Source: Cyanophora paradoxa CCMP329 (lineage: Eukaryota > Plantae > Glaucophyta). From it: 59,223 nucleotides of DNA. The position numbers were made by a program, and so were the translations under genes. The notes beneath the pieces were generated by a model, which was given only the letters and a program-made list of their open reading frames with translations, was not told where the DNA came from and made no database searches. The first letter of the stretch is position 1; the number at the start of each line of letters is the position of its first letter. Shown here in pieces: positions 1 through 59,223 of the stretch. The stretch covers positions 1 to 59,223 of the forward strand of contig QPMI01000213.1 of the NCBI GenBank assembly GCA_004431415.1, read 5' to 3'.

Positions 1-208
1 GCGTAGCCGCTAGCCCTAGTCTAGTGCTATCGAGCAGCTAGCTCTAGCACTCTCTGTATTCTGACTTAGCGCCGGGCGCGACTCCGTTTGGGGTACGCGA
101 TCCTGGACGGGTACACTTGTGAATAGACCACTTGTGCTCCCAGCTACAGCCCCAGCCCGTGCGTGACCGCACGGACGCTGCACCGGGTGGGAATCCTCTC
201 ATCCGACA
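1..208 (+). repeat. 5' LTR (partial, left end outside the window)
   Basis: Matches 18121-18330 except for two 1-bp homopolymer indels (GGGG vs GGGGG, CC vs CCC). Ends in ...CCGACA, where identity with the 3' copy stops. Confidence 0.95.
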
Positions 209-221
209 GGCGCCATCTGCT
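209..221 (+). promoter_or_regulatory. Position of the primer-binding site (non-canonical, no TGG)
   Basis: Sequence immediately 3' of the LTR end is GGCGCCATCTGCT. Called by position only. Confidence 0.35.
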
Positions 222-814
222 CACGGAGCCAGAACCCGATCATCAGCGACCCGTCATCAGCAACCGACCAGCTCGGCGACCGCGGCTCAGCCGGCGCGCA
301 GGTAGACCTCAGCAGAGGTCGTGGGTCGCTTCTCGCGCCCCGCTGCGCCGCTCCGGGCTGATCCGCAGTTGGCGACCGAACATTCTGGAAAGAACCAGAA
401 CTTAGTCCTGCGGATCCAGGAACGCGCGCGAATACCGAGGGATCCCCGTCCCGATCGGATCGTCGCCGTTTCCTGAGAGCTGCGTGCGAGCCCGTGGGAT
501 CATTCCTGATCGTCGCTAGTCACTCGCCGCGACGCCAGCCTCTCCGGCTGTTGCGATCGTGCTGGACAAGACGAAGAGCGATCGGATCGACGGCTGAGGG
601 TGCGCGCCGAGCTGTCTCCGGAATCGCCGCAGCCGAGCTAGTGAGCTTGCTCGCCGCTGCTGTGGACCACGACGGCTCGGATCTCGAGCGAGGCACATTC
701 TCTCACGGAAAAGCGTGGCATTACGTCGCCGCTTGACCTGAGAATGTCCTCGGGGACCGGAGCCTCCGCGGAGTTTCGTCGTCCGGGCCGCGCACAGGCC
801 GTGGCGCCGCCGAC

Positions 815-2290
815 ATGGACTCTATGAGCGGATCAAATGTTTTGCAATGGATCCAGAGCCTGCGAAGCTGCCGCCGGCAGCGATCAGCGCACGGTTCAGG
901 ACCACCTCCGCCAGTTCGAGAGCTGCGCGAGCATGAGCAAGACTTGCTCAGTGTCTCGCCGACTGCACACATTGAAGTGCAGAAGCGAACTGGTGGGCTC
1001 TTCTCGGCACGCAGATCACGGCACCCGTGCGCCAGAAATCTCGCTGTTCCAGAGCGCGAGCAGATCGACACTCGCGAGCTCGAGAAGCTGAAGGCGTACC
1101 GGGCCGAGCGTGCGCGCACGAGCACGGCGGACCGCGAGACGTCGCGATCCTCGAGACGCTCGACGAGAAGATCGCGCAAGCCGAGAGGGCTTGCAGCGGA
1201 CCGCCTCACGGTCACGTACACCGCGATCAGGCGCCGTCTCGAAGATGACGCCGAGATGCGAACCCTGACCGTACAAGGCGCTCCTCGACCTGCCGCACGT
1301 GGGCGAGGCGCCGGAGGCGTTCTATCGCCGCGTCTCGACTTGAGCATCATCCCGGAGTGCCGCGAGGCCACGAGACACCGCTTATGGCACTCATGCGCCA
1401 CGCGGCCAGATGCTCAAGCGCCGCACTCGCAATCAGTGCCGCGACTTCGAAGACTCCGAGATTTCGGACACCGATCGCGGCACATGATGACGAACTTCTC
1501 CACGGCTCGAAGATCTATGACGAGCTGTCCGCAGAGATCGCGGACCGCGAGATCACGGGACCTCTGCGGTCATCGACCTGGTAACCAAGCGCACCAATGA
1601 ACTGGGCGCCTGGACGTCGATATCTCCAAAGTCCCCGCTCGGCCCTAGTGCTGGGCTCGCGCGGGACGCCGCTGCAGGCGCCCACGGCTGCTCGCGCACG
1701 CCGCAGAGCGCGCCGCCGATCACGCACACGCCAGCTGTCCCCGTCGTCCCCTCGCGCTCGAACGCGGCGCCGGCGCGGGCACGCGCATCATGCTCGCGAC
1801 GACGGTGTCGGAAGCCAGATCGCAGAGCTTGAGGCAAACGCGTACGGGTGGGACGCGGACGACGCCGAGATCAGAACGCCGAGGTCATCTCGTTCCTGCA
1901 GCTCATTGCTCGGACGAGCCCTCGTCGTAGTCGCGCCTCTACCCGTCGGCGTCCGCACCGCCGCCCCGCCTTGACGACCCGTCTATCAGCAGAAGATCAA
2001 AGACTTCCTGAAGGCCGGGTCTCCCGAGAAGCCCCGCGGCCGTGCCACTTGCGGCGAGTCGCACTACTCGTTTGAGTGCCGACCAACCCGCGGCCTCTGC
2101 CCGATGGTCGCAATCAACCCGCCAAGCGCCGCGGGCCAACGGCGAGGCACCGGTGACCCGAAGCGCCGGTTCTACCCGCGCCGCAGGGTGGGAACGGCCG
2201 CTCGAGCCCCCGCCCCAGCAAGCTGCAGGGCCCCGGGCGTGCTACAACTGCGGCAAAACCGGCCACCTGGCCGCGTCCTGCCCGCCCAGG
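815..2290 (+). CDS. gag: Gag-like region ending in a CCHC zinc knuckle (frameshifted in this sequence)
   Basis: CYNCGKTGHLAASC (C-x2-C-x4-H-x4-C) at 2240-2281, preceded by helical/coiled-coil-like peptides spread over several frames. Start codon uncertain. Confidence 0.7.
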
Positions 2291-5200
2291 CGCAGACGCT
2301 CGAGCGCGGTCCGCCGCGCGCTTGCAGAACACGCCGCCGCCGCTGCAGCCCCGCCCGTGCGCCCGCGACCCGGCGCCCTGGCTGACCCAACGCCTTCACG
2401 ATCGCGCGCGCCATGCTCGACAGGCTGCCCGAAGCGGCGCCGCCGGCCCGTCGCGACTGCACTGCTTCCCGCGCCGACCGGCGCCACGGGTCGGGCCCAC
2501 GGCGGCCCCGGCGCCCGCCGAGCTTGGCAAGGAAAAGCACGTGTACCGTGTGCGCATCGTGCGCAGCGACGAGGCGTTGGTCGACGATACCTTCCGAGCC
2601 TTCACCGCAGCGGCCGCGCGCACGCCGCCGCGCTGCAGGACCCCGGGACGGCCCCCTCTCAACGCGGTCGCCGCAGCCGCCACCGCTTTCGCGATCGCAG
2701 TAGTGCAGCTGTCCGGGGAAAAGCCGCCCAGACCTGTGCCCCACGGGAGCCGAGAGGCCGGCCCCTGCGAGGCGCAGGACCTGTTGCCGACCCGCCCGGA
2801 GTCGGCCTGGACGAGGGGGAGAAGAAGGTCGCGTTCGACGCAGTGGACGCCGCCCTCGAGGAAATCGCACTCCTCTTGGCGGCCGCCCCGGACCCAACGA
2901 GGTCGAGGGCGCTGACGCAGCAGCGAAGGTCCCGCGCCGACCCGTGCCGACTTCTTTCCCGCCGACTCGCCGCGGCATCGTGGACGCCGCCCTTGATGAG
3001 GTCGCACTCCTCTTGGCGCCCCGGACCCAACGGAGGTCGAGGGCGCTGACGCAGAAGCGAAGGGTCCCGAGCCCGCGAGGAGCTCGCTCCCACCAAGTCG
3101 TCCCCGAGACCGCCGCCGCCGAGGCTCCGGCGGACCCCGCCGCCGCGTGGGCTGCTGCTGGGTACTCCTCGGGGCCGAGACGGTAGCGAGCTCGAGGTGA
3201 CCGACGACGGCGCCTCCCTCGCCGACGAGGACGCGACCGTAGCGTCTAAGGAGACCTGCGCCTCAACCGCGCTCGCCTCCTCAGCGCTAGCCCGGCCTAG
3301 ACCTCACTCACTTCGGAGCCGTTGAGTTAGAGCCGGTGAAGGGCCGCGAGCACGAGCTGGGCCCGTTCCTCTCTGGAACGTGGACGCGCACAAGCTGAAG
3401 GGCGCCGCGTCGGTCCCGCTCGACCGCGCGCGTTCCTGTACCCAGCGCCGTGCGAGACTCACTGCGCTGCACTGTGAGCGAGGGGCTGATCGAGGTCCGG
3501 GACGAGCAGTGGTATGCCACTGCGTTCCGCTGCCCGGCCCGCACCGCCAGACGCTCTCCTTCTTGCTTGCGGCGTTCTCTCAGCGCTCGCCACCGAGAGC
3601 ACGTACCTCGGCTCGCGGACCCTCCCCACTGCGTTCCTGCAGATGCTGGGGCATGACCCGCTGTCCCAGGACACGCTGGCTCACGCCTGGCCGACGCACT
3701 ATTATGAAATCATGAGCCTCACGCACCAGGCCTCTCGCGTCGCCGCGAAGTGGCCGGGGCCACGCGTGGCCGCACGCCGAGGGCCTCACGCCGAGGGTCG
3801 CCCCGCAGTCGAGCCCGACGCCCACAAGCTTACGAAGCTTGGGACGAGTGCGTCGCTACCGCCGGCTGGCTGGAGCCATACCGCCGCCATGGAGCATTGG
3901 CCAGCACTCGCCCGTGGCGGCCTCTCTCGAGCCGCACGAGATGACAGTGTCGGGCCGCCGCCAGCTAATCGAGCTGAGCGAGCTGTTGCCGGCACAGGAC
4001 CGCCTCGCTTGCGTGCGCCTCGACTGTTGCGGCTATTTCCTGCACCGCGTCGACTACGGTGCCCGGGCACCGCCGGCGCCGTCGAGAAGATCCTCGGCCG
4101 CTTCTTTAAGTTCGCCGAGCCGCTCATGGTGGACGCGCGGGTCGACGCCTATGGCTTCGCCCTGCTGGCCCTCGAGCACGCGATCCAGTGGAAGACCGTG
4201 GCTTGCATCGGCGCCGCGCCGTCCCCACGACGCCCACAAGAGCGCCGTTGCCCTGGCCGACGGGAACCCTCTTGTCCCTCGACTCGGAGTTCACGGAAGC
4301 CGTTCACTCGCTTGCCGTCCTGGCTGCCTCCGTTGAGGTTCCGATCCCGGGGCGGGCACGTCTCCGCTCGGATCGGGACGCCGAGGGATGGCTGCGGCAG
4401 CGCTCGCGGAGCGTCTGACTGCGTACCGCGACGGCCGTGCCCCCGCCTTCCCGGTCGTGAGCGAGGGCGAGTCCCGCACGGTTGAACGCGTTCCGGTGGA
4501 GCCCCGCGTCGCCGCCGCCCGCGTTCTGCACCTCCGGGACCTGCACTTGTGCGACACCTGGCTGCACTGGCCGCGCCTGCACGGGCAGAGCCTGGCACGT
4601 GGAGGGTCGGCCGCGTGCGCCGATCACGCGCACCACGCAGTTGCCCCTGCACGGCACGACGCGAGGCGGGCAGCTGCCCACGATCGTGCCTGAGGAGCTC
4701 TACGTGCTGAGCCAGCTCGGCCCGCGCCCGCCGCTCACCGCCCTGTGCGATGCAGCCTGGGCCCGCACGGTTCCCGGATCCGCCGGGCCGCGGAGCTGCT
4801 CCGGTACATCGAGGGGGCCAAGGCGGGCGACCGGGCCCACCTCGTCATTCTATTCCGTAGGCTGCTGAAGAAGCGGGCCGGTTTCAATGACGAGCTGTCA
4901 AGGACATGATCGCGCTCGTGGAGAAGTGGCGCACGGATGCAGGCAGCCGCACCCCCACTCCTCTCCACGACCTGCCCACCACGCCGAAGCCGGCGTCGGA
5001 CACGACGGCGCCTACACGGCGAAGGCCGTCAGCGCGACGATCAAGGAGGCTAAGGCCTGCCTGCCGCCGCGCCCGCCTGTGAAGGCGCTCTCGCCGAGGG
5101 ACCGCCAGCGCCGGCGCGGCCGGCGCCCGTTCCTGTCCCGCCGCCTGCACGACGGCGAAGCTCGTGACCTTGCACGCCGCGGCAACATGGCCGCCGCTTG

Positions 5201-8200
5201 CGAGCCGATGGCGCCGCGGCCACCGCCGCTCCGACGCCGCCGCCACTGAGCCCGCGCCTGTCGAGCCTCGCCTGAGCGAGCGCTACTCGACGTCGCGCGC
5301 GCGACGCGCCGGCTCCCCGGCAGGCCGCCCGTCGCGGCGAGCGTGGCCGCGGGGACGGGTCGTGCGCGTCAGCACCCGTGGGCGCGGCTCGCAGGGCCAC
5401 GAACCCGCAGCGCCCGCCGTGGGCAGGCTGAGGGGAAGACGCCGAGATGGGCGAGCGGGCGACGGCGATGAGGCGCCCGAGGAAGCGCCGCCGCCGCCGC
5501 CGCTCGGCTATCGATGAGAACCTGAGCCAGCGGCCCTGTACGAGGCTATGGGCGTGATGAGCGGCGTCCTCGCAGTGCCGGGGTGCCCGCCTCGGCTCTG
5601 TGAGGGGAAACAGATCACCGAGTGGCCCATGACGGCCCGGTCTGATCTCGCCCACCGCTGGAGCATCCCCTTCGACGCACTGAAGGGCACGTTCGAGGAC
5701 CTGCGGTCCCGCACCTCAAGGCGTTTCTCGCCAGCGAGAGGAGCACGCCAATCAGAACCGCCTGGATGGGCCGCCCGTGCCGCACGAGGAGCCGCCGGAG
5801 GGCCGCGTCGCGCTCAGAGCCGATCGCACCGTTCGCCTCGCGCGGCTCAACGCGGCCGCGTTCGAGCTCTTCATGATCGCGCTGGGGCTCGTGGCCCCGT
5901 CACGCCCACTCCCACGATCTCCCGTTCCACCTGCATGAGTGGACGGAGCAGCAGTTGGAGCACTTCCTGACTCTGCGTTGGACGATCCCTGCCACGCGCC
6001 TGCCGCGGTGGACGCACGGGGCCGCTTCAACCCGAGCGCGGCCGTCATCCCGCCGCAGTGGGCCCAGTACCTCTTGCGTGCTCACACCATGTTCCGCGCC
6101 GAGGCGGTTGGGACCACCGTTCCTCCGCGGAACGCGCCGGCCTGGAGTTCCCGTACGGGGTTCGCTGGCTGCGCCGCCACCTGCAGCTAGGGACGCGCGC
6201 GCAGGAGGAAGCCGCCGAGAGCGACCCGCACAGGGGCTTGGCCCTGACCGCCCAGCGCGCGGCCTTCCAGGAGAAGGTCTTGCATGCCCTCGAGCGTCAC
6301 GCTGCACGGCAGTCGTTCACGTTCGACGATGCGCTTGTGGGCACCTACATCGCCGATGAGCCTGAGCCCCGCCTCGAGCCGCTCGACATTGACCATGTCG
6401 AGAGCGAAGAGGAAGAGGGCGAGAAGGAAGAGGCGCCGGCTGCCATCCCTGCGGCGGCGCACAGGCCGTTCGAGCCGCACAAGGACTGGCAGCCGCGGCC
6501 GCTGTTCTCGTTGGCGGACCCGACGTACGCCAACGATCACAAGCTCTTGCGCGAGTACATGGACCGGAAACACGCGTTTTTCCGGCCCCTGGAATGCTAT
6601 GAGCCAGGGTTCACTGAATGGGCAACGCTGCCCGCGATCAGCTACCCCTTGCGCTGGCAGCACGCCGGCGACGTTGACGAGTACAACGTCGACGTGCTCA
6701 CGCTGCAGGACCAGCACATGGGCGAGCTGTGCTCAACTATGCTCAAGCGCGTCGGCCCCGCCGCGCGCGGCATAGTGAACTGGTTCTCGCTCGTAGGCCC
6801 GCCTCAGCGGCCGTTCGACGAGGATCCGGAGCTCTTCGACCTGCAGGGCTTGCATTCCCGCACGCCGCCTGCGGCGTCAGCTTGGATATCGTGCAGTACC
6901 TCGCGGTCGGGACCCGTACCGCACAGTCTGCCGTCCGACGTACACGGGCGCCTGGGATCTCACGCACGAGGGCACAGCCCACGCACCCGTGTGTTCGACC
7001 CTGGCCAGGTCTCGCGGGTGCTGTATACCGCCTTCTTCCACGAAGGCGGCGGCGCGCGGAACGCCCGCCGCCGTACATGCCGCACCCCGAGCGCCCCACC
7101 CTGCACACCTCAGTCTTGGGCGGTAACATCGCCGACCCGAACGAGGAGGACGCCAGGACGCCGTTCGCGACCCGCTTCGCGCGCGACGTCGCCGTGCTGG
7201 CCCTGCTGCGCCCGCTCGCCGACAAGCGCGTCGAGAACGTTGAGGGTCGCCTGCAGACGCGGCGCATCTACGCGCCCCGCCTCGTGGCAGGCACGGCCAC
7301 GCCCGCGCGAACGCTGCCTGCGACAAGGACGTCGCAGGGGCGCGCCGCACCAGCGCGAGAACAAGAAGCTGTGGCTCGCAGTGACGGTCGCCCAGCTTGC
7401 GAGCCAGCCCAAGAAGAGCCACGCGAACCCGCGGCTCGTCACCGCGTTCGGTTACGAGCTGCCGCCTTTCCCGAACTCACCTCCGGGGACGTGCCCTTGG
7501 GCGCCGATCCCGGCGGAAGAGGAAATCCTCGCGACGGCCATCGTTTTACGCTGGCCTGGCACGCGCGCTTCTTCCAGCGTCACGCGCCGGGCAAGCACCT
7601 CCGCAGCCAGCACTGGGCTGATGACTTTCTGTCGGCTGCGGCCATGGACGTCGAGTCGGAACGCCCGGCTGACTACGTCCCCGAGATCGCTCGGGCGGTC
7701 GCCGATCACATGGATGACTTCAACAAGGTGTTGAACTCGTTCCGCTGCGTGGTGCCGGACGGTCTGATGGTGTTCATTCACGAGGCCTTCCTGACTAAGC
7801 CGACGGCCAAGCCGGACCGCGGGTCCGACGTCTTGCCTCAGGGCAAGAAGGTCTTCGACGCGGACGCGAGGCCGACGTACCCGGACGGTCATCCCACGCT
7901 TGCGTGGAAGTTTGGCCCGAACAATGCGGTCGTGCCGGACCACGAGGGTCGTGCGGCGATCTGTGGGCGGATCCTGCTCGCGATGCTGCAGGGCTTCCAG
8001 TATCCCGCATCCCGCTGCTCGCGCAGCGGGTGGACAACTGTGCGCCCCTGAACGCCGCCATGCCCAGAACGTGCCGAGGTCTTCAGGGCCCTCTTGCGCA
8101 CTATGACGAGGGATGAGTGCGCCGACTCGGATGCCCGCGCGCTGGCGGACGGCATCCGCGCGTACCTCACAAACATGCCGCACGGTCTCGGGTACCAGCG

Positions 8201-11200
8201 TCTTGAGCTCGGCTCGCCCCCGATGGCCGGCGCCGAGGACGCGTGGCCCGCCGGCGATGACCTTGGCGCCGGGGGCAAGAGTGGGATACAGCGCCACCTT
8301 GAGGCCGCCCGCGCCGCCGAGGAGCTGGAGAACTGTCCCGGGAACTTCCCGCTGGGGCTCATCTTTACCGATGAGGCTATACCCTGCGGCCTCAGTTCGA
8401 GACGATGCTCCGTTCGCTCTACGCCGATCTGAATGTCGCGATCCGCCTCGCGCGCCCGATCGACTGGGAGACGGACGACCCCGTGCTCCCCGACTGGGAC
8501 GTTGAGGCTCTGCGCCCGGCGCTGATGTGGGACGCGGTCCAGAACAAGGGCGCCGCGCCCTCGGCCCGGCGCAGCCTGACTGCGACGGCGGCTGTCGATA
8601 AGGAGGCCGAAAGCCTTCTGGTTCGCACGCCGTACCAGCCGATCTACGAAGGAGCGGTCCGCGCGACGTGGGCGGGCGTGCGGTTCCAGCCGCCCTCAAC
8701 CATCGTCGGCGGGCTCGCGGACGACCCCGCCGAGGCGGCGCCATCCGCCACCCCGTCGGCGCCCGCGCCGGCGCAGGCCGCTGCGCAGACCGCCGCGCCG
8801 CCGACGGCGCCGCAGCAGGCGCGGCCCCGGCGCAACGCGGGCCAGGCCGTTGGCCGAGGCGGCCGCGGGCAGGGTCACCAGCGGGGCGGCCGGCACCGCG
8901 GTCGCGACGGCCGAGGCCACCGTGACCGTGGCGGCGACCGCGGCGGTGCCAGGCGCAACCCGCACAACCCGCTGTCGACCCGAACGACCCGTTCGGGCTG
9001 GATGCGTTCCTCGCGCGGCAGCAGGGGTATGACCCCAAGACCATGCGCGTAACCGTCTCGGACGGGAAGGTGAAGGTCGAGCGGATCGCCGAGAGCGCTC
9101 CGCCAGACCAAGCCCCGCCGGCTGAGACTCCCTCCCGGACCTTGATGCCGCCGCCCAGCTCGAGCCGCCAGGCCGAGGCAAGCTCGAGCCGCAGGGACGA
9201 CACGGCCAGTCGCGCGTCGCAGGCCCGCCGGACCCCTGAGCGGGCCTCGTCTCAGCGCCGCTCGCGCACACCCGAGCCGCGCCGAGCCCCGTCCAGTCGC
9301 CGCTCTCGCACCCCAGACAGGCGCGAGACGCGGGGCCCCTCCACGCGCCGCGAGCGCTCCCCGGAGCCCCACCGGCAATCCGGGCGCCGCCGCCGTCCCG
9401 CCGTTCGTTGGAACGCCGCGATCGCGAGGGCTCCCGACGCCCTTCGCCGGACCGCCGGGACCGCGAGGCCTCCCGCCGCCGCTCCCCGGACCGCCGTGAT
9501 CGCTCGCCGCCGCGCCGCGACCGCAGCCCGCCGAGCCGACGGTCCACGGCTCGCGACACTCGCGACAGGCGGAGCCCTCGCCGAGGCTCGCGGGAACGCC
9601 GCCGGAGCCGAACACCGTCCCGCTCTAGCTCCCGCTCGCGCTCGCGCGATCGGAGCCCGAGCCGGAGCCCCCGCCATGACGATAAGCGGCGCAAAAGCTC
9701 GAAGAAGGGCTCGCGCGACCGCGCCTCGCCGCGAGACCGCCGCAGCCCTCGCAGCAGCCAGTCCTCTCGCCGCCCGCCGGACCCGCCGCGCGGCGCCGTA
9801 GACGCTGCGTACAAGCGGCACGAGAACGACGCCCGCCTGCGAGGCTGCCCGCCCACATTGCGCGAGCTCTTCGACATGGTCTGGAAGGCGCAGTACGCTG
9901 AGATGCCAGACTCGCTCTCGGCGTCCGCGCGAGCTGAGCAGGCCACCGCGCTGGTCCTGATCAAGCTCCAGAACCAGATGGACGCTCAGTCCGCGTCGTC
10001 CTCGGCCCGCGCCGCCGCGCCACCATCGGGTGGGCAGCCGCCGACGGGCGGACGCAACGAGCGCCAGCAGCCCTTTCTAGAGGGGCCTGAGGGGCAGAGC
10101 GAGGCCGGTCCGCAGTCGGCGGCGCCGTCCAAGCCTGCGGAGGGTCGCGCCTCCATCTCTCAGGCCCAGGAGCGGTCATCGCGTGCGAGCCAGGCCGAGC
10201 CGCCGCGCGCAGACCAGTCGACGCCGGAGCAGCCGCGCGCCTCAGTGGCCGCGCCGCGCGCCTCCGCCGCCACGACTTTCAACCCCAGGCTGACGTCCCA
10301 GCAGGGGCCTCCTGCAGTTTGTGCGCGAGTGCTCGAGCTGCCGCGACGTGAAGATCCGGGGCCAAGGGGTCACGGAATTGGGGCTTTGGCTTCAAACAGT
10401 CGAGCGCCAGATCCGCACCGCCGCTAGCCACGCCGAGACGCGCGCCAAGCCCGGCGGCGCTCAGAAGGTCTCAGACGAAGCCTTCGCCCAGGCAAAGCAG
10501 GCCGCTCGGCGGGCCCTGGAAGACGTCTGCCGCGCCCTCCGGGCCGGCATCGATATGCAGATCAGCCTCTCCGCTGGGGAGACGGGCATGATGATCTCGC
10601 TCCTCCCAGACGGGCCCCGTGCCGATCTCGAGGCTCTGCGGGCCACGCTCGATCGCACCAAAGACTGGCGAGCCTTGCTTGAGCGCGAGCGCCAGCACGA
10701 GGCTCGCGTGGCAATGCAGGCCGCGGCAAAAGCCAACCCAAAGCCCTTCTTCGCGGTATACACCGTCGCAGAAGCGTCGTCACCCCGCGGGCACGAGGCC
10801 CGCGCGCCCTGTGACCTTCCCGCCCACTTGCATACGCCGGCGTCGGTCCGGGCCGCTGTGCCGGTGCCGGCGGACGAGAAGTACATCTCGATCCGCCGCG
10901 TCCAGACGGTCGTCCACGAGCCGCCCGCTCAAACAGTCGCGCCGCCGGCGCCAGCCGCGCCGCCCGCCCCGGCCCCACCAAAGAGCCGCGAGCCTGCGCC
11001 GGCCTGGGCCCGCCGCCTGCTGCACAAGCTCGGGCCGCGCTCGACCGTGCTGGTCTTCAACTGGCTGTCGAACCCCGCGCAAATGCTGCAGGTCGATCCA
11101 AAGACCCTGGAGCCCGCCTTACGCGCGGTGCATCAGGCGATCATGGACCGCTACGGCATCTCGATGCGCAAAACGGGCTACAAGGCCCCGCCACGGCCGA

Positions 11201-11690
11201 CTCGCGCGTGGTTCTCGGGTTCAGCGCCGACAGCGGCGTTCGCCCCGCAGAACGCGCTCGAGGCCGCCGCGATCATTTACCCCGAGGGCCTGACCTCCGA
11301 CGAGGAAGCTCTCATGCCCGCGGGCCACGCCCTGGGCTCCAAAAACCGCCCGTCCCTCGCCGTGCCCCGCCCGGCAGAGGAGACGCCGCTGGGAACGCGC
11401 GCCGGCTATGACCCGCCCAGCGACGAGTTGCTCTACGCCAACCGCCACGGCCCGGGCCCGCGCAAGCGGACCAAGCCCTCGCCGTTGGCCGACCAGGCAG
11501 AGCAGCGCCGAGTCGCCGAGCGAGCCGCGGCTCGCCAGTCCCGGCCCCCATCCCCAACCGCAAGCGCAACGGACCTGTCGGGTCCACCCGCGCCGCCGGA
11601 ACCAGAATTCCACGTCCGCCGCGCCCGACCTAGCTTCCCGCGCGACCGGGCCCTGGAATTCTTCCGGCCAAAGACACTGCACATTCACGG
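2290..11690 (+). CDS. Large uncharacterised polyprotein segment (~3000 aa when stitched) between nucleocapsid and protease
   Basis: Protein-like segments in overlapping + strand ORFs (3514-4485, 5548-5970, 6058-7734, 6729-8051, 8094-8432, 8405-9052, 9043-9801, 9408-10427, 10321-11895) can be chained by single-base shifts. The last one runs in frame into the protease. Confidence 0.65.
2843..3069 (+). repeat. Two-copy internal coding duplication (~90 bp unit)
   Basis: 2843-2934 and 2980-3069 both encode VDAAL(E/D)E(I/V)ALLLA...RSRALTQ. Confidence 0.85.
8850..9780 (+). other. RGG box followed by an Arg/Ser-rich (RS, RSP) low-complexity domain in the polyprotein
   Basis: GRGGRGQGHQRGGRHRGRDGRGHRDRGGDRGG, then RRSRTP / RRSPDRRDRSPPRRDRSPPS / RSRTPSRSSSRSRSRDRSPSRSP. 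Confidence 0.8.
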
Positions 11691-12020
11691 CAGCATTGCT
11701 ATGCGCCTGCCGAACGGCCGCTCCGGCGCTGAACGGCCCGCTCGCATTGTTGTCGACACGGGCGCCCAGGGAACTGTAGTTCCCCAGGAAGTCCTCGACC
11801 GCCTGCCGCCCGACGAAGTCAATTACGTCGAGGGCCACACGATAGTCCGCGGTTTCATGGACCGGACAAAATTCGTTGTCGCCGCGCCGACGTAGTCTTC
11901 GTTCTGGGCTCGCTCCGCTTCTGCCGCCGCGTCTTCGTCGTCCCGCGCGGCGCCATGGGCGTTGAGCCGGACATTCTGCTCGGCCTGGACGCGATCCAGG
12001 CCGTCCACGGCCAGATCGAC
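11690..12020 (+). CDS. Retropepsin-type aspartic protease domain
   Basis: IVVDTGAQGTVV (DTG at 11755-11763) and downstream DILLGLDAI (~11970-11996, reached by a 1-bp shift near 11880). Confidence 0.88.
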
Positions 12021-12929
12021 ACGACGCTGTCCGGGTGGTGCCTCCGGGCCCGTGACCACCTGCACCGCGAAGTCGTCGTCCCTTTTCGGCTCCGGACCAG
12101 CTTGGGATCCTGGTCCGAGTCCTGGGACCAGTAAAGCTCCCCGTCGGAGAGGCCCTCGTCCCATGCACGCTCAATGGGCAGGGCCCGGCAACGCGTGAGT
12201 TGCCGCACCTCTACGTCGAGCCGTCGCCGGAGTCCCCGCAAGCCTTGGGCGTACTCTGCCCTTACCAGCTGCATAATCACCCGGGAGACAAAATGTTTCA
12301 CGTGCGGTTGTGCAATCCTGGCCGGCAGCCGGTAACCCTGCCGCTAGGATCGGTAGTAGCGGTCGCTTCGGCGGTCGCCCTACCGCCTGGTGATTTTGAG
12401 TACGAACCTGAGCAAATGCCTTGTAGTGCGAGTGCATTGACAGACCTCTTGATTCGCCGGCTGCGACGCCGCCCCGCGCACCGCCCTACGACGTCGACGA
12501 TATAGTCGTCACGTTTGGCGAGCTGCCCTTCGACACAGCCGACCGGCCGTTGCAGGACCTTGATGCTATGAGCATCATTAGCCTCGACGACGATGCTATG
12601 AGCACGTCGTCACGAAGCGCGTCCCCAACGCCGGCCCCGATCACAGGCCCCTCGGTCGACGAGTTCGTCGCCGCAGTCGAGGCAGTGTCCGTCCCCAGAG
12701 ACGCCACCCTGCGCTCGACCTTCCCCGGTCTCTCCGAAAAAGCGGAGCGCGACTTGCTCGATGCAGTCCGCGCCATGCGCGGCGACGTTACGGTCCGCAA
12801 GGCCGCACCGGTCGCCGACGCCGAGGCCCCACCCCAGAGTGTGGTCACAGCCTCGCTTTCGGCCCGGCCCGATGCCCCACCCCTACGACTGCAGCACCCG
12901 ACGCGAAGCCCGCTGAGGCACCGCGGCCG

Positions 12930-14400
12930 GTGCCTAATGCAGAGGAGGAGTGGCAAGAGCTGCTGAAGAAGATTCCTGAGCTCGGCTCTCACCCGTCAAT
13001 CACGACGGCGCAGAAAGCCGAACTTCACGCGCTCCTGCGGCGCTACAAGGATGTCTTCGCAGACAAGGTCGAGGCCAAAGAGGGCACCAGCAACCTGCTC
13101 TATTACGAGCACGTGATCAAACTCACGACTCGCCTTCCGGTGTTCACGCCTCCGCGGCGTATGAACCCGCACGCCGAGGAACACGCCCGCAAGGAAATTC
13201 AGAAACTCCTTGAGCTTGGGCTGATCGAGCCCTCCCAAGCGGCATATGGCTCGCCGGTAGTGCTGGCCCCCAAAAAGGACGGCACTTGGCGTTTCTGTGT
13301 CGACTATCGGAGGCTGAATCAGATCACCGAGCGGGACGTGTTTCCCCTACCCCGCATAGACGACCAGCTCGAGCGCCTCCGCGGCTCGATGGTCTTCTCG
13401 ACTGCTGACGCGACTGCCGGCTTCTGGCAGCTGCCTCTGCACCCCGGCTCCCGAGCCTACACTGCATTTGTGGTCCCCTGGGGTCACTTTCAGTGGAAGG
13501 TTACGCCGTTTGGGGTCACGAACGGGCCCGCGGCATTCTCCCGCGCGATCACTGCGATCCTGGCCCCTTGCTGACCACCTGCGTCGTCGCGTACATCGAC
13601 GATATCACGGTCTTCTCACCGTCCATCGATCAGCACCTTCTAGACTTGAAGGCGCTCTTCGAGACGATCTCTAAGGCGAACCTGCGCCTGAAGCCGTCGA
13701 AGTGCCGCTTCTGCGTGCCTGAAATCGACCTTCTCGGCCACCGCATCTCCGCCGAAGGGATCCGCCAGGACCCTGCGAAGACCAAGGTGATCACGGACTG
13801 GCAGACGCCGAAGAACGCGGACGAGCTCCGCTCGTTCCTCGGCCTCGCCGGCTACTACCGCCGCTTTGTCGAGAACTTCTCCAAAGTGGTGCACGCCATG
13901 CAGCGCCTTCTATTGAAGGACGCCGTCTGGAGTTGGCCAGAGGACGGCCCCGCCGACCGCGCCTTTAAGGAGCTGAAAGAACTCCTGGGCCGCGATATTA
14001 TATTGCGGTTCCCGGACTTCTCGAAGCCCTTCATTCTCCAGACGGACGCCAGCACCTACGCTATCGGCGCAATTCTGAGCCAGGCCGACGACAAAGGCGT
14101 CGAGCGGCCGCTCGCGTTCATCAGCCGCACGCTGCTGCCGGCCGAGATGAACTACTCCGCTACGGAGCTGGAGTGCCTCGCAGTAGTCTGGGCCATTAAG
14201 TATTGGCGCCACTATCTGCTGGGCGGCCCCCAGTTCCTGGTGCGGACCGACCACCACGCCCTCCAGTGGCTGAAGACGCTGGACCCGACGACGGGCCGCC
14301 TCGGTCGCTGGTCCCTGCTCTTGCAGGCCTACGACTTTGAGATCGTCTACCGCCCTGGCAAGCAGAACGGGGGTCCCGACGCGTGCTCGCGTCTCCCTAA
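12930..14400 (+). CDS. pol: Reverse transcriptase + RNase H (pol); one 1-bp deletion in the C-run at 13564-13567
   Basis: RT motifs KKDGTWRFCVDYRRLN, FPLPRID, GFWQ, PFGVTNGPAAF, YIDD (13592-13603), FLGLAGYYRRF. RNase H motifs LQTDAS, NYSATELECLA, TDH, DACSR. Confidence 0.97.
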
Positions 14401-15799
14401 GGACCACCCCGTCTGGCAGCCAGGCGGTGCAGACGGTTCCTCGTCCAAGCCCGCGGCCTACAAGGGCGCCGAAGGCTTCGGCATCCCGCAACATGCTGTA
14501 GGGGCTGAGCCTGAGGATCCCGACGTCCCGCTGGGCATCTTTAGGATGCAGCTGGGCCCGACCGAGCGGGCCCTGCGCCAGCTCGCCAACTCCGCCGGCT
14601 TCCGCGCGGAAGCCCCAGCCGAGGGTGGCCGAGCCGCTAGACGCCGAGCGCCCCGGGCGGCGCCTGCGAGCGCCCCCTCTTCCCCGCCGGGCCGCTCCTC
14701 TTATGCAGAGGAGGAGTCGCGGCCCCCTGTGCCAGCCAGTGCTCCTGAGGCCGAGCCCGACGCCGGCGCCCCTGAAGCGCCCGCGCCCGAGCCTGAGGGT
14801 GAGGCTGGCGGTGCTGCGGAAACCGATTCCGACGCCGAGCCCCCGCCGCCAGAGCGCGCGCCGCGACGCCTGCCCCGCGAGCTCGCCAAGCTTGCTGCGT
14901 CGGCTGGGTTCGCTGAGGCCAAGGCCTCCGCCTCGGCTACTGACGCCGCCACGCGCAAGCGAGCGCGGGCCGCCCCAGAGCGCTTCGCGCCTCCCGCGCC
15001 AGAGTCGGTCTCGCCGCCCCGAAACGACGAGAGCCGGGCCCGGCGCCCGCTGTCGAGGAGCGCGAGGCTCCCTCGGACGCGGAGATGCCCGACGCCCCTG
15101 AGGGCGACCTGGGCGCCCCGGCCGCGCTGCTAGAGGACGCTCACGCAGAGGCCGAGGCCTCGGGCGAGATCGATGACGAGTCGCTGCCGGAAGGGCCTGT
15201 CCCCTCCGACGCCTGCGACGCTGACGGCTTCCCCTCGCTCTTGCGGAGCGAGTCCCGAAGCGCTCGGAAACCGGGCCCCGTCGGTGGGGCGCCAAGGGAT
15301 TTGCCGAGCCGCGGCCCCTGCATCCCGACGCGCTCTTCCCTCGCGGCCCCGCCTTGAGGCGGCAGCCTCGAGATGAGTACAACACGCGCCACTGGCGCTC
15401 CCCGGTCGACCCCTCGGATCGGCCGGTGCCGATTCATATTGAGTGGGAGCCGGAGGACCCTGAGGGCGAGCCGCCTCCCGGGCCTCCGCGCCGACGCTCG
15501 CTCTCCCCGGAGACTGCTCGCCACCAGATCCGCGTTCGGCCGGTCCCCCGGACCCCAAGCCAGCGCCGCGGGCTCGAGGTCGCCCCTCTGCCCGCGGGCA
15601 GGCTTCCGACGACGCCGCCCCGCTCGAGCCTGAGACGGTCGCCGCCGAGGCCGCTGCCCCGCAGCGGTGGGTAGAACTCGACCCTAGAGGCCGGGACGTT
15701 CGCCCGCCGTGCAAGCCGGTCTTCGTGGATACCGTCCTCGACGCGTGGGCCTGCGGACCCTCGCCAGCCGTCGATGGGGCGCTCCCGACGCGCTGCGCC

Positions 15800-17384
15800 G
15801 TATGTTCCCGCCCGAGAAGCGCAAGCGTCTGCTCGCCGCTCAGAAGGAGGATTCCTTCTGCAAGAAGCTTCTCGCCTTCCACGCAGAGGGCGAGAATCCA
15901 ACTGTCTGTACCCGCGGCTCGAGGCGCGACGCAGATCCCTGCTCGCCCAGCTGCGCTCACTGCCTGCGGGCCAAGGAGCGCTTTGCACGCCTGGCCGGCG
16001 AGTTCAGCCTGGCCGACGACGGCGTCATCGAGCGCAACCCCTTGGTCCCTGCCGGCCGGTTCCTACCCGTCTTGCCGGACGCTTGGATCGACAGGGTGCT
16101 CTACGCCTATCACGAGGGCTGGGCCCATCGAGGCGCGCCCGTGATAGCCCGTCGGATCGCCCTGCGGTTCTGGTGGCCTGGCATGTACGCCTCCATCGCT
16201 CGCTTTGTGCGGTCGTGCCCGCACTGTCAGTTCGCGAAGGCCGCGAAGCCCCGCCGTACCGCCATTCAGGTGATACAGCCTTCGGGCAAGGGAGACCTGT
16301 GGCAGGTGGATATCTTCCACTTGGATATGCACGAAGACGGTTCGCGATACATCATCGCGTACGTCGACGCATACACCAAGTTCTGCTATATCTACCCGCT
16401 CTCCCGTATCTCCGGCGAGGCCTTGCTCGCCACCGCGATCGACTTCTATACGCACGAGGGCGTGCCCGCGCGCATCCTGACGGACCGCGGGTCCCAACTC
16501 GTTGGGGGCGCGTGGAACGCGTTCTTCAAGGAGAAGGGTACCCGGTTCGTGCACGCGGCCGCCTACCACCACGCCTCGAACGGCGGCGCCGAGCGCCTGG
16601 GCGGAGTCTACAAGACTCTCGCTTACGCCATGTGCCGTGAGCACAAGCGGCCGCTCTCTGACTGGCCTCTTTACAACGCCGATATCGTTCTCGCGTTGCG
16701 GACCACCGTGCACTCCGCCACCGGGTTCTCCCCGATGGTCTTGCACCGCGGTTCTGAAGTGCACCTGCCCTGCGAAGTGCGCTTCGGAGCCGGCGTCCGC
16801 TTCGTGAACCCCGACCACACGCACCCGGCTGATTACCTTCTCGCGATGACGCGAGCTGCCGCGAGCGCCGACGCTGCCTCGCGCGAGTACCGTCGGTTCT
16901 ATCGGAACCGCATGGTTGCTCGCACCGGCAACCCGCCTCATCGTCGCCGCTTTGAGGTTGGCGACAAGGTATTGTGCTGGATGGGCGAACACAACAAAGG
17001 GCTGTACAATTCGTGGGTCGGGCCCTACACTGTGACTGGTGTTAACCCTGGCGGTTACACCTACACGGTCAAGGGGTCGGCTAAGCCCTACTCCGCCAAG
17101 GACGATGCCCGTACCCGTCCTCTGCGTGAGACTGTTGCCCACATCGACTGCATGCTTCCGTTCCGCACGCGTCTCTCCGAGTCTCAAGCCCGTCCCCGCG
17201 TTGGTCGGCCTCGGAAGACTGCTGTGAACGCCGACGAGCCGGCGATCGACCCCGCACTCGCGGACTCGCCCGCTCAAGAACAAAATCCACCTCTCGCCCC
17301 TGACGTCGACGCCGAGGGCCCGAGCGGGCTGCCGAGGGCGACGAGGTTGAGATGGATGACGCGATTTTGGTCGACGACCTGTGA
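15800..17384 (+). CDS. Integrase (HHCC zinc finger, D,D35E core, GPY/F domain, no chromodomain)
   Basis: YHEGWAHRG...CPHC; WQVDIF / LTDRG / NGGAER with exactly 35 residues between the second D and the E; FEVGDKVL...WVGPYTV. Probable acidic tail (EGDEVEMDDAILVDDL) in a shifted frame ending at TGA 17382-17384. Confidence 0.95.
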
Positions 17385-18062
17385 GAAGCTCGTCCCATTG
17401 CTGTTCCCTTTGCGATCGCTGTGCTTGCGCCGTGGGGCAGATTTCTTTGCCCGCTTTGCCTCAGCCCTGGCTTCCGAGGTGGGACGTGGGTTGGCTGGTG
17501 GCCAATCACGGGGCGCCATCTGGGCCTTTCGTTCCATTTTCTGGGATCTGGGCCCGTCGCTCGTGGAGAGTGGCTGGGTGTAGGCCTCCCGGGTGCCTGC
17601 GGGTCCGTGAGGGGCTCGAGGTTGCTGGCTGGGGGTGCACTCAGTCGTGCCCTATCCTTTCGTTGGGCCTGATGGGCGGCCCGGATACCTCCTCGCTGGT
17701 TTCTTCCCGAGGCGGTGAAACTTCCCATCCGTGCCACTCTCCTTCGGCTCTCGCCGTTGGAGCGAGTTTGGGCCAGCTTTTGGGGGGTTTCGAGTTCTAT
17801 GCTTTTCCATCTTTCGAGCTTGGCCTGGGGTTGCCTAGGTACATGCACTATGCTGGTATCGGCTCCTATTTCGGTCGCGAGCTATGCTACCTGGCATATC
17901 TGGTTGCTGACGACGGACATTCTACTTCGAGAGGAGTTCACTCGCCGCCGCCCTGTCGCTGCCGTGGTTGGTGCACACCCCGGCGGTGGGGTGGACGCCC
18001 CGTCGAGCATGCAGACTCGACGTTCGGCTTGGCGCGGTCCGGTGCGAGGACGCACCGTATGC

Positions 18063-18074
18063 AGAGTGAGGAGT
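18063..18074 (+). promoter_or_regulatory. Polypurine tract
   Basis: AGAGTGAGGAGT lies directly before TGTCG, the inverted complement of the LTR end CGACA. Confidence 0.6.
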
Positions 18075-18330
18075 TGTCGCGTGCCGCGATTCCCTCGGAT
18101 TAGGCTAGCCGGCAGTCTATGCGTAGCCGCTAGCCCTAGTCTAGTGCTATCGAGCAGCTAGCTCTAGCACTCTCTGTATTCTGACTTAGCGCCGGGCGCG
18201 ACTCCGTTTGGGGGTACGCGATCCCTGGACGGGTACACTTGTGAATAGACCACTTGTGCTCCCAGCTACAGCCCCAGCCCGTGCGTGACCGCACGGACGC
18301 TGCACCGGGTGGGAATCCTCTCATCCGACA
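18075..18330 (+). repeat. 3' LTR (~256 bp, TGTCG...CGACA)
   Basis: 5-bp terminal inverted repeat with TG...CA ends; 18121-18330 matches 1-208. The left boundary is inferred from the PPT and inverted terminus. Confidence 0.88.
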
Positions 18331-18401
18331 ATGTGGAGATTAAACATCTCTATGATTTTTCGCAAGAAATCCATGATGCTCTCTCTCTTAATGCGAGATA
18401 A
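18331..18401 (+). pseudogene. Probable 3' end of a viral gene interrupted by the retrotransposon
   Basis: Open frame ...VEIKHLYDFSQEIHDALSLNAR* whose TAA (18399-18401) directly abuts the stop of the convergent ORF at 18402. Confidence 0.45.
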
Positions 18402-19136
18402 TTAAAGCCATACTCGTCGTTTATATACTGTGGGGGCAACACCTTTGTCGACCTCTGCTTTGGTAGCACCAGGTTCAATGGTGCCCTTCTGGGTTTTCGT
18501 CTTCATCTCATCAACTGCCTGCTCATCAATTTGAGTCTCTTTCTTACCAATGAATTGCTTATCTGGGAGACCAGTAATTCCCATTCTATACACCTCCTTT
18601 CGCAGCATCTCCTTCAATTTCGCTCTCTCTTTCTTCTCAGAGACATACTGTTCAAGAGCACTGGATTTCGCTTCCAGATCTTTCAGTTTCGCAGTCATTT
18701 CGTCCCATTGGGCTTTGGGAATTCGGTGGATATTCTGTGTAGGTGCGACCTTGTAGGTCACCTCACCAGCCATGGATTGAATTACCTTGTCTGATTCCTT
18801 GGAGACACCTTCACCTTTGCGAGCAAGTGAGAGATCTTGGAGACCCAGTCCTTTGTCATCAGCAGCACCAATAATTCGACGAGCACCTTCACCAACTGCC
18901 TTCATCTTAGAGGTTTCGGGCGAAATATTGAGTTGATCACTGGTGGATGTCTGGGGCGCTTTATCATCTGGTGATTCTTCGTAAGCAGCATTGAGGGGAT
19001 CTTCTTGTTGCTGTGATGCTTTAACTTCATTGACACCATTGAATTTCATGGGCTCTGTGTTAATAGAACCGGTTCCAGAGGATGCAGAATATGACATAGC
19101 ACCAGCAGGAACACCAACTTTGCGTTTGGAAGGCAT
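18402..19136 (-). CDS. Viral hypothetical protein, 244 aa (charged, central coiled coil, basic termini; possible core/cement protein)
   Basis: Long ATG ORF in AT-rich DNA, co-oriented and 28 bp downstream of the ATPase. Confidence 0.8.
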   Translation of the reverse strand: MPSKRKVGVPAGAMSYSASSGTGSINTEPMKFNGVNEVKASQQQEDPLNAAYEESPDDKAPQTSTSDQLNISPETSKMKAVGEGARRIIGAADDKGLGLQDLSLARKGEGVSKESDKVIQSMAGEVTYKVAPTQNIHRIPKAQWDEMTAKLKDLEAKSSALEQYVSEKKERAKLKEMLRKEVYRMGITGLPDKQFIGKKETQIDEQAVDEMKTKTQKGTIEPGATKAEVDKGVAPTVYKRRVWL

Positions 19137-19164
19137 TGTATATTTATTAGAAGCAGAGATTATT

Positions 19165-19947
19165 TTATAAACCTCTCTTATATCGCATCAGTTTATTCGA
19201 ATGAACACCACTCTTGACCTCTTTGGGGGCTTCCTCTTTCTGTGGAGGTGGTAATTCGTCCTCTTTCTTTTTGGGCTTCCTGTGGAACCGAGGAAATGGG
19301 AAATCTTTGACCAGATCCGCTTTATCAACATAATAGTTCACCGAATAATTTGCAGAAGACCACACAATATATTGGTAGGAGTGCACATACTCCTCAAACA
19401 TCTTATAGAAATCTTCCTTGTTTCGCATGATATTGTATTCCTCCTCGATTGCTTCGAGTTCTTTGCGATTAGCAGCACTCAGGAACACAGCATAATCCGA
19501 ATTTACTCGAATTGTTGAAGAAACCTTACGCAATTTCTGAGTTATGCAGACACAGGACACCATCGCATGGCGCCCCCTCGAATACACAGAGCCAATGATT
19601 TTATCACGAGTTAGGTCTATTAACTCATTATCTATTAAATCATCAAGGACAATACACATTTGATTCACAGGTTCCCCTTTTTCGATTTTCTCCTGCCTTT
19701 CATCCAGTAATTTGGAAATGTAAGCAGCATCCCATTTCCCCAGTTGCAAAGTTGCTACTTTATCCCAGAAATGATTGAAGGACGTCCCACTCACTACAAG
19801 AACAGTATCAATCTTTTTCGCATCATGCAGCTGTTTCAACCAATATTTCACACATTCTGACTTACCTGTTGCAGACTTTCCTATGAAAAGAGCACGAAAT
19901 GGTGGGGTTATCATTTCGCCTGCATTAAACTCTTCCAAATCGTTCAT
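19165..19947 (-). CDS. A32-like (FtsK/HerA) genome packaging ATPase
   Basis: Walker A GKSATGKS, Walker B CIVLDD, arginine finger SRGRH, ITQ motif, IRVNSDY. Confidence 0.95.
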   Translation of the reverse strand: MNDLEEFNAGEMITPPFRALFIGKSATGKSECVKYWLKQLHDAKKIDTVLVVSGTSFNHFWDKVATLQLGKWDAAYISKLLDERQEKIEKGEPVNQMCIVLDDLIDNELIDLTRDKIIGSVYSRGRHAMVSCVCITQKLRKVSSTIRVNSDYAVFLSAANRKELEAIEEEYNIMRNKEDFYKMFEEYVHSYQYIVWSSANYSVNYYVDKADLVKDFPFPRFHRKPKKKEDELPPPQKEEAPKEVKSGVHSNKLMRYKRGL

Positions 19948-20009
19948 GGCTTTGTAGATCTTTCTTATTAAAGATAGATAAAAATAACGAAACGTTACTG
20001 ATCATGGTT

Positions 20010-21383
20010 TTACAGATTAATTCGTCGGAGCCCATCTTTGTCAACAATAATGAAACTGTGCATGAGAGCACGAACATTAACTGTGATTGTCTGGTCAGAA
20101 GGCATGTATAGAGTGAGGAAAGAGGAGGAGGAGTTCGTGAGATCAACATAGCCAGACTGGGCAATGTTGCGAATCGCTTTCTCTCCATCAACACAGAATG
20201 GTAGACCACTGAGGACATATTTGTCTGCAACCTTGTCCATATTTGAGCACTTGAAGGCATCCGCAATTAATTCGGCACCTTTGAGGAGAGGGATGGGCTC
20301 AGTAGCATAGAGACGTTGACCATTAATTTCAACAGTGAAAGTAATGTCTTTTGAGTTAGCATGCGTTTTTAGGACACTGTGGGAACCATTGAAACCATCA
20401 ATACCTGCGGCATCACGAACTGAAACAAGAAGACCATAGACAAGCCCAGAGATCTGTGACAGGTTAATACGATTTGGTTGAGCATTGCCTTTTGCAGCAA
20501 AATTGACACTGTCTACGAAACCAATATCCAGAGCAGGAATAGCCATACCAGTGGTCTTCACCTTCTCAATGACAGTAGCAAACAGTTCATCAGAAACATT
20601 AATAGCATGCATGTAAAGACGAGGAGAAGTGACTTTAATTTCGGGGGTTGTTGTTGCACCAATTCCAAAAGTGGTGATTTGTTGACCAACATGGGCAAGA
20701 GTAGCATTAGCAGTAGCACCAAGTCCATCATCCTCTGTCTTATCAGCAGCTGTTCCACCAACAACAGGAAGAGCACGACCACCATAAGAAGTCTCAACAT
20801 AACCCTTTCCAGCATCCTTGAACCAGACAGTTACCACCATTTCTCCTGAGAGAGCACCAAGAGGTAGGTAGTGGTTTAGCCATGGGACTGGGATTTCAGT
20901 GAAAAATGACCCACCAAGTCGGTTGGTTCCATGGGCAGGGATACCATGAACCATTCCCATTGAACGCTTCTTCTTGGCGAGTTGATCCTCACTGTAATAG
21001 ATAAGAGGGAAATGAGCAAGGAAATCAGAAGGCACATGGAAGGTGTAAGATCCATAGGTAATTTCAAGTCGAGAGACAAGAGCACCAACTGGGCGAACGT
21101 ATCCATTGCGAACAAGGTCGGTATCACCAGCAAAAGTGACAGCTGGAAGGTCAAACGCAAGTTCGAGTTTTCCACAGAAATTGTAGCGAGGGAGCTTGAA
21201 AGAAATGCGATTTCCAGCATTATTCTCGAAAGTGTTGCTTGGGTTCACAACAACAAGAACTGGCTTCGACTTGGATTCAAGACCAAGCATGAGAGAGTTG
21301 TCCAAGAAGAACGCCTTGGCTTCTTCCGGGGTTGTTAGAGCTTCTTTCAGAGAAAGACGTTGGAGGGTCGAAGTAATATCCAT
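20010..21383 (-). CDS. Major capsid protein, double jelly-roll (457 aa from ATG at 21383)
   Basis: Size, beta-rich pattern and position between ATPase and penton. Motifs resembling NCLDV/PLV MCPs: GNRISFKLPR, LEITYG, YLPLGAL..EMVVTVWF, SGYVDLT, VNVRALMHSFIIVDKDG. Confidence 0.85.
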   Translation of the reverse strand: MDITSTLQRLSLKEALTTPEEAKAFFLDNSLMLGLESKSKPVLVVVNPSNTFENNAGNRISFKLPRYNFCGKLELAFDLPAVTFAGDTDLVRNGYVRPVGALVSRLEITYGSYTFHVPSDFLAHFPLIYYSEDQLAKKKRSMGMVHGIPAHGTNRLGGSFFTEIPVPWLNHYLPLGALSGEMVVTVWFKDAGKGYVETSYGGRALPVVGGTAADKTEDDGLGATANATLAHVGQQITTFGIGATTTPEIKVTSPRLYMHAINVSDELFATVIEKVKTTGMAIPALDIGFVDSVNFAAKGNAQPNRINLSQISGLVYGLLVSVRDAAGIDGFNGSHSVLKTHANSKDITFTVEINGQRLYATEPIPLLKGAELIADAFKCSNMDKVADKYVLSGLPFCVDGEKAIRNIAQSGYVDLTNSSSSFLTLYMPSDQTITVNVRALMHSFIIVDKDGLRRINL

Positions 21384-21437
21384 GATTATCTCTTTTATTA
21401 TACTGCAACATAAAAAATTCACCAATGATCCTTGATT

Positions 21438-22448
21438 TTACGCAAAATTCGCAATAACCGGATAAGATGGATGTGTTTCCGCCATTCTCCTCTTGAAGTA
21501 TTCGTACACAGGATCACCAGCAGGTTCATCACCATATCGAATTTCGAAGGTGAGGTGGACAGGTTGACCCTCGAAATCAATTGGTTCATTAACTGCATTC
21601 ACAATATCAACCGAAAATGTGGAAAGTCCCAGATTCTTGTTATAGTATTTATAAATCGGATGGGCTTCTGTCGAATTATAAACGACATGCTCACCATAAT
21701 CTTTATCTGGAACAACGATTTTGTGGAAATATCCAGTGAGGAGACCATCACCACATTGAACCAGATCACCCAACTCCTTTACTCTCACAAACAGAACACT
21801 ATCCCTGGTCTTTTCAGGTTCAAATGAAGATATGATACCATGCACCATCGACCCAGTAAAGATACCATCAGTCAGAGTATTATAAACTTGTGATTGGATT
21901 GGGGTGTTACCATATCTCCCAGGATCAAGACCAAGCAGTCGAGCAGAACTCAAAAACCTCTGAATCTGCGCCTGGGTTGGGTTTATTGCAGTTGAGAAAG
22001 CCAGGTAAAACGGTATGGTGGAATGGAATATTACTCGTTTCAGTGTATCATCCCATTTACAGCGAATTGCTACTGGTGGCTCTCTCAATGCAAGTTTGGA
22101 GTTAATTACATTCACCAGTTGTTGGTGGTTTTGAATGGGTGTGCTGCGACTTATCACAATGTGTTTCCATGATTCATAATCAGCAGCAGGTCGATCAGTT
22201 GGAATACCAGTGCTTCCTGCACCAGAATAATATTCAGACCAATAAAGGTAGATTGCATTATCAATTGTCACATCTCCTACTTTGGTTTCACCACTCACCA
22301 TGGGAATGCTGTTATAAAATTCTGCTGAAACCAGTCTTACTGCTCTCACAAATTCATAGGTGCTGGGGAGGCGAGCAATAAAACTCGAAGTAGGTCCATC
22401 TCCCGAAATTGTATTGAAAGAGCTCACTTCGATGTAATCCACAGGCAT
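21438..22448 (-). CDS. Minor capsid protein (penton, single jelly-roll with insertion), paralogue 1
   Basis: N-terminal YIEVSS...SSFIARLP..YEFVRAVRLVSAEFYNS and C-terminal LSTFSVDIVN...PIDFEG..VHLTFEI, the pattern typical of PLV/NCLDV pentons. Confidence 0.82.
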   Translation of the reverse strand: MPVDYIEVSSFNTISGDGPTSSFIARLPSTYEFVRAVRLVSAEFYNSIPMVSGETKVGDVTIDNAIYLYWSEYYSGAGSTGIPTDRPAADYESWKHIVISRSTPIQNHQQLVNVINSKLALREPPVAIRCKWDDTLKRVIFHSTIPFYLAFSTAINPTQAQIQRFLSSARLLGLDPGRYGNTPIQSQVYNTLTDGIFTGSMVHGIISSFEPEKTRDSVLFVRVKELGDLVQCGDGLLTGYFHKIVVPDKDYGEHVVYNSTEAHPIYKYYNKNLGLSTFSVDIVNAVNEPIDFEGQPVHLTFEIRYGDEPAGDPVYEYFKRRMAETHPSYPVIANFA

Positions 22449-22476
22449 CTTCTTTTATCTATAAACATATATTAAA

Positions 22477-23408
22477 ATGATTCGGCTGGTCAATATAGAT
22501 AGCAGAGACCGATCAGATGGACAAATAGAAAACTCCTACAAAGTTTCACTCACAACCCCAGTGACCAAACCAAGAGAATGTCGAGTTTTGTATGCAGAGA
22601 TCCCCAACAGCATCTATAATTCCATTGGAACAGACCACCTTCTTGTCAGATTCTTCTACCAAGGCATCTCTGAAACCAAACAGGTCTTCCTTCTCCCAAG
22701 TGGTTATATTAATCAAGGGCATTTCGGGGTCACCAGTCCATATAATTATGGTCTGAATTTCACATTTACTGGGAGCAACAATCTCACATATGCATTCAAG
22801 GTCTACTACAATCCTACTTCCTACAAATTGGAGTTTTACAGTAATGTTCAATTCGAGATGGTAGCATCTACACAGAGATTGGGTAAACTTCTTGGGGTTA
22901 GTTCTGTGGAGTGGGTCGCTTCAATTGAGCAAACCTACGATTTCCCAGAGTCTGCAAGGTCTTTATATGCCCCGAGAATTTCCTCTATTTTGCAGGAATC
23001 CCAATCACCCCAAACCATCCCCAATGGGGAATCACATTCACAGGATATGAATTCGAGGCATCTCGCTTAAACTACAAGTTAGAAGCATCCAAGATGACAG
23101 ACATGAATGCAGAACAGTATTTATACATGCACATTAAAGAACTCTCCCCATTTGCTACAAACCACAATATTGTTCCAAGATCACAACCACAGAATCAAGG
23201 GGCGATTCTCAGATTGCAATTGAGTAAAGATATTGGACAGTATGTTTATCACAGTGGAGAGCACAGTGAATACATAAAAATAACCGATCGAAACCTTGTG
23301 ATTAGAGAGTTAACAGTTGAGTTTCGAGATTATTATGGTGATCTTGTAGATATGAATGGGATTGACAACTCATTCCAGTTGGAGTTCTTGGCTATTGGTA
23401 ATGATTAA
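22477..23408 (+). CDS. Minor capsid protein (penton) paralogue 2, ~310 aa, split by a 1-bp deletion in the C-run at 22970-22973
   Basis: N-terminal LVNIDSRDR...YAEIPNS and C-terminal YLYMHIKEL...LTVEFRDYYGDLVDMNGIDNSFQLEF. Adding one C joins 22477-23070 and 23094-23408 through an open frame (PENFLYFAGIP...LEASKMTD). Confidence 0.85.
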
Positions 23409-23658
23409 ACCGATCCTGATAGAAGAACTCCCCATCTGTCTCGAAAATATTAAGAAGGGGACTCTTAGCATCCTCTGTATACCATCTGCGAATTGTCTTA
23501 TCCCATTTAGCACCATTCTTTTTCAAGAATCTACAAAGGGTTGTTCTCCTTGTAATTCGCAATCCCATCTCTTGAAAGATCTCATAATGATCTTGCATTC
23601 TATTCACAATCAAGATGTAAGTTCCATGGAAATTGTGATATTGCTGGTTAATCGGCAT
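23392..23658 (-). CDS. Small viral protein (88 aa) with a DUF5710-like motif
   Basis: FLKKNGAKWDKTIRRWY matches the K..GA(R/K)WD....WY pattern; overlaps penton 2 tail-to-tail by 17 bp. Confidence 0.55.
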   Translation of the reverse strand: MPINQQYHNFHGTYILIVNRMQDHYEIFQEMGLRITRRTTLCRFLKKNGAKWDKTIRRWYTEDAKSPLLNIFETDGEFFYQDRFNHYQ

Positions 23659-23864
23659 GTTTCCTTTACAGCATGATGGGAAATCGTTTGTCAATTTTTG
23701 GCGAAACGAGAGTATCTCATGAGATAGATGCTCGAATAACAGGTGTGTTTTCAGGGTTGGAGAAATCGGAGAAACATAGAGTATTGCGATTTCCGAGTTA
23801 GTTGACACTGAGAAATTCAGAATTTCAGATGGTCTTACTGAAAATGGTCAGATAATCGGGTGTG

Positions 23865-24300
23865 ATACCTATTTAATTGACTGTGACGCCTCTTTAATTG
23901 ACTGTGACGCCTGTGACGCCTGTGACGCCTACTTTCAAACTTTTTAAAATTTTCAAAAATGACAGACTTCTGAAAACAGCCGTCACAGCCGTCACAGGCG
24001 TCACACCCAATTAAAAATGGAATCTCTTTCTCTTACTGAGATTTTCGAAAATATATTCTTGTCTTACTGAAATCCGTCTTGTGACACCTCTGACACCTAC
24101 AAAACACTATCCATTAATCAACCTTTTTGAAAATGCGAAGTTGTCTTACTGGAAATGGTCTGCAATTTCGCTGTGACACCTAATTTAATTGAGTGTGACG
24201 CCTGTGACGCCTGTGACACCTACTTTCAAACTTTTTAAAATTTTCAAAAATGACAGACTTCTGAAAACAGGCGTCACAGCCGTCACAGGCGTCACAGACA
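23865..24300. repeat. Two cassettes of 3x TGTGACRCC + ~50 bp AT-rich spacer + 3x inverted copy
   Basis: Cassette A: 23903-23929 and 23979-24005. Cassette B: 24194-24220 and 24270-24296. Period 291 bp; the spacers are identical. Confidence 0.92.
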
Positions 24301-24417
24301 TTCCACCCCTCTTACTGACTTTCTCAAAAACAAAACTATCTCTTACTGAATATCATTTGAATACTACCTGTCACACTTGATCTCAATTATTCTGTTTTAT
24401 AGAACATATGCAATCTA

Positions 24418-24665
24418 ATCGATTGTTCAATTGGAGACCATGCAACTCTGTGACAAGTTTTAGGTGCAAAAATGTAAATCCGCAATCCATCGATTGTTTA
24501 ATTGGACGTGATGCAGTTCCGATATATTCCAATAGAAAATCCCGCAATATAATCGATTGTTTAATTGGAGATAATGCAACTCTGTGACAGTTTTTGGGTG
24601 CAAAAATGCAAATCAGCAATCTCATCGATTGTTCAATTGGACACAATGCAACTCTGTGACACTTT
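24418..24665. repeat. Four-copy tandem repeat (63-72 bp units) starting ATCGATTGTTYAATTGGA
   Basis: Copies start at 24418, 24489, 24552 and 24624; three contain ATGCAACTCTGTGACA. Confidence 0.9.
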
Positions 24666-24978
24666 TTGCGTTTTTCGATACAGAATGGGCGGTGGTCTAC
24701 TTCAATACAAGAGAGATATATCGAGTTTTTGCGAATTTATGCAATTTAATCGCGATTATATCGATCTTTAAGTAGTTTAATGCAAATTAATCGCAGATTT
24801 GTATGTAATCGACAAAGAACATAATCAATCGATATAAGATCAATTGATTCAATCGTAAATATGCATAAAGTTAAACGCGTTTTTCATTTTTAATACAAAG
24901 TTTGCATTAATTTATACAAAGTTTGCATAAAAAGTTAAAGAAATTAATCGATAAATACGTATTTTAGTATTAATTTTG

Positions 24979-25073
24979 ACACATATGTATAAACTTATTT
25001 AAATCCTGAGTGAATCGAGATCGCGAAGCGATCGAGATGAACGAGGGATTTAAATAAGTTTATACATATGTGT
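24979..25073 (+). repeat. 95-nt hairpin: 28-bp perfect stem, tandem G.A zone, GCGAAGC loop
   Basis: 24979-25006 is the exact reverse complement of 25046-25073; inner GATCGC-GAA-GCGATC at 25019-25033. Confidence 0.95.
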
Positions 25074-25239
25074 GGGCGCCCGTAGTAGCCCCGTACGCGT
25101 GTGACTGTGGCTGCAGACTGCAGTGACTCTCAGAGTCTGCACTGACTCTGCAGCTGATCATGACCAATAGAGTACCGTGGCCCATGGGGCCGAGAGGCCC
25201 TCACCCGGGGAGTACCCCTCCCCCCAAAAAGGCAATCAA

Positions 25240-25915
25240 AAATCAAAGATCTAGAAGTCGCAGGTAATCGCCGCGGGCCCGCGGCGCAAGATATCTTTGA
25301 TTTGTGATTACTTCGTTATCTTCTAATATTTTTTGTGTATGATTCCGTTCCTCGTGTATATCCTACCCTTGCTTCTCAGTCCACTTCTCTTTCTTTGCCG
25401 CCCCCTCCTGGTTCAGCCCCGTCATGATCATCTCTAGATCTGTTAACGTTCCCTGTCAGTTGCAATACTGGCCTGCGTTTCGCCCCTCCTCTTTTCCTAC
25501 CGCTTACGAATCCGACTAGTACTTTGAATCCCTCAGGGCCTCTCCTCTGCTTTTATAATTAGCATCGATATCTGCGGTACCGCGACTTAGTCTTCATCCG
25601 TCGTTTGTTTTGCCTCTTCCACATGTACAGCCGGCGCCTCGATCTAGTTCACGTGCACAGCCATCCGCTTCCTCTCCTCCGCCCGTTACTGTTGCTACTT
25701 CGTCTCTTGTCTCTGGCTCTGCTGTTGCTAGTTGTAGTGCACCTGCTGTGTCCTTTAGTTCTACTGCTACTTATTCTCGAGCTCGTGCTCGTTCTCCTTA
25801 TCTCTTGCGTTCTCGTGATCGTGTCCCTTGTCGCCGAGTCGTGCCACGGTGATCCCTAGGCCCCTATGCATATGTCTTGCGATATCGATTGCCTGCGACT
25901 TCTTTGATTTGTGAT
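25240..25915. repeat. Imperfect inverted repeat pair bounding ~580 bp, each arm with a central palindrome
   Basis: 25253-25270 vs reverse complement of 25886-25903 (17/18); 25285-25291 vs 25875-25881; perfect palindrome 25269-25286. Confidence 0.7.
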
Positions 25916-26239
25916 GCTTTGTTGATTTTTAATATGACTAGTACTAGTACTACCTACGGGGGGTTCGCCCTTCCGTAGTCTCTCGAAAAATTATGATTAC
26001 TAGCTAGGCATGGATGGCATGGGGAGCTCGAGGGGGCTGGCATGGAGGGAGGCCTGCCGCGGCCGGGGGCCCGGGTACGGGCCGGGGGGAAGGAACCCGA
26101 AGCGGCGGCGGAGAAGAGGGGAAGGGGAGGGGAGGGGAGGGGGGGCAGACGACGCGGATGAGCGGCAGGGGGAGGAGGAGAGGGCCGGGGGAGGAGGAAC
26201 TCCGGAGGAGATCTCGAGAGGAGGGGAACCGAATTTGAC

Positions 26240-28365
26240 TCACTGGAGCAGTGGGTGAGCCGCCGGAAAGGAAAGGGGTCCACGGCGCGAGGTGAGTCGG
26301 GGCGCGGCTTGATGCGCTGATTCTCCGAGCCGGCTATATACAGCTACGCGTGGGGCCCGAGGAAAGCTATTGATAGCTACGCGTGGAGCCCGAGGAAAAC
26401 CACAATGCCGACCGCCGCGCTGCCCAACGACACCACCGCGGCCTGGTCAGATCAGATCAGGTCAGGTCAGATCAGATCAGATCAGATCAGAGCCGGGCGG
26501 GGGCAAAGACGGCGCGCACGACTGCGATGACGAGGCACGTGCGCGTCACGCGGAAGCGGGGGCGCGGGGCGGGGGGTACGACGGCCCCAAAGACGAGTCC
26601 CAGTTCGGGGGGGGGATCGGGGGCGGGCGCCGGCGCGACGGCGACGGTGGGACGGACGGAGGAGCGGAGCGAGGGGCGGGGCGCCGCGGAGGAATAGGGG
26701 GAGGAGAAGGAGGAGGAGGGGGGGGCGGCGGCGGAGGCGGCCGGGGGTGGAGAGCGGGCGGCAAAGGGAGAGACTGCGTTCAGAGGATCCGAACCGGCGC
26801 CCGAGTGCTCTGAAGGGCGAGTGAGGGCCGGAAGGGGAGGCCGGGGAGGGGGAAGGGGGGGGGGGAGGTTTATTTTGTTTGCGGGGGGAGGAGGTGGGGC
26901 GGGGGAGCGAGGAGGCGCGAGGGCTCACGGGAATCCTCGTGCGTGCTGTTCCTACGGGAGCGGTCGTGCCTTTCGTGGTACCCCGACACCTGCGGGCCGC
27001 GTTCGCCGGGGTACAGCGAATCGGAACTGAATCGGGGATCCGAGGAGGTACCAATCGTTGGAGGGTCTGAGCGCTCTCGACGCTCTTGATGGGGCACCGA
27101 CACTTGGGGCAGCTGCGGGGTACAGAAATTAAGCGACAGCGTCGGCCTCGCTGGCGAAGGGGGTACCGCTCACCGCTTCGATGTCATCATCCATCGCTCG
27201 ATGCACCTGCACGCGCGTACCTCCGCGACTGAGCGCGCCGGTTGGGCTACGGGGGGGTACGCGAGCGCACTCCTGGTCGAAGGTGTGGAGGCAGGGTACG
27301 ACGTGGACGCAGGTCGATATGACCTCCAGGCAGATCTCCTGCGGGGGGTACAGCCGTTCTCGGCGGGGGACGAGGGGGATGCGGGGTACTGCCCCGGGCC
27401 GGCCGCGCACGCAGATCAGGCTCTCAGAGATGAACGGGTCGAGCTGCCGGGGGGTACTGGAATCGGAAAAGGTCCGAGGCGGGGGTACGGCGGCCTCACC
27501 TCCGCCTGCTGGACCTCCTCCAGTCCCCTCGGGGGCCGGTTCACCTGATCAAAGACGGAAAGCCGTATCCCCTCCAGATCCGCGTCCTTCACCTGCGGGG
27601 CACGGCGTCGGATCGGATCGGATCGCGGCCGGGGTACGAGGGCGCGGCGGGGTGCGGCCGGGTACGCGTGCGGACCTTCTTTACGTAGAAGATTTTGCGC
27701 CGCTTGCGGCCGGCGCGGGGGATCACCATTACGCGCCTGGCGGGAAGACGCGTGAGGTTCGCGGGGGGCGGCCGCCGGGCCCCTGAGGCTCACCGTATGT
27801 GCAGCCCGATAGCCTTGATCGCCCGCGCGGCTAAGATGAAGAGGCCCGGCCGCTGTGTGTGCGCGCGCGCAAGCGCGGGCGTCGGCAACTGCAGGCGGGA
27901 GGCCGAGGGCCGGAGCGGCGGGCGGGCGGGCGGGCGACCGGCCCAAAGAGAGAGGAATGTAAGGCGCACATCGAATGCGGTGATGTCGATCCGCGTCGTG
28001 TCGGGCGGCGCGCTGGGGTCGTCCTCGTACACTCGCGCGTTCTCGACCACGATCTGGCGGCCCCGTCAGCGCCGGGAGGGTTCTTCTTAGCTGCAGCAAC
28101 ATCTGCAGCGACAGCGCTAGCTGCGGGCGCCCGAGATTCGCCGGCGCACCTCGGGCGCGCGGGGTCTGCAAGAAGCTGTCAAACGGGGGCGCACGCGCAG
28201 GCGGATTGAGGGCGGCGCGCACGCATCCTCGGGGTCCAGGAGGCGCGTGGTCTCGCTGATCGAGATCTCTGCCTCGGCTCGATCTTCCGGCACGTCTGGC
28301 GTCCCGGGCAGAGCGAGCTGGATCAGTCCAGCGCTTCGCGGCGGCGTCTCCGGCTGCGCATCCAT
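26240..28365 (-). CDS. Spliced host gene: RING-finger (CHFR-like RING) putative E3 ubiquitin ligase with a Pro-rich tail; ends approximate
   Basis: Four short exons between ~27058 and 27445 splice to LICEICLEVISTCVHVVPCLHTFDQECIERWMMTSKRCPKCRCPI. Confidence 0.72.
26446..26491. repeat. (TCAGR)n pentanucleotide microsatellite
   Basis: gtcagatcagatcaggtcaggtcagatcagatcagatcagatcaga. Confidence 0.85.
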
Positions 28366-28612
28366 GCAGCTGGGCCCTCAAAGAGACGGCGGGCCGCCGC
28401 GCCAAGGTCTGAAGGGGGTACAGTAACCTAGCCACGCAGAGCGAGAGCCGCCCGCGACTCGCAATCGTTCGGACGACGGCGAAGCCCGCCTCACGCATCC
28501 CTCCTTCTCTGCACACCGCCCAAAGCTGTCGCCTTCGCGGGGGCGCGCAGGCCGCCCCGGCGGCGGGCCGGGCGCTGCGGCGGCGTTCCAGCGGTTCCTG
28601 CAGCTGCTTGCG

Positions 28613-31034
28613 TTGCGTCTCCCGCGGTGGTGGCGCTCGGTGGCGGCGTCGACATTCATCGTCTCCGTCTGGCTCCTCTTCTTTGGCGATGGGCGGCCCA
28701 CGCTGCGGTCGCTGGCGGTCGGGCGCGCGGGAGACTGCGCCTCCGAGATCCTGGAATGGCTCGGCAACACAACGGAGCTCGGCGCGGGGCTCGAGCTGAG
28801 CGCCGGCTCGGGCCCCGCCCGCGGGGCGCTCCGCGCCGCCGGCTTCGCGAGCGTGGCGGCCGTCGCGGCCGACAGCTTCGAGCCCGCCGGAATCGGTTTC
28901 CTCCGCCGCCGCTTTGACGTGGTCGTCGTCGCGGAGCTCCCGCCCCACGCCCGCTCGAGCCCCGCCGCCGCCGCCCTCGGCGTTCCCCTCTCCCTCTTCG
29001 ATCGGGCACTCTTCGCCTGCCTCCCGGGCGACGCGCTCTCCTCTCCTGCCGAGATCGAATCCCTGCGCTCCCTCCGCGTCGGATTCTCCCCGCTCTCCCG
29101 CCCCGCCGCCTGCTGCCGCCGCGGCGAGTCCCTCTGGGCCTTCCGCGCGGCGGATCTAGGCAAGCGGACCCCTCCTCCCTCCCGCCCTCCCGCCCTCCTC
29201 CCGCGCCGCCGCTCACGTGCCGCGCCGCAGACCCCTGCGAGAACGACGGCTCTCGCCGGCTCGAGGTGCTCCGCGTCACGTACGGCGTACCCGGGACGCG
29301 CCAGGAGCGTGACGTCACGACGACGTTCCGGAACCTGCCGGAGAAGGCCAAGGGCTCGCTCCCCAAGGACACGTTCTGGCCGGACTACGTGTTCGGGGAC
29401 CCCGCGCCCGCCGAGAAGGCCGAGGACAAGGCACGCAGTACCCCCCGCCGACCCGACCCCCGCTCCCCTGACGCCGTACCCCCCGTAAGATCCTTGAGGT
29501 CCGGTACCGCGTGGACGGAGGGGAGGAGCTGCGCGCGCGGTACAGGGGTACCGTCCGCTACGTCGACGATGCATCCCTCCCCTATTGCTCCGTCCCCGTG
29601 CGTCCGTACCCCCTTCCACTCCCGCCTTGCGCCCTCTTACCCCTTACCCCGCCCCACCAGGGCCGCCCGCCGCACGCGGACGCCTACGAGCGGTACCCCG
29701 TCGCCCTCGCCGTCATGACCGTCGACCGGCCCGAGCAGGTACCCCTCTAGCGCTCGCACCCCCCCCCCCGTACCCTTCGATTCATTTTCGGCGCAGTACA
29801 TTCACTCGACGCTGGCATCGTTGTTCCTCTCGGGACCCGTCGCCGGCCGCGCCCCCGTACACCTCGTCGTTGGATCCCGGTACCCCCGCGCGCATCCGTA
29901 CCCTCGTACCCCCCCCCCGCCCGAGCCTTTCGCCGCAGCGATGCCGCCTACCTGGACGCTGGGTACGCGCACAACGCGCGCGTTTCCATTCGCGCTATGA
30001 CAGCGGCGGAGGAGGAGACCGCGGCGGGGTACGCGCGCCGCACCTCCGTCTCTCGAAATGAATGCCTCACCCCTGTCACAGGCTGGACCACATTCGCAAG
30101 CGGGCGACGTTCAACTACCACCGCTGCCTCGCCGTGCCGCGCCCGCCCGGGGCGGGGGTACTTGTCCTCGAGGACGACGTGCGCCCGGGATCGGCTCCCG
30201 GAGGGCCCGTTTATCGGATTTCAAATTTATATCTTTTTTTCCTCAGGTCGTGGTTCGCGAAGACTTCCTCCTCCACCTCTCAACCATCGCCCGCGAGGTA
30301 AAAAAAAGTCCGATTCAGTCTCGCTCCCCCCCGTCAGCCTGTGAAACCCGGTACCCCCGCCAGATTAAGGCCCTCCACGGCCCCCGCTTCGTTCTCTCCG
30401 TCTACTGCCCCTGGCACGCCCCCGGACCCTTCTTCCCCGTACCCCGCTCCGGCTCCTCCTCCCCGCCCTTTGCGTACCCCTCCGTGGACTTCGGGGACGG
30501 CTCTGCGTGGGTCGCCGCCTCGCGCTTCATGCCGTACCCCCGCGAGTTCTACGGGACGCAGGCCATCTTCTTCTCCGACGCGGTACCCCCTTCCGCCCTC
30601 CCCTTCTCGCGTCCCCCGTCAAACCGCGTACCCATTTCTCAGGTCGTGGACGGCATGGCCGCTTTTATGCTCCAGAAGGCCAAGGTTCGATTCCCGCCCG
30701 CGCACGATTCCCGGCGCGCGCCCGGCTGAGCCTGATACCCCAGGTTCCGTCCGCCTTCGACCGTACCCCCTATGACCACCTCATCCGGCACTACTGCAAC
30801 GCGAACGACATACCCCTCTTCGCGACGACGGTTCGGTCTTTTAGTTTCAGATCAGATCGGATCTGATCTGAGCCGCCGGCGCAGGAGTCTCTGGTGCAGC
30901 ACGTGGGGCGGCGGTCGACGGGCCTGGCGACGTTCGCGCACAGGAGCCCCAACTGGCAGAGCAGACGCATCCCCGACGACGGGGCGGGCGGGGTAGATCT
31001 AGAGGGCGGCGCCGATGGCGGAGGGGGCTCGTGA
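28613..31034 (+). CDS. Spliced host gene: type II membrane GT-A glycosyltransferase (GT54/MGAT4-like) with a DUF3395/SUEL-like module; start uncertain
   Basis: N-terminal hydrophobic anchor; VLRVTYG...DVT...FGDPAP..K.LEVRY module; catalytic-type motifs MTVDRPEQYIHSTLASL, VLVLEDD, FYGTQA, SLVQHVG..STGL. Confidence 0.68.
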
Positions 31035-31428
31035 CTTAGTGAGGGGCGCGGCCCTTCTTAAGGCCTCGCAGCTTAGATGCTTTTTGAATCGAATTCGATG
31101 CGGTGATCTAGTCCCGGTTCTGCACTGCTGTTGCACCGATTTTGCCTAGGCCTGTGCATGCCATGATGCAATAGCCTCGATGTGTTCGTTCGTGTTTGGG
31201 TTTGCGCATGCATGCAGAGCGACCTCGGCGTGCAACGGCGCAGTGCACGCATATATATACGTGCAGCGAGTATGAAGCTCTCTTGAGATCTGTACATACG
31301 TGCGCTTACAAGCTCAAGTCGTGACCCATTGATCCTTGTGCTTCATACCTACCGGCCTAAGGCGAGAGTCGCGAAACGGGAAACTTTAACATCGATCGCT
31401 CGAGCTCGAGTTAAGCTCAGGCTTATAA

Positions 31429-34400
31429 TTAGGCGTCGATGTGGGGGGCGGTGAGCGGAGAGCTCGAGCCGGAGGCGCGGCCGCGGACGGTCGGGGCGCC
31501 GAACTCGCGGACCTCCGTCTCGGCTGCGGCGGCCGCCATCATCTCCGGGTTGCCGACGCAGGAGAACGAGCGGCTGGCGCGGCCCGTGCGCGCCGCGGCG
31601 ATGTCGCCGAACGAGGACGGCTGCGGGATGTTGAGGGGTCCCATCGGCACGTCGGCCGGCGCCACGCGGAACGAGGCCGAGCGCGAGGCCGGCAGCGGCG
31701 CGTAGGCGCCCTTGGAGCCCGAGCCGGAGCCGGTGGTGTAGGCCGAGGCGCGGGCGGCGGCGCGGATGGCGTCGATCTCAGAGGCGGTCATGGCGCCGAC
31801 GTTGCGGCTCTTGACGATGTACGCGACCGAAGCGACGGCGACGACGGCGATCACAGCCACGCCCGCCGGCACCGCTGCGACGGCGAGTCATAATCAGCCT
31901 CGATGTCAACTGCGGGACTGTGCGGCTCGTGCTTCTCACCGATGGCGACGGCGAGGATGAGGTTGTTGTTCGCGGCTCCGGCGGCGGCGGCGACCGGCAC
32001 GTCGGCGGCGACGTTCGCAGACGCGCCGGCCGCGGCGCCGGCGCCGGTGGCAGAGCCGGAGGGGCCCGAGAGGACGAGCGTGCCGGGCGAGCCCGCGGCG
32101 CCGCCGGCGATCGAGCGGAGGCCAACGGCCGTCTGGCCGCCGGGGTTGACGCCGTCGCAGTAGTCCTTGTTGAAGCGCGCGTTCGCTGCGCGCTCCAGAG
32201 TAAGAAAACGAACGCGAGAGGCAGAGCCGAAAATCGCGCTTTGGGATCGGGATCGAACGCACATGGCATGAACCAGGTGAGCGAGACACCGGTCTCGCAG
32301 CACCGGGGCGCCGCCTCACCGGGCACCTGAGTGCACCAGTTCATCGTGTAGCCGTAGCAGTGCCTGTGGGCATTACAAAGTCAGGCGTAAGAGTGGTGCA
32401 TAAAGATATATAGACTCGAATCTTAACGCACGAGGGGTTGATGTTGTTGGCCAGGGCAGAGTTGGGGATAGTAGCCGCAGTCCGCCCCGCAATCGAGCTC
32501 GGGCCGCGCTGCGTTCGACCAGAGGCGCATCAGACGAGGGGCATTTTGTCAATTGTTCTCACGAACAATACGCGCACGATGATGGACTCGTAGGTGGTGC
32601 CGTTGATGCCGTTCTGGCCCATGTTGTAGCGGCGGATGTTGAACTTGATGGTGCTCCAGGCGGCGCCGCCGGAGTACCTGGCATTGGGCGTACCGATCAG
32701 AATCGGAATTGGAATAGGATTCCTCTTACACGGCTTACACGGGCGAGAAGCTGAGGATAGCGGTCTTGTAGCCGTACTTCTGGAACGAGTACTCGTCCAT
32801 GACGATGTCGACGTCCTCGGGGTTGGCGCCGTCCGCCTTGTACGAGATGCCGGAGAGGGTCGGCCACGCGAGCGCGCCGTTCGAGACGGTCTTGCAGATG
32901 GGCTGGACCACTGCATCGTGCACGCCGCGGTCGCGAGAGAGATCAGACACGATCTCTCGATATTCTCGATGCATGCATATGTGTCTCACCGGGCATTGTA
33001 GTCGCCACGGGGCCGTACGCGTTGCCGCTCTCCGAGGCGCACTTGAGAGTGGCCGGCGAGCCCTCGAGGTGGCAGGCGTCGAGCCATACATTGTACTGGT
33101 AGCCTGTCCATTTAGAGTGCGGTCAGAGCGAGCACGTTTATATGATCGGACAAGGTTAGACGTCGACATCTCACCGGGGCAGAGCTTTCCGAGGCTCAGC
33201 TCGCTTCCGGCAGTGAACTCCTTCCAGGGAGCCGCGGCGTGATCCGCGTCGTTGGTCGGGTTGTCGAGGGGGCAGTCCGCAATGGCGGTCGTCGCCACGA
33301 GCGTCACCTTCACTTTGTACTACGCGGGGCGGGGCGACGATCAGATCGAGATGACCACGGAATCGCGAAGGCGGTCAACGTTTATATTCGAATATTCGAG
33401 CGGCGCGCGCGCACCACAGTGATCGCCGAGCCGCCGTCCCAGAAGGGCGTGAACTGGTCGATCTTGGCGGGGAAGCCGAACGGGCTCTCGGAGAAGGTGC
33501 CCGGTGCAACGGAGAAAATGCCGCTATCAACTTGAACCGCCTCCGGATGGCGCCGAGGCGGTACCGCTGCGCCAGATGAGTATATAAATGAGTTTGAGTT
33601 TCGCTCGGACGCATGCGCATGCGTATGCGCACCAGGAACGGTGATTTGCGCAATCGCATCATTCTCAGCGCACACGTCCGGAGTCTGGTAGCAAGCAGAA
33701 AGGGCGTACTCGTACTTGCGGCCTTCATGTTCGCAGGAAGACAGGTTAAGCTCAGGACAAGAAGCAGATATACGAATTTAGGCGGCGCAGCATGCGCACC
33801 GGGGCAAAGGTTCATCGTCACTTCCGTTGTGCTGCTCACGTATCGCTTCCGCGGGTTCAGGTTGAGCGCGGGCTCAGGCACGATAGTTGATGGGCAGGGC
33901 TCCGCGTCCTTATCGCTCGGAGTCACGGCACGGAGCGCCAGAGTGTAGTACTGAGCGTTTGTCAGCAACGAAGCTATTAGTTGCGAAAGACGGGACGGCG
34001 CAGTCGGCCGCGGCGCGCGCGACGCACGCCATTGGAATCCTGGGCGAAAGGCGTCGCGCCAGAGACCGAGGGAGCGGTGAACTTGGCGACGGCCTCGACA
34101 CCGAGGAGAGCGCCCGTCGGCACGTCGTTCTCGTACTTGAGGACGACCGGGCTCGGCGTGTGGACGGGATCGACGACGAGGCCAGGAGTGCCCAGCTGCA
34201 GGCCCGTGGAGTCCGTAGTGACGTCCTGAGGGCACTTGCACTTGGCCGTGGCCGAATCGGGGCAAGTGACGACCGGGTTGGCGAACTCGTACAGGCTGAA
34301 GTCGCTCGGGGCGGGCGCCTCGGCCTCAGTCTTGAAGGAGGCCTGCCAGGGGGAGGAAACACGCATCACTATTGATTAAAATGCGACGAAGTCGTTGCGA

Positions 34401-35248
34401 AAGAATTTCGACGTTTCCTCACCCGGAAGAAGACCTTGAGCTTAGCATCGCGGAACAGCTCAGAGGTGACAGTAATGTCATACTCCTGCAGGCCAGATAT
34501 CAATTGATATCTGGCCCTTGCAAGGGCCCGGCGCCAGATATTGTTGAAATGTGAAGCACATGTACAGACGCACCGTAGTACCGTCAGTCCCGACAGCGGT
34601 GACCTTGAGCTCGTACGTGGCGTCAGTGCCCGGCAGGGCGGTGCCGGCAGCGACGTTGGTGCCAGCGATCGCGGGGAGGGTCCCGGTCCGGAGGGCAATA
34701 GGGTCGCTCTTCTTGCACTCCCGCCGGAACTTAAACTCCATCGTCTTCAGGGCCGCCGGAGTGTTGGGCTATCGGCATATACGTACAGTCAGAAAACGCG
34801 GGGAGCTCGCGGGGAGCCAAGAACGCGGTCGGACCGTGCCGGCGGGGGCCTGGTTCTTGTCGAAGGGCTCGTACTTCGAGGCCTTGGCGTCCGGGCCGAA
34901 CAGCTTGAAACGGCACCGGACCATGTGCGGCTGCTCCACACCCGACAGAAATACGCGCTGGCATGTCTTCTCCCCGTCCTGCGGGTGAATATTGTTGGGG
35001 GCCATGTTCGCTGCGCAAGTTCAAAGAACCCATGCGCAGTCAGCGACGATCGCGAACAAATCGAATACTTAATAATTTCAACGAGGACGGTGCGCACGGC
35101 AGCCAGTTGGAAGGCCGGCGTTGTCCTTGTTGCACAGTGCGCTTGCCTCCTCCTCGCTGCATCCGTTGCCCGTGCAGCCCGCGGCGGCGACGGAGAGGAG
35201 CGCGGACAGCGCTGCCGCGCAGAGGAGGGCGCGGGCCCGGCGCTGCAT
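31429..35248 (-). CDS. Spliced host gene: type I single-pass membrane protein with a Cys-containing beta-rich ectodomain
   Basis: Signal peptide MQRRARALLCAAALSALLSVAAAG; many short GT-AG exons; C-terminal TM (LILAVAI/VPAGVAVIAVVAVASVAYIV) and a Ser/Ala-rich tail. Confidence 0.65.
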
Positions 35249-37270
35249 CGCTTCGGCGTGGGGAGAGCGGCCGGAGCCGAGAGAGCTGCTCCGATCCGAG
35301 AACGGCCGCGGGCGAAGGATTCCCGTCGGCAACTGATGCGCGCGCTAGTGCCGGCTGCCCGGGCTCCCTTTTATAGTCAGTGGCACTCAATGCGCATGCA
35401 TGCGGCTCGCATGCGCAGGCTCGAGTCGCAGGCTCGCAGCTGCCACTGCCTGCCAGTACTACTACTAGTACGTACGTACTACAGTATACAGGCTGCAGCC
35501 TGGCACTGGCTGGCGCCGGCAGACTCTGAGAGAGCCTGCGCATGCAGGCTGCAGGCTGCACAGTGCCACGCGTATACCGTATACGTACGGTGCGCATGCA
35601 GCCTGCAGTCCGAGAGTCCGCAGGCCGCACTGCGGCCGCCGGGCAGGCGGCGCATGGCCTGAACGGTGCATGCGCAGCGCTAGCGCGCACCGCGGCAGTG
35701 CGCACTGCGCAGCTACCCCGGCCTACCCGGTACCACTATAACTAAAGCCTACTAGACGGTAATTCCAGTTCGGAGGAATCGGAGCTCGGAGTCAGAGCTC
35801 GAGGCTCGAGCTCTTATTACATGAACTCTTCACCTTGCGAACTTGATTCCGAACCTTCAAGGCTTGCGAACTTGTTCCGAACTTGATTTAATTTCGCACC
35901 TTGCGACGAGGCTTGCGTCGATTCGCCGTCGATCGCGAACTGGTTTAAGTCTGGTTACGAATCCGTCGACAAGTCGTCGTACGAATCCGAAGGAGGGGTC
36001 GCATACTCGTAGGAGGTATTCGCTCGTATTCAGGGTCTAGCTAGAAGCTCCTACTAGGATACTAGCCTCCTAGACGCGCGTACATGCAGTGGCGTACTAA
36101 CCGTAGTACCGGACTCGGGACCGAGTACCGGGGCCGGCGTCGGCGTCGGCGCCGTAGGCTCGTAGCCGGCCCGGCCCGTCGCGAATCGCGATCGGGCGCG
36201 CGGCGGGGGCCGCGGGGCTCGTCGACGTCGGCCCGGCGGCGTCACCCCCCAGTAGGGTTGCCGTGTCCCCCGGGACTGCCCCCCCCCCCCCCCCCCCCCC
36301 GGTCGACGTCTCCACCGCCGAGGCGCCGGCCCGGGCACCGTGGCGCCGGCACCGGCGCCCCATGCCTGAAGTCGACGAAGCTGAGGCAGCGGGGGGGGGG
36401 GGGGGGGGGGGGGGCGGGCGAGGAAGCGGGCGGAGCGGCAGGTGTCGCCGGGCCCTGCGCATAGCCTGCGAAGCTTAAGAGCCGACGCGTCGGCTCGCCC
36501 CGGATCCGGACAGCCGCGGCGCGGGGGCGGGGCCTAGCCCGGCGCGGCGCACTAGGAGCAGCTGCGAATACTGCGACGCCGCCACCCTTTGCTACGGAGC
36601 CAACGCGTACGGCGTGGCCCGAGCTCGAGGCCGCAGCCGGAGAAGTGGGCGCGCGTATGCGTGTGGGTCATGATCATCGGATATCGATCACGGAGCCGGC
36701 CGCGTTGCTTACTTTCTCTTCCCCGGACCGGCCGCGGCCCCCAGCCCCCGGCCCGGCCCTGGCTGAGGCTGAGGCCGCCCCCCCTCCCCCCACCCCCACC
36801 CCCACCCCCCCTCCCCCTTTGGTCGACAAGACAGGAAGGGGCTGGCCAGCTGGGCAGCAAGACAAGACGTCGACACGATTGCGCTGTTCTGCGCTCTATA
36901 TATAGCTAGATCTGCGGACAGCTGCAGCTGGTTGCAGCTGGGGCCGGGGCCCGCCAGAGTCCGGGCCGCTGCCCCTGCGATCGCGATCGAGCCGCTGCCC
37001 CTGCAGCTGCGCACGCGCGCGCGGGGGTCCGATCCGACTGTCAGACTTGGAACTCGAGCCCCGCGGCGCTTCGAAATTGGGGCGCTCGGGGATCCAGCAC
37101 CCGCACCAGTGGCAGTTGCAGGTGTGTCGCGAGATTGGGGACCGACCGCACCCTCCGGCCTCGGAGGCGAGACCAGCGAACGGAGCCGCCCCCCTCGAGC
37201 TCTGCACCAGCGATCCGATGATCAGTCCGACATGGGCCAAGCATATATAGGTCCAGAGATTCATATATAG

Positions 37271-40200
37271 CTATAGGCCAAAGATAGGTCCAAAAATTTG
37301 TAGGGAGTCTAAAAGCCATCCCAGCGCCACGCCGTTTTTATGATAATATATATTAGGACCGGAACAATATAGCGAACCGTCGTCCTCGACCGTGCCCTCT
37401 GCGAACGCCGCGAGTCGCTTCGACAGGGCGAGCCAGTCGGCCGCGCGCGCGCGCGCGGAGGGCAGATCTAGAGCCAGCCGCGCCGCCGCGCACACCGCAC
37501 AGGCCGCGGGGGGGAAGCTGCCGTGCGGGCAGACCTGGCGAGATCGTCAGAAGAGAAAGAGAGCTTAAACAGAGACGTAAAGACCAAGACTGGCATTGAT
37601 ATGTGTTTGACCCGCGAATCAACACCGCACGCGTACGTACCCCGGCGCCGGCGTCGAGCAGCGGCGCGAGGCGGCGCAGGCCGTCCAACAGAGACGCGCC
37701 GAGTCCCCCGCGGAGGGCGAGGCGCGCGGCGCCGGCGCCGCGAGGGATTCGGTGGAGGGCTCTTAGGAGGCACTCGACCCGAGCCGCGCCCTCCTCCCTG
37801 CCCAAGCGCGCAGAGCTGTGAGTACGACAGGAGCGCATGCGCAGCTGTATATATGCATGGTACGATAGCTGTACATGTTGTATTATAGTGTAGGCTCGAA
37901 GTTGAGCAAGCGAGCGTCGGGCGCATGCGCACGCGCACCTCGATCGCGCGAGGAGCTGCACGGCGGAGACGGCGCTGCCGTCGAGGCCCGGTCGAAATTC
38001 GGCGTAGGCGCAGTTGGGCAGCGGCCAGCTCAGCCGCAGCTCGACCCGCCCCGCGTCGCGATCGTCGCGATCGTCGCGATCGTCGCGATCGTCTTCGAGG
38101 GTGACCGTCAAGGGCGTGAGACTTAGGCCGGGGAAATTTACAGTCGGGAGGGTTTTCGGCTTGGGCTTGGACTTGGCGGAGGTGGAGATGGTGGCCATGG
38201 AGGAAGAGCGGCTCGGGCTTGGACACGGGGCTTGGGCTTGGGCTTGGGCTTGAGCTTTGGTGGAGGGCGGCTTGGCGGGGCCTTGGCTTGGTCTGGCGGG
38301 GGAAGGAAGGCTTCGCCGGCCGAGGCCGAGGACGTAAGCGGCGGCGAGCATGAGGCCGTGCCAGGCGGCCCGCGCGTGCTTCGGGAGGGCGAGGAACAGC
38401 GAGACGATCCCGGCCTGCGAGAATGGAAGGGACGTGGGGGATCGAAGTAAAACGGCGATCGTGGTTATATTTCTAATTAATGTGAGCGTGAAGGCTTCTA
38501 TCTTCCGGGATCGATATCGTCTCCGATTTCTCAAGGCTCTTGTGAGAATTCGAGTGGGAGGCGCCGCGCACGGCCTCGGTGAGGGCCTTGTCGAGGAGGA
38601 CGACGAGGACGACGAGGAGGCAGCCGGCGAAAACAGCCACCTCGAGCCGGCCCGGGTCCACCTGCGCATGCGCACGCGGGATCGGCGCGACGAGCCAATG
38701 TAAATCGCCAGCGTGCGCAGCCGCTGCTCCGCACGCACGCTGGCCTCCATGTCGAGGAGGAGGACGGCGAGGAGGGCCACCGATTCGCTTGCCGTGGACA
38801 CCACCTGCGCGGCGCCGTCACACGGCGTACTACGGTACACGTGCTCAGGCCTAGGTTCTAATTATAATCCGGCCGTAGATGTACACGCCAGCTTATCATT
38901 AGGATCCCCGGATATATCTAATAAAGCTCAACAAACGGTACATATTCTCTTTAAAGACCATCAATTCTCGCGAATAAAATAAGCTTAAGAGCGGACCTGG
39001 ACGAAGTTGCACCAGCGGTTGATAAAGGGCCGCAGGAGGACGAGGACGCTGCGGCGCGAGGAGTACCGATCCGGTGAGATGCTTGGTTTATTTATTTATA
39101 AGCCTGCAAGCTCGCGATGCCTGGCCATGGGGGCGTGGCGGGCTAAAAGCGACTACAAGTAATTACTAGCAATTACGAGTCGTCTCGACCAGCAACTCAG
39201 TAATTTATAACAAGCTTAAGCTTAGCAAGCTTGGGCGAAGTCAAGAAAGGGGCTCACGCGAGGATGGCGAGGTTCGTGGCGAGGAGGAGCGCGTCCTGCC
39301 CGGCCGCGAGGCGTTAATCGAGCGTTGAAATTATAACGTTGAAACGTTCGATAGGGATATATGCTCTTAACCGCGCATGCGCAGCTCGGATTTGGCCGTC
39401 CCTTGAGCCTTCGACAACAAATACACAAAGTTCAGAGGCGGATCGGACCTGTGTGGCCGGCTGTCGGATGACGGGGTTCGAGCCGCCCGACAGAGCGACG
39501 AGAAAGCAGCAGAGGAGTAGCTTGAAGAGTTCCAGCATCTGCGAGCGACTATGTTCAGTTCCGCGTACAGTTGCTTCAAAAACTAAATACGGATGATTAT
39601 TTGTCATCTGTATCGGAGCGGGGTGCGGGGCGGGCGATATCGATCGCGGGGTACATGCACTGACCTGATAGATGTACATGCCTCGACGCTGCTCATATTC
39701 TTCGAACAGCGCGCTGTATCCTGCACTCGAATTCGATTTTGAATTCGAATGAATTCGAACGGGATTCGTGGGAGCGCTTCTAGATCTCGTACCCTGCGCG
39801 AACAACGCGCCCTTGCCCGCCCTCAAATTCTTGTCCCCGTCGACGCCGTCGGCGCCGCCGCCGTTTTCCTCGGGGACGCGCCACTCGCCGCGCAACACAA
39901 CCATCTCGATCTGACATAAACAGCCTCGTGATGAGAATTCGAGGCCTCGATTTTGTTGATGAAATATTTTTTAGGCCTCGATTTTGTTTATGAAATATTG
40001 AACGACCAACGATCGAGGCTTCGTGATCAGCCGCGCGCGCAGCAGCCGCGATCAGCGCTTTGCTTTTCACGTACCCGTTTGAAGGAGAACGAAGTGACTC
40101 GGTAGAGGGCCACCAGGGGCCAGACGGCGGGCCGCGGCCGTCGGCGCCAGTCGAAGGGGGGAGCTCGAGCTCGAGCGAGAAGGGCGGGGTCGGCGCCCTC

Positions 40201-43200
40201 CGCTGGCGATGGCTGCGGATCCGGAGGCCTAGGCCTAACAGGGCACAGCCGGTCGTACACGGGCCGCATCCAAGCCGGGGCGCCCTCGGGCGCGGGTTTG
40301 GGCGGCTCCTCCTCCTCCTCCCCCTGCTGATCCGGGTGCTCGCCCCTGGCCGCGCGCCCCAGGGCGGCGCGCAGGCCCCCGCCCCCGGGCCTCTTAAGCT
40401 TCCGGTGGTACTCGCCGAGCGTGCGGCACCCCGTGAGCGCGCGCAGCACGCTCCCGTTCGAGTCGTACTCCACGAGGGGCGCCGGACTTCGGCCCGGATC
40501 CAGGTTGCGACGCAGGACGAAGAGAAGCGCCGCGATCGGCAGCGCTCCAAAGACGGCCTGTATTCGTACGAATGAGAAGGAAGTTTGGATCCGGAGCCAC
40601 ATATACAAAGCTTATAATTAGCTTATAGGGAAAAGCTTATAATTCTAATTAAGCCGACCCGTACCATGCAGAGCGAGGAGGCTGCTCGCAATGGGATGTC
40701 GCCGGTCCAGAGCGCGCGCGCCGCCTGCAGATGCACCGCCTCGTAGAACGACAGGAAGAGCCCCCTGCAGCAGATGCGATTATACAATTATAAGCACTGC
40801 AACAAGCCCGGTCTAGATTTAGTAAATAAAGCATTCGCACAGTTCGATGGCGGGAAAGGATAGCATGGAGGGCGCGCTCCTCTTGAGGCGGCGGAGGAGG
40901 GCCAGGGCGAGGAGGTGCAGCGCGCAGGCGCCGGAGAAGATGAATAGCATCCAAACGAAGGTGGTCTGCGTACCGGAATAGGCAGCCAAAGTCAGCGCAC
41001 CGAGCCGGCGGCGGGCAGCAAGCGCAGGAGGGGGATGGGGGGGGGGGGGGTGACAGAAGGGCAGAAGAAGGGGGGCTGGCAGAATGGCAGAATGACTACG
41101 GCTGTGGAGGGGAAGGAGGGGGAGGCGTGGGGGGGGGGGGGGGCGTAGGGGGTAGAAGGGCAGAAGGGGGGGGGCGTAGGGAGGGGCAGAAGGGCAGAAG
41201 GGGCGAAGGGCAGAATGAGCACGGCGGTGGAGGGGGGGAGGGGGGGGGCGTAGGGGGAGGGGGGGCGTGGGGAGGGGGGGCGTAGGGGGGGAAGGGGGAA
41301 GGGGGCGGGCGGACCTTCGCGGCCAGGGCGAGCTCAGCCTCGCTGGCCGCCGGCTCGTCCGCAGCCGGCTTGGGCTCCCCGCCCCCTACATCTAAATTTA
41401 GATCCCCGAGTAGCCGCAGCCGCCGGGCCGGCGGGCTCGAGAATGCGGAGCTCGCAGGCGGAGGCCCGATCAGGTCCAGCGTGGACGGAGGGGCGCTGAG
41501 ACATTATAATCAGATGTCATCAGAGCAGAGACGGTGAGGCGAGGCGGGAGGCGGAAATTGCGTACGTACCCGAAGGGGGAGGGGAACTGGAGGAAGAGGG
41601 GGCCGGCGAGGAACGTTCCCCCCAGGACGAGGAGCGAGTAGGGGAGGCGCCGAGAGGCCAGGGCGGAGATGAGTCCCACCGTGTGAACCTTCGAGAGCAG
41701 ACTCTACAGCGCGGGCAGCTGCAGATGAGAAGAAAGGGACAATGACAGAGAAAGAAGAAAGGGCGATTCTAATTCGGATCCGAATTCTTGATTCTAAATT
41801 CGAATAGGGACATGATAGAGAAAGAAGAATATGAATGGGCGACTTCACATTCGCACGCACCGCGACGGAGCAGGCCCTGGGCGGCTTTAGGTACGCCCCG
41901 CCCTTGCCGCGGCCGCCGACGGCGGGCAGCGCCTTCGACAGCGACAGCGCGCTCCGCTTCGTAATGACTGCGATTGCGATTAATTGCGAATCCGTGCTAT
42001 GTCTAAGAGGGCGTGTCTCGATTATATAAGGATCAATCCGAAAAGCGCGGACTGTTCTTGAAGAGGCTTCGGAAGGTGCTCACGCACGAGACGACGATCA
42101 CAGCGGTCTGCAGCGTTGTATTTAATTTGATTAGTTTTATTACACGACGTTATGAGTAACATTTAGCAAGCGAAGCGCCTCGCCGGGGCGGGAGCGGTGG
42201 TGGACGGGGCGGGACGGGGCGGGACGGGGTGGGGCGCGCCTGGAGGGCGTTCGCGATGCGCTCGGCGAGGCCCGGGTCGATGACGCCGGCGGGCGCCACC
42301 GGCGCCGGCGCCGGCGTCGGCGTCGGCGTTGGGGCGAGGCGGTAGCGGAACGAGGCCGGCGCCGCCGCGAGGGGGAGGGACTCCGCGAAGACGGCCACGT
42401 CGCACCTGTGGCGCGTCAGCGCCGTCAGCTGTGCAGGCAAGGCACGCGTGCCAGGGTCACCCGACAGGGCAGAGTCTTAACTCTACCTCCACACCTAACC
42501 CACCTTAGGCTGTCTCTCCGCGCGCATCATATGCATGGAATAGACGTCGTCAGCTCAAACTAAAGCCTTGGAGCTCACGACCACATGTACATGCCCAAGA
42601 ACTTGGATTGAATGCTTAGGCTTGAGGCTCAAATAGTAATTGCAAGGCTTATATATATATCGAAGGCGAGCGCTTATGTATATATATACCAAAATCTAAA
42701 GACGAGCTGAAAAGGCGAATTCGCACCAGGTCATGGGCGGGAGGGCGGCGGGGCTCGGCGGCGCCGCCACGACGAGCTCGGACGAGGATCTGCGAGCGAA
42801 GCGCGCGCCCCTTCAATTAGATATAAATCGTTTAAGCTTTCAGCTGCAGCTGGCGATGTGCTATAAGGTAATTATAAGCCGTCCACTGGCGTGTCAGGCG
42901 TGCGCATAAATACAAATTGCTTAAGCTTTCAGCTAGCGATGCGAGATGTCAGCTGGCTTGTTACGCGCGCACCGGTCAACGATGGGGGCCGGCTGGTCGC
43001 AGATCGTGACGCTCAAGGGGATGAGCCAGGGCCCCGCGAAGGCGGGCAGCGGGGTGAGAGGGGACGCGGCGACGGTGACGGCCGCGCCGCCGCGCGCGTC
43101 GGCCGTGTCGGGCGTGACGGACGCGATAATGAGACCTGCTCACGTCAACGTTAAAAAATTATGCTTTCATACATTTCAAAAAGCGATTTCGAGAGATTCG

Positions 43201-46200
43201 CATCCGTACCGGCGACGAAGACGCGAGTGGCGCCGACGACGGACGGCGCGGCGGCGACGAACGCGGGTGCGGACTGCAGGACGGTGATGTCGAGAAAACC
43301 TGCCGAGGACGAAAACCGTTAGCAGGAATCTGATCACAGTTGGCTTTCGAAGGCGCCGTTGATTTATTGTATATAAGCGTAGCAAGTGTATGAGAGTGGA
43401 TTTCTTGTATATAAGCGTATATTGTAAATTTATCATAACTGGTTTTAGTATATGCGGATGCACCTGTGTAGCCAGCGACGGGCTGGACGCGGATGCTGAC
43501 GCCGGTCGTCACGCGCGACGCCGTGATCGAGCTCGACGCAATCCAGGGCGAGGGCGAGGCGCCGGCGGCCTCCTGCGCGAGCCGCCGGCGCCGCCGGGCC
43601 GTGCCGGCCTGCGCGGACGCGGACGGTGCCAAGGTCAACGTGATTCGAGCCGCGGCCGTGCAAGCGAAGCCGCACGATGGGAGATCCTTCGGCCCGGATC
43701 GAAAGCGTCTCGGCGTCGACGAACAGGGACTGGCCCCCGCCGCGTATGTCGAGCGCGAGTTCGAAGGACACTCCGGCCAGCACGACGGGAGCAGCGCCGG
43801 GGCCCGACTGCGACCCGCTCGCGCCGGCGCCGGCGACGGCGGGAGCGAACACCGTCTCCGAGCGGACGGGGACGCCGACAGCGACATACGACACATTCGC
43901 GAACGGCGCGCCTCTGCGCACGTGCACTTGTAAGAGCGGGGGCTCGGAGGCGCCCAAATTGAATCTCAAACTTATATAATAAAGTAATGAAAGGTAATGC
44001 GGACCGGTAGGTGGCGTGAAGGGAGCCGCGCCCCGTGCGGAGGCCGGCGGTGCCGAGGCGTACCGCGATCGCCGAGGCGAGCCCAAGCGCGGGGCCGGCC
44101 GGGTCGACCGGCTCGCCCGTCGCGTTCACGCCGCTGCCCGACGCCACCGTCGCCACGTCCGACGCGTTGACGAGCGCCGCGAGGCCGTTCTGCGTTGACG
44201 TTGCCTCAGTTAAGCTTAAGCTGAAGCTTCGATTCATGTTAAGCTCAAGCTTAAGCTTAAGCTTCAGCGTAAGCTTGAGCCCTTAGTAGTTCAAGGTTGT
44301 AATTTGGGGCGCCGGCGGACCACGCGCGTGTCGAGCGTGCAGTTGTACGTGAACCCGGCCCAGATCGGCTCGTCGGCCCGCGACTCGTTCTGCCCACGCC
44401 ACGCGGAACTCGTGGTTAGATTCGAGAAGCTCGAGAAGCTTAAGTTACTGAGTTAGAGGAGCACAATTCTCAATATCGATGGAACGCACCATCGCATCGC
44501 ACGCGAGGCGGCTGGACTTGTCGGGAACGTAGTGGAGGTAGACTTCCGTGCCCCCGAGCAAGCCCGCCGGTGCCGGTGCCGGTGCCGACGACGTCCCGTT
44601 GCACGGCCCGAGCAGCGTCGTCGCCGGCAGCGCCTCGTCAGACAGTGTCGCCAGTTCAACGGCGGCTGTCGCGTTGGCGGCTGTCACAACGAAAGCGGTG
44701 CCATGGCCAGACGAGAACGGCGTCGGGCGCGTCGAGGAGCGCAGCTCGAGCTCGAATGCAAGGCCGGCGCCCGAGCTGTCGGCGGCCGGCAGGATCCGCG
44801 CCGACCAGAGCGACCCGCACGTCCGCGCGGACAGCAGTGCGCCGTCCGCCCAGACAGCCGCGCCCCCCATCGACGTCGCGACGCGGCACTGCTGCGCCGT
44901 CCCGGCCTGCATGGCCGGGCTCGCGCACGACACGGTCGCGTTGTCTGGCACGGCTGCCATCGCCACGCTTCAGCGGAAATTGAACGGAAATTGAGAAGCG
45001 GACAGCGCGCACCGACAACGACGAAGCGGACGGCGCCGAGCAGCGTACACGGCTTTGGCGAGGCGGATGTGCCCAACGCCAGCGCGGCGGTCGCGTTCCA
45101 CACCTGCGAAGGCGGAATCAAGTCCAGAACAATAAATCAAACACTAAGACGTCGACTGCTAACAACTTTCAAGCGGAACCAAGGATCTAGATCTAGAACA
45201 CTATAGCTAGAACATTATGCCTGGCAACGTTAAACAATTTGGGAGCACCTTTGCGGTGGGACAGAAGGAGAAGAGGACGTAGCCAGGGCCCGTGGAGGCC
45301 GCGAGGGAGGGCGCGGAGAAGGCGGGGGCGCCCGCGCCGCTGGCGAGCCCGGCGAACGAAGCCTGCGACGCGTTGACGCCGGCCAGAGAGCCGTTGGACG
45401 AGATCGAGAGGAAAGCGGCGGGGATGGGCGCCGCCGCCCCGCTCTGCACGCGTTGAGAATAGAACAACAACAGTAATGACAATAGTAAATTTAACGTTGT
45501 GGACCTTCCAGGAGGCGAAGGTGCAGCTGACGTTCGTCGAGACGGGCAGCAGCGCCGCGCCAGGCGAGCAGAGCGGCGTGATCGAGTCCACCGCGTCTGC
45601 GTCGGATCGAATGTGAGTGCACTGGTACTACTTGGCCCTGCAGCAGCCCCTTCGCTCGTACTTATATCCTTCTTAAGATTCCTATGCATATATCCCCTTT
45701 TGCTTATTTCCTTTGCCCTTTTGCTTGTGTCCTTAAGCCTCGCACCGAAGGGAACGACGTGGTAGATGTAACGCGCGGACGAGGTCGTGACCCCGTTGAC
45801 CTGCCGCCGTGCGCGACCGGTCACGACAGGGCCCACAGGGCCAAGTACTGTTCAAGCTTCAATGGTATCGCACCGTCAGACGGAACTCGAGGGACGCGGC
45901 CACTCCGACCGCCTCTGCCACCGTGAACGTCGCCGTGAACGAGTCGAAGGCGCCGGTGCCCAGCGCCGGCAGGAGCGCCAAGGAGGCCGTCGCGTTCGCG
46001 CTGGAGGCGGGCGAGCGCTGCGCATGCGTAAGAAAGGGATCCCATCAGACATGTACATCGTTCGATTAACGGAGCATTCGCAATTAATATATATAAGATC
46101 TCCTTTAAGATCTAAGATCGATCCAGGAGGGGGGCGTCTCGCCTGATGAAGTGCGATGGCGCCGGAGGACATGTACTGCTTAACTAAGATCTAAGAATCT

Positions 46201-49200
46201 AAGAACCTAAGCCTTGAAGACCTTGTCTAAGATCTAATTATATAAGATCAATTCATCTAACATCTAAGATCAATTAATTTAAGATTCAGGAGGGGAGCGT
46301 CTCGCCTGGTGAAGTGCGATTGCGCCGGAGGACATGTACTGCTTGACGCCGCTCTTGAGCTGCGCGCGGACAGCCGAGTTGGAATCTCTCTCCGAACTCG
46401 AAGGATCCGGATATGCATTGCAATTAATTGTCCGCACGGCCTGGAAAGTGCAGGTGACGACCGAGCCCGTGAAGTAGAAGGGGCAGGCGGAGGGAGCGCC
46501 GCCGAGCAGGGCGGCGGAGGCGGCGCAGCCCGGGAGCTCGACGTCGAAGGGTGCCGGGGGGCAGCCGACCACCAGCGTCGAGTCCGATATCGAGTCCTGC
46601 AAGCAACTAATTAACTCCATAAGTCTTAAAGACTGCAAGATTTAAAAAGACCGGGCACCAGCACGATGGCCATGTGAATGCGGTCGGTCACGGCGCAGCC
46701 CGCGTACGAGTCGCGGCCGCTGCGCCGAAAATTGAGTGTCGAGACTTGAAATTAATCAGAGGAGTATATACTTACAGGGGGCAGAACAACAAGTCGACAG
46801 TGCCCGGGCCGGTCTCAGTGAACGGCGGTACCGTTATCGAGAGCGTGTACTCGGAGGATGCGACGGCGCCTGGAAATCAAACCAGTCATAATGTCGCAAT
46901 CAATACCAAATGTGTCACCAAGCTCATAATTGATCACAAGCTTGAGACTCACCGGTCCAGTTGGAGAAAGAGACGAGCGTCGGCGCCAACTTCCCGTACC
47001 CCAGGACGGAGGTCGTGATCGGGTCGATGGGCGCCGCGAGGCCCGTGACCGTGCGCCAGACCGTGACGTTGCACGTGAACGTCGACCCTCGGGGGACCTG
47101 CGCATGCCCCGGGCGGAGTCGGCGTCGTCGTCGATCGCGAACGAATTCGAAGTCGTCGACGAGAAGATTCCGCAAGTTTCGATTTCAAGTTGGAGTGTGG
47201 CGCACCAAGAATGTGCCGTTGACGGTGTTGTTCCCGCATTCCGCCCTCAACACGTAGGCGGGATCTACCACAGTCACACACGTGCAAGCCATCAGTACAC
47301 GCCAGCGCGTACGCGCGACATCTGAAGTCGGATCGAAGCAATCGATAAGAATTAGAAGGGGCACCGGTGAACGCCTGGCGGAGGTTGCCGCCCTTGGACG
47401 CATAGTTCTTGGAGAAGGCGCAGCCGACGGCGAAGCCGTCCCCCGCCGGGTCGAGGCCGCCCGCGTCCTCGAGGACGGAGAAGCGGAAGGCGTGCGCGCC
47501 CGCGTCCCCCGCCGCGCTCGCCAGCGTCGGCTGCGCGGGCGTCAGCGGAATGGAGGGAACGAAGTCTCGGTATAGCTAAATGATTTAAGAAGGCGTATTT
47601 TACAAGAGGATCAGTGCGATAAAGAAGAGCGTCGACGACTCGGCGACGATGGGATAAAGAAGGGCGTCGACGAGATTTCTTGAAATGAATACCTAAAGCT
47701 ATAGCTATAAATTAAATGAATAAGATTCGGACCTGGGAGACGCCGGCGCCCGTGGAGTTGGCGGTCAGGCGGCAGCTCGGGAAGGTATTCAGGGCGGCGT
47801 TGATTACGCGGGGGAAGACGACGCAGTGGAAGGAGAAGCCGGACAGGGCTGTCTCCGCCGTCAGGAGGCAGCTGACAACGGACGACTCGTCGGGGCCTGC
47901 ACGATCGCAACTCGTCATGGATGGATGGATAGGGGTGTATGAGAGGGGGAGGGGGAGGGTCTCGACGGTCCTCAGTGTTATCTAGTCGGAGAGATAAGTT
48001 GGGCGATGTGAAACTCCTAGTAGTTGTTGTTGTGTGCTAATGCAAATCGTTCCCAAGGGGAGGGGGAGGGCGTGCATACATGGGGAGGCAACGATGACCC
48101 GAGCGTTGGCGCCCCAGTTGAGGTACGGGACGGGGCCCTGGCCGCTGCCGCCGCCCCCGGAGACGAACACCCACGTGTCTTTGCGCGCGCGCGCGGGGGC
48201 CCGAAATCAAATCAGCGGCGCGCGTCGGCGGCGCATGCGCAGGCCTAGGGTTCATGATCAGGGGCTCGGGCCGACGGCGGCAATCACGATCGCGAAACTT
48301 GCCTTTGACCTGCGGCGTGTATAAACATATTTCAGAACGACGTATTTCTGCAGGCTATAAATAGCTAGGGCCGCGTGCGCGTGCCATGGTGCGCGAACCA
48401 CGAACTGTGTAGGGGCGACGTACGAGAACAGGTTGGCCGCCCCTACCGGCATGTTCACCTGAGCGCACGCGTACGCGCACGCGGCACGGATGGTCAGGAG
48501 GGACCCGCGCACGGCGCAAGCCGCGGCCGGGCCGGGCCCGCTCACAAGTCTCATCGCCTGGACCTCCCACACATTGGTCTGAACGACACCGCTCAGCGGT
48601 GAGCGCGCGGCGCGAGGCGGAGGCCCGGGGCCTAAATTTGAAAGGCGTTCTCTGTGCGTGGAGGGCGCTGGGAGGCGCACCTCCGTGTCATACATGTACA
48701 ACTCCGCCATCTGCGGCCGTGCCGTGATCATGACCGTGAGCCGCGCTGCAGGCATATAGCTAGCGATCCCAACAGAATATATGAAGATCAATGCGGCACG
48801 CGGCCGTGAATAATAGAATAATAGATCGAACTGGCCAGGAGCCGCGCTGCAGGCCTAGCGCTCCCAATAGAATAGATATGAAGGCCAATGCGCGCCTGGT
48901 GGTACAGCCCCGTGTAGCCCTGACCCCCGTACACTGCGCGACACATTCAACACACACAAGCGCACGTGCACGACAAATAAAAGAGCAGCATTGGCGCGCG
49001 CGCGCGCACTGTAGAATCTCGTCCCGTACGTGGCGTAGAAGGCGCCGGAGCGGCCAAAGGGGACGTTGCCCGTGCCGACAACGACGGAGTACACGAACGT
49101 GTCTGTCGCGATTGTGAGCGGCTACGCTTGAATATGTAACATTCAGTATAAACATCCGATCTGTTGCTGCGTCACCGCGCAGGCGCATGCGCATGCGCAC

Positions 49201-51759
49201 CCATGTTCAGCTTGCCGAGGGTCCAGTCGAGCACGGGCCCGGCCGGCCCGTTCGCGACCCAAAGGTTCGCGACGCCTCCGTACGTCCTGCCCCATCGCGA
49301 CAGAACATTAGCGGGCCGGGACGGCGTGCAAGGCGGGCGGCTATAAATAGCTAGGCCTAGGCCTAGGCCGCTTCGCCTGAGGCTGCGCGCGCGCGCCATA
49401 TGTTGCGGCCGACGATGGCGCCCGGGGAGGCGTAGGCGGCCGGCATCGGCGTGCCGAGCACCGCCTGCGTCCAGAGGGCGCCGGTCTCGACGTCGAAGAC
49501 GGAGACGCTGCTGGCGAGGGCGGCGGCGCCGGCGGCGCCGTTGAGGTTCCAGCCGCCTGCGCGCGGGACCGGACCGGACGTCGACGTGGGGCGACGACGG
49601 CGTCTTAAAGCATCGTTTCTATGAAAACTTTCATAGAGAATCGATTTTATTGATTCCGACTGGCGCGGACGGATCGAATCGCGATTGAAGTCGACGCCCG
49701 AGTCGGGCGCAGGCAGACGGGCCCCGCGGAAGCTGAAGATCGATATATATAGCTAGATCTAGAGCCGCGCGCTGAAGACACGGCGTCTGCGCGGCGCGCA
49801 CCGACGACGAGAATGTATCGGTCGTCCTTGACGAAGGCGTTTGCGTCGTAGCGCACCTGCTCGGGATCGAGCTTTGACGTTAACGTTGAAATTTGTGCGA
49901 TATCTAGATCTAGGGCCTGAGGGCCCGGCGCGGGCGACGGCCAAGCTAGATTTAATTAAGTGATCATGATCATGATCCAAAGCTCGCAGCGCAACGACGT
50001 TTGGATGTCTTCTTGCGAGGTCACTGGATCATAGGCTGGATTATGTCCTCTTATATTTACGAGTTATATACTGTATACAACGCACGGGGGTGGAGCCCGA
50101 GGTAGGCACCGTCGTCCACTGGTTCGTCGCGGGGTCATACCTGCGCGCGCGTGCACACAAACGCTCAGGGACAGATGCAGGTGCACGCAGGCTCCATATA
50201 TGTGTGCGTGCGGTAGGGAGCCACAGCCGTGCACCGGTACACAGAGGCTAATGCCCCGGGAACGGCCGGGCCGCTGCGCATGCGTCCGATCCAGGGGGAG
50301 TCAGCTGCAGTATTCGGGGAGCGATAGCGGCAAGTCTAAATTCTAGTTTACAAGTACACGTACACGCACGTACCCGAATGTATAGTACTTGCCGCGGACA
50401 ACGGCTCCCGGGATGTTTTGCGCGGTGAGCATGCCCGGCAGCTTTTGTGCAGGCGGGTTCGCCGTGACCCGCACCGTGCCCTCGGACCAGGGGGACGCCG
50501 GGACGGCTGCGGATCCCGGATCGGACCGGGGCGGGGCGGGGCGGGGCGGGGCACGAAATTCAGCGGACGCGATCCGACGGGCGCGCGGCTCAAGCTATAT
50601 AGCTAATTAATAGCTAAGCTTAACACGCGATCGCGGCCTAAATTTAAGCTAGTATAATGTAAGCTTAGTTCGCGATCGATTTTTCGGGCGCAGAGCTGTG
50701 ATTTAGATTTTCGATATCGAATCCGGAAGCGCACTGAAATTAATCGACACGAAGAAAGGGCTCGGCCTGCCCGAATACAGTGAGGTGAGTCAGTTCGTCA
50801 AAGGCAGCAAAGCCTTCGGGGAGGGTGGGGTGGGGGTGGGGGGGGGAGAGGGGGGGCTGAGGGGGGGGAGAAGAGGGGGAGGGGGACAAACACACCCGAC
50901 GTAGGCGACGTCGCCGATGGCGCCGCCCGTGATCCGATCCGCCAGCGGGGGCGTCACGCCCGTGTTGGGGACGTTCACGACGAACAGCGTGTTGGTGCAG
51001 GCTGAGGCGCCGGCGGTGGCCTTCAGCGCGCGCCGGCCTTCAGCGCGCTGCGGAGCCTGTGCCTGGCCATGGCCTTGGCCTTGGCCGTGGGCGGTAGCGG
51101 TGGGCCGCGCCGCGGCGACTGCAGCTGGGGCTGCGGCTGCGGCTGCGGCTGCGGGCTGCGGATGCGGCTGGCCGCGGGCGGCCGCGGTGTCGGGGCCGAA
51201 TTCGAGCTCTCCTCCGGACCCGGACCCGGATTTCGATTCGGGATCCGAATTCGAAGTCGGATCTCGAGGCCTAGGGGGGCCGATCCCTTCGGATCCGGGC
51301 TCCGGATCCGGATTCGAATGCACATCGCCGACGGGATCCGCCGCTGCGCATGCGGCGCGACGGGTCAGATAACGAGGGGCGGCGAACTGCCCTAGGGCCT
51401 GGCAGTGGGTGGCACTTCTACTGCGGCGTGCGCAGGGCTGGGTGGCTATATAGCTAGGCTCTAGATCTGATCAGAAGGGGCTGCCCGCACGCGGGGCGCG
51501 TCACAACGACCGGTACCGTCGGACGATATCGTGATGGCTCACCTGTCGAAACCGCCCAATCGCACAGGATACAGACAGCGAGCGCGAAGCTCAGCAGCCG
51601 CGGCTGCGGCTGAAGCTGCGGGCGCGGCGCGTGCGCGCGTGCGCGTGTCTGCCGCTTCCGTCGGCAGGCGCCACCATCAGCTGCAGATCTTGACGCGGCA
51701 CGCGCGCCGGCGCCGATGAGCCCTGGAGCTGCAGCTGGATCCGCACTGACCGCAATCAT
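37271..51759 (-). CDS. Very large spliced host gene (possibly more than one): kelch-like repeats, Ig-like repeats, IPT/TIG domain and a multi-pass TRP/Flc(Pkd2)-like membrane region
   Basis: Exon peptides YDPATNQWTT (~50110-50140), AGGWN...SVSVFDVETG.LW, IASVTP...RGGAAVTV (~43060-43130), LHLLALALLRRLKRSAPSMLSFPAIE, GYSALFEEY, VLVLLRPFINRWCN. All lie on the minus strand with GT/GC-AG borders. Confidence 0.55.
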
Positions 51760-52723
51760 TGCATCGTTGGCTTTAGCTACAGCCAGCGGAAGTGCCCATG
51801 GCCAGGGATCCGGACCAACGCTCCCGTGTCAAACGTCCGCTCCGGCGTGGCATGGGCGCTGCTCCTGCCACGCCCTAGACCTATATAGCTAGGCTGCATA
51901 TGCATCTGTCCTGGGCCGGCCGCGCCGCGGTGCGCCGCGCGCGGCGCGAGACTCCGAGGCTCGGAAGCGTGCGGCGAAGGCGCGCGCGCGCTCATCCAGG
52001 ACCCAGAGCGATCCGAAAGCAGAGGAGGCAACTGCTGGACGCTTCGCTAATGCAGCCGGCGACGGCTAACCGACGCGGCGCAGATCTAGACCCGACGGGC
52101 GGCGCCGGCGACGGCCATATGCATCCGCGTGCGACCCCCACGAGCCGCGCTGAGCCCTATGAATTCGAACTCTCTTCGCTAGCCTGCAGGCTGCAGCTGC
52201 TGATGCTTGCGCAGCTGCGGACTCTGCGCATGGATGTCGATCCAGCTGGGAGTTATGGGGAAAAAAGCATGTGACGCACGTACCCTGGCCCCATTGAGGA
52301 ACTTTTAAACACTTGTACCCCAGCTGCCGGGAAAAGTTCGAATTCGAATTCGAATTTCGAATTCGATAAGCGGCGCCCGCGGCGCGGCCGCGGGCGGGCG
52401 CTGGCGGCCCCGCGGCGGGCCCGCGCCAGCCGCAGCCCGTGGGCGCTAGCTACCTGGCTTAGACATCTCCACGCCGTGCCGCAGACTCCCGCAAATGCAT
52501 ACATTGCATAGAGGTCCGCTTAGGGGAACGGATAAACAAAACACGCCCGGCTCGGCCCCGCTCATTGAGATAGATAAAATTGAACCCCAATTAATGCTCT
52601 GGACGAGGGGGGGCCACTGGTATATGCGCATGCAGATGGGTTTCGAGCCTGACCCTACGTATACGGAATATATTGCAACGGAATATAATGCGCCATACGT
52701 ATACAATTGCAACGGCCAGCCCC

Positions 52724-55700
52724 TCACGCGTTCCCGCCGCCGCCGCCGATCTCCGCATCGTCGACCTGCTGGCCGGCCCGCAGCTGCGCGATGATCTTCT
52801 TGAGACCTGCAGATCGGAACGGGCCGCGCGGGTCAGCCGATCGATATCGCGACCCGCGCGCGCTCGGGTAGCTTAATTATAATTAGCGGGAATCTAAAGA
52901 CCGAAACGAAAGGGGCCGGGGAGAGCGCACGGTTGACTTCGGCGGATTCGGCGTTCTTGGACGCGTTGTTCGTGATCAGCTTGACTCGGGACGCGTACCT
53001 GCGATCAAAAGATTCGAGTTCGAACCGGCCGTCAGTGCTCCGGGGGGTACGTAGATAAACCGCGCCGATCTAAAAATAGCTTTTTCGGGCGTACACGAGG
53101 GCCGTCTGCGTCTCGTCGACGTTGTAGTCGGCGGGCGAGATGTTCACGAACATGAGCGTTTTCGCGTTGCCACCTGGAGGGGCGCGGGCGGGCGGGCGTC
53201 GGCGTGAGCTTGTAGATTTAATCGAGAGAGCTAGAACTGCCGCGGACCGAGCGAGTCGGACATGAGCATGGTGAGCTTGTGGTTGCGGTACGGGATGAAC
53301 TGCTCGTTGTTGGAGAGGGCCTGCGCGCGCGTACCCCCGCGGGTCAACGAGGGTCGCCCAACGCAGCGCGACGCGCGCGCATCGGCGTTCAACTAAACGA
53401 AACGATGCGATTATTATTATTTATGCTCGATTCGCTTTAAGTTACTAGCCCCGAGTTCTCCAAGTCGAAGTCCTAAAAGTTCAAGCTACAGCTGGTTATG
53501 AAGTTAGCGGGCGGGGCGCACGGAGATGACGTCTCCGAGGGCGGAGAGGGACTTGTTGATGGACTGGGCCTCCTTGAGGCGCTCGGCGGTGGCGCCCGTC
53601 TTGCCGACGCGCTCCGAGCCGGCGAGGTCCACCAGGCTCAGCTTCCCCGCCGTCACCGCCCCCGTCTGCGCGCGGCTCGGGTGAGCAACGCGGCGGAGAC
53701 GCGCAGCGGATCCGGGGCCGGAGCCGGAGCCGGGGCCGGAGCCGGAGGCGGGCGGGGGGGCGGGGCAGGCGGGCAGCGGAGCCGGAGGCGGGCGACCCCT
53801 CTAGCCAGCCGGCCAGCTCAAGCCAGCCTCTAGCCTCTAGCCGGCCTCGAGCTCGCCCTCTGGCCGCCGGCCTTGACCTGCTTGTTGACCAGCCAGCTGG
53901 AGCCAGCCTCTAGCCTCTAGCCGGCCTTAAGCAGGCGCGGCCGCGGACCTGCTTATAGCTTATAGCTTATGGCTTCTTAGGTATAATTATAATAGGCGAG
54001 AAAGGCGTCTTTATATAGCTTCTGCGTTCCCATGGGCCTTGAGCAGGCGCGGCCGCGGACCTGCTTGTTGACGGTCTCGATGATGATGGAGAAGATGAGG
54101 TGGGACCGCGAGCTCTCCGCGTTCATCTCTGCGCGCCATCGCGATCAGCGGAGCGGTGCGGCGAGGCGCTGTTTTGCGCCCGGGCGGCCGCGCGCGCGCG
54201 CGCACTCGTCGCCCCCGTGTGGCGTGAGGCCGTTCCCCTGCGAAGCCGTCAACATGGGTTCTGGCGGGGCCGGGCGGGGCCGGTCCAGACCGCGTCCCCT
54301 CCCCTCCCGTCCCGCCCCGCCCCGTCCCGTCCCGTCCCTTCACGTCCCGCCCCGTTCACGTTCACGTTCTCCCTCGGTCCCGTCCCTTCCCCCCCCCTTT
54401 CCCTCCCCGTTCCCCGCCTCCGCCCCTCCTAGGAGCCCGAAGGCGCGCACGTACCTCGCGAGGTGCCCCTCGAGCTCCTCCTTGGAGGTGGCCGGGAGGA
54501 TGACGGCGCCCTGCACGTACACCATCCCCTTCGCGTCCTGCGCGGCCTCCCGGTCAAGCTTAAGTTGACTCTCGACGGTTATAATTAATAATTATAGACG
54601 GCTCGGAAGCTTGAGTTAACAGATAGGCCTCCACGTAATATTGTAATTAGAGGGCTCGGAAGCTTGAGCCGGCTCGGTTGGCAGCCGCTAATCTAAACGC
54701 GCGCTATTTTACGACCGTGAGGCTAAATGAGCTAGCGAGGCTTTACCTAACCAATGAGTTCTTTTGGAGCTTTATGTAACTAATGAGCCCTAGATCCTTT
54801 GGACTGTTGCTTTAAGCGGAACTAGTACTCGCCTTCTTGATGTCGAGGGGCACTTGCTTCTTGGGGTCTCCGAGCAGGTCCACGAGGCCGTCCAGGTACA
54901 GCTCCATCATGTAGCACGAGATCTGCAAAGGTGAAAGAAGCTAAGGACGCTGATCTACATTGGTGAATTATGTATGGTAGGAACTTCTAGAAGAAACCTT
55001 GAACTCCATCTTGTTGGCGTCGCGCTGGACGGTGTTGAAGAGGGTCGTCATGGCGCGGGGCGTGATCCCGGGGTAGTCGGGCGTTCCCTGCGCGCGGCGG
55101 GCGCAGGCGCCGGCTCGTCGGGCGAGCGGGAGTGGTGCGGGGCGGGGCGAGGTGGGGCGGGGCGGGGCAAGGCAAAGCGGGGCGGGGCGGGGCGGGGCGG
55201 GGCGGGGCGAGGCGGGGCGGGGGCCGGATAATAGCTATAGCCCGCTCCAGCTTTAGATCTTCTTCGGTCTAGATCTTCGGAGGGGCGGCCCCGGCCCCGG
55301 CCCCGGCCCATATGACCACGAGCAGCCCGTCCACTCTCGAGCCACTCTCTCAGATAATAAATGTTTGGTCTAGATCCCCGGATGGGGCGGCATGCGCAGG
55401 CGGCCCCGCCCGCGGTTTTGCTCGAGATCGCTCGCCCGCGCACCGCCATGGTGAAGGTCCCCAGCGCCCCGGCACCGGCCCCGGCTCATCCTAGGTCTAG
55501 CCCCGCCTGGCTCTGCCCCGCCCGCGGTTTTGCTGGCGCACCGCCATAGGCGCACCCCGCCTGCGATCACCCGCGGTCTAGGATAGCCCGGTCTAGCTCG
55601 ATATCTTCGGTCTAGCCCCGCCTGGCTCTGCCCCGCCCGCGGTTTCGCTCGCGATCGCTCGCGCACCGCCATGGTGAAGGTCTTGCCGGAGCCGGTCTGC

Positions 55701-57833
55701 CCGTACGCGAAGATGCACACGTTGAAGCCGTCGATGGCGGACTGCGCGCGGGGCGCGGCGGGGGCGGGGCGGGGCAGGGCGACGCGTCAGGTTGGGGCGG
55801 GCCTAACGCGGGGTGCGGGGTGGCCTAGGCTGCCGGGCCGGGGCGGGGTGGGGCGCTGGAGGGCCGGGGCGAGCCTGGATCATGCTCTAGAATGCGTCCT
55901 ATTCTTTTTGGTGATGGCCGGAGTGGCTTTCTTATAAGAATTTGTGGCTTTTTTATAGAAGAGGGCGGGCTGGGGCGCGGGGGGGCCGGGGCGCGCCTGG
56001 ATCAGGCTCTCCGTGTCCTCGAAGACCTCCTCCTGCTTCGAGTCCGGCGGGAAGACCGAGTCGTACTGCGCGGGGCGGCGCGGGGCGCGAGCCGGATCAG
56101 ACCCTTGCTTAATCACCGAAAAGAACCGCGGTCGGTCGAAACTGAAAGCTCAAGCTAAAGCTCAAGCTAATACATAAGCTAGATTAAGCGCAAGCTTATG
56201 TAACGCAGAAACAAGCAAGAAGAGGAAAGGACCTGGAAGTCCCTGTAGCCGCCGTTCTTCTGGGCGACCTGCACCGTGAACATGTCCGGGAAGTTGACCG
56301 ACTGCTTGCACCTGGTACCCGGCGCCGAAGCCGCCCCCCGTCAGCTGGGCGGGGCGGGGCGGACGGGGCTAGCCGGCTGGGAAGGAGCGGGCGAGGCGGG
56401 TACGACTAGCCCGCCAGGCGCGCTGTCTAGCGAGGGGCGGGGGCGGAGGGCGGAGCGGAGCGGCCATACGGAAAGACGGTCGAGCTAATCGGTCTAGCCA
56501 GCCAGGAAGGGGCGGGGGGCGTACCCCTTCTCGAGCTCGTACTTGGCCATCGGGCGGCAGCGAGCGTACACGCGGATCTTCCCCTTCAGGTCCTCCAGCA
56601 TGTTGAAGTACCTGGAGGGGGGGAAGGGTACGGGTGGGGGTGGGGGGTGGGGGGGGGCATCCGTCAGCTTTGTCGGTCCCGGAGGGCGGGGGCGAGGGCC
56701 CAGAGGCGCGCGCTAGATAGGGCCCTAGAGAGCCTAGTTCCCCCCGTTCCTAGATCCTAGATCGCCTAGATCATAGTTCCTAGACGGCTTCGAGGCTAGA
56801 TCCTAGAGGGTTTCTCGAGGGCGTAGTAGCTTCTATCCCCTCACCACCGCCTAGACCACAACACAACCCCTCGGCCCTGTCCCTCCCTCATCCCCGAGGG
56901 ACCCTTCCGAAGGGAGGCAGGGATGGGGGGGGGGGGAAGGGGGGGGTAGGGGCTTCCGCGCACTTCTTGCGGAGGATCTGCTCCTCCTTGTACTTCTGGA
57001 CGAGCTCCCGCGTGTCGTTCTCCAGCTTCCGCATCGCCTTCACCGCCTCGTCCTTCTCGGCGACCGCCGCCTTCATCTCCTGCGAGGCGAGAGGGGCGGG
57101 GCGGGGGCGGGGTGAGCTACGGCTCCGGGCCAGGGCCCGGCGGATGGCGCGGGAAAGAAAGAGAAGAGAAGCGGGAAGGCCCCAGGGCGGCGCCCTTCGG
57201 GACGCTTGCGTCTGCGTCCGGGCCTGGGCCTGGAAGCAGGGCGGCGGCTAGGCCAGACTGGAGGCCCCTCTAGCCCTATCTCCTCTAGCTGGCTGGCCCC
57301 TCCGGGAGAAAGGGGCGGGGCCGAGCAAGCGCGAGCGCGCAGCGCACCGCGTCCTTTAATTGTTGATATTAAAATGTTGTTCGAAACGGGATTATGTATA
57401 AAAGTAGTGGTTTATAGATAATTCCGTGTTTAAAATGAATATTGACTGAAAAGTTAAGACGGTGGCCATAGTGGCACCTAATAAAAAAAGACTTCCTCCA
57501 GAATAGATTGTGAAAAATGTAGGAGAATATAGTATGTATGTTATTTAAATATAGCAGGGCGCACGGCGTCCTTCTCCTTGAGCTCCTGCGCCGCGCGGGC
57601 CGCCCCCGCCGCCGTCTTCTTCAGCTGCTCCAGCTCCTGCGGGGGTGGCGGGGCGGGGCGGGGGGCGGCGATCAGATGGACAAATTGGTAGATAGATGGA
57701 TAGATAGAGAGAGCCGGGCGGAGGGGGAATAGATAGATGGATAGTGCCTTGGTGGCGGCGGCGAGCGGGGGGGAGGGGGGGGGGGGGGGGGGGGGGCGAC
57801 GATCAGATGGACGGATAGAGGAGGCGGGCGGGG

Positions 57834-57867
<34 letters not shown>

Positions 57868-59106
57868 GCCTTGGTGGTGGCGGCGAGCGTGTGCGTCATC
57901 TCGTCCAGCTTCGCCTTGAGCGCCTTGATCTGCTTCTCCTGCGCCGCGATCTGCGGGGGGGGGGGGGGGGGGAGAAAGTCAAAAGGGAGGAGGGGAGGGG
58001 GGGAGGGGGGGTACCTGCTCGTCCTTCTTCTTCATGCGCTTCTTCTCCTCCGCCTCCCACTTCTGCTTGGCCTTCTCCAGGTCCTGAGGGCGCGCGCGCG
58101 TAAGAACGCAGAAGGTGCCGAGGGCCCGCGCTGGCTCGCTCGCTCGCTCGCCTGCCCGCTCGCGCCGCCGCCGCCGCTCATGCTGAAGCCGCCGCCGCGC
58201 CCCCCTCCGCCGCCCGACTCCACTTGCTGCGCGGTGGGGGGAAGGCGAGGATCAGGGGAATCGGGAGGGGTACGGGAAGCCGAAGTTGAAAGGGGGACGG
58301 GCGAACGGACCTGCTTCAACCTCGCAATCTCGCGCTCGAGCTCGCGGACCTTCTTCAAGTCCACCTGCGGGCGCCTCGTCGTCGGACGGGTACGGGAAAT
58401 CCGCAACAAGAGGGGTACAGCCAAAGCGGACCTTGCCGCCGAGGACGGGAACGGGCACTGGCACGGGCGCCGCCGCTGCCTTGGGCTTCTTCTTCTTCTC
58501 CCCCCCTTCCTCCTCGCCTTCCGCCTTCTCCCCCCCCCTCCTCCTCCTCCTCCTCCTCGGCCCCCTCCTCGCCCTCCCCCTCGGCCCCCTCCTCGCCCTC
58601 CTTGGGCTTGACGGGCGCGGGGACGGGTACGATGCCGGCGCCCTTGAGCTGCTCCTCGAGCTGCGCCACCCGGTGCTCCAGCTCCTGCGAACGAGGTCAG
58701 GTGAGCGGGCCGCCGCCTTCTCGGTTAGCTAGGCAGTCAGTTAGTCGGCTAGGCCCCTGCCCACTAAAGTCAGTTGGGCAGTTAACCGAGCCCTATTCCC
58801 CATTCCATCCCCCCCTCACTATCTCCATCCACGCACGAGGGAAAAGCAAGAAGCTAGCCTCTACCCTGCCCCCTCCTCCCCCCCCCCCCCCCCCCCCCCC
58901 CCCCCGCCCCCTCTGCGCGCACGTGGAGCTGGGAAGCTAGCCTCTACCCTGCCCCCCTCACTCCCCTTCTCCCCCCCTCCCACCCCTACCCCCCGGGGCG
59001 CGCACGTGGAGCTGGGCCTCGCGGGCGTCGAGGAGCTTCTCGAGCTCGACGGTCGCGTCCTCCCCCGCGATCGCCTTCGCGATCCGCGGGTTCACCGCCG
59101 CCTTCC
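52724..59106 (-). CDS. Spliced host gene: C-terminal-motor kinesin-14, KCBP-like (5' part outside the window)
   Basis: Coiled coil, then [108 protein letters not shown]; stop at 52724. Confidence 0.93.
57835..57864. repeat. (ATAG)n microsatellite in a kinesin intron
   Basis: atagatagatagatagatagatagatagat. Confidence 0.9.
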
Positions 59107-59223
59107 TGCGGGGGGCCTCAGTTTCTATATAATCCTGTGGTTACTTCTGCTGCTTTCTCTGTCTAATTTCGTGTGTTTTATCTCCCTTAGATAATCAGGA
59201 GTGTTATAATCAGGCGCGGTTTA

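Follow-up and report, generated by a model that had tools for sequence, protein, structure and literature searches.

The contig QPMI01000213.1 of the glaucophyte Cyanophora paradoxa CCMP329 places a Ty3/Gypsy retrotransposon directly beside the DNA of an endogenous virus. This arrangement raises two questions: does the element lie within the virus, and was it steered there? The window analysed here is the whole stretch of 59,223 nucleotides, and its features are collected in Table 1. A copy of a young, giant Ty3/Gypsy family abuts an endogenous Polinton-like virus (PLV) exactly, and we consider it moderately likely that this copy arrived through ordinary integration, without targeting, in one of about 16 viral copies, breaking one gene and leaving that copy too long to package.

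Table 1. Features of the element, the virus and the adjoining repeat in the window
Feature	Position	Strand	Remarks
5′ LTR	1..208	+	clipped by window start, without the first 46 of 256 bp; 208/210 aligned columns identical
Candidate primer-binding site	209..226	+	GGCGCC..., lacks one base of the customary TGG start
ORF1, ~3,800 aa	744..12134	+	Gag with CCHC knuckle 2234-2284; aspartic protease ~11730-12131; many one-base gaps
pol	12056..17583	+	RT 13269-13747, RNase H 14015-14332, integrase zinc finger and core 16075-16569 (Pfam)
Candidate -1 frameshift signal into pol	12080..12121	+	C CCT TTT in ORF1 frame, then stem-loop; weak
Polypurine tract	18063..18073	+	10/11 purines
3′ LTR, 256 bp	18075..18330	+	TGTCG...CGACA
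Putative C-terminal 22 codons of interrupted viral gene	18333..18401	+	no family match
Viral ORF, 244 aa	18402..19136	-	no family match
A32-type genome-packaging ATPase, 260 aa	19165..19947	-	Pfam Pox_A32 E 2.5e-10, 40.7 bits vs cut-off 22.8
Double jelly-roll major capsid protein, 457 aa	20010..21383	-	Atlas 0.98 to Capsid_N/Capsid_NCLDV clusters
336-aa ORF, candidate minor capsid protein	21438..22448	-	no family match
Second candidate minor capsid-type gene, split in window	22477..23408	+	weak likeness to 336-aa ORF (E 0.01)
Short ORF	23392..23847	-	weak DUF5710 motif, E 0.002, under cut-off
Non-coding terminal region	23850..24978	.	two 113-nt copies, each self-inverted (23893-24005, 24184-24296); fold z -9.7
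Terminal hairpin, 95 nt	24979..25073	+	28 perfect pairs, one T.G, GCGAAGC loop
Host-side repeat, 51% GC	25074..25990	.	high-copy right end; not viral

The junction between element and virus

AT-rich DNA begins straight after the last base of the 3′ LTR at 18330 (...CCGACA), and the GC content steps from 0.61 in the LTR to 0.41 across 18331-25073; both the position and the change in composition asserted by an earlier sequence-only reading are seen. The next 71 bp (18331-18401) hold 22 codons in one forward frame followed by a TAA at 18399-18401, which adjoins the stop (18402-18404) of a convergent viral ORF, again as first described. It is plausible from the sequence that these 71 bp represent the end of a broken viral gene. 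The 22-codon tail has no Pfam or PHROG match; when its frame is followed leftward across the junction, 49 codons are open, 27 of them within the LTR. An exact DNA pattern taken from the viral bases next to the LTR had no matches in metagenomes.

Both sides of the 18330/18331 join are multi-copy, and no contig crosses the join among the short-read contig matches listed, which cover 4 of 24 runs. An assembly chimera of two repeats is nevertheless very improbable. False assembly joins usually arise in shared sequence, but here the two sides share none, and the break falls exactly on the last LTR base, at a precise TG...CA end.

Because the 3′ LTR starts at 18075, the window opens after the first 46 bases of the 5′ LTR, and the left flank lies outside it together with any target-site duplication and the front of the putatively broken gene. 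A short-read contig of the internal region ends at 18103 in both DNA runs (X1 and X9). Aligned with the 3′ LTR, the 208 bases of the 5′ LTR in the window show no substitutions and two one-base gaps, one in a G run and one in a C run. These gaps are probably sequencing errors because this end of the window carries about 1% deletion-type error. The two homopolymer indels had been read as the mark of a very recent insertion, but they match the local error and date nothing by themselves.

Placement of the element within the virus is quite likely, although this is seen from the 3′ side only. The two could instead be neighbours, if a later deletion or LTR-LTR recombination took the left part of the virus or if the assembler joined the left half from another copy. 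The start of the window inside the 5′ LTR is compatible with this, as are a gradient of frame switches and an excess of missing bases, which together resemble a contig end with sparse coverage where a repeat has collapsed. Its length also takes the element beyond the ~15-kb inserts of the published C. paradoxa long-read assembly (PMC6704402), although the window may stem from another assembly. The reading is unlikely, however: the 3′ join is exact at the CA, the adjacent viral genes are open, and a collapsed left half leaves the 3′ junction unaltered.

A giant Gypsy element

The element (1-18330) has the Ty3/Gypsy order of protease (11734), reverse transcriptase (RT, 13269), RNase H (14015) and integrase (16075) in Pfam matches, and a Gag with a CCHC knuckle lies upstream of pol. 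In the ranking of PDB matches to the RT-RNase H region, Ty3 chains come first (E 1e-41) and the next entries follow at 1e-17. The integrase is of the rve type rather than a tyrosine recombinase, which separates the element from Ngaro, and no chromodomain was found in the 85 frames scanned (Pfam, E 0.01), which separates it from chromoviruses. The 3′ end of pol has an uncertain position at 17.3-17.6 kb. The candidate frameshift stem-loop has a z of -1.63, with an equally good fold in 12 of 200 shuffles. Element proteins match C. paradoxa gene models on 10 contigs, with a best identity of 100%.

Between Gag and protease, ORF1 contains about 3,000 aa without a known family, including an Arg/Ser-rich tract near 9200-9800. 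Of the 3,082 residues in gene model P0013, 2,921 match exactly, in runs spread over 744 to about 10580, and gene model P0010 spans 5753-12131 and shares the ORF1 stop. One search of proteins of 435-2,000 aa, with a single 248-aa piece of the insert as query, returned seven matches, all in C. paradoxa. Relative to P0013, each 1.5 kb holds 14-22 frame switches at the start but only 2 near 9-10.5 kb, and 66 of the 82 are missing bases; given this gradient and the predominance of missing bases, element decay was rejected as the source of the frameshifts. Several nested elements were likewise rejected as the origin of the 18 kb, given a single collinear reading path, mirrored in the gene models of other copies.

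The giant size is shared with planarian Burro and plant Ogre elements, and Burro also has an ORF1 of 4,900-5,100 aa in which a long insert separates Gag from the protease (PMC6431247, accessible portion). The Cyanophora insert differs in lacking a recognised domain, and the LTRs are short at 256 bp. This giant Gypsy family of C. paradoxa is apparently undescribed so far.

The virus and its terminal hairpin

The virus block (18331-25073) comprises 6,743 bp at 41% GC with one end in the window, compared with PLV genomes of 14-40 kb bounded by terminal inverted repeats. On the strength of its double jelly-roll capsid and A32 ATPase genes, this partial sequence likely belongs to a PLV. The capsid model (pLDDT 64, pTM 0.71) matches iridovirus and PBCV-1 capsids in Foldseek at E ~1e-17 and reaches 2e-20 in BFVD, while the Sputnik capsid ranks 50th, beneath NCLDV capsids. 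A single-sequence fold of the capsid reaches a pLDDT of only 32, and a PDB sequence search with a two-sequence capsid alignment gave chance matches only. Only six capsid relatives, including a doubtful one, occur in a set of 1.84 billion representatives; P0017 (collagen, 1,206 aa) was excluded from the alignment as a doubtful match. The viral contigs and metagenomes searched contained no loci related to the capsid or the ATPase.

Its position and motif layout make the 336-aa ORF a likely candidate for a minor capsid protein. The split of the second candidate is probably an assembly error because short-read contigs (X1, X9) carry one extra base near 22969. Pfam searches of the visible 6.7 kb detected no integrase, replication gene or maturation protease. 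The description of the locus as a Gypsy element of a young family beside an endogenous capsid-encoding virus in a GC-rich eukaryote is supported in each of these parts.

The viral terminus is 25073, where the short-read piece X18 stops with a different flank. The virus had been drawn as far as 25980, but the end of this short-read contig rules out 25074-25980 as viral DNA and assigns it to a separate repeat. Farther along the window, two of the 109 frames right of 26000 have Pfam matches, one to a weak RING and one to a kinesin. The non-coding region inside the terminus, which also holds three repeats of ~72-78 nt at 24410-24693, is probably the right terminal inverted repeat.

The terminal hairpin has a fold z of -10.8, unequalled in 200 shuffles, and carries three tandem 5′-GA/GA-3′ mismatches. 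It sits on the strand that has its 3′ end at the terminus, which is the geometry of a self-priming end. Its arm, as an exact DNA pattern, had no matches in viral contigs, and the six Rfam matches all fall far under gathering scores. Integration and replication of the virus likely proceed via its terminal region, and the 3′-terminal hairpin could prime DNA synthesis. By analogy with parvoviruses, it is tentatively proposed that the end of this virus family is built to act as single-stranded DNA, in which the GCGAAGC mini-hairpin and three tandem sheared G.A pairs may position the 3′-OH for priming genome copying.

Terminal palindromes in such viruses are already known. Halocafeteria virophages and PLV subtype 4, likewise integrated and capsid-encoding, also terminate in a palindrome, for which hairpin-primed replication has been proposed and accidental annealing left open (bioRxiv 10.64898/2026.07.28.741278, accessible portion). 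Their palindrome measures 52 nt, whereas that of Cyanophora measures 95 nt, and one of its strands combines a GCGAAGC loop with three tandem G.A mismatches, although the bioRxiv supplement may show similar features. The accessible portion of the literature on such viruses yielded no description of a terminal design combining this loop with tandem G.A pairs.

Copy number, targeting and known nests

Both the element and the virus are multi-copy. Contig depth in X1 is 80-93 for single-copy flank, 1,385-1,446 for the virus (~16x) and 2,364 for the element (~27x), and the element copies in this run show no difference over 360 bp. The ratios in X9 differ (virus 34-46x, element 20-46x), probably because of GC bias. 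The chance that at least one of 28 element copies lies in viral DNA is 0.43 if viral DNA makes up 2% of the genome and 0.57 if it makes up 3%, a share estimated from 156 elements of 14-20 kb over 99.94 Mb. One nested copy is within chance expectation and therefore gives no support for targeting.

The sequence-only reading had raised the possibility that the family targets endogenous viruses. In a fuller form, the oversized ORF1 would steer integration into the viruses or their silenced chromatin, and the element would disable or ride them. The ~3,000 aa of ORF1 without known function could serve such a role, and there is a precedent in type 1 Ngaro elements, 91% of which lie in virophages with a preference seemingly set by ORF1 (PMC8547959, accessible portion). 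This reading is distinctly improbable, given a single case within chance, the lack of a detected chromodomain and the poor cargo that an 18.3-kb passenger within a gene would make. Furthermore, the RT domain PF00078 occurs in only 4 of the 156 catalogued glaucophyte viral elements (column count, Table S6, PMC12220804, accessible portion), a count that may miss RTs far from the capsid gene or past contig ends, whereas Ngaro-like targeting of ~27 copies predicts many more. These 156 elements come from the same host group and may include the present locus; the accessible part of that source (Tables S6, S11 and S12) lists 139 with the PF04665 ATPase, 85 with an rve integrase, none with a tyrosine recombinase and none with a virophage major capsid protein (MCP).

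Under untargeted insertion, the preferred reading, the integrase would have inserted the Gypsy element within the virus, whose left side is off the window, and would have interrupted one viral gene. The insertion may have been tolerated because the host can dispense with viral DNA, which is redundant and probably silenced; in C. paradoxa, methylation marks repeats and genes derived from viruses (PMC12344493). Packaging of the interrupted copy would be lost because 18.3 kb is the length of a small PLV.

The locus had also been presented as a new LTR-class counterpart of Ngaro, but LTR-type nests are already in print. According to the accessible portions of these sources, a Ty3/Gypsy element is embedded in a PLV of Hydrurus foetidus (PMC10120064), a Copia element lies in a PLV of Guillardia theta, and RT elements flanked by direct repeats occur in the PLVs of cryptophytes, where there are many, and of ochrophytes (PMC12220804). 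The idea that such elements either immobilise the virus or use it as a shuttle, offered as new, has likewise been published in both versions (PMC12220804). These published cases share with the probable nest in Cyanophora a GC-rich LTR-type retroelement that interrupts a gene of an AT-rich endogenous PLV; the Cyanophora element differs in its length of 18.3 kb versus ~4-9.5 kb and in its glaucophyte host. Ngaro elements in the EMALE virophages of Cafeteria show the same three-level nesting, with a retrotransposon inside a DNA virus that is itself integrated in its host (PMC8547959), but they use a tyrosine recombinase, measure 6-7 kb and have a preference measured on 80 copies, whereas Cyanophora offers a DDE integrase and one case. 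The viruses that carry Ngaro are virophages, a label that may not apply to the Cyanophora virus.

Nesting of retroelements in PLVs is already known; as a nest, the present locus would add to that pattern a glaucophyte case with an unusually long passenger. If the family does target viruses, retrotransposons would be a route by which hosts lose putative antiviral elements. The more useful side findings are a giant Gypsy family that encodes 3,000 uncharacterised residues and a viral end hairpin with a G.A mismatch pattern. This pattern bears on the open question of how replication starts in PLVs that lack a protein-primed polymerase. If the proposed priming role is true, it would provide sequence-level evidence of a double-jelly-roll integrating virus that replicates from a self-priming hairpin rather than from a protein primer.

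Junction of the retroelement and the endogenous virus

The window consists of three compositional blocks plus one stretch of 51% GC (Table). The sequence-only reading was largely right about this arrangement, while its boundaries needed correction. In the viral genes (18331-23850) the observed/expected CpG ratio is 0.55; it reaches 1.27 in the terminal region of the virus and 1.18 in DNA of the host and the retroelement.

Features of the window, with positions on the forward strand
Feature	Positions	Strand	Remarks
Element interior	209-18074		69% GC
Purine run	18063-18073		upstream of 3′ LTR start
Virus block	18331-25073		41% GC
A32 ATPase	19165-19947	-	Pfam
Non-coding viral terminal region	23850-24978		internal repeats
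Two 113-nt copies	23893-24300		each an inverted repeat of short 9-nt units, z -9.7
Three 72-78-nt repeats	24410-24693
Terminal hairpin	24979-25073		fold z -10.8
Intermediate stretch right of virus	25074-25990		51% GC
Small hairpin, then short A run	25954-25978		right end of 51% GC repeat
Host part	25991-59223		64% GC
Host exon	27132-27548	-	weak RING finger match
Host exon	55373-55786	-	kinesin motor match

The giant Ty3/Gypsy element stops on the last base of its long terminal repeat (LTR) at 18330, and AT-rich viral DNA follows directly, as first read. No sequence is common to both sides of the join. To its right, a 22-codon frame has a stop that abuts the stop of the neighboring viral gene. 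These 71 bp had been read as the C-terminus of a convergent viral gene; the frame and abutting stops are confirmed, and an interrupted gene is compatible with them. The join, seen on one side, fits integrase-mediated insertion into a viral gene, and nested insertion of the element in the virus is likely. Among the matches listed, no short-read contig or loose end lies at 18330/18331.

One precedent for such nesting is a gypsy element, TED, in a baculovirus. A Polinton-like virus (PLV) of Hydrurus likewise holds a Ty3/Gypsy element (PMC10120064), other PLVs contain Copia and direct-repeat-flanked reverse transcriptase (RT) elements, for which immobilizing and shuttling roles are already proposed (PMC12220804), and Halocafeteria viruses carry inserted LINEs and MULEs (10.64898/2026.07.28.741278). 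The reading of the nest as a new LTR-class counterpart of Ngaro is thus not supported, and its novelty is low.

The proposal that the element targets endogenous viruses is unsupported. With 28 copies, one or more would be nested by chance with a computed probability of 0.25, 0.43, or 0.57 if viral DNA makes up 1, 2, or 3% of the genome; this share is an estimate based on 156 elements, taken to be 14-20 kb each, in a genome of 99.94 Mb. By our column count in the supplement of the catalogue of these 156 glaucophyte elements, which names an example from C. paradoxa, four carry an RT domain; RTs distant from the capsid gene could escape this count (PMC12220804). Ngaro retrotransposons, the original comparison, lie in viral DNA in 91% of type 1 cases (PMC8547959), and similar targeting would give far more RT-bearing elements than these four. 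No chromodomain was found in a Pfam scan of the element's frames. Methylation covers repeats and virus-derived genes in C. paradoxa (PMC12344493), which would agree with tolerance of insertions in viral DNA.

Age and coding capacity of the retroelement

Positions 1-208 align with 18121-18330 with two one-base gaps, both in homopolymer runs, and no substitutions. The 3′ LTR spans 256 bp with inverted ends, from TGTCG at 18075 to CGACA. The repeat unit extends beyond the 208 bases visible at the left end, and the window therefore begins inside the 5′ LTR, without left flank. Short-read contigs of the interior break off at 18103 in both DNA runs (X1, X9), as expected if words shared between the LTRs begin at about 18074-18075. 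Relative to P0013, a C. paradoxa gene model matching ORF1 (the Gag-to-protease frame), the frame switches 14-22 times per 1.5 kb where the window begins, a rate that drops to 2 at 9-10.5 kb; missing bases make up 66 of the 82 switches, and false introns in the model cause some of them. Such a gradient reflects read error where a contig end is thinly covered, which probably explains the two LTR gaps. The count of LTR differences holds for 208 bases and by itself gives no date for the insertion. A better sign of the family's youth is a 360-bp element contig without any difference at about 27 times single-copy depth (X1). Because copies are so many and near-identical, the two LTRs need not belong together, the 5′ LTR perhaps coming from another insertion.

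Pfam matches on the + strand comprise a CCHC knuckle (2234), a weak aspartic protease (11734), RT, RNase H, and integrase in Gypsy order; the minus strand has none in 41 frames. Among solved structures, Ty3 is closest to the RT-RNase H piece. The 9.5 kb from knuckle to protease lack a Pfam match. On the + strand, a codon model follows a single path across 700-17400 that meets one stop, whereas three stretches of host DNA used as controls show 5-12 stops per 1.5 kb. This result is soft, because the model's training was on pol and it is able to avoid stops by changing frame. One search with a 248-aa piece of the knuckle-protease region returned seven proteins, all C. paradoxa gene models, two with 100% identity across 98% of the query. 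Ten contigs carry these models and cluster members, one possibly being the present locus.

P0013 (3,082 aa) is collinear with the window, starting at the ATG (744) and reaching about 10580; 2,921 of its residues fall in exact-match runs. A second model, P0010, spans 5753-12131, including the protease, and has the same stop as ORF1. Since together they cover it up to that stop, ORF1 encodes about 3,800 aa. Two gene models share the stop with ORF1. Some 3,000 aa within ORF1 (2300-11700) are without known family, with a splicing-factor-like Arg/Ser-rich tract near 9200-9800. Between protease and pol, a candidate signal (12080-12121) suggests -1 ribosomal frameshifting into pol: it combines a slippery heptamer that lies in frame with ORF1 (12080-12086), a stem-loop downstream of it, and an open -1 frame. 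The folding of the stem-loop falls short of significance, with 12 of 200 shuffles folding as well. The layout resembles planarian Burro elements (PMC6431247). A literature search, judged by titles, yielded no prior account of this element, and the novelty of the giant ORF1 is moderate.

Viral genes, copies, and flanking repeat

The viral module is PLV-like, with PLV membership provisional on the visible part; the left end, and any integrase and polymerase genes, would lie outside the window. For the product of 20010-21383 (-), 7,996 scored candidates yielded a single relative (a gene model of C. paradoxa, 59%) and 1.84 billion representatives yielded six. Atlas groups it with Capsid_N/Capsid_NCLDV clusters at 0.98, with a recognition value under the usual range. 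Its structural model, built from an 8-sequence alignment (pLDDT 64, pTM 0.71), matches iridovirus and PBCV-1 capsids (E about 1e-17) and predicted viral capsids (E 2e-20), identifying a predicted double jelly roll capsid. Two other ORFs probably encode minor capsid proteins.

Copy number is roughly 16 in X1 (single-contig depth 1,385-1,446 over 80-93, depth being unreliable as copy number) and 34-46 in X9, again rough because single-copy depth varies from 18 to 42 with GC. Short-read contigs (18968-19262, 21071-21075) include diverged subfamilies, with capsid-gene pieces about 89% alike, compensating indels, and other sequence beyond the 336-aa ORF at 21438. There is also a second type of capsid (59%) and an ATPase (85%).

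The 51% GC repeat bordering the virus is single-copy in its interior at contig level (depth 88-93, X1). The right end is very high-copy: at about 25915-25990 the bin depth is near 12,000. This end is also seen in X15, a run guessed to be RNA. The weak sub-terminal inverted repeats of the 51% GC repeat may resemble those of Helentron-type elements. Another contig, with single-copy depth (104 in X1, 48 in X9), joins the viral terminus and next 8 bases (25047-25081) to the repeat end at 25915; another viral copy may therefore adjoin the same repeat family, possibly because the virus prefers such a target or because the locus is duplicated. The terminus also has other flanks (X18, loose ends of X1).

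The viral terminal hairpin

The viral terminus is 25073, rather than 25980 as first read. One low-depth contig of X18, a run labelled organism B, matches 24837-25073 and then diverges; X1 has a loose end at 24979, the mirror position; and single-copy contigs of X1 and X9 (25046-25360) hold only 28 viral letters, fewer than the 31 required for a bridge. The 113-nt copies and 72-78-nt repeats are candidate origin or protein-binding sites.

The hairpin contains 28 perfect pairs and one T.G, followed by three 5′-GA/GA-3′ mismatches in tandem, each set among short stems, and is closed by a GCGAAGC loop. The tandem form accounts for six of seven mismatches (uniform expectation 3e-7, calculated after the pattern was noticed). 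In DNA, such G.A tandems are stable. The GCGAAGC mini-hairpin is described as exceptionally stable, nuclease-resistant, and present at single-stranded origins (PMC13037366). Folding energies of the two strands are near equal (-32.9 vs -30.8 kcal/mol), and the + strand preference rests on these motifs, not on computed energy. The hairpin could alternatively serve as an integrase or resolvase substrate, as end protection, or as a packaging signal.

Literature searches, including portions of PMC11788076 and PMC11296320, yielded no account of a terminal hairpin with a GCGAAGC loop and tandem G.A mismatches; the novelty of this end is moderate. A 2026 preprint describes terminal palindromes with a hairpin-priming model and leaves an accidental origin open (10.64898/2026.07.28.741278). 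In the present virus, the arrangement of the mismatches speaks for selection acting on a single-stranded structure. Since the + strand carries the stabilized form and has its 3′ end at this terminus, folding would place a 3′-OH ready for inward copying.

Follow-up and report, generated by a model that had tools for sequence, protein, structure and literature searches.

A hairpin with tandem G.A pairs at the end of an endogenous Polinton-like virus of Cyanophora paradoxa

Here we examined a hairpin in a 59,223-nt stretch of Cyanophora paradoxa CCMP329 DNA (contig QPMI01000213.1, hereafter the window) and found that it is real and forms the very end of an integrated, multi-copy viral element. 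The hairpin carries three tandems of G.A mismatches between Watson-Crick pairs, a geometry that chance decay of a palindrome has no power to explain. We consider it somewhat probable that this structure is a fold-back 3' end cap, which would complete replication begun at an internal helicase origin.

Fold and position of the hairpin

A pair-by-pair check reproduced exactly the scheme given in a preliminary description made from the sequence alone, which had a 28-bp stem, three GA tandems and a GCGAAGC loop. The outer stem consists of 28 perfect pairs (24979-25006 with 25046-25073). It is followed by T.G, G.A, A.G, G-C, T-A, G.A, A.G, A-T, T-A, C-G, G.A and A.G, and the inner end has six Watson-Crick pairs and a GAA loop (25025-25027) within GCGAAGC. 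The GA tandems lie at 25008-9/25043-4, 25012-3/25039-40 and 25017-8/25034-5, with two and three Watson-Crick pairs between them. All six GA steps have a pyrimidine-GA-purine context (TGAG, TGAA, CGAG / CGAG, TGAA, CGAG), in which tandem sheared G.A pairs are reported in the available text of PMC10085684; GCGAAGC is described as resisting heat and nuclease in the accessible part of PMC13037366. Scanning the whole window for this geometry returned the hairpin site, a TAGA microsatellite at 57849, a weak single-tandem match at 4299, and nothing else.

Both strands fold well, with z-scores of -10.8 (+ strand) and -11.3 (- strand) and 0/200 shuffles as good. The ViennaRNA energies of the two strands are barely separated (-32.9 vs -30.8 kcal/mol). 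The size of the strand asymmetry is therefore a prediction from the literature and not from the energy calculation made here, while the arrangement of the mismatches predicts full zipping for one strand only. Strand-specific folding, as proposed earlier, is a sequence-based prediction that the mismatch pattern and the invariance of the core across copies support. The tandem arrangement had also been called unlikely by chance. When seven random substitutions were introduced into a perfect 46-bp palindrome, three tandems arose in 0/1,000,000 simulated decays and two tandems in 19/1,000,000.

In 4/4 runs, read depth stays in the thousands as far as the hairpin and is 40-104 immediately past it. 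The drop from thousands to ~104 occurs inside 10 bases of 25073 (in run X2 at ~25073), and in run X2 another copy passes into a different flank after 25074. Of the roles offered in the preliminary description, that of a terminal hairpin is borne out by this drop and by the passage of other copies into other flanks. The hairpin also sits where the AT-rich DNA ends, as had been noted, with GC of 0.35 across 23748-25073 vs 0.64 across 25074-59223. Repeat depth divided by flank depth is 72-101 in three runs, which would mean tens of elements only if depth equals copy number, and the contig tool warns that it does not.

The least credible of the readings we considered is that the palindrome acts in RNA, as a terminator or polyadenylation hairpin, or arose by accidental fold-back copying or faulty assembly. 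Tandem G.A pairs do form in RNA as well. Accidental annealing is named as an alternative for such ends in the available text of a preprint on Halocafeteria seosinensis (bioRxiv 10.64898/2026.07.28.741278), and the junction contig (25046-25360) carries just 28 element letters, under a 31-letter bridging rule. Against an RNA role, the closest element ORF ends at least 1.3 kb from the hairpin, and Rfam gave no family at gathering score for it (six weak matches, all below). Accidental copies and chimeras would be perfect palindromes, so that the imperfect pairing makes a fold-back chimera unlikely, and the simulated decays did not produce three tandems. The junction contig is present in 4/4 runs (four study codes, 2019 and 2024) with zero differences from the window. 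A second exact contig (24977-25036) joins the interior to the hairpin core; none of the contigs listed spans the whole hairpin. The fold-back artefact that the preliminary description had allowed for thus finds little room, and the one-strand G.A architecture argues against an accidental origin of this viral end.

Table 1. Positions of the hairpin, the viral genes and the repeats in the window.
Feature	Position	Strand	Basis or remarks
LTR retrotransposon	1..18330	+	interrupts virus; LTR 1-208 matches 18121-18330 at 99%; RT, RNase H, rve
244-aa ORF	18402..19136	-	no Pfam match
A32-like packaging ATPase, 260 aa	19165..19947	-	PF04665 passes cut-off (E 2.5e-10)
Major capsid protein, double jelly roll, 457 aa	20010..21383	-	model and Foldseek
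ORFs of 336 aa (-), 197 aa and 104 aa (+)	21438..23408	both	no Pfam match
Probable terminal inverted repeat	23748..25073	.	~1.3-1.4 kb; inner boundary within 23706-23750; other end beyond window
Converging TGTGAC(A/G)CC array, copy 1	23882..24005	.	around AT-rich spacer; origin-like
Converging TGTGAC(A/G)CC array, copy 2	24172..24297	.	shares 97% identity with copy 1 over 113 nt
Four ATCGATTG-containing direct repeats	24410..24693	.	spacing 63-72; number differs among copies (back-joints)
Terminal hairpin	24979..25073	+	last 95 bases of element; + strand, 3'-terminal here, has G.A form
Outer stem 5' arm, 28 bp	24979..25006	+	pair-by-pair fold; major subfamily TGAAAAACGA for GTATAAACTT at 24987-24996
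Hairpin core	25007..25045	+	T.G pair, three 5'-GA/GA tandems, six pairs, GAA loop in GCGAAGC
Outer stem 3' arm	25046..25073	+	stops at host junction; major subfamily ~five changes (counted, letters unseen)

The viral element, its terminal repeat and its copies

The block at 18331-25073 spans 6.7 kb, has a GC of 0.41 vs 0.64-0.69 in its surroundings and a depth tens-fold above the flank. We file it as an endogenous Polinton-like virus (PLV) from its capsid, ATPase and composition; the double-jelly-roll capsid and the A32 ATPase agree with the virus named in the preliminary description. The capsid model has a pLDDT of only 54 (32 for a single-sequence model) and matches the PBCV-1 capsid in Foldseek at E 1.2e-13, with virophage capsids lower, while a PDB sequence search with the capsid gave no match. 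Its nearest relative is another Cyanophora paradoxa protein at 59% identity. Protein searches returned one capsid relative by words, six profile matches (one apparently spurious) and one ATPase relative, all of them lacking surrounding DNA. Relatives of either protein were found neither in viral or metagenome contigs nor in GenBank phages. The 336-, 197- and 104-aa ORFs are possibly minor capsid proteins, judging by resemblance. The latter two (22477-23408) are 23 bases apart in different frames and are perhaps one broken gene.

Pfam gave no pPolB, rve integrase or protease for any ORF in 18331-25073. What remains of the virus, including replication and integration genes if present, would lie to the left of the window. 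The LTR retrotransposon is itself unusually long (>18 kb), with ~8 kb between its zinc-knuckle ORF (2042-3049) and its protease ORF (from 10321).

Depth about doubles from ~23706-23750, and loose ends occur before 23748 in 2/4 runs and before 23881 in 1/4. From the doubled depth and the loose ends, we infer a terminal inverted repeat closed by the hairpin. Both TGTGAC(A/G)CC modules within it lie 0.8-1.2 kb from the element tip. Such TGTGAC arrays resemble P4 iterons. A search with an 18-mer of the array returned 23 viral loci, ten of which carry arrays on each strand close to the match. All ten are directly after a helicase gene (nine VapE-like, one AAA_25), though six of the ten are related to one another (50-100% identical proteins). 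In these loci (L077, L080-L082, L088, L090, L091, L094, L095 and L097) the motif is near-identical to the viral repeat. The others comprise one beside DUF5906, four within collagen-coding repeats, one beside such a gene, and seven that are unassigned. Across the 23 loci there was no relative of the six window proteins tested, and one short GA-tandem hairpin only.

By analogy with these loci, the arrays may act as helicase-linked origins, and the phage and eukaryotic-virus arrays may possibly share an origin type. Helicase-origin-like arrays in the repeat would imply internal initiation, with an end-completion problem. The strand-displacement or rolling replication put forward in the preliminary description gained no support; the repeat instead has arrays resembling helicase-gene-linked origins. 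For 156 glaucophyte elements, one supplement row of PMC12220804, whose column headings were matched by hand, gives 40 D5_N, 34 PIF1-like, 49 pPolB, 85 rve and 0 tyrosine recombinase. The accessible part of that supplement has no glaucophyte rows on repeats or target sites.

Stem and core variation was read from run X2, using 8 of 51 contig records and 6 of 10 loose ends listed. The major subfamily (depth 5105), which also shows as loose ends at 24973, has five differences in the 5' arm, where it reads TGAAAAACGA in place of GTATAAACTT (letters seen). Its 3' arm appears to have about five differences with the first two adjacent, as complementary letters would imply, and the clipping of contigs at 25055 fits such letters. 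Positions 25008-25055 appear identical between the subfamilies, as read from low-depth 60-base contigs with one error each assumed. The GA core would then be invariant, with the outer stem rewritten in both arms of the major subfamily. T25007 is a branch point that holds 1038 of the 1999 window-type depth (1038:~960, or 52:48) and is probably a minority allele. A C at 25007 (letter unseen) would lengthen the stem to 29 bp and create a CGAG block; the split fits a C-G allele and, equally, a 50:50 flip/flop. One contig has another cap, GCGCGAAGCGCGAAGCG joined at 25043, that keeps the loop and the GA steps and differs in the spacers. Since the contig reveals just the 3' side of this cap, and an unrelated phage contig contains an identical string, the cap is a lead only.

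At the right end, the strand with the 3' terminus is the G.A strand. Contigs joining the interior to a G.A-oriented core account for 6143 of the 8083 repeat depth (76%), and both ends must contribute to this figure, since 5105 alone exceeds the depth of the listed inner gene region alleles. The G.A strand thus appears to be 3'-terminal at both ends, and its share of at least ~76% of ends speaks against flip and flop being equally frequent. Like the stem compensation and the terminal repeat, this orientation is deduced from how long and deep the contigs are and how many mismatches they carry, for the most part in a single run.

Across 23504-24455, the same viral alleles have depths relative to the flank of 15.5 (X1), 28 (X2) and 34 (X9). 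A host repeat allele is without this ~two-fold difference between runs. GC bias or episomal copies are possible explanations for the viral alleles.

Proposed completion of the viral end

If the hairpin is a fold-back cap, a primase-helicase would load inside each terminal repeat, on its converging TGTGAC(A/G)CC arrays, and lagging-strand synthesis would leave the 3' end single-stranded, giving 3' overhangs on a linear genome. The GCGAAGC cap and the three sheared tandems would then snap the 3' end back so that T25073 pairs with A24979. T25073 would be extended inward, closing the end, and the cap may also protect the end of the free linear genome. The outer stem would afterwards be ordinary terminal duplex, in which changes would appear as a block in both arms, and the G.A core would be the selected part of the hairpin. 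During integration, a nick after 25073 would give a 3' end to be joined to host DNA, and repair would unfold the hairpin into a junction palindrome of single orientation. The terminal position, the depth drop, a geometry not produced by decay, the 6/6 sequence context and a core that appears constant while the stem differs all favor this mechanism. Further points in its favor are the resistant GCGAAGC cap, the predominant orientation, the helicase genes beside arrays in phages, the tie of palindromic ends to non-pPolB replication in Halocafeteria, and the D5_N and rve counts of the glaucophyte elements. Against it, the replication and integration genes of the element itself lie outside the window, free molecules closed by a hairpin were not seen, and 49/156 of the glaucophyte elements have pPolB, which would need no fold-back primer. 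In addition, an asymmetric resolution step or selection at integration must be assumed, since a closed-hairpin cycle normally yields both orientations.

On the last point, it is simpler to regard the hairpin as a landing site on a 3' overhang for a primase or terminal-protein complex, as at Streptomyces telomeres or RepB'/ssiA, with its own 3'-OH not serving as primer. A single orientation is then expected without extra assumptions, which fits the share of at least 76%. The polarity and G.A chemistry are as in Streptomyces 3' overhangs (PMC4513846, available text), primase and N4 polymerase use GNA mini-hairpins (PMC13037366, available text), and the element tip, ACACA, is a short repeat. However, a landing site explains less well why the terminal base itself is paired and why the stem hides the first 28 bases of template. 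There is also a single palindrome, not several, and block changes in both arms come more easily if one arm is copied from the other. Overall, we think a landing site unlikely. It is rather improbable that the hairpin serves excision and integration only, as a signal for strand-specific recognition or protection, with no replication role. The attC and IS608 ends are models for such a signal; here the hairpin abuts the host junction exactly, and G is likewise the first base of the three other flanks seen or inferred. The rve integrases act on duplex DNA ends, which counts against this reading, and the end-replication problem of an internal origin would stay unsolved. In the supplement row of PMC12220804, rve integrases are common among glaucophyte elements, in its favor, but 0/156 list a tyrosine recombinase.

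A free genome with flip/flop hairpin ends that are inverted each round, as in parvoviruses or poxviruses, appears highly improbable. Parvovirus 3' hairpins and poxvirus telomeres are imperfect and self-priming and typically occur as flip and flop, with the MVM left end as an exception. The 52:48 branching of the window-type stem at 25007 would fit this arrangement, as would a contig in run X9 that ends at the matching place. However, the major subfamily is unbroken from the interior to the G.A core at depth 5105, and adding as much again for flop would pass the total repeat depth of 8083. The flop strand would also have T.C pairs. In contrast to parvoviruses and poxviruses, one orientation seems dominant in the Cyanophora virus, for which neither an HUH Rep nor a resolvase was seen.

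Extending the fold-back cap to a whole PLV lineage is more tentative. Such a lineage would replicate as a linear plasmid without terminal proteins, using phage-type helicase origins within each terminal repeat and one-strand G.A hairpin telomeres, with an integrase joining the nicked 3' end; we regard this as possible but doubtful. If true, each junction would be an unfolded telomere of fixed orientation, and such ends would escape ordinary palindrome screens and may be common.

Comparison with known ends

Terminal palindromes with a proposed priming role have already been described for this virus group, a precedent absent from the preliminary description. In the available text of the Halocafeteria seosinensis preprint (bioRxiv 10.64898/2026.07.28.741278), terminal palindromes occur in endogenous virophages (subtypes 1, 2, 5, 6) as well as in subtype 4 of the PLVs and go with non-pPolB replication genes. 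Hairpin priming is proposed there and an accidental origin left open. The helicase-linked arrays of the Cyanophora repeat would point to a non-pPolB replication gene only indirectly. Like the Cyanophora hairpin, these ends are palindromes at the terminal-repeat tip of an integrated PLV-type virus, adjoining host DNA. However, G.A tandems, a GNA cap and strand polarity, all of which the Cyanophora hairpin has by sequence, go unmentioned in that text. The screen used there was for near-perfect palindromes (arm >=20, <=4 mismatches, gap <=10) and would also miss the Cyanophora hairpin, whose longest arm within those limits is 15. We did not find the one-strand G.A architecture in print, and no paper joining sheared pairs to virophage termini was found in a literature search of mostly open-access coverage, in which the Halocafeteria preprint was the one relevant item listed, although preprint figures or supplements may show the feature. 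The available text of PMC5737381 does not mention tandem GA or GNA, and the accessible parts of PMC8502044 and the Sissivirus preprint contain nothing on such ends.

Streptomyces telomeres also place the 3'-terminal strand in hairpins closed by sheared G.A pairs, and internal initiation leaves 3' overhangs there (PMC4513846, available text), as would be the case for the Cyanophora virus. The same text cites a likeness to parvoviruses. In Streptomyces, several packed palindromes fill the terminal ~100 nt and priming is by the Tap/Tpg proteins. In contrast, the Cyanophora end is one long hairpin whose pairing includes the last base. It belongs to an integrating virus of a eukaryote, and no terminal protein was seen in the window. 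RSF1010 ssiA and the N4 promoters share the GNA triloop cap and function on single-stranded DNA (PMC13037366, available text), but their stems are short and internal, whereas the Cyanophora hairpin is a genome end with a 46-pair arm.

A search for the GA-tandem geometry returned 72 viral loci, none with a long perfect stem plus three tandems, and the alternative-cap pattern returned three loci, none a clean fold. Unbroken GA-tandem hairpins are present in 9/75 pattern-selected phage loci, so the chemistry itself is common. The phage hairpins have the same tandem and GCGAAGC loop chemistry in unrelated sequence, but they are short (nine pairs plus three tandems), lack a long outer stem and lie mostly beside a terminase-like gene. 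In eight loci (L005, L020, L027, L029, L059, L061, L067 and L071), the hairpin is near position 1500 or its mirror, mostly followed by a G run, and just upstream of the terminase-like gene (Pfam-checked in L005 only); those of L005 and L071 have no Rfam match. At the 3' end of an NCLDV major capsid gene, the L018 locus (1466-1546) combines a long stem with GA steps and a GCGAAGC loop; it was rejected as a counterpart, as its inner pairing is broken. The exact hairpin core was absent from the viral and prokaryote contigs searched, and viral, metagenome, phage and prokaryote contigs yielded no end homologous to it in another host.

For the copying of ends in PLVs without a protein-primed polymerase, the preprint proposes hairpin priming, and the G.A end speaks against the alternative of accident. 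Since the stabilising mismatches sit on the 3'-terminal strand, it can be asked directly which strand and which base primes and whether there are one or two orientations. Cyanophora paradoxa offers many public DNA runs. A search rule that allows GA tandems and GNA loops could catch ends missed by standard screens.

The host side of the junction has features of its own. A further copy of the element has the first 8 flank bases (25074-25081, GGGCGCCC) and then resembles 25915 onward. That the flanks seen or inferred start with G may reflect a target preference or a terminal G. A very high-depth host repeat at 25945-26005 has a GC hairpin with a TTCG loop ~20 bases before CTAG, which to us is reminiscent of a Helitron-like 3' end.
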